In this document: positions 1-26,810 of the stretch, piece after piece | Position numbering within the stretch: position 1 is the first letter of the stretch | How the letters are laid out: each line of letters begins with the position of its first letter | IMG/VR virus record: IMGVR_UViG_3300029183_000037 | Location: 1 to 26,810 of that record | Strand: one strand, 5' to 3' | Source: a virus | Lineage: Duplodnaviria; Caudoviricetes | Length of the DNA stretch: 26,810 bases | Notes under the pieces: generated by a model | What the model was told of the DNA's origin: nothing | The model's database searches: none | Seen by the model: only the letters and a program-made list of their open reading frames with translations | Translations under genes and position numbers: made by a program

Positions 1-17
1 GTTTCCCAGTCACGATC
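1..17 (+). other. Library amplification primer (GTTTCCCAGTCACGATC), not genomic
   Basis: Matches the SISPA/'primer A'-type tag built on the M13 forward sequence; its exact reverse complement ends the window. Confidence 0.92.
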
Positions 18-241
18 ACGCTCTGTTGTCTATATTTTTCATTTTGGCCTTGTAGCGAGTGGTTGTAGGCCAACAATATAGGAATATAGACAACATGAAG
101 CGGAGATCGGTGACGAAATTGCTAAAAATCGTCGCTAGGGTAGCGGGTAGACACATTCAATACCATAGTGTTGTTTTTACTCCTGCCAATTACGAGCCAG
201 GAAAGAAGCGAGGCGGGGTGATGGCTAGGATAGCTTGTCAG

Positions 242-285
242 AATTGAATATTTTAAGGTTCAGCATTGGCAATCTATGTTATACT
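242..285 (+). promoter_or_regulatory. Promoter: 21-bp element AATTGAATATTTTAAGGTTCA + 17 bp + extended -10 (TGT-TATACT)
   Basis: The element at 242-262 recurs exactly at 24249-24269 with identical 17-bp spacing to a TGn-TATAyT box (280-285 here). Confidence 0.7.
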
Positions 286-293
286 GGTTGCAA

Positions 294-364
294 GTGGTCG
301 GGGATTCTATATTAAAAGTTTTGTGAATCCCTCATTAATTTACAAAGATTTTAGTCCCGACCAC
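294..364 (+). other. Long hairpin in the 5' leader of the LexA-like gene
   Basis: GTGGTCGGG (294-302) pairs with CCCGACCAC (356-364); 311-328 pairs with 338-355 with G-U pairs and one mismatch. Confidence 0.55.
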
Positions 365-375
365 AAAATTTTATT

Positions 376-666
376 ATGGATGCAATAAAAACAACTGACT
401 GGCAAGAATATATGAATAGCCGCAAAGGAAAGCATAAAAACACAGCAACCACCCTACAAGGCATTCTCGACTTTATTGTCAATTATGCTATAGATAATGG
501 TTACATGCCTCACAAAAAAGAAATAGCTGAAGCACTTAATATAGACATTGCAACTTGTTATGCTCATCTGAAAGAGGCAAGGGGGCTGGGCCTTTTAGAG
601 TGGGTGGATAGGCAAGAACGCACATTCACCATGAGAGGAGTTTATTATGTTGATGATAGAATTTAG
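376..666 (+). CDS. LexA-like winged-HTH DNA-binding protein (DNA-binding domain only)
   Basis: ILDFIVNYAIDNGYMPHKKEIAEALNI...YAHLKEARGLGLLE matches the LexA N-terminal pattern (ILxFI..NGYPPS.REIAEALG..HL..L); there is no peptidase domain. Confidence 0.75.
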   Translation: MDAIKTTDWQEYMNSRKGKHKNTATTLQGILDFIVNYAIDNGYMPHKKEIAEALNIDIATCYAHLKEARGLGLLEWVDRQERTFTMRGVYYVDDRI

Positions 667-853
667 CCCCCACCTACAAGGCAACCCATTTATGACTATT
701 TTGTTTGGTTTTTTATTGTTCGCTGCTGTGCCAATGTTAATCGTTTCTATAATTTACTTCACGCAACCTAATCAGGAATTTAAGGACAGGTTTGCTGAGA
801 TAGAACGGCGAGCGCAAGAATTGAAAGACGAGGGATGGGATGGATATGACTAG
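647..853 (+). CDS. Small single-TM membrane protein
   Basis: GAGGAG RBS 6 nt upstream; hydrophobic segment FMTILFGFLLFAAVPMLIVSIIYF followed by a charged tail. Confidence 0.7.
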   Translation: MLMIEFSPHLQGNPFMTILFGFLLFAAVPMLIVSIIYFTQPNQEFKDRFAEIERRAQELKDEGWDGYD

Positions 854-1247
854 CCAAAAACTAACACCTAAAAAAGAATGGCATGATAAATTTCTAGCTC
901 AGTTGCGATTAGTGCCCAATGTTACACTGGCTTGTGATAAGGCAAAAATTAGTCGTGTTACGGCATATGAGCATCGTAAAAAATTTGATGGTTTTGCGGC
1001 AGCTTGGAGTGATGCTATTGATGAATCAATTGAGCGATTAGAATATGAGATGCATCGGCGAGCCTATGAAGGTGTGGACAAACCAGTTATTTATCAAGGT
1101 GAAATCACAGCCACCTACAAGGATTATTCTGATACGTTAGCTATTTTTTTGGCTAAGGCACATCGCCCAGAAAAATATCGTGAACGGTCGGAAATCAAAA
1201 CAGAAGGGGAGCTAATAATTGAGGTGAGGTATGGAGATGACCAATAG
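840..1247 (+). CDS. terS: Terminase small subunit
   Basis: FLAQLR..PNVTLACDKAKISRVTAYEHRK..FAAAW..A..E..RRAYEGVDKPVIYQG..YSDTLAIFLAKAHRPEKYRE is a typical HTH-type TerS pattern. The start may be ATG 846. Confidence 0.82.
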   Translation: MDMTSQKLTPKKEWHDKFLAQLRLVPNVTLACDKAKISRVTAYEHRKKFDGFAAAWSDAIDESIERLEYEMHRRAYEGVDKPVIYQGEITATYKDYSDTLAIFLAKAHRPEKYRERSEIKTEGELIIEVRYGDDQ

Positions 1248-1338
1248 AGAGATAATCTTTTTTATTGTTATGATGGCCGTGTTGATTGGCCTTGTAGGTG
1301 GTGCGATTTGGGTACAATGGCAGATAAGGAAACGGTAA
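1237..1338 (+). CDS. 33-aa single-TM protein (not in ORF track)
   Basis: MTNREIIFFIVMMAVLIGLVGGAIWVQWQIRKR; GAGGT RBS upstream; fills the gap between terS and the next gene. Confidence 0.6.
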   Translation: MTNREIIFFIVMMAVLIGLVGGAIWVQWQIRKR

Positions 1339-1892
1339 CAAAATATGAATCAGCACATGATGCGCTTCCGCGATTCAACCAAGTTGTATTAGCTCCCGTC
1401 AAGGGAGTTTTTTGGCTGGTATGGCTTACGGCGTTGGGTGCGTTGCTGGCCGCTGTTGCCTATGTCACAGACAATATAATTTGGTCGGCATTGTCTATCA
1501 TGTTTTTATTTCCCGGTGCATTGAGCCTGGTATTGTTTATTTATCAGGTTCATATCTATAATCGAAAGCTGCTAGGTAGCGGCCGCTATGAGTATCGTGA
1601 ACGGCAAGAAAACACACCAGCTACAAGGCAATTACCAACTCAACAAGATGGAAGCATCCCCTATTTCCCCAGGGGCTTTACGCAATTGGAGTTAGATAAC
1701 TTCCGGCAATATGTGAGCAGAGGCAATACAACTATTTCAGGTCGTCCGTTGGCTAATGCTGGTGTGCTGAATAGTAAGGACGATAAGAGGCTGATCGCAT
1801 TAAAAGATTGGCTGAAGGTTGAAAAAATGGGGGACAGTGGGCATAGTGGTGCAATGGAATTAAACGAGAAAGGAAGAGAGACATTTTCATGA
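1317..1892 (+). CDS. Hypothetical membrane protein (2 TM plus soluble C-terminal domain)
   Basis: Two hydrophobic helices in the N-terminal half; ATG 1317 is preferred over TTG 1308. Confidence 0.7.
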   Translation: MADKETVTKYESAHDALPRFNQVVLAPVKGVFWLVWLTALGALLAAVAYVTDNIIWSALSIMFLFPGALSLVLFIYQVHIYNRKLLGSGRYEYRERQENTPATRQLPTQQDGSIPYFPRGFTQLELDNFRQYVSRGNTTISGRPLANAGVLNSKDDKRLIALKDWLKVEKMGDSGHSGAMELNEKGRETFS

Positions 1893-2083
1893 TAATATAT
1901 TTTGGTGATTTGAATTGGAAGACAAAGCGCAAGGTGCTGGGGTTACGTCGCCGCAATCCTGATTGTACAGTTTGGATTGACCCTGATTATATGGTTCCTC
2001 AAGCATTAGCATCTACTAATGATGGGACAATTCCGCGCAGTAATGGATATAAAAAAGTGGTAGGAATTCCTGGCACAAAATAA
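1889..2083 (+). CDS. Hypothetical protein
   Basis: ATGA overlap with the upstream stop codon. Confidence 0.55.
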   Translation: MIIYFGDLNWKTKRKVLGLRRRNPDCTVWIDPDYMVPQALASTNDGTIPRSNGYKKVVGIPGTK

Positions 2084-2108
2084 CCCCTACCCTAACGGAG
2101 CAAATGCC

Positions 2109-2318
2109 ATGACTGAGCAACTACCACCAGGACAGACAGACGGACAGACAGATAAAATCGGCAATATCATGGATTGGTTTCGTGGTTTGTTCTTTAGACC
2201 AACGACGCAATACTATGAAGCACACTTCACGCAAAAACCTTCATTTGGTGAAGGTGCAGAGGATGAAATCTATACCGATTTCACAACTGGCTTTGAAGTG
2301 TTTTTTGATGATGATTAA
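2109..2318 (+). CDS. Hypothetical acidic protein
   Basis: GGAG RBS upstream; tiles the operon. Confidence 0.55.
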   Translation: MTEQLPPGQTDGQTDKIGNIMDWFRGLFFRPTTQYYEAHFTQKPSFGEGAEDEIYTDFTTGFEVFFDDD

Positions 2319-2331
2319 AAAGGAGATTAAT

Positions 2332-2523
2332 ATGGATATTAAAGCAAGTTGGAAAGATAACTTTACCGACCGTGAAAAAAAACTTATCAATAATTGCACT
2401 GTTTATAAACAAAGCGATCCAGCGGGTTTACCTGGTCATAATCTTGCGCTTATTGTTGCAAAAATGACTGAGATGCTTGATTCTGTTGAAGCTTATTTTG
2501 ATCATATGAATGCTGTTGATTGA
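2332..2523 (+). CDS. Hypothetical protein (63 aa, MDIKASWKDN...)
   Basis: AAGGAG RBS before ATG 2332; this is the 3' part of track ORF 2182..2523. Confidence 0.7.
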   Translation: MDIKASWKDNFTDREKKLINNCTVYKQSDPAGLPGHNLALIVAKMTEMLDSVEAYFDHMNAVD

Positions 2524-2548
2524 CTGTGCCTTGTAGCTGTGTTATCAT
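2520..2548 (+). promoter_or_regulatory. Sigma70-type promoter TTGACT-17-TATCAT with extended TGn
   Basis: TTGACT 2520-2525, TG 2540-2541, TATCAT 2543-2548; the spacer contains a CCTTGTAG copy. Confidence 0.6.
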
Positions 2549-2584
2549 TCGCATGACGATTTGATTGGTACTCCTCCAAGCTCC

Positions 2585-2623
2585 GCCCCTCTTGACTTTT
2601 CCTAGCAAGAGGGGTATTTTTTT
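2585..2623 (+). terminator. Rho-independent terminator directly upstream of terL
   Basis: CCCCTCTTG (2586-2594) pairs with CAAGAGGGG (2606-2614), followed by TA and T7. Confidence 0.7.
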
Positions 2624-2627
2624 GTCT

Positions 2628-3908
2628 ATGCGATCAAGTATATCTTTACCACTGCCTACATTGGCGCAAGCTTCTCCTATAAATTCCAAAGCAAAAAGAA
2701 AAGTATTAAATTGTGGACGAAGGTCGGGCAAGACTGAATATTTCGCTAGTTTTGAATCTGTCCCCCGCTTCTTAGGTTTTAGAATTGAATGTAATATTGT
2801 TGATGGAGAGGTGTCAGTTTCGCATATACCAATACAAAGAAAATCCAGAATATTATACGGCGCTCCGACTGATGATCAGACGATGGTCTATTGGGAAAAA
2901 ATAACAAAGCACCTTCATCCACTTATTAAGGGCGGTTTTGTTTATCGCAATAAGACGAAGAGATATGTAGAATGGTTGTCAGGGGGAGAGGGGAGAATAA
3001 AAGCAAAAACGGCTTGGGATGCTGATTCATGGCGTGGCGATCATGGCGATTTACTTTTATATGATGAATGGGCTTATATGGATGAAGAAGCTTTCTCTAG
3101 CGTTGGTATCCCTATGTTGCTTGATAATAATGGGAGTGCTATTTTTGGGAGTACGCCTAATAGAAAGAATCATCATTTTGCATATTTTAATCGTGGGATA
3201 GATGAGTTTGATAAGCGTTGGGAGTCGTTCAAATTCACCTCTCATGATAATCCTCATTTGAGCAAAGAGGCGTTAAGCGAATTAACCCAAGATTTGACCG
3301 ATGACAATTACCGCCAGGAAATCATGGCTGAATTTCTTGAAAATGAGGGGGCGGTATTTAGGAATATTGAGGCATGTATGAATGCACAACCTACAAGGCC
3401 AAATGAACATAAAGGACATCATCTTGTAGCTGGTGTGGACTGGGGGAAACATAAGGATTTTACTGTTATATCTGTAGGTTGCAGGACTTGCGGATATGAA
3501 GTTCATTTAGACAGGTTTAACAAAATTGATTATAGTTATCAGCGCGGCCGCTTGGCAAATATTATCAATGAATGGGGAATTGTTGATTCATTGGTGGAGT
3601 TGAATAGTATAGGTGAACCTAATTTCGAGGAACTGGAACGGGGTGATTTACCAGTTAGAGGATTTCAGACAACGGCCGGAAGCAAGCGTCCATTGATAGA
3701 GGGATTAGGTTTGGCACTTGAACGAGAGACATGGCAATTTTTAGATGTGCCAATCGCAACGGCAGAGTTAGAAGCGTATGAAATTAAAGTGCATCCAGTG
3801 ACAGGACACGCGACCTATTCCGCTCCGGCTGGTGTGCATGATGACACAGTTATGGCGAGGGCGTTAATGGTTCAGGCAGTAAATAGTTACATGCCTGCAT
3901 TTTTATAG
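2628..3908 (+). CDS. terL: Terminase large subunit
   Basis: Walker A CGRRSGKT, Walker B LLLYDE, coupling motif GSTP, nuclease motifs VAGVDWG and HDDTVMARAL. ATG 2628 is the likely start. Confidence 0.95.
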   Translation: MRSSISLPLPTLAQASPINSKAKRKVLNCGRRSGKTEYFASFESVPRFLGFRIECNIVDGEVSVSHIPIQRKSRILYGAPTDDQTMVYWEKITKHLHPLIKGGFVYRNKTKRYVEWLSGGEGRIKAKTAWDADSWRGDHGDLLLYDEWAYMDEEAFSSVGIPMLLDNNGSAIFGSTPNRKNHHFAYFNRGIDEFDKRWESFKFTSHDNPHLSKEALSELTQDLTDDNYRQEIMAEFLENEGAVFRNIEACMNAQPTRPNEHKGHHLVAGVDWGKHKDFTVISVGCRTCGYEVHLDRFNKIDYSYQRGRLANIINEWGIVDSLVELNSIGEPNFEELERGDLPVRGFQTTAGSKRPLIEGLGLALERETWQFLDVPIATAELEAYEIKVHPVTGHATYSAPAGVHDDTVMARALMVQAVNSYMPAFL

Positions 3909-3913
3909 GAGAT

Positions 3914-5134
3914 ATGATGGAACAAAAAATTTGGAAATGGTTCAGTTTGATATTGATAGTTGTTGGGGTGTTAGGGGTGATTATATCATCGGCTAGTAGC
4001 CAATCGATATATCCCGAATATATTATGAATATTGGCGATGGTGTCGATATTGGTTGTAATGGTGGGGAAGTTTTTTTGAGTGGCCAGACTCAGGCGGGTT
4101 TGCATATCGACTGTGATCCGCTGGCCACACCTTCACCACTGCCAACATCCACAGCAACCAGCGCCCCGCCCACGTTAACACCCGTTCCGACCAACACGTC
4201 AGTACCGCAGATGATTGTCAATGAATGCGCGGCCTTTGGTTGGTCAAAACTTGAGGCGCAAGGGTGGTGGCAACCTGACGCGGGCCACGTTCACTTGACG
4301 GCTTGCGTTCCTCTGTTTCAATCTGTTAGCGGGTCGTTCACGATTCCGGTTCGAGTAGTTCTTCACGACAACCCTGGGACGGTCAACTTCATGCGCCTTA
4401 GCAGTTCGGAGCTAGGGACAATCTACCAAGACAATACAGTTTCGTTCTCGTGCCCAGTGGGGACATGCTCGTTTTATTATGAATATTTGGCCGATGCTGG
4501 TGACTTCCAAGCGGGATGGGATGGAATTAGAATGTCGCTAAACATTCCTTCAGAGGGCAATATAGATCGCTGGTTTGCAAGTACAGATTACCCCATATGG
4601 GTAGGGAGTGGGCCACCCCCCCACCCGTGTTCTATTCCCGGTAGTCAGCTTGATCTATTTCAGGGTAAGGGATGGTATGAGTATAGCGATAGCGGGCAAA
4701 ATGAATACGCTACGGCGCGGCTTCATCCGTGCGACATGCCCCCTAACGACACAATAGAAGGGGCGCACCAATTCAGCACACGGGCCGGATCGAACGGCCT
4801 AAACGCTCGGCTTTTTGCTGCGGTCAATCGCTCTCATGGCGTTCCGGCCGCGCCGCCCTTTTGGCTTGAGGAGCCAGCTTTATCACCGGGGCCAATTATC
4901 CTCGACATTACGACAGGCTTGACTAGCTATTCAGGATTTACGATTGATGGTGGTACAGCTTCTATCGCGCCGGGTTGGAATACGGTCGCCGTTCACATCG
5001 ACCACGCGGGTTGTAATTGGCCCGGATGCACCCAAACCGAGCAGGATAGCAGTTTGACGGGCGTGCTGAAATACTGGTTTGATTACCAACCAGGCCCGAC
5101 AGCGATCAGCGTTACGGGGTTCTCCTCTGACTAA
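3914..5134 (+). CDS. Secreted Cys-containing protein with Pro/Thr-rich linker, function unknown
   Basis: N-terminal signal peptide, PLATPSPLPTSTATSAPPTLTPVPTNT linker, C-terminal PTAISVTGFS; visibly GC-richer than its flanks. Confidence 0.75.
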   Translation: MMEQKIWKWFSLILIVVGVLGVIISSASSQSIYPEYIMNIGDGVDIGCNGGEVFLSGQTQAGLHIDCDPLATPSPLPTSTATSAPPTLTPVPTNTSVPQMIVNECAAFGWSKLEAQGWWQPDAGHVHLTACVPLFQSVSGSFTIPVRVVLHDNPGTVNFMRLSSSELGTIYQDNTVSFSCPVGTCSFYYEYLADAGDFQAGWDGIRMSLNIPSEGNIDRWFASTDYPIWVGSGPPPHPCSIPGSQLDLFQGKGWYEYSDSGQNEYATARLHPCDMPPNDTIEGAHQFSTRAGSNGLNARLFAAVNRSHGVPAAPPFWLEEPALSPGPIILDITTGLTSYSGFTIDGGTASIAPGWNTVAVHIDHAGCNWPGCTQTEQDSSLTGVLKYWFDYQPGPTAISVTGFSSD

Positions 5135-6540
5135 TGACAGATATAAACTTGGAAGTCGAGGAAAAAGACGCGGATCGGCATGAAAACGCCGATACGTCTA
5201 TGTCGTCAGCGTCAGCAGCCAATACGCTGCTCGACGCTGACGGTGAACATGCCGGGATGCTCTTTCCTAGCGCGACGATACCAGTTGGGGCGACTATAAC
5301 CGTTGCTGATCTCCAAGTTTACGCTAACCAGACCAGTAACAAGACCGCCATAATGGATGTTCATTGCGAACTAGACTCAACGGGACTATTTGGGGGGAGT
5401 GATGGAGATATTAGCGATAGAACCATCACCACTGCCAAAACGGCTGTAAACGAAACTTACGCCAGCATCAACGAGTACAAAACAATAAGCATTGTTAGTG
5501 CCGTTCAGGAGGTTGTAGACGATGCGGCTTGGGCCAGCGGCAATGATATTGTCGTCATTATCAATGCGCTATCTGGCTGCGCCCTGCGGTTGCAGTCATG
5601 GGATAACACAGGCACAGAACATCCGCTTTTAGATATTACATTTATTCCGAACCAATCTGCGGGTGGTACTCTGACGCTGGCTGGAACTGTAGTCAAAACA
5701 GGAATAAAACCACTTGCCGGAACGTTGACAACAGTAGGAGCGATTGCTAGATTAACAGGCAAACCTATTGTGGGCACATTAACGACTGCCGGCAGTCCTG
5801 CGAAACAAACGAATAAATCATTTGCCGGAACGCTAACCAGTGCGGGGAATCTTGTAGTTGTTACGCTGAAATCTCTTGCCGGTACATTGACTAGCGCGGG
5901 AAGTTTGACGCGGTCGACCAGCACACCCCTACAAGGCACACTAACCTCATCAGGTTCACTATCAAAATTAACTAATAAAATACTAGCCGGAGCGCTTTCT
6001 TTTGCAGGTACTTTGGCGACTTCTCTTGTCTATGTGATTTCATTGGCTGGTACACTGACGACTAGTGGGGCATTATCACGCCAAACTAATAAAATAGTTG
6101 CAGGGGTATTGTCATTTAGTGGGGCATTAGCCAAGCTAACATCAAAAGCAATATCAGGAGCATTGTCAATAGCTGGCAACTTGGCGAGACAAACAAACAA
6201 AATAGTAACTGGTGCATTGACAACGGCAGGGGCAATAGTCCGGCAAATTGACAAAACGGTGGCAGGTGCATTATCATCAAGCGGGGCGATAGTGCGAAAG
6301 ATATCCAAAACCCTACAAGGCAATCTATCATTATCTGGTATTTTGTCCGCTGTACGTAGCACTATATCGTCGTATGTGATGGAATTGCATGAGCGCACTA
6401 ATATCTTCTTGTTAGAGGTCAAGTCAAATATTTATCAATTGCATGAGCGCACAAACTCGCTTATGTTACGTGTTAGGTCAAATATTTATAATCTGTTCGA
6501 GCGTACAAACTCGTTAGATATTGAAGATAAGGATAATTAA
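5134..6540 (+). CDS. Putative virion fibre: N-terminal beta-sandwich domain plus 13 x 18-aa repeats
   Basis: The N-terminus (AGMLFPSATIPVGATITVADLQV...HPLLDITF) resembles DNRLRE/CBM96-like domains. KxLAGTLTSxGxLxRxTN repeats span 5653-6360, with three (H/F)ERTN repeats at the C-terminus. Confidence 0.6.
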   Translation: MTDINLEVEEKDADRHENADTSMSSASAANTLLDADGEHAGMLFPSATIPVGATITVADLQVYANQTSNKTAIMDVHCELDSTGLFGGSDGDISDRTITTAKTAVNETYASINEYKTISIVSAVQEVVDDAAWASGNDIVVIINALSGCALRLQSWDNTGTEHPLLDITFIPNQSAGGTLTLAGTVVKTGIKPLAGTLTTVGAIARLTGKPIVGTLTTAGSPAKQTNKSFAGTLTSAGNLVVVTLKSLAGTLTSAGSLTRSTSTPLQGTLTSSGSLSKLTNKILAGALSFAGTLATSLVYVISLAGTLTTSGALSRQTNKIVAGVLSFSGALAKLTSKAISGALSIAGNLARQTNKIVTGALTTAGAIVRQIDKTVAGALSSSGAIVRKISKTLQGNLSLSGILSAVRSTISSYVMELHERTNIFLLEVKSNIYQLHERTNSLMLRVRSNIYNLFERTNSLDIEDKDN

Positions 6541-6541
6541 T

Positions 6542-7153
6542 ATGGAAGGCAAAATTTTTATAGGTGGTAATTTATATCCTCAAAAAATATCAGGATGTGT
6601 AAAAGCTCCTCTATTCTGGCATGTTAAAAATAGATTGCGGTGGGGTTATTTGTTTGGGCGATTTACTAATTGGTTAGCTAAGAAGTTTTCAAAATTTACT
6701 GGAGTGCCTACACTTACGGCTGAGTTAAGCGCAATCCATATTAAAATTAATGGCCAGAAAATAGATTATGGCATTGTAGGGTATCGGGTGGTGACAACGG
6801 CATTTGTCAATTTTATGGTAGATCAGCTCCAAACTGAAACCAGTCAATGGGGTGATTTCAAATATCATGATTCCGGCGTTGGTACGACTGCCGAAAATGC
6901 CAGCGATACGGACATTGAAACAACTGACGGCGAATCCCGCGCAACTGGTACACAAACTGAAGGGGGAGATAATATTTATGAATCGGTTGGCACAATTGCT
7001 TATACCTCAACGAAAGCTATTACCGAACATGGTCTATTTAGTCAATCAACGGGAACGACACTAATGGATAGAACTGTTTTTAGTGCTATTAATGTTGTTA
7101 ATGGTGACTCAATCCAATTCACCTATGATCTAACGGTGTCAAGCGGTGGCTAG
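6542..7153 (+). CDS. Fibre-associated/tail-collar-like structural protein
   Basis: GVGTTAE...AITEHGLF...GTTLMDRTVFSAINVVNGDSIQFTY is a pattern typical of phage fibre-anchoring proteins; AAGGA RBS before ATG 6542. Confidence 0.65.
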   Translation: MEGKIFIGGNLYPQKISGCVKAPLFWHVKNRLRWGYLFGRFTNWLAKKFSKFTGVPTLTAELSAIHIKINGQKIDYGIVGYRVVTTAFVNFMVDQLQTETSQWGDFKYHDSGVGTTAENASDTDIETTDGESRATGTQTEGGDNIYESVGTIAYTSTKAITEHGLFSQSTGTTLMDRTVFSAINVVNGDSIQFTYDLTVSSGG

Positions 7154-7478
7154 TAATAGAGAAGTAAAAGGCTCACCAGTTGATAGAGGGATTGGCGAAG
7201 AATATCCCTATCAATTCACATTGACTGATAGAATTCCATCAGGCACGAATGCCAATGCGTCAGAAACACTATATGAAATCAATCCTGATAATGATGTTGA
7301 GACGGACGTAACTGCTACGGCAATGACTGGCAGTCCTTCCGTTAGTTCGTCAGCCTATACAACTGCTGACTTTGTAGCGGCTCAATTGCAAGATGGTTAT
7401 CGTTATCGTCTCAATTGGGGATTCGACATTGATGGTGATAGATGGGATTGGAATCTATATATAAATGCGAGTGCATAA
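7146..7478 (+). CDS. Putative fibre-tail adaptor-like protein
   Basis: 110-aa acidic beta-rich protein with a GTG start overlapping the upstream gene; size and context fit small fibre adaptors. Confidence 0.5.
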   Translation: MASNREVKGSPVDRGIGEEYPYQFTLTDRIPSGTNANASETLYEINPDNDVETDVTATAMTGSPSVSSSAYTTADFVAAQLQDGYRYRLNWGFDIDGDRWDWNLYINASA

Positions 7479-9530
7479 ATGACCATAAAAATGTATGACG
7501 GCAAAAAGGCCGTGACAGTTGGGGGAGATGAGGGGTGGTCGTTTTTATTTATTGACGAAGATGAAAACGATATAAACAAATTATACTCGACAGTAGCATG
7601 GTTATATCGCTGTGTAGATATTCGGTCTAATGCTGTTGCAGCAATGCCCTATGAAGTTCGTAAAAACAAAAACACTATATTGACTTATGACGGGTCTACT
7701 TTCAGCGAAGATTTACCACGCGATTTAGAGTTTCTATTCAACTTCCCCATTTTGATGAAGAGAACTGAAACGGCGGCCTGTTTAACCGGTCGTGCCTACT
7801 GGGAAAAGCGGCAAATGTTAAGCGGCCGTGCTTATCAGCATGATTGGCTCATTCCTTCAAGCATCACACCTATTCTAAATGGTGTAGTTGGACTTGGTGG
7901 CGCAAGATATGATGCCTCAAAAGTTTATGGCGACTTGTTAGGATTCTGGCGGCAAAATCCTATGAGTCTCGCTGAATTTTTGGAAATGGAAATAGAGCAA
8001 GTTATCTATTTTTGGTTGCCTGATTATGCTGTTGAAATCGGGCCGGCAATGAATTATCCTGGCAAGGCAGTCCTAGAAAATGCTGGCGTGATTGGCGCAA
8101 TGGATATGTTCCTTCATGGCTATTTCGACAGGGGCATGATAAAAGCCACACTCCTGAAATATAAAAATAACATATCTAATGATGAGGCAAGCCGATTAAA
8201 AGAATGGTGGCAACGGGTAGCCAATGGCATCAAAAATGTATGGTCAACGATTGTTTTGCGTGGCGATTTTGAAGTGATGACCATTGGCGAAGGTATTAAA
8301 GACTTGCGTGATAATGCTTTGAGTGCTGATGAGAAAAAAGATATTGCCGTTGGTATGGGCATTCCACTATCAAAAGTGGACAGCACAGCTTCAACAGATA
8401 GCAACCGAGAGGCAGATGATAGGCAATTTATTGAGGATACTATCATCCCTGAAATCACTTGGATATTTCAGTGTCTTAATCAACAGGTATTTAATCCGTT
8501 GGGGTATAGCCTTGTAGCGATGCCTCAGCAAATGCGTGTAATGCAAACTGATGAGCGGTTACGCTCTGGTGCATTTATGAATTATGTGAATAGCGGTATT
8601 CCTGTAGAGGTTGCGTTAGATATGTTGGGCATTAATGTGCCTGAAGAACATTTGCAGGCTATGCAAGATGAAAAAGAGCAACGGCGCGAAATGGCTATAG
8701 CCATTTCTGGCAATACGCAACAAAAACCTGTTGCCACTGATTCAGAAGACGACAGCCAAGAGGATGATGAAGGAATGAAATTTATTCAGCTTTTGGATAA
8801 GCGGGATGAAATGAATCAGTTTAAGCGATGGCTTAAAAATCGCAACTACAAGGCAATTGATGTAAGCGAATTTAATACTGAGTTTCTCACTATAAAAGAC
8901 AAAATTAATATCGCTATTAGCGAAATACGCAAAAGCACCACCTACAAGGTCAGTAGTATTGACAATGTTACAAAAAGATATGGCAATCAATTAGCAAAAT
9001 TTATTGATAGTGCTATTCGTGAAAATATGCCTGTATCTGATTTTTCCAGTGGTATGAGTGCGGTAGTTAGAGGTGGTTTGCTGGATGTCTTTAAGCAGTC
9101 TATTGGCATTTCTCAGGATGACGATCTAAATCCCAATGAACAAGAAAAATTTATTGAGTTAGTAAACGATCAACTTGTAGCAGTTCGGCGATTCACAACT
9201 GAAATATTTGAAGGCGAAAAAGCAACCAGGTTTGAACGCGTTAAAGAAACTCTACAAGGTTTAGGTTCCAATCTTGGTGGGCGGTTGCAAATGTGGACAA
9301 ATGCAGCTCGTCTATTTTGGAATAATGGGAAAATATTTGGGCGTAATGAAGTTAGTTTAGAGTGGCGCATTGGGGCAACTGAGAATCATTGTGCTGATTG
9401 TTTGCGTTATCATGGTCAAATAAAATCACAATCTGAATGGCAACAGTTAGCTAGTATATTGATATATCCACAATCCAGAGCATTAGATTGCAAAGGATTT
9501 AATTGCGATTGTGGTGTTTATGAAATATAG
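7479..9530 (+). CDS. Portal protein with C-terminal MuF/head-morphogenesis-like extension
   Basis: VAWLYRCVDIRSNAVAAMP, LTGRAYW and IAVGMGIP are HK97-type portal motifs. An acidic linker precedes C-terminal WRIGATENHCADC...CKGFNCDC. Confidence 0.88.
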   Translation: MTIKMYDGKKAVTVGGDEGWSFLFIDEDENDINKLYSTVAWLYRCVDIRSNAVAAMPYEVRKNKNTILTYDGSTFSEDLPRDLEFLFNFPILMKRTETAACLTGRAYWEKRQMLSGRAYQHDWLIPSSITPILNGVVGLGGARYDASKVYGDLLGFWRQNPMSLAEFLEMEIEQVIYFWLPDYAVEIGPAMNYPGKAVLENAGVIGAMDMFLHGYFDRGMIKATLLKYKNNISNDEASRLKEWWQRVANGIKNVWSTIVLRGDFEVMTIGEGIKDLRDNALSADEKKDIAVGMGIPLSKVDSTASTDSNREADDRQFIEDTIIPEITWIFQCLNQQVFNPLGYSLVAMPQQMRVMQTDERLRSGAFMNYVNSGIPVEVALDMLGINVPEEHLQAMQDEKEQRREMAIAISGNTQQKPVATDSEDDSQEDDEGMKFIQLLDKRDEMNQFKRWLKNRNYKAIDVSEFNTEFLTIKDKINIAISEIRKSTTYKVSSIDNVTKRYGNQLAKFIDSAIRENMPVSDFSSGMSAVVRGGLLDVFKQSIGISQDDDLNPNEQEKFIELVNDQLVAVRRFTTEIFEGEKATRFERVKETLQGLGSNLGGRLQMWTNAARLFWNNGKIFGRNEVSLEWRIGATENHCADCLRYHGQIKSQSEWQQLASILIYPQSRALDCKGFNCDCGVYEI

Positions 9531-10431
9531 CCTTGTAGTTGTGTTTCTTTTATTTATTGGTATTGCTCGTTCTATGCCAATTCCAGAGGTCGATGATAGC
9601 GTTGTTTTTATGCCTATTGTCAGCACACCATTTAATAATGGCAAACTAGGACTAGCCTATTGGCATGGTGCATTTACGCAACAACACGGGAGAGAACTAA
9701 ACATAGGCATTAGCCATCATTGGAATACCTATACATTTGGGAAATATCCAGCAATTCCATTCATCTGGTGCATGGGATTATCAGAGAACAATCCTAGCAG
9801 CTGGCAAACAATGGAACGATTGTATGGAAATCAATATGATGGTTATTTATTTGTTGGGAATGAGCCGGATGTGCCCGGTCAATGTGGCGATTATGCAGGA
9901 GACAATCCAAATGATAGCTGGGCTAGATTTACGCGATTTCTATCTGAGACATTCCCGCATGCAAAATTGATTACACCACATACGCATGCTAGATTTTTTG
10001 ATGAACCATCAGAGCATAATGGATTTAGCACAATTGGATTTATTGAAGCATACATAAATCGTTATGGCGAATTCCCGCCGATTGTTGGTATAGGATTACA
10101 TTATGGCAGTCCTGTTAGTCACGCGAGAGAAGCATATTATTATTTGTTGCAGGAATATAATCAGGATTTAGTTATTGCCTATACAGAATTTCAGGTATGT
10201 GGTGGCTATCAGGCGACCTACACCACCCTACAAGGCCTAAACAATTTGCCATATGTGATAGGATTCTTTTATTATACGAATGCTCTACCTGACCCAATCC
10301 CCGATCATGTGTCAGCGACATGCACACTTTATGATAGAGATGGTGATGATTTAATTATGAATGAACGAGGTGAAGCAGTAAGAGACTTCGGCAAAAATAC
10401 AGTAGGAACAAATGCAGGGGTATGGCAATGA
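9520..10431 (+). CDS. Secreted clan GH-A glycoside hydrolase (GH128/Glyco_hydro_cc-like)
   Basis: Signal peptide MKYSLVVVFLLFIGIARS, acid/base motif FVGNEPD, GLHY, and nucleophile motif AYTEF. Confidence 0.7.
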   Translation: MKYSLVVVFLLFIGIARSMPIPEVDDSVVFMPIVSTPFNNGKLGLAYWHGAFTQQHGRELNIGISHHWNTYTFGKYPAIPFIWCMGLSENNPSSWQTMERLYGNQYDGYLFVGNEPDVPGQCGDYAGDNPNDSWARFTRFLSETFPHAKLITPHTHARFFDEPSEHNGFSTIGFIEAYINRYGEFPPIVGIGLHYGSPVSHAREAYYYLLQEYNQDLVIAYTEFQVCGGYQATYTTLQGLNNLPYVIGFFYYTNALPDPIPDHVSATCTLYDRDGDDLIMNERGEAVRDFGKNTVGTNAGVWQ

Positions 10432-10700
10432 TAGAAAGTCCCAGTTTAGATTTATTTTTATCCGCGATTCAAACAGGCTCTAGTGTTGTTTTTCTTGGGT
10501 TAATGGTTTGGGCCTTTTATAGTGGTAAAGTTATCCCACGCTCGACGGTTGATGAGATGATGGAAACGCAGCGAATCCAGACAAAATTCACAACAAAAGA
10601 AATTGTAGAACATATTGGCGACATAGTAGAGAAGGCTGTTGAAAGCGGTATTGAACGCGGAATGGTCGCAGTCAAAAAAATGGATATGAATAATGATTGA
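10428..10700 (+). CDS. Small membrane protein, holin-like
   Basis: ATGA overlap with the GH stop codon; one TM (SVVFLGLMVWAFY) followed by GKVIPR and a charged helix. Confidence 0.6.
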   Translation: MIESPSLDLFLSAIQTGSSVVFLGLMVWAFYSGKVIPRSTVDEMMETQRIQTKFTTKEIVEHIGDIVEKAVESGIERGMVAVKKMDMNND

Positions 10701-10866
10701 AACTTTACAATTAGTATCTAGTATTTTTGATTCAATTGTTAGCCTTGTAGCGTTTTTGGCGATTCTTTTTATTACAAATAGGTTTGTGCAATATCTTGAA
10801 TCGAGAGAAAACAGAGACGATATGATTATTGAGTTGTTGAGGAAGCAAAATGAACAAAAGGAATGA
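10693..10866 (+). CDS. 57-aa single-TM protein, holin-like (not in ORF track)
   Basis: MIETLQLVSSIFDSIVSLVAFLAILFITNRFVQYLESRENRDDMIIELLRKQNEQKE; overlaps the upstream stop codon. Confidence 0.6.
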   Translation: MIETLQLVSSIFDSIVSLVAFLAILFITNRFVQYLESRENRDDMIIELLRKQNEQKE

Positions 10867-10936
10867 AATGTGGGGGTATTTTGCATTGGCAATCATTGCA
10901 ATAATACTCATTTTAGTAATTGTGCGAATGCTATGA
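10850..10936 (+). CDS. 28-aa single-TM peptide (not in ORF track)
   Basis: MNKRNEMWGYFALAIIAIILILVIVRML; GAGG upstream; its stop overlaps the next ATG (ATGA). Confidence 0.45.
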   Translation: MNKRNEMWGYFALAIIAIILILVIVRML

Positions 10937-11124
10937 GAAATCAATTAACATGCCACAACATAAATATACCACTCTACATAACGCCAAGTGAATTAAAGAA
11001 AATTCAACAAAACGCAATGCAGACTAATATGACCTGGGAAGCATATTTAGAGCACACCACCTACAAGGCCATTGAACGTATGATAAAACTGCCTCGGTTG
11101 ACAAAACCACCTAATACAGGATAG
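10933..11124 (+). CDS. Small protein, possibly ribbon-helix-helix-like
   Basis: 3' part of track ORF 10870..11124; NIPLYITPSELKKIQQNA..MTWEAYL gives a beta-alpha-alpha pattern. Confidence 0.45.
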   Translation: MRNQLTCHNINIPLYITPSELKKIQQNAMQTNMTWEAYLEHTTYKAIERMIKLPRLTKPPNTG

Positions 11125-11127
11125 GAT
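11098..11127 (+). promoter_or_regulatory. Candidate promoter TTGACA-18-TAGGAT for the protease/capsid gene
   Basis: Perfect -35 at 11098-11103; -10-like TAGGAT at 11122-11127, 6 nt before ATG 11134. Confidence 0.45.
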
Positions 11128-11133
11128 TAGATT

Positions 11134-12960
11134 ATGGAATACCTAAAAATTCTTGATGAACAATCTACCGATGATGAGCTAATAATTGAAGGTTATTTAG
11201 CTTTGTTTGGTGGCAAGGATTTAACTGGCGAGACTTTCACTAAGTCTACTCAGTTTGAATCGAATTATACGAAGCTTAATTCTGTTCTAATTGATTGGGA
11301 ACATGGCATGCGACCAGACGGCTATGATTCGCCTGGTGTTGATGATGTGCTAGGCAGAATAAATTGGAAAGAATCAAAAGCTGATGATACTGGTTTGTTG
11401 GTGCAACGAATTTTAGATCGTCGTAATCGCTATGTAAAAGAAATAGTGGAGCCATTGGCAAGAGCTAATTTACTCGCCTCTAGTTCTGAGGCAATTCCCG
11501 AAGGGGTAACAAAAACCAAAAATGGTATTATTCAGACATGGCCGTTAAAACGTGATACGTTTACGGTTATGCCTGCTGAACCACGATTAATGACTGATAA
11601 TCAAATGAAAATTATCAAGTCTTTATCTGATAAATATCCAGCCTTTAAGAGCTTGTTAATTGTTGATGACGGCCAGGAAACCGTAACAGGCAACACCCTA
11701 CAAGGCAATAAAAAAACTGGAGAAATTGAAATGACAAAAGAAGAAATTGAAGCTCTGGTAGCTAAAGCAGTAAAATCTGCTTTGGACGGGCAACCAGATT
11801 ATTCCGATTTGATTAAGCAAGTCGGGCAAGAAGCTGCAACCGAAGCGGTAAAGGCCTATCTTGACAGCACTCCCAAACCAAAAAAGGGGATGGTGCAAGT
11901 TGTCGAAGATGAAACTGATAAAGCCGTGAAATCAAACCCCCATAAATTAGGGCTGTTTTGTAAAGCGGTTCAGTTTGCGACTGTATCCCCCTCTAATTTG
12001 CAGAATGAGCATAAGGCTATTTTAGGTGCTAATGAATCTGTGCCTGAAGATGGCGGCTATCTAGTTGGCACTGAACAGGTGCAAACAGTCGAAAAGAAAA
12101 TGCACGACACGGCTGTATTTTCTAGTCGTGCCTTAAATCGCAGTATTACGAATGGCGCAAATTCTGTCGACTTTTTTGGCGTGAGTGAAAATTCACGCGC
12201 TAATGGTTCTCGTTATGGCGGTGTCAGAGGGTATCGAATGGCAGAAGGCCAAACGATTACAGCAAGCCAGATGAAGTTTTATAAATATAATTTGAAGCCA
12301 GAAAAGTATGCGGTCGTCACATACGCAAGTGATGAAATTTTGGCCGATACTGGGCTTTTGCAGCAAGAAATCATGGATGCTGTCCCTCAAGAATTAGCAT
12401 TCATGCTTGACGATGATATGCTGAATGGTTCATCCGCTGGTTATCCTAGTGGTATTTTGAATCACGCATCATTGATTACTGTTGCGAAAGAGACAGGACA
12501 AGCCGCAACTACGCTAGTTGCTCAAAATATTATCAATATGTGGGCGCGTCGTTGGGCAAAGGGTAATTATGTCTGGTTCATCAATCAGGATGTTACTCCG
12601 CAATTGCATCAACTTAATTTACCTGTTGGTACAGGTGGCGCATTGGTTTACATGCCACCGGGCGGATTAAGTGGAAGCGAACACGGAACCTTGTACGGGC
12701 GGCCCGTAGTTGAAACTGAATTCAATGAGACACTTGGCACGGTTGGCGATATTGTTTTAGCTGACTGGGGGCAGTATAAATTGGCTAGCAAAGGTAGTAT
12801 GCAAGTTGCGACTTCTATTCATGTCCAATTCCTAACTGACCAAACCGCATTCCGATTCACGGCACGGTATGATGGTCAGCCAACTTGGAAATCAGCCCTA
12901 ACCCCATACAAGGGCACTAATACCCAATCTCCGTTTGTTGCTTTAGCTACACGGTCATAA
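11134..12960 (+). CDS. Prohead protease fused in frame to HK97-fold major capsid protein
   Basis: N-terminal IEGYLALFGGKDLTGETF...WEHG...SSS...TVMPAEPR is protease-like. C-terminal DGGYLV, EGQTITAS, SDEILAD, LNGSSAGYPSGIL, LYGRPV and DQTAFRFTARYDGQP are MCP motifs. Confidence 0.92.
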   Translation: MEYLKILDEQSTDDELIIEGYLALFGGKDLTGETFTKSTQFESNYTKLNSVLIDWEHGMRPDGYDSPGVDDVLGRINWKESKADDTGLLVQRILDRRNRYVKEIVEPLARANLLASSSEAIPEGVTKTKNGIIQTWPLKRDTFTVMPAEPRLMTDNQMKIIKSLSDKYPAFKSLLIVDDGQETVTGNTLQGNKKTGEIEMTKEEIEALVAKAVKSALDGQPDYSDLIKQVGQEAATEAVKAYLDSTPKPKKGMVQVVEDETDKAVKSNPHKLGLFCKAVQFATVSPSNLQNEHKAILGANESVPEDGGYLVGTEQVQTVEKKMHDTAVFSSRALNRSITNGANSVDFFGVSENSRANGSRYGGVRGYRMAEGQTITASQMKFYKYNLKPEKYAVVTYASDEILADTGLLQQEIMDAVPQELAFMLDDDMLNGSSAGYPSGILNHASLITVAKETGQAATTLVAQNIINMWARRWAKGNYVWFINQDVTPQLHQLNLPVGTGGALVYMPPGGLSGSEHGTLYGRPVVETEFNETLGTVGDIVLADWGQYKLASKGSMQVATSIHVQFLTDQTAFRFTARYDGQPTWKSALTPYKGTNTQSPFVALATRS

Positions 12961-12978
12961 TTAGAGAGGTAAAATAAA

Positions 12979-13440
12979 ATGCACGCTCCAAGTAATTTAC
13001 ATTACATTAATGCTCTTCCTCCTGTAGCTGATGCTTTTGCTAGCACTGCGATTAGCGATGTCATTAAAGTTGACGGGGCTGGAATTGAGTTTTTAGTTTA
13101 TCGTGGCGTAGGCACCACAGGCACGAGTACCGTTACAGTGCTAGCTTGTGATGATGTTACGCCAAGTAATACAACTGCCGTTACTTTCTGGTACAAAGAA
13201 ATCACCAGCGACCCTGGTGATACGTCATGGACTCTGACAACTACGTCAGGATTTACAACCACCGCCGGAAGCAATGCTATGTTCCGAATTTGGGTTCCTG
13301 CCGATTTAATTGGTGCAAACGGTTATAATTATGCTCAATTAAGCATGGCTGAATCTGTTGATGCAGCTGTGCTCGGTGGCATTTTGGCAATCTTACATGA
13401 GCCAAAAGTGCAGCCGGTAGAGGCAACAGTTATTACTTAG
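12979..13440 (+). CDS. Putative capsid decoration/minor head protein
   Basis: Directly after the MCP with a GAGGT RBS; beta-rich, 153 aa. Confidence 0.55.
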   Translation: MHAPSNLHYINALPPVADAFASTAISDVIKVDGAGIEFLVYRGVGTTGTSTVTVLACDDVTPSNTTAVTFWYKEITSDPGDTSWTLTTTSGFTTTAGSNAMFRIWVPADLIGANGYNYAQLSMAESVDAAVLGGILAILHEPKVQPVEATVIT

Positions 13441-13447
13441 TTTTGTA

Positions 13448-13494
13448 GGAATGCCTTGTAGGTGTGATGAGGATAACCCCCTACAAGGCATTCC
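13448..13494. repeat. Perfect 15-bp inverted repeat built from two CTACAAGG motifs
   Basis: GGAATGCCTTGTAGG (13448-13462), 17-nt loop, CCTACAAGGCATTCC (13480-13494); intergenic. Confidence 0.9.
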
Positions 13495-13533
13495 AATTCT
13501 CACACAGGTTAGAATCCTGAAAGGAATATTAAA

Positions 13534-14433
13534 ATGACACGAACAGCTTTATTCTCTCGTAATCAGCCAGGTGGTGTATTCACCATCGACGACTTGCGAG
13601 AACATCCTGGCGATATTTATTTCGTCGATTCTGGTAGTGGTACTGATGGCTCTGGTTATGGTAAAAATCCAGATTCGCCATTCGCTACTGTTGACTATGC
13701 GATTGGTCAATGCACTGCTAATCAAGGCGATGTAATTTATGTATTGCCTGGTCATACTGAAACAGTTGACGCAGCGGCCGCAATTGATATTGATGTTGCT
13801 GGTATAAAAATTGTTGGGTTAGGCGAAGGATTCACTCGCCCAACATTTGATTTTGATGCTGACACATCTACAATTGAAGTTGCAGCGGCAAATTGCACGA
13901 TTGAAAACTGTATTTTCACGGCTTCATCTGCTGACGTTGCAAAGGCAATTGATGTAAATGCCGTAGGATTTACTATTAAAGATTGCCTGTTTTTGGAAGA
14001 TACCACAGATGAGGCGTTTACAGTTTGTATTCTAGGCGCAACATCTAACACCAGCGACTATATTACAGTTTCTAACTGTAAATTTATTTGCCCTGATGCG
14101 TCCGCTTCCAGTTGTATTCAATTGGTTGGGGGCCAGGGTCATGAAGTGCGTGATTGCGTATTCATGGGCGATTGGTCAGCAGGTGCAATCGACCTAGATA
14201 ACACGCCTACTTATGTATTGCTTTTACGTAATCTCATCTACAATGCTGACGATACTGCCGATAATCTGGTAAATGCTAGCGCAACGGCTACAGGCATTTG
14301 CGCCTATAATGGTGGTGGTAATGCTGATACACAAGCGAATCAATTCACAGCTACAGCAATGGCAGTAGTTGAAAATTATGGCGGCGTAATCAGTGAAGAT
14401 TTATCAGCCATCCTAGACCCAATTGCAACATAA
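13534..14433 (+). CDS. Right-handed beta-helix virion-associated protein
   Basis: YFVDSGSGTD..G...PFATVDYAI...GDVIYVLPGH...RPTF followed by repeated TIENCIF/TIKDCLF/TVSNCKF coils. Confidence 0.75.
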   Translation: MTRTALFSRNQPGGVFTIDDLREHPGDIYFVDSGSGTDGSGYGKNPDSPFATVDYAIGQCTANQGDVIYVLPGHTETVDAAAAIDIDVAGIKIVGLGEGFTRPTFDFDADTSTIEVAAANCTIENCIFTASSADVAKAIDVNAVGFTIKDCLFLEDTTDEAFTVCILGATSNTSDYITVSNCKFICPDASASSCIQLVGGQGHEVRDCVFMGDWSAGAIDLDNTPTYVLLLRNLIYNADDTADNLVNASATATGICAYNGGGNADTQANQFTATAMAVVENYGGVISEDLSAILDPIAT

Positions 14434-14708
14434 TGAAAATCACTTTCTTGGAAGAACATTGTAGCGTCCTTTCGGGTAACTCGTTTTATGAGGTCGGTGT
14501 AAAAGCCGACCTCAGACGAGGCCAAGAATTGATTGATGCTGGAATTGCCTATGCAGGATGGGGAAAACATCCCACCAACCTGCAAGGCGAATCAAATGAT
14601 TTGCAAGATTTGCCATTAGATGATTTACGCAACATGGCAAAAGAAAGGGGTATTCGTGGCTATTGGAATATGAAAGAGGAAACTCTTATAGAAAGGTTAG
14701 GTGAGTAA
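14433..14708 (+). CDS. Small protein with Rho N-terminal/HeH-like domain
   Basis: C-terminal LQDLPLDDLRNMAKERGIRGYWNMKEETLIERL. Confidence 0.7.
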   Translation: MKITFLEEHCSVLSGNSFYEVGVKADLRRGQELIDAGIAYAGWGKHPTNLQGESNDLQDLPLDDLRNMAKERGIRGYWNMKEETLIERLGE

Positions 14709-15121
14709 TGGCCGGTTCAAGCATGACATTTGCCTATGATAAAATAGGAACTATTAGAAAAATAATCATTGATTGGACGAGCGATAGTGCTACCGGTGCA
14801 GTATCGGGCACGACTAAGAAAATTACAGGTACTTTATTAAAAGGAATTACCGATCCTGGTGCAACTGCCCCTACCGACAATTATGATATTGTTGTTACTG
14901 ATGAGGAAGGCGTAAACGTTCTGGGCAATTGTGTAGATGATTTGGCGAATAGAGACACTAGCAATACTGAAGAAGTTTATTTTCTTGTCTCCAATTTAGC
15001 GGCGACTGACCCTGCCGGCAATACTCATCCTGTAGTTTGTGATAAGCTTACATTTACCATAACTAATGCAGGCAATTCAAAAACTGGTCAAATTGTTATT
15101 TATTATCGGCATGAAGGATGA
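14708..15121 (+). CDS. Hypothetical virion protein
   Basis: TAATG-coupled to the upstream gene; beta-rich; lies in the head-neck region. Confidence 0.6.
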   Translation: MAGSSMTFAYDKIGTIRKIIIDWTSDSATGAVSGTTKKITGTLLKGITDPGATAPTDNYDIVVTDEEGVNVLGNCVDDLANRDTSNTEEVYFLVSNLAATDPAGNTHPVVCDKLTFTITNAGNSKTGQIVIYYRHEG

Positions 15122-15750
15122 CAATAACTAACGGCTATATCACGCTCAAGGAACTAAAAGGTCATCTTGCTTCTTCTGGATTACCGACTGAGTTTACACC
15201 AGAAGAAGAAAAGCAAATGGAAATTGCTATTGAGGCATGTTGTCGCTTTGTAGATGACCATCACGATACAAATTTTTATGGTGAGACTGGCACAAAATAC
15301 TATACGTCTAGTCAACCTGATTTGCTCTGGATTGATGATTTAGTTAGCCTAACGACTTTGAAAACTGATGAAGATGGAGATGGTGTTTACGAAAATAACT
15401 GGACTAGTTCTGACTATTGGCTTGAGCCACGAAACGCGCAGGTGTTCACTGAACCTAGACCATATCGGCAAATTCGTATAAATCCTAATGGCGATTATTC
15501 ATTTCCAACGGCGATTCGTTATGGCGTTGAGATAGCTGGCGATTGGGGTTATTCATCCTCTGCGCCAAAAGTTATTAAGGAAGCTGTTTTGTTAATGTCG
15601 AACAGAATCTATCGTCGAAAAGATGCTATATTTGGAGTGTCTGGTACGGCTGGATTAGGTGTGACAGTAGTCAAAGCTAAAATTCAGGAAGATTCAGACA
15701 TCATCAAACTCCTACAAGGCGTTGACCTGAGAGCGTTTTATGCAATTTGA
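15118..15750 (+). CDS. Head-tail connector/adaptor (gp6/gp15-like)
   Basis: YITLKELK...IEACCRFVD...WGY..APKVIKEAVLLMSNRIYRRK; position after the head genes. Confidence 0.8.
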   Translation: MTITNGYITLKELKGHLASSGLPTEFTPEEEKQMEIAIEACCRFVDDHHDTNFYGETGTKYYTSSQPDLLWIDDLVSLTTLKTDEDGDGVYENNWTSSDYWLEPRNAQVFTEPRPYRQIRINPNGDYSFPTAIRYGVEIAGDWGYSSSAPKVIKEAVLLMSNRIYRRKDAIFGVSGTAGLGVTVVKAKIQEDSDIIKLLQGVDLRAFYAI

Positions 15751-16144
15751 TTTAGAAATCAGAGGAACAAATAGAGTGCGCAATCAATTGCGCGCAGTCG
15801 CTTCATTCCATCCTAATAAAACGGATGCGGTCATTGGCAAACATGCACGAGCAGAACGAATACGATTAAAAGCAAAACCATATCCCCCTCGCTTGCCCGG
15901 TCAGATATATCGGCGCACAGGCAATATAGCTAACCGATTCTTTTCACGTAAAAAAAGTATGGGCGTTTGGGAAATTGGTAATTCAGCCTTGTATGCGGCT
16001 TGGGTTATTAAGAAAGGAATGCAAAACCGCAAATATCATAAAGGTCGTTGGTGGACTGGTGATGATGTTCTGGCCGAACGAATGCCAATGCTCACCAAAG
16101 CACTATCCGAAAAGCTAGAGGCAATATTGAATGGCATCTCTTGA
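15740..16144 (+). CDS. Neck/tail-completion protein (HK97 gp10-like)
   Basis: Basic protein with IRG..V, YRRTGNI and IGNSALYAAWV motifs. Confidence 0.65.
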   Translation: MQFDLEIRGTNRVRNQLRAVASFHPNKTDAVIGKHARAERIRLKAKPYPPRLPGQIYRRTGNIANRFFSRKKSMGVWEIGNSALYAAWVIKKGMQNRKYHKGRWWTGDDVLAERMPMLTKALSEKLEAILNGIS

Positions 16145-16574
16145 CTTCGCTCTACAAGGTTTTATATCAGAAGTCTTGCAGATTGTTCGTGGCATTCCAC
16201 ATTTGCGTTATGTTCCTGACAATCCGCCGTTGCAGGTTCCATTTTGGCCGATGGTGACAATGTACGCATCATCAGGAACCGTCAATACAGAAGGTCAGCC
16301 GTCGGGAATATTCAAAGAATTGCATAATCCGTCAATTGCCGTAGTGGTTCCATTGGACAATCTCGAAAGAGCAAATGAATTTATGTTACCGTTAATTCAA
16401 GCAATTCCATATGAAATAAAAAAGGGATTGATACACGACGGGCGAAGCGGGCACGCGCATACGTTTGGTGAAATTGAATACACATTAGGGCCAATTGAAT
16501 GGCCGCAAGGATTAGATATGTTCGGGCTACTATTCACAATTAATAATGTGAAAGTAGAAAATACGGTAAGTTAA
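16131..16574 (+). CDS. Putative tail terminator
   Basis: 147 aa, between the neck and tail-tube genes. Confidence 0.55.
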   Translation: MASLDFALQGFISEVLQIVRGIPHLRYVPDNPPLQVPFWPMVTMYASSGTVNTEGQPSGIFKELHNPSIAVVVPLDNLERANEFMLPLIQAIPYEIKKGLIHDGRSGHAHTFGEIEYTLGPIEWPQGLDMFGLLFTINNVKVENTVS

Positions 16575-16730
16575 ATGGCACTTAAATATATTAAGGGAAG
16601 CGGCCACCTTGTAGGGGTTCCTTCTCGTGATTTATCAGATGATGAAATTAAAAAATATGGTGGTATAAAATATCTTGTAGATAGTGGTAAATACAAGAAA
16701 ATAGCCACTGAGAAAAAGGAGAGTAAATAA
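16575..16730 (+). CDS. 51-aa hypothetical protein (not in ORF track)
   Basis: MALKYIKGSGHLVGVPSRDLSDDEIKKYGG...; fills the gap exactly, and its stop overlaps the tail-tube ATG. Confidence 0.65.
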   Translation: MALKYIKGSGHLVGVPSRDLSDDEIKKYGGIKYLVDSGKYKKIATEKKESK

Positions 16731-17755
16731 TGGCACTCACTCCAGCGGGGGGAATTAAAGCTCTCCGAAAATTGCAATTAGGCGTTGAATCTACACCAGG
16801 GACGGCAGTAGCATCTACTGTTATTTGGCGTGGTATGGGAATGCTTACCGATAATCAAGAGGTCAAACACGTTGACGAAGAAGTCGGCATTGCTTTGCCG
16901 ACCACTCGCGCTTATATTCCAAAATTAGCAGCAGGTATTAAATTTGATCCTGTTGAAGTCACGCCTCAATATATTCTTTATATTCTTGAAGGCGGTGTAG
17001 CTGCTGAATCGGCTACACAAGATGGCACAGGCTCAGGCTACATTTATGCCTATGCTTTTCCTGGCACAAGTCTAGGAACACTCAACACCTATACTATTGA
17101 GGGTGGCAACAACCAGAAAGCCTACGAGGTTGAATATTGCTTTGTTGAGCGGTTCAAAATCTCAGGCAATCAGGGCGAAGGATTAATGATGGAAGCCGAT
17201 TGGATTGGTCGGCAAAAAACGGATACCACTTTCACAGGTTCGCAAACCACCAATGCGCTAGTACCTGGCGACCATTTGCCATTTGGCGCAGGGGCTTTTT
17301 ATCTTGATGCAGTCGGTGGCACGATTGGCGGCACGGCGGTAACCGGTCAACTTTTGAGCTTTGAATTAGATGTGCAAACAGGTTGGATGCCAGTGTGGAC
17401 GGAACAATATAAATATTTTGATTATGTGCAATGGGTACGCAATAACTTTAGTGCAACATTGAAACTAGTCTATAAACATCATACCGTTGCTGATGCTCAA
17501 GAAGATTTATTTGATGCAGCTACGCCGCGATTAGTTCGTTTGCAGTTTGATGGTCACGCAGTGAGTGATAACACTGGAGCAACATATAATAATGTCATGC
17601 TCCAGATTAATGCCGCTGGTATTTATACTGAATTTGTGCCTAATGATGTTGATGGTAACGATGTCCGCGAAGCTACAATGCAAATTGGGCATGATTTAAC
17701 AGCTACGCAAGGTTTAGATTTTGTAGTAGTTAATGAGTTGAGTGCGTTAAGCTAA
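16730..17755 (+). CDS. Major tail (tube) protein
   Basis: KLQLGVESTPGTAV N-terminus typical of tail tubes; AAGGAG RBS; upstream of the chaperone and TMP. Confidence 0.8.
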   Translation: MALTPAGGIKALRKLQLGVESTPGTAVASTVIWRGMGMLTDNQEVKHVDEEVGIALPTTRAYIPKLAAGIKFDPVEVTPQYILYILEGGVAAESATQDGTGSGYIYAYAFPGTSLGTLNTYTIEGGNNQKAYEVEYCFVERFKISGNQGEGLMMEADWIGRQKTDTTFTGSQTTNALVPGDHLPFGAGAFYLDAVGGTIGGTAVTGQLLSFELDVQTGWMPVWTEQYKYFDYVQWVRNNFSATLKLVYKHHTVADAQEDLFDAATPRLVRLQFDGHAVSDNTGATYNNVMLQINAAGIYTEFVPNDVDGNDVREATMQIGHDLTATQGLDFVVVNELSALS

Positions 17756-17931
17756 TGAAAAAACAATTAAACCAGTCAAATAATAAAAAAAAATATTTAA
17801 AAGAAAGAAAAGAATTAATACAACAGTATTTGAAGTTGGGGTTTGAGAATCTAACCGAACAGCAAGTTACCCAATTTGAAAATGAGAAAAAAACATTAAT
17901 GCAAAAATATGGTATTAAAAATGGAACATAA
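17755..17931 (+). CDS. 58-aa AT-rich, Lys-rich hypothetical protein (not in ORF track)
   Basis: MKKQLNQSNNKKKYLKERKELIQQYLKLGF...; TAATG-coupled to the tail tube gene. Confidence 0.45.
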   Translation: MKKQLNQSNNKKKYLKERKELIQQYLKLGFENLTEQQVTQFENEKKTLMQKYGIKNGT

Positions 17932-18289
17932 GTTAGCAACAAACAACACAGCACCTACAAGGCAATTTGTAGACAATCGTGTACGAATTGAGGTAGACCC
18001 TGAACGAGTCGAGGCATGGGAATTGATGGCTGTTGAATCTTCAAAACTAACTGATATTATGTTAGTTCTTTGTCGTTATTTGGCAAATGGTCATGGCCTT
18101 GTAGGGTGTGATTGGCCTACTGATGATGAGAATAGAGATATTCCCCTGAATTCATTATCTCGTGCTGAGTTGTCACAAATTCAGCACTCCAAAGCATTTG
18201 GTTTGATTCAGCGATTTAAGCCAAATGACATAAAGAATGCGGCTCAAGAATTTGCGCAGGGGGCATTGGCGGACATTGACCCAAACTAA
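17921..18289 (+). CDS. Tail assembly chaperone (gpG-like)
   Basis: Lies between tube and TMP and ends in slippery C-CCA-AAC-TAA. The start is 17921 or 17909. Confidence 0.7.
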   Translation: MEHKLATNNTAPTRQFVDNRVRIEVDPERVEAWELMAVESSKLTDIMLVLCRYLANGHGLVGCDWPTDDENRDIPLNSLSRAELSQIQHSKAFGLIQRFKPNDIKNAAQEFAQGALADIDPN

Positions 18290-18528
18290 AAGGGCGACTA
18301 AATGAATTATTCCGATATGGTTCAGTTGAGGGTCATATACCGTATTGGGTGAATGTTCTGATAGTCGCTGATAATTGGAAAACTCCCCCCTGGCAAATTG
18401 CATCAGAATTAAATTATACGATTCGCTATTGGGTGCAGTTGGAACGGCAATTAAGGAATATTAGAATTGCTGCTGATAACCATCGAGCAGAACGGAAAAA
18501 GTGGGAAGCAAAACAAGAGCATAGATAA
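18280..18528 (+). CDS. -1 frameshift extension of the tail chaperone (gpGT-like)
   Basis: Heptamer CCCAAAC at 18280-18286. The -1 frame stays open for 82 codons (...VADNWKTPPWQIA...) with no ATG and stops at TAA 18526-18528, overlapping the TMP ATG. Confidence 0.8.
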   Translation, partial: PKLKGRLNELFRYGSVEGHIPYWVNVLIVADNWKTPPWQIASELNYTIRYWVQLERQLRNIRIAADNHRAERKKWEAKQEHR

Positions 18529-20678
18529 TGGCAGACACAACACTAACAGTCATATTTAAGGGTCGCGACCAGTCCGCAAGCAGTACGGCATCTTCTGTCA
18601 GCCGTGCTTTTTCTAATTTAGGTGGTGTAGTTAAAGCGGGTGCTTTGGCCGGTGTGGCTGGATTGGCTACTCTTGGAGTTGGCATTGTTGGCTTGGGCAG
18701 TAAATTGGTCGGTTTAGGCAGTGATGCACAAGAAATGATCGGCAAATTTAATGTTGTATTTGCTAATACAGGTGAGCAAGTCACAGAGCAATTAGATGCT
18801 TTTGCTGAAAGTGTCGGCCGCTCCCGATTTGAATTAATGGGGATGGCATCTACATTTGGCGATACGCTCAAGCCAATGGGATTCACAGAAGAAGCAGCCG
18901 CTGATATGTCAGTTGAATTAACTCAATTAGCAACTGATTTGTCCTCATTTAATAATATGTCGATGGACGAAGCACTCCAACGACTACAAGGCACACTAAT
19001 TGGGTCACACGAGAATGCACTCGCATTTGGAGTTATCATAAATGAAAATACCCTTGCGGCAGAATTGGCGCGTAATGGTTGGGACAATTTAACAGGTTCA
19101 GCATTAGAACAAGCAAAAGTTCAAGCAAGAATCAATCTATTAATTGCTGGCACGACCGACGCGCAAGGCGATGCGGCCAGGACGAGCGGTTCATGGGCGA
19201 ATCAAATGAGAGCATTAAAAGGTCGATTGACTGATGTTGGAACTGAAATAGGATTAAAACTATTACCAGTTGTTACACCATTCCTAAATAAAATTGGACA
19301 ATTGGCTGGCGAGTTAGGTAATAAAGTTATTGGATTTTTTGAGAAAATACAAGTTCCGCTTTCATTTTTTTCTGATGCTCTTGAAGATTTATTAGCTGGT
19401 GATTTTGTTGGATTTTTTACCAATTTACAAGTCGCTGTGTTTGGGCTATTTCAGGAATTTGGAGCAAGCCAATCAACCCTACAAGGCATTCGTGATTTTT
19501 TTGGCGGCATTTTGTTAGATTTGCAAAACGGGGCTACACCAATTGAAGCATTCAAAAATGCTATATTAGGACTAATACCTCAAGAAGTAATTGATAAGGC
19601 GATTGCGATTAAAGATGCTATTATTGATTTTGTTACACCTATTGTTAATTTTGTTGATGAACATTCAGAAACGATAAAAAATACTTTTATTGCCATTGGC
19701 GCAGCTTTGGCAACTGCGGCAATAGCAGGAAAAATTGCTGCTATTGCTACAGCTATTGGCACTCTTGTAACAGGTTTTCAAGCGGCTGTAGCGGCCAGTG
19801 GATTATTTTCGGCAGGGCTAGCGGCAATAGGCGGGCCGATAACTTTAATTATCGGAGCTGTTGCCTTGCTTGCAATTGCATGGAATGAGAATTGGGGGGA
19901 CATACAAGGAAAAACAGCAGAAGTTTTATTATGGTTTAATGCAGAAGTTCTTCCAACTTGGAAAGGTAATGCCGATAATATGCGGGCGATTTGGGATATT
20001 GCTAGCACTCGCATATCTGAATTATGGAAAAACTTACAATTGACGATTGATGTTTTTGTGCAATGGTGGGATGTAAATGTTGTTCAAGTGTGGGAAGGTA
20101 ATGTGGATAATATGTCGGTTGCTTGGGGGATTGCAAAAGAAAATATCGCTGAGTTATGGAATGGATTACAACTGACAATTGAATCATTTATTAATTGGTG
20201 GGGGACAAATGTTGTCACTGTTTGGGCGGGGAATGTAAGCAACATGGCATCAGCTTGGGAAACCGCAAAAGGAAATTTGACAGGTGCATGGAATAGTTTT
20301 AAGGAAACGGTTGAAGCGGCATGGGGAGCAATACAACCTATATTTGAAGCAATCGAAGCTTTTGCCGCTTGGGTTAATAGCACAACCCTATCATTAGATA
20401 TTCAGATTCCAGAATTGCCGGACTGGGCAACACCTGACTCGCCTCTTCCTATTCATACAGCATGGAAAAATTTCGGTGAGTATCTTGGCGGTCAAAATTT
20501 TGTACCAAAAGTTGATATGAGCCAGGCGCAGCCGTTGTTAGCTCCAGTCTCAGGAGCAAGCACCAGCAATTCAACAGTTATTAATGATAGCCGACAAACT
20601 GTTTTTAATGTCAACACTCCTCAATTTAATGCTGGACAGGAAAATAGAATTCAGATTGCTATAAAAGGCGGTATTTAA
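18528..20678 (+). CDS. Tape measure protein
   Basis: 716 aa, Ala/Gly-rich helical; GRDQSAS N-terminus, LATDLSSFNN, Trp-periodic repeats, hydrophobic central segment. Confidence 0.92.
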   Translation: MADTTLTVIFKGRDQSASSTASSVSRAFSNLGGVVKAGALAGVAGLATLGVGIVGLGSKLVGLGSDAQEMIGKFNVVFANTGEQVTEQLDAFAESVGRSRFELMGMASTFGDTLKPMGFTEEAAADMSVELTQLATDLSSFNNMSMDEALQRLQGTLIGSHENALAFGVIINENTLAAELARNGWDNLTGSALEQAKVQARINLLIAGTTDAQGDAARTSGSWANQMRALKGRLTDVGTEIGLKLLPVVTPFLNKIGQLAGELGNKVIGFFEKIQVPLSFFSDALEDLLAGDFVGFFTNLQVAVFGLFQEFGASQSTLQGIRDFFGGILLDLQNGATPIEAFKNAILGLIPQEVIDKAIAIKDAIIDFVTPIVNFVDEHSETIKNTFIAIGAALATAAIAGKIAAIATAIGTLVTGFQAAVAASGLFSAGLAAIGGPITLIIGAVALLAIAWNENWGDIQGKTAEVLLWFNAEVLPTWKGNADNMRAIWDIASTRISELWKNLQLTIDVFVQWWDVNVVQVWEGNVDNMSVAWGIAKENIAELWNGLQLTIESFINWWGTNVVTVWAGNVSNMASAWETAKGNLTGAWNSFKETVEAAWGAIQPIFEAIEAFAAWVNSTTLSLDIQIPELPDWATPDSPLPIHTAWKNFGEYLGGQNFVPKVDMSQAQPLLAPVSGASTSNSTVINDSRQTVFNVNTPQFNAGQENRIQIAIKGGI

Positions 20679-20680
20679 TA

Positions 20681-22606
20681 ATGGCGGGACTATGGGAAAT
20701 AGATGTAGATGGAGTATCAAAAGATTTTGACGATGATTTGTATTTTACAGTCAGTCGTCATTTTGGGACAGGTATGCCGCCGATGCGTGTTATCACCTCA
20801 CCCCTACCCCTACAAGATGGCGATTTGTTTGAGAAAATAAAATTCTTAGGCCGCCCATTCAAGCTACAAGGCAATTTCAACACGACTACCGACGCGACAT
20901 TGGCAAATTATCATAGTCGCAGACGTGCATTATTAAAAGCTTTTAATGCAAGAGCTGGAACAAAGATAAATCAGAAACCAACGCCGCTTACTATCCGTTA
21001 TACAGGTAGTGCGGCTGATGTAGAAATTGAAGCATTTTACACTGGAGGTAAATTAGAAGATGGGCAGAATGGAAGCTTCGGCCAAGAAGATGTTAATATT
21101 GATTTTTATGCCACTAATCCCTTTTTTTTCACCACGTCTGAGTCAAATCCGAGCTTAGACGTAAATGATACGGACACTTTTAATTATGTGGGGGGGAGAG
21201 AAGATGGTCTATGGTCAGATTTAGGCGCACCTGCTTTCACCGATCCTAGTCTGGGGATTGTTATTAATGCTATTGCTGTTAGGCCGTCTAATGGTGATAT
21301 ATATTTTGGTGGCGAATTTCTGAATGCTGATGGTGATGCCAATGGCGATTATATTGTTTATTATGATATATCAGAAAGTGCATGGGTATCTCCTGCCGCA
21401 ATGGTTCTAAATGGCATTGTTAGAGGATTAGTTTTTGATGCTAATGATGATTTAATCGCTGTAGGTGATTTTACTAATGCTGGCGGTGTGACCGCTGCTG
21501 ATTATATTGCCAAATGGAATCATACAGCATGGGCGGCAATTGGCGATCCTAATTCTGGTGGAGCATCTATTACTCAAGTTAATTGTGTTGCTGTCGGGCA
21601 AAATGGGATTATTTATGTTGGTGGCTCTTTTTCTGATATGGAAGGGGATGCTGGCGCAGATGATATAGCTCAATTTGATGGTACAAATTGGGTTGATATG
21701 GACTCTGGCGTAACTGGTTCGGGAACTGTAAGAGACTTGGCATATTCGCAATCATTGAATAAAGTCTATGCTGTAGGTAATTTTACTAATATGGGGGGTG
21801 TTGCTGCGGCTGATAATATTGCTGTTTGGGATGTTAATGATGGTTCATGGACAGCAATAGGAAGCAACTATCCTGGCGGGGGGTCAAGTATTGCCATTGC
21901 TTCAAATGGTGATTTGTATGTGGGTGGCACAACGACCGATAAAATTTCTTATTTTAATGGTGTGCAATGGTCAGCAGTTGGAACAATTTCAGGTGGAACG
22001 ATTTTAGATATTGCTTTTGATTCACGGGGAGATTTATGGGCAGTTTCATCTGGGTCTACATTTGATAATTTAGATACAATTGGAATTGCTCGCTGGAATG
22101 GTTCAGGATGGTATTATGCTGATATTTATCTATCTAATGCTGGCGCAACGGTCATTGTTGTTGATGATAGTGATAATGTTTGGTTAGGACTAGATAATGA
22201 ATCTGTATCTTATGCTGGTTCGACAACTGTATCTTATGCTGGTTCAGCAAGAACATATCCACGTATAGAAATATCTCGTTCTGGTGGCACATCTGCACAA
22301 TTGGTGCAAATAGAAAATTACACCACAGGGGCAAGATTGACATTTAATTATACTTTTCTTGATGGTGAAACACTTACTATTCAATTTAATCCACGTGCCA
22401 CTAATGGTATTAGTGTGGTTAGTTCTCATTTTGGAAAAGTGCCCAACGCCATTTTGCCAGGTAGTGATTTTGGGCAATTCTTTTTAACTGGCGATCAAGC
22501 AAGTGGCAATAATGACAATGTAATAACCGCTTTTGTTTATCAAGTTGGTTCACCAACAATGACAGCCACACTTTATTATAAAGCGGCTTATCTCAGCATT
22601 GACTAA
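20681..22606 (+). CDS. Distal tail protein (Dit-like) with inserted beta-propeller domain
   Basis: Follows the TMP. Dit-like N-part (...FYATNPFF) and C-part (TYPRIEI...IENYTTG...LDGETLTI) flank repeated IYxGGxF...IAxWD/N...W blades. Confidence 0.72.
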   Translation: MAGLWEIDVDGVSKDFDDDLYFTVSRHFGTGMPPMRVITSPLPLQDGDLFEKIKFLGRPFKLQGNFNTTTDATLANYHSRRRALLKAFNARAGTKINQKPTPLTIRYTGSAADVEIEAFYTGGKLEDGQNGSFGQEDVNIDFYATNPFFFTTSESNPSLDVNDTDTFNYVGGREDGLWSDLGAPAFTDPSLGIVINAIAVRPSNGDIYFGGEFLNADGDANGDYIVYYDISESAWVSPAAMVLNGIVRGLVFDANDDLIAVGDFTNAGGVTAADYIAKWNHTAWAAIGDPNSGGASITQVNCVAVGQNGIIYVGGSFSDMEGDAGADDIAQFDGTNWVDMDSGVTGSGTVRDLAYSQSLNKVYAVGNFTNMGGVAAADNIAVWDVNDGSWTAIGSNYPGGGSSIAIASNGDLYVGGTTTDKISYFNGVQWSAVGTISGGTILDIAFDSRGDLWAVSSGSTFDNLDTIGIARWNGSGWYYADIYLSNAGATVIVVDDSDNVWLGLDNESVSYAGSTTVSYAGSARTYPRIEISRSGGTSAQLVQIENYTTGARLTFNYTFLDGETLTIQFNPRATNGISVVSSHFGKVPNAILPGSDFGQFFLTGDQASGNNDNVITAFVYQVGSPTMTATLYYKAAYLSID

Positions 22607-23730
22607 TGGCTAATTACGAATTTTGGTATTGTGATGAGTCGGGAAATCGGCTTGAGTATATAAGCCTTGTAGGGGGGGTGGAATTCGTCCACGTACAAGG
22701 CGATGTCGGTGCGGCTATATTTGATTTCCCAATTCTGAATTTAATCCATGAGGAAATCAGACCAGAGCGACGCATACATATCTACCGTCAACCAATTGGC
22801 GGCGCGTTAACTTTGGAGTTTGTTTGTTTCCTGAACATCTGGACATTCTACAATCAATTTGATGGACGCGAAGCCCTAACCCTACAAGGCGACGATCAAA
22901 ACAATCTTCTCACTCGTCGTGTAGTTGCCTACCATACTGAATCTGCTGAAGCTAAAAAATCAGAAGCGGCTGACGATATGATGTACAATATCGTCGATGA
23001 AAACATGGGCAGTAGCGCGGGTGATTACGCTGGCTCGAACACTAACCGTGATATGACAGGTAATAATTTTAGTATTAAAACATCGCCAGGGAACGGGCCA
23101 ACTGTCAATCAGTCGATAGCATGGCGACCAGTCCTCGAGACATTACAAGATATTCAAGCCATAACTAAATCACAATCAAATGAAGTATTTTTTGGATGCC
23201 GTCCTATTTCTGATACTAAAATAGAATTTGAGGTAAAAACAGGACAATGGGGCAATGACCGAACACAATCAACAGGCACAGACCCTATTATTTTTAGCAT
23301 GGAAAACGGTAATCTTGTGCAACCATCCCTCACACACGATTATTCTAATGTTGAAAATTATGTATATGGCAAGGGTGAAGGCAGGCAATCTGATACTGAA
23401 ATATCAGAAAAAAGTAATGCGTCACGAATAGGATTATCAGCATGGGGAAGAAAAGAAAAACTATCAAATGCTACACTCAGCTATGATGTTGCTGATGAAA
23501 CGGCGGACGATGACCTGGCTAGAGGCAGACCAAAAATAACCCTACAAGGCGATCTCCTATCTACACCCCAGGCCCCATACGGCGGATTGATTGGATGGAA
23601 ATTAGGCGACAGGGTAACTATCAATTATGCAAATCGCCAATTTGATAGCGTCATTCGTTCAGTTCGCATTAAACTAGATGCCGATGGTCGAGAAACTATC
23701 ACTAGCCGTATTGAGGATTTAGCAGCATGA
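22606..23730 (+). CDS. Tail tip/hub protein (siphovirus Gp37-like)
   Basis: IIFSMENGNL...NYVYGKGEG...WGRKE...WKLGDRVTI pattern; follows Dit. Confidence 0.72.
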   Translation: MANYEFWYCDESGNRLEYISLVGGVEFVHVQGDVGAAIFDFPILNLIHEEIRPERRIHIYRQPIGGALTLEFVCFLNIWTFYNQFDGREALTLQGDDQNNLLTRRVVAYHTESAEAKKSEAADDMMYNIVDENMGSSAGDYAGSNTNRDMTGNNFSIKTSPGNGPTVNQSIAWRPVLETLQDIQAITKSQSNEVFFGCRPISDTKIEFEVKTGQWGNDRTQSTGTDPIIFSMENGNLVQPSLTHDYSNVENYVYGKGEGRQSDTEISEKSNASRIGLSAWGRKEKLSNATLSYDVADETADDDLARGRPKITLQGDLLSTPQAPYGGLIGWKLGDRVTINYANRQFDSVIRSVRIKLDADGRETITSRIEDLAA

Positions 23731-24212
23731 GAGATGATACAAGAAAGCAATTAAATAAATTATTGACACGTGATTATGTGAATCATTTGGGGGCACGTGT
23801 TTATCGTTCATCTGCTCAATCAATTACCAGTGGGTCTAATAATACAGTTACATTCAATAGCGAGAGATATGATAGAGGCGGCTTTCATTCGCTTATATCT
23901 AATACTGGACGATTAACTGTTCCAACTGGAGCAAACGGATTATATTTAATCGGCGCATCAATTGCATGGGCATCTAATGTAAACGGGAATCGTCAATTAG
24001 CAATTGGCCTAAATGGTACATCTACGTTGATCTGTGCCCTGCGGTTTTCAGCTACAGCGCTTGATACTCGTGCCCAAACTGTTAATTGTGTTTACGATTT
24101 AGTAGCAGGCGATTATGTTATATGTCTGGTTTACCAGAACACAGGCGGCAATTTAAATGTCAATTCATCCAATAATTACTCGCCTGAATTTTGGATTCAA
24201 AAAGTCGGTTAA
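23727..24212 (+). CDS. C1q/TNF-like domain tail protein, candidate receptor-binding protein
   Basis: ARVYRSSAQSI...VTFNSERYD...GRLTVP...GLYLI...LVAGDYVICLVYQ. Confidence 0.7.
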   Translation: MRDDTRKQLNKLLTRDYVNHLGARVYRSSAQSITSGSNNTVTFNSERYDRGGFHSLISNTGRLTVPTGANGLYLIGASIAWASNVNGNRQLAIGLNGTSTLICALRFSATALDTRAQTVNCVYDLVAGDYVICLVYQNTGGNLNVNSSNNYSPEFWIQKVG

Positions 24213-24248
24213 AGAGCCATCTCCTTTATATCCCCTAAGATAAAATCA

Positions 24249-24292
24249 AATTGAATATTTTAAGGTTCACGCCTTGTAAGGTGTGTTATATT
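24249..24292 (+). promoter_or_regulatory. Second copy of the 21-bp element + 17 bp + extended -10 (TGT-TATATT)
   Basis: AATTGAATATTTTAAGGTTCA 24249-24269 and TATATT 24287-24292; heads the post-tail gene block. Confidence 0.7.
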
Positions 24293-24299
24293 CGTATAT

Positions 24300-24313
24300 A
24301 CTATACGTATAGT
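24300..24313. promoter_or_regulatory. 14-bp perfect palindrome ACTATACGTATAGT, operator candidate
   Basis: Lies at the predicted transcription start and overlaps a second dyad CGTATA-TAC-TATACG (24293-24307). Confidence 0.5.
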
Positions 24314-24341
24314 TTAATGTTGGCTATGAGGAGAATCTATT

Positions 24342-24539
24342 ATGAAAACAGATGAAGAATTGCAACAAGAATCATATTATGTAGCACAGGCTATGACCAT
24401 CTACGGGGGGGCGTTTGCTGAGAATCTTGGGAAAGCTTTGCAATGTGCTGATAGAAATAACATGCGAAAAATATATGAAACATGGACAGACATGTGGGAA
24501 CAATATTTTAATATGAGCAAGCACATACAAGGAGTATGA
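24342..24539 (+). CDS. Hypothetical phage protein (65 aa)
   Basis: GAGGAG RBS; YGGAFAENLGKALQCAD..N...W motif. Confidence 0.75.
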   Translation: MKTDEELQQESYYVAQAMTIYGGAFAENLGKALQCADRNNMRKIYETWTDMWEQYFNMSKHIQGV

Positions 24540-25318
24540 TCATGGAATTAGTAGACGTTATGAAAGAGAAGTTTGGCGAATTTGATAAATTGTCATTGAG
24601 AATTGTAATAAAGTCCATGAATCCGTGTTCAAAGGGGATTGAGTGGTTCGACAAGTACGCGGGGAATGATTGGTTTAGTGATGCAGGTATTGAATTTTTG
24701 TCATGGTTTGCAGCACCTTACTTAAAAGGTGCTAATTTGAGAGGTGCTAATTTATATGATGCTGATTTGAGAGGTGCTGATTTGAGAGGTGCTAATTTAT
24801 ATGATGCTGATTTGAGTGGTGCTGATTTGAGAGGTGCTGATTTGAGAGGTGCTGATTTGAGAGGTGCTGATTTATATGGTGCTGATTTGAGAGGTGCTAA
24901 TTTATATGATGCTGATTTGAGTGGTGCTGATTTGAGAGGTGCTGATTTGAGAGGTGCTAATTTATATGATGCTAATTTATATGGTGCTAATTTGAGTGGT
25001 GCTAATTTGAGTGGTACTAATTTATATAGTGCTAATTTGAGTGGTGCTAATTTGGATGATGCTGATTTGAGTGGTGCTGATTTGAGAGGTGCTAATTTGA
25101 GTGGTGCTGATTTATATGATGCTAATTTATATGGTGCTAATTTGAGTGGTGCTAATTTGAGTGGTGCTAATTTATATAATGCTAATTTATATGGTGTTGA
25201 TTTGAGTGGTGCTAATTTGAGTGGTGCTGATTTGGATAAAGCTTATTTAAATAATATTCAATATGATAGACATACGATTTTCCCTTGCGGATTAGAATTA
25301 GGAGAAAAACATGAATAA
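24536..25318 (+). CDS. Pentapeptide repeat protein
   Basis: 34 x (G/D)A(N/D)L(R/S/Y) units after an N-terminal PCSKGIEWF domain. Confidence 0.92.
   Translation: MIMELVDVMKEKFGEFDKLSLRIVIKSMNPCSKGIEWFDKYAGNDWFSDAGIEFLSWFAAPYLKGANLRGANLYDADLRGADLRGANLYDADLSGADLRGADLRGADLRGADLYGADLRGANLYDADLSGADLRGADLRGANLYDANLYGANLSGANLSGTNLYSANLSGANLDDADLSGADLRGANLSGADLYDANLYGANLSGANLSGANLYNANLYGVDLSGANLSGADLDKAYLNNIQYDRHTIFPCGLELGEKHE
24728..25237 (+). repeat. 15-bp tandem array (34 units) encoding the pentapeptide repeats
   Basis: Units such as GGTGCTGATTTGAGA, GGTGCTAATTTATAT and GATGCTGATTTGAGT. Confidence 0.95.
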
Positions 25319-25469
25319 AGTGAAATTAAATATTACGATTCCACCATTGCTAAAAGCGCAATTGCAAACGGAATCAAAAGAGAAACAGATTTCTATTTCA
25401 GAAATCATTCGTACCCGTCTTTATCAATCATATGAACAAGAAAAGGAGAATCGAACCAATGACAAATAA
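25311..25469 (+). CDS. Ribbon-helix-helix (CopG/Arc-like) DNA-binding protein, 52 aa (not in ORF track)
   Basis: AGGAG RBS; MNKVKLNITIPPLLKAQLQTESKEKQISISEIIRTRL fits the RHH pattern. Confidence 0.72.
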   Translation: MNKVKLNITIPPLLKAQLQTESKEKQISISEIIRTRLYQSYEQEKENRTNDK

Positions 25470-26286
25470 TGATGTATTTTCACCAAAAGTAACCGACGAG
25501 CAAATTGCTGTACCTGATGTATTTTATGGCGAGGTGGTCGTGTTGCGTGGCTATCATGGTATCCGGCTTTATGATTTAGATGAATCTAAAAAGGGATGGC
25601 AGGAATATGATAGCAATGACGAACTGCACAAGCGTGCTATTGCTACCCCTCAGAAAAACGGCAAGCAACGCCGGACGCATATTATTTATGAATTTCAGCA
25701 TTTCCCCATTGGCGCAAAATTCCCAACATATCCTATCCAATCTCCCAACTGGTCAGATGATTTTATCATTTTTGCGAAAAGTTTATGTGATATGCATGGA
25801 CTCGATTCGGCAGTTACCGACCGGTTGCCCAAAGCTGAATGGACTGACCAGCGCATAGAAGACTACAAGGTTTTTATGAATGAATTAAAAAAACTAACTG
25901 ACGGCAATAATTTTTTCAAATATGAAACGCCAGTTATTCGCACTTACAAAAAAGCAGATGGGAAAACCGCTAACGTTCGCGGGATTAAACTACTCGAAAA
26001 ATATGATACACAAGAAACATGCCAAACAGCCTACGAAGCGCAACATAGCAAAATCAAGAATGATGTGCCGGGTTTTGAGCCGGAAACAGTTAATGTCATG
26101 GACAAAACAACAGCACTAGCATTTGTGAAACCATTAGCCGAACAATGTCGGCAAGCTGATAACAAAATCGACCGTGATATGTTAGCGGCAAAAATGGCAG
26201 AATTGCCACCACTCAAAAACCTGTCAATTGATACGCCTGAAGTGGCCGCTATTATTGATGAATTAGAGAAGGACGCACCCTGGTAA
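25459..26286 (+). CDS. Hypothetical protein, possibly DNA replication/recombination related
   Basis: AAGGAG RBS before ATG 25459; acidic C-terminus ending DAPW as in SSB-like tails; adjacent to the nuclease gene. Confidence 0.6.
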   Translation: MTNNDVFSPKVTDEQIAVPDVFYGEVVVLRGYHGIRLYDLDESKKGWQEYDSNDELHKRAIATPQKNGKQRRTHIIYEFQHFPIGAKFPTYPIQSPNWSDDFIIFAKSLCDMHGLDSAVTDRLPKAEWTDQRIEDYKVFMNELKKLTDGNNFFKYETPVIRTYKKADGKTANVRGIKLLEKYDTQETCQTAYEAQHSKIKNDVPGFEPETVNVMDKTTALAFVKPLAEQCRQADNKIDRDMLAAKMAELPPLKNLSIDTPEVAAIIDELEKDAPW

Positions 26287-26793
26287 TGAATGGCAGCATC
26301 ATCTACATAGATAATCGAGAACCTGAACATATCCAGAAAATGAAATGGGATGGTGCATTAGTCACCATCTCACATCTGGAATTTGGTGACGTGAAAATTG
26401 TTACACCGAAAGGCGAAACAATTCTAATTGAGCGTAAATCTCCTCGTGATTTTTTGGATAGTTTGAAAGATAGGCGATTGTTTAATCAAGTAGCTGGCCT
26501 TGTAGGGGTTGCGCCCTATGCCTATGTTGTTATCAATGGATTATTTTCCACTAATGACGGCAATGTTCTTTATACGAGACACGGAGCTTGGCAGGAATGC
26601 AGTTGGACGTGGGCATCCCTACAAGGTAGTTTGCTGTCAATTCAAGAATTAGGTTGTCATATTGTTTATGACCCTGACTTTCATGGCGCAGTAAAACGGC
26701 TGGCAACTCGTTCACGCAATCCGGTCAAAATTGCACCAATGCGAGAAGCGCATGTGTTCAGTCCAGAGGAAACGATATTAACCGCCTTTCCTG
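26286..26793 (+). CDS. ERCC4/XPF-family nuclease, 3' truncated
   Basis: IYIDNREP...LEFGDV...ILIERKS..DFLDSLKDRRLFNQ contains the GD-x-ERK motif. The start of an HhH (LTAFPG) is cut by the primer. Confidence 0.88.
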
Positions 26794-26810
26794 GATCGTG
26801 ACTGGGAAAC
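26794..26810 (-). other. Library amplification primer, reverse complement
   Basis: GATCGTGACTGGGAAAC is the exact reverse complement of 1-17 and truncates the ERCC4 ORF. Confidence 0.92.

Follow-up and report, generated by a model that had tools for sequence, protein, structure and literature searches.

A strand-spaced DNA word private to one phage lineage, and its reading as a candidate primase template site

Organization of the phage sequence

The window, by which we mean the whole 26,810-nucleotide stretch that was analysed (IMG/VR virus record IMGVR_UViG_3300029183_000037), is read in one direction and contains head and tail genes followed by the start of a replication and recombination module (Table 1). 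It carries 35 exact copies of the word CTACAAGG, 24 on the plus and 11 on the minus strand, spanning positions 48 to 26626. The back-to-back pair of copies sits in the gap behind a 153-aa gene, itself next after the capsid gene, and a minus/plus pair is found at the same gene gap in two related phage sequences, G779 and L270. The hairpin formed by this pair (13454/13481) is absent from the terminator list, and the numbers of promoters and terminators at word copies equal those in shuffles. Another minus/plus pair (26498, 26619) lies in the ERCC4-family nuclease gene, and its two places match those in G779. Homologues of the gene preceding it are present in G779 (38% identity) and G936 (26% over 99 aa). 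In run X1 the copy-free stretch is covered more deeply by reads and has loose ends at 3904 and 5974, which suggests a module that is common to another genome and was probably acquired recently.

Table 1. Features of the window and positions of the word copies
Feature	Position	Strand	Remarks
Plus-strand copies	454, 674, 1115, 1621, 3391, 5929, 6313, 8846, 8942, 9252, 10228, 11061, 11698, 13481, 15712, 16152, 17955, 18984, 19479, 20864, 22882, 23542, 25863, 26619 (starts)	+	span 454..26626; mean gap 1138 bp
Minus-strand copies	48, 1290, 2529, 8510, 9531, 10743, 13454, 16607, 18097, 22665, 26498	-	span 48..26505; minimum gap 1021 bp; mean gap 2645 bp
Small LexA-type winged-helix gene	376..666	+	candidate binder of the preliminary description
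Head and tail genes (TerS, TerL, portal, capsid, adaptor, presumed tail tube, tape measure, Dit-like)	840..24212	+	hold most copies
GC-rich stretch (51%)	3904..5900	+	no word copy
Back-to-back pair	13446..13494	.	13454 minus and 13481 plus; inverted repeat with 15-bp arms
First gene of replication/recombination module	25459..26286	+	putatively SSB-like, from position and a single weak Atlas lead
ERCC4-family nuclease gene	26286..26793	+	truncated by contig end

The word is under selection

A third-order Markov model predicts 0.79 copies of the word, in agreement with the 0.7-0.8 given in a preliminary description of this DNA, whose copy and flank counts were reproduced exactly on recounting. 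The base after the word is C in 28 of the 35 copies and a pyrimidine in 34; the base before it (-1) is C in 23 and a pyrimidine in 25, and is a pyrimidine in 25 of 31 copies in G779. Positions -5 to -2 of the 5' flank are C/A-rich on both strands, in the window and G779 alike. One-mismatch variants number 24 in the window and include all five that had been named before. The remaining over-represented k-mers that were inspected trace to a pentapeptide-repeat gene (24536-25318).

Thirty copies lie wholly within a CDS of the gene set used here (those at 48, 1290, 2529, 13454 and 13481 are outside), where they encode LQG (15), YK (5), TR (3) and LV (7); the earlier count of 31 differed by a single LV copy. 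The excess survives shuffling that preserves codons, which gave 2.05 intragenic copies when codons were drawn from the genome pool (maximum 7) and 3.5 when they were shuffled per gene (maximum 12; 1000 shuffles each). The word encodes 15 of the 16 LQG tripeptides in the window, and coding opportunities for it are occupied in 30 of 49 cases there and in 25 of 48 in G779, as against 0 of 17 for a reversed control word. In the terminase and capsid genes the word sites occupy columns that vary among homologues. A library artefact is excluded by the presence of copies in open reading frames and by the recurrence of the word in two other records. Together with its C/A-rich 5' flank, CTACAAGG(C/T) is a signal kept by selection and confined to a single phage lineage, and the genome-wide DNA signal proposed from the first inspection is supported. 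Searches of papers found the word described nowhere. The unusable TAG frame, previously offered as a possible cause of the 24:11 strand bias, accounts for it only in part: plus-strand coding opportunities do outnumber those on the minus strand (32 versus 17), but the ratio in G779 is 17:14.

Relatives, dialects and turnover

Two relatives carry the word in another dialect, CTACAAGGT as against CTACAAGGC in the window: G779, with 31 copies in 27.8 kb, and L270, with 4 copies in 4.1 kb. The density in all three is about one word per kb. Only 5 of the 19 mappable window sites are kept at the orthologous place in G779, so most positions turn over, and what endures is the density and the C/A-rich 5' flank. 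L270 is the sole enriched sequence among 242 capsid or terminase relatives, and five tail-tube relatives (37-40% identity) have no word. Scans of viral sequences met the inverted pair at 42 loci and a 17-letter consensus at 19, none of them on a saturated contig; a 2.3-kb fragment of G800 and prophage regions of G135 and G783 are unenriched. Two further candidates were rejected: G782 has 18 copies in 56 kb, with the flank consensus absent and a different top word, and the L192 word is a tandem repeat within a tape-measure gene.

Copies are evenly spaced along each strand

Within each strand the copies are evenly spread, with mean gaps of 1.1-2.6 kb. When strand labels were permuted with positions fixed, the mean per-strand coefficient of variation (CV) gave P = 0.020 in the window, 0.019 in G779 and 0.0014 combined, and the absence of same-strand gaps below 1 kb gave a combined P of 5e-5; these tests rest on two long contigs, the window and G779. 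The plus strand of G779 is particularly regular (CV 0.36, P = 5e-5). With both strands pooled the window looks random (CV 0.91, P = 0.40) and G779 is also somewhat even (P = 0.026). Some opposite-strand copies form pairs 27 and 35 bp apart. Good near-variants do not significantly occupy the same-strand gaps (P = 0.16 and 0.71), and in single-strand folding the word site shows as much pairing as random sequence (0.57 versus 0.57). Such evenness is not something that a repressor or nucleoid protein would require, and this strand-by-strand pattern, absent from the preliminary description, argues for a directional reader, for instance a primase.

The word in bacterial genomes

The word is unenriched in 401 genomes of the class Anaerolineae (at most 72 copies per genome) and in 160 genomes of the likely host family (at most 87), most of which have counts no higher than those of the reversed control, the densest reaching about 17 per Mb. 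These counts concern the likely host family and class. A search of 185,579 species genomes for the inverted pair, in the C dialect only, gave 65 matches, none with more than 5 copies nearby; three of the matches, in Desulfacinum, are one hairpin element. The idea that the host avoids the word was dropped because the low-count Anaerolineae genomes (five checked, 15-72 kb each) show palindrome avoidance and a low AGG/AAG content. Host marks are visible in such material, since G779 bears a palindrome that saturates the chromosome of one member of the likely host family. In G334 a palindrome distinct from the word, ACGGCCGT, occurs host-wide. Given the lack of enrichment in the class and family genomes, the uptake, HIP and Chi options raised earlier, all of them host signals, are unlikely.

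What reads the word?

On balance, the most likely role of the word is that of a template site where a predicted primase of the phage initiates DNA strands. The argument for such an enzyme comes from the relative G936, in which the shared ERCC4, DnaJ and VWA genes stand in the same order (36-42% identity) and the gene right after VWA encodes an 803-aa primase-helicase with the NrS-1 HBD (PF22763, E 2.7e-22) and D5_N domains. The contigs end before the expected place of this gene, G779 inside VWA and the window inside ERCC4, and the gene is on neither of them, nor on any other word-bearing contig. Contigs of the source runs X1 and X2, of 12,714 and 4,288 bases, overlap the window ends and prolong it by about 9.4 kb on the left and 2.7 kb on the right, and by analogy with G936 the missing ~12 kb would encode an AEP primase whose helix-bundle domain is fused to a D5-type helicase. 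Such a primase would recognise the word in single-stranded template and start its primer within the 5' flank, in most cases facing a pyrimidine. A reader needing eight or nine letters would meet too few chance sites, so that selection would hold one site every 1-3 kb per strand, a second nearby site gaining nothing. Priming from a back-to-back pair would proceed on both strands, each past the other.

Against the primase reading, the gene is extrapolated from one relative, G936, whose capsid gave no match to that of the window. G936 itself has no long iterated word (the best is CTGCTC, 32 copies versus 12 expected, unevenly spaced), and the 11 cultured phages whose primases are related also lack a word both abundant and even on both strands, making 0 of 12 in all; most related primases may read shorter sites. 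Searching the likely host family for primases yielded one short contig, which is without the word. The low copy number of the NrS-1 8-mer and the greater strength of the shorter NrS-1 site (see below), the unfilled same-strand gaps, the ordinary pairing of the word site, the pooled evenness of G779 and the restriction of the spacing tests to two contigs also weigh against this reading.

Sites for a phage protein that binds double-stranded DNA (a stoperator-like silencer, nucleoid protein or packaging helper, for example the product of the LexA-like gene) are an unlikely alternative, though the word is phage-private and has dialects, three phages keep a minus/plus pair at one and the same gene gap, and small DNA-binding genes are present. 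Orientation-blind binding predicts evenness of the pooled copies, which the window lacks, and the LexA-like gene has no homologue in the related loci searched, which are fragments. Nothing was found in support of the LexA-like, RHH and TerS proteins that had been named as binders. Stoperators had already been set aside, and we uphold this: according to PMC9283540 they are intergenic and follow transcription, whereas the word is mostly intragenic and in both orientations in a genome read one way.

We give slightly less credence to a Chi-like self mark, read one way by a phage nuclease or helicase and either protecting phage DNA or triggering recombination. Being directional, it predicts per-strand spacing as well; the lineage encodes an ERCC4 nuclease, a PD-(D/E)XK exonuclease and a RecT-like protein; and opposite the flank the sequence is G/T-rich, as are the surroundings of Chi. 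Phage nucleases are not known to read a Chi of their own. The Chi sites described so far serve a host enzyme, and the host has them in excess, at about 0.2 per kb (PMC3784561). The likely host family is unenriched, and the density in the phage is about six times that of Chi.

It is improbable that the word is a HIP-like signal or uptake sequence belonging to a host outside the genome collection. Both orientations, reshaped peptides, dialects and the intergenic inverted pair are DUS-like, the window's own host may lie outside the genomes searched, and the GC-rich module lacks the word. The genome surveys described above gave no enriched genome, however, and the family member saturated with the G779 palindrome is itself unenriched for CTACAAGGY, although host marks can evidently be seen; uptake would also be expected to be indifferent to strand. 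Programmed nicks or one-strand methylation sites in virion DNA are very improbable: asymmetric intragenic nick motifs have precedent in T5 and phiKMV-like phages but are confined to one strand there, whereas both strands carry sites here and the pairs 27 and 35 bp apart would nearly cut the genome, and the incomplete window has no annotated nickase or methylase gene.

A bolder form of the primase reading is possible, and we put it forward tentatively. The primase would be so specific (nine letters and flank) that the lineage wrote a private priming grid into both strands at a cost in codons and amino acids; the replisome would copy only self DNA, sister phages sharing a cell would be kept apart by their dialects, and such grids would amount to a general and hitherto undescribed level of phage genome organization, revealing primase specificity from sequence alone. 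Primase sites are usually short enough to occur by chance and leave little trace in the genome. If the primase reading is true, a nine-letter site held every 1-3 kb per strand means that lagging-strand priming can shape phage coding sequence, and genomes would disclose primase specificity, which a single enzyme and a handful of oligonucleotides would suffice to test, with the C and T dialects as a built-in swap experiment. Whatever the reader, a dense self-signal is present in phages whose hosts are likely Anaerolineae, a group in which phage biology is little developed, and it is absent from the bacterial genomes searched.

Comparison with known systems

The stoperators of Cluster A mycobacteriophages (L5, TipsytheTRex) resemble the word in being phage-private, asymmetric and present in more than 20 copies per genome. 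They are 13-mers in promoters and short intergenic spaces, aligned with transcription (PMC9283540), whereas the word is an 8-9-mer, intragenic in 30 of 35 copies and in both orientations in genomes whose genes lie on one strand (24:11 in the window, 17:14 in G779). Chi is a directional octamer that can be over-represented in phages (PMC3784561); it is common to phage and host and read by host RecBCD, and the word is denser and unenriched in the likely host family. HIP1 is palindromic and host-wide, and the word is neither. The DUS of Neisseriaceae and USS of Pasteurellaceae, at about 1 per kb, are like the word non-palindromic, in both orientations and in genes, with dialects and intergenic inverted pairs. 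Their hosts hold hundreds to thousands of copies, while the word is unenriched in any bacterial genome searched and is set apart by its strand-specific spacing.

The sites of HBD AEP primase-polymerases (NrS-1, TTTGGTTA and GTG; pRN1 ORF904; phage 1706 GP55, CCAAC) differ in sequence from the word, and the enzyme is not seen on the word-bearing contigs here. For NrS-1, two copies of its 8-mer and a proposed origin are given in PMC7102993 (we found one exact copy in the NrS-1 record), and the shorter GTG(A/G) site is stronger in vitro; the word, in contrast, recurs every 0.8-0.9 kb, is spaced along each strand and has rewritten codons. As in these systems the word is asymmetric and of eight to nine letters, its variable 5' flank would be the primer template, and G936, a relative with the same early gene order, encodes an HBD primase-helicase.

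Abundance and selection of the word

The window is a 26,810-base tailed phage fragment (41.6% GC); its head genes, tail genes and partial early module all lie on one strand. It contains 35 copies of the word CTACAAGG, 24 on the plus and 11 on the minus strand, where a third-order Markov model predicts 0.79; this recount agrees with the preliminary description, as does the presence of C at the next position (+8) in 28 of the 35. Upstream, positions -5 to -2 hold C or A on either strand, and -1 is mostly C. The enrichment survives codon shuffling that preserves the proteins, since thirty copies are genic and the shuffles gave means of 2.05 or 3.5 genic copies, with a maximum of 12 across 1000 runs. 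The word encodes 15 of the 16 LQG tripeptides in the window, against an expectation of 2.25 LQG, which means that the effect reaches beyond codons to amino acids. It takes up 30 of 49 silent-choice opportunities (2 of the 39 genes left out), whereas the reversed word takes up none of its 17. The word is a real, selected, lineage-private signal.

Relatives that carry the word

Among 242 capsid and terminase-protein loci screened, only L270, the closest capsid relative (55% identity), is enriched for the word, with four copies in 4.1 kb, all followed by T. G779, a syntenic phage record of 27.8 kb, was reached through a tail-tube homologue; of its 31 copies, 17 are plus and 14 minus, 29 precede a T, and the 5' flank is C/A-rich like that in the window. 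The word is absent from five relatives with 37-40% tail-tube identity. Of the 19 window sites that can be mapped onto G779, only 5 coincide with a site there, indicating that density is conserved and most positions are not. In all three (window, G779 and L270) a minus/plus pair lies in the gap after the gene immediately downstream of the capsid gene. Another tail-tube homologue (P0263, 62% identity) lies on a 665-kb contig, probably as part of a prophage in its host. Separately from these relatives, a complete 56-kb phage record (G782, locus L093) has an excess of three words, CTATAAGG (26 copies), CTACAAGG (18 copies) and CTACAG, with no flank consensus.

Spacing on each strand

With strands pooled, spacing looks random in the window (CV 0.91, P 0.40) and mildly even in G779 (P 0.026). 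When strand labels are permuted over fixed positions, the mean per-strand CV gives P 0.020 for the window, 0.019 for G779 and 0.0014 combined, and the scarcity of same-strand gaps below 1 kb gives P 5e-5. The G779 plus strand has a CV of 0.36 (P 5e-5), and minus copies in the window are never adjacent and never closer than 1021 bp. Per-strand mean gaps are 1.1-2.6 kb, and opposite-strand neighbours no more than 350 bp apart comprise 12 back-to-back and 4 face-to-face pairs. We conclude that one copy renders a second on the same strand needless for about 1 kb and that it does not do so for a copy on the opposite strand; this per-strand evenness points to a directional reader.

Search for a host-side system

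Two parts of the G779 lysin have their best matches, among 401 Anaerolineae-class genomes, in G292 and G334, members of one family of 160 genomes. The palindrome ACGGCCGT occurs 3225 times in G334 (3.5 Mb) versus 179 for a control, G334 being the one saturated genome of ten tested; it is a HIP1-like host mark of that genome, of which a literature search found no description. A stretch of G783 (C37), from the same family, likewise has many copies, and 11 occur in G779. Three family genomes have related tail-tube genes, one of these genes lying in a prophage inside a 4-Mb contig. From these lysin matches, the shared palindrome and the tail-tube genes, the family is a likely host group for G779. 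The window has no copy of ACGGCCGT, so its own host is assigned by extension from G779 only. A further phage record, L184, has 11 copies of ACGGCCGT in 8.8 kb.

The preliminary description had offered an uptake or HIP-like host system as one option, and the host enrichment this entails was seen in neither family nor class. CTACAAGGY, the word plus a pyrimidine, never exceeds 87 copies in any of the 160 family genomes (densest about 17 per Mb), against 34 in the 26.8 kb of the window, and a scan of the 401 class genomes likewise gave no enrichment; these tallies take in the unpublished genomes G350, G393 and G917, on which alone no claim rests. An inverted 10-mer pair, in the form with C after the word, was found at 65 loci in 185,579 species genomes, none with more than 5 copies; by our arithmetic a 3-Mb genome at the phage density would hold about 12 pairs.

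In Desulfacinum hydrothermale (G005, 3.7 Mb) the 10-mer occurs 34 times, and a repeated hairpin element has the word in both arms (L038, L058, L066). GGCC is strongly depleted in five Anaerolineae genomes (G180, G321, G114, G240, G365), and GATC in four of them, which suggests heavy restriction-modification pressure.

A primase-helicase as candidate reader

The G779 contig ends inside a VWA gene and the window inside an ERCC4 gene. In the relative G936 the ERCC4, DnaJ and VWA genes match window or G779 genes (36-42%), and RecT-like and weakly matching SSB-like genes keep the same order. The next G936 gene encodes an 803-aa primase-helicase in which D5 domains and an NrS-1 helix-bundle domain (E 2.7e-22) accompany a weak RepB_primase match. 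By sequence, the PDB entries closest to it are primases as long as NrS-1, which we take to be NrS-1 itself, aligned in the helix-bundle domain. A phage DnaJ-domain gene adjoins a VWA gene (L394, 674-1552, minus; L186, 3019-3612), in G936 immediately ahead of the primase-helicase gene.

The NrS-1 primase recognises an 8-nt site by means of its helix-bundle domain and initiates at the first upstream base (PMC8718748), and GP55 of phage 1706 reads CCAAC, primes on CTAAC too and prefers GTP (PMC12205980). In the proposed model, the predicted primase would bind the word on single-stranded template and use the C/A-rich flank to make a primer rich in G and T, which would begin with a purine at about three quarters of sites; position -1 is a pyrimidine in 25 of 35 copies in the window and 25 of 31 in G779.

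Several observations weigh against this. No primase gene was seen on the word-bearing contigs, G779 and the window ending before its expected place, and no long word was found in G936. Of 11 cultured phages, drawn from 436 related-primase records plus NrS-1, none has a word both abundant and even on both strands. The NrS-1 genome is credited with two copies of its 8-mer (PMC7102993); we count one exact copy in its record, and a shorter site outperforms the 8-mer in vitro. Near-variants of the word do not significantly fill gaps, and folding gives no extra accessibility at the word. Given this counterevidence, we regard it as only slightly more likely than not that the word is the start site of a predicted phage primase.

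Contig ends and other features

The same 17-base tag, inverted, closes both ends of the contig and is present at many loose ends in the source runs; it is presumably a random-amplification primer, so the window ends are not genome termini, and it is unrelated to the word. Source-run contigs add about 9.4 kb on the left of the window and 2.7 kb on its right, giving about 39 kb in total, in line with the 39-45 kb of relatives.

Features of the window apart from the word
Feature	Position	Remarks
17-base tag	1-17, 26794-26810	
GC-rich module	3904-5974	in one source run (X1) depth is raised and both borders have loose ends, which suggests a module common to a second genome
Capsid gene, 608 aa	11134-12960	about 300 extra residues precede the HK97 capsid domain and probably form a fused prohead protease, by comparison with some homologues with PF04586
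Pentapeptide-repeat gene	24536-25318	15-bp DNA repeats; depth very high and uneven in source runs

Comparison with known systems

Literature matches to the word itself were unrelated by title, and nothing relevant on such a phage signal was found in a coverage that excludes most subscription papers. Stoperators (PMC9283540) differ from the word in orientation and place, which upholds their earlier dismissal. Uptake sequences, Chi and HIP are defined by host enrichment, which the word did not show in the bacterial genomes searched; the density of Chi is about 0.2 per kb, both in the host and in phages (PMC3784561). The word behaves most like a primase recognition site, a class to which it may belong; if it does, it represents a previously undescribed variant of such sites.
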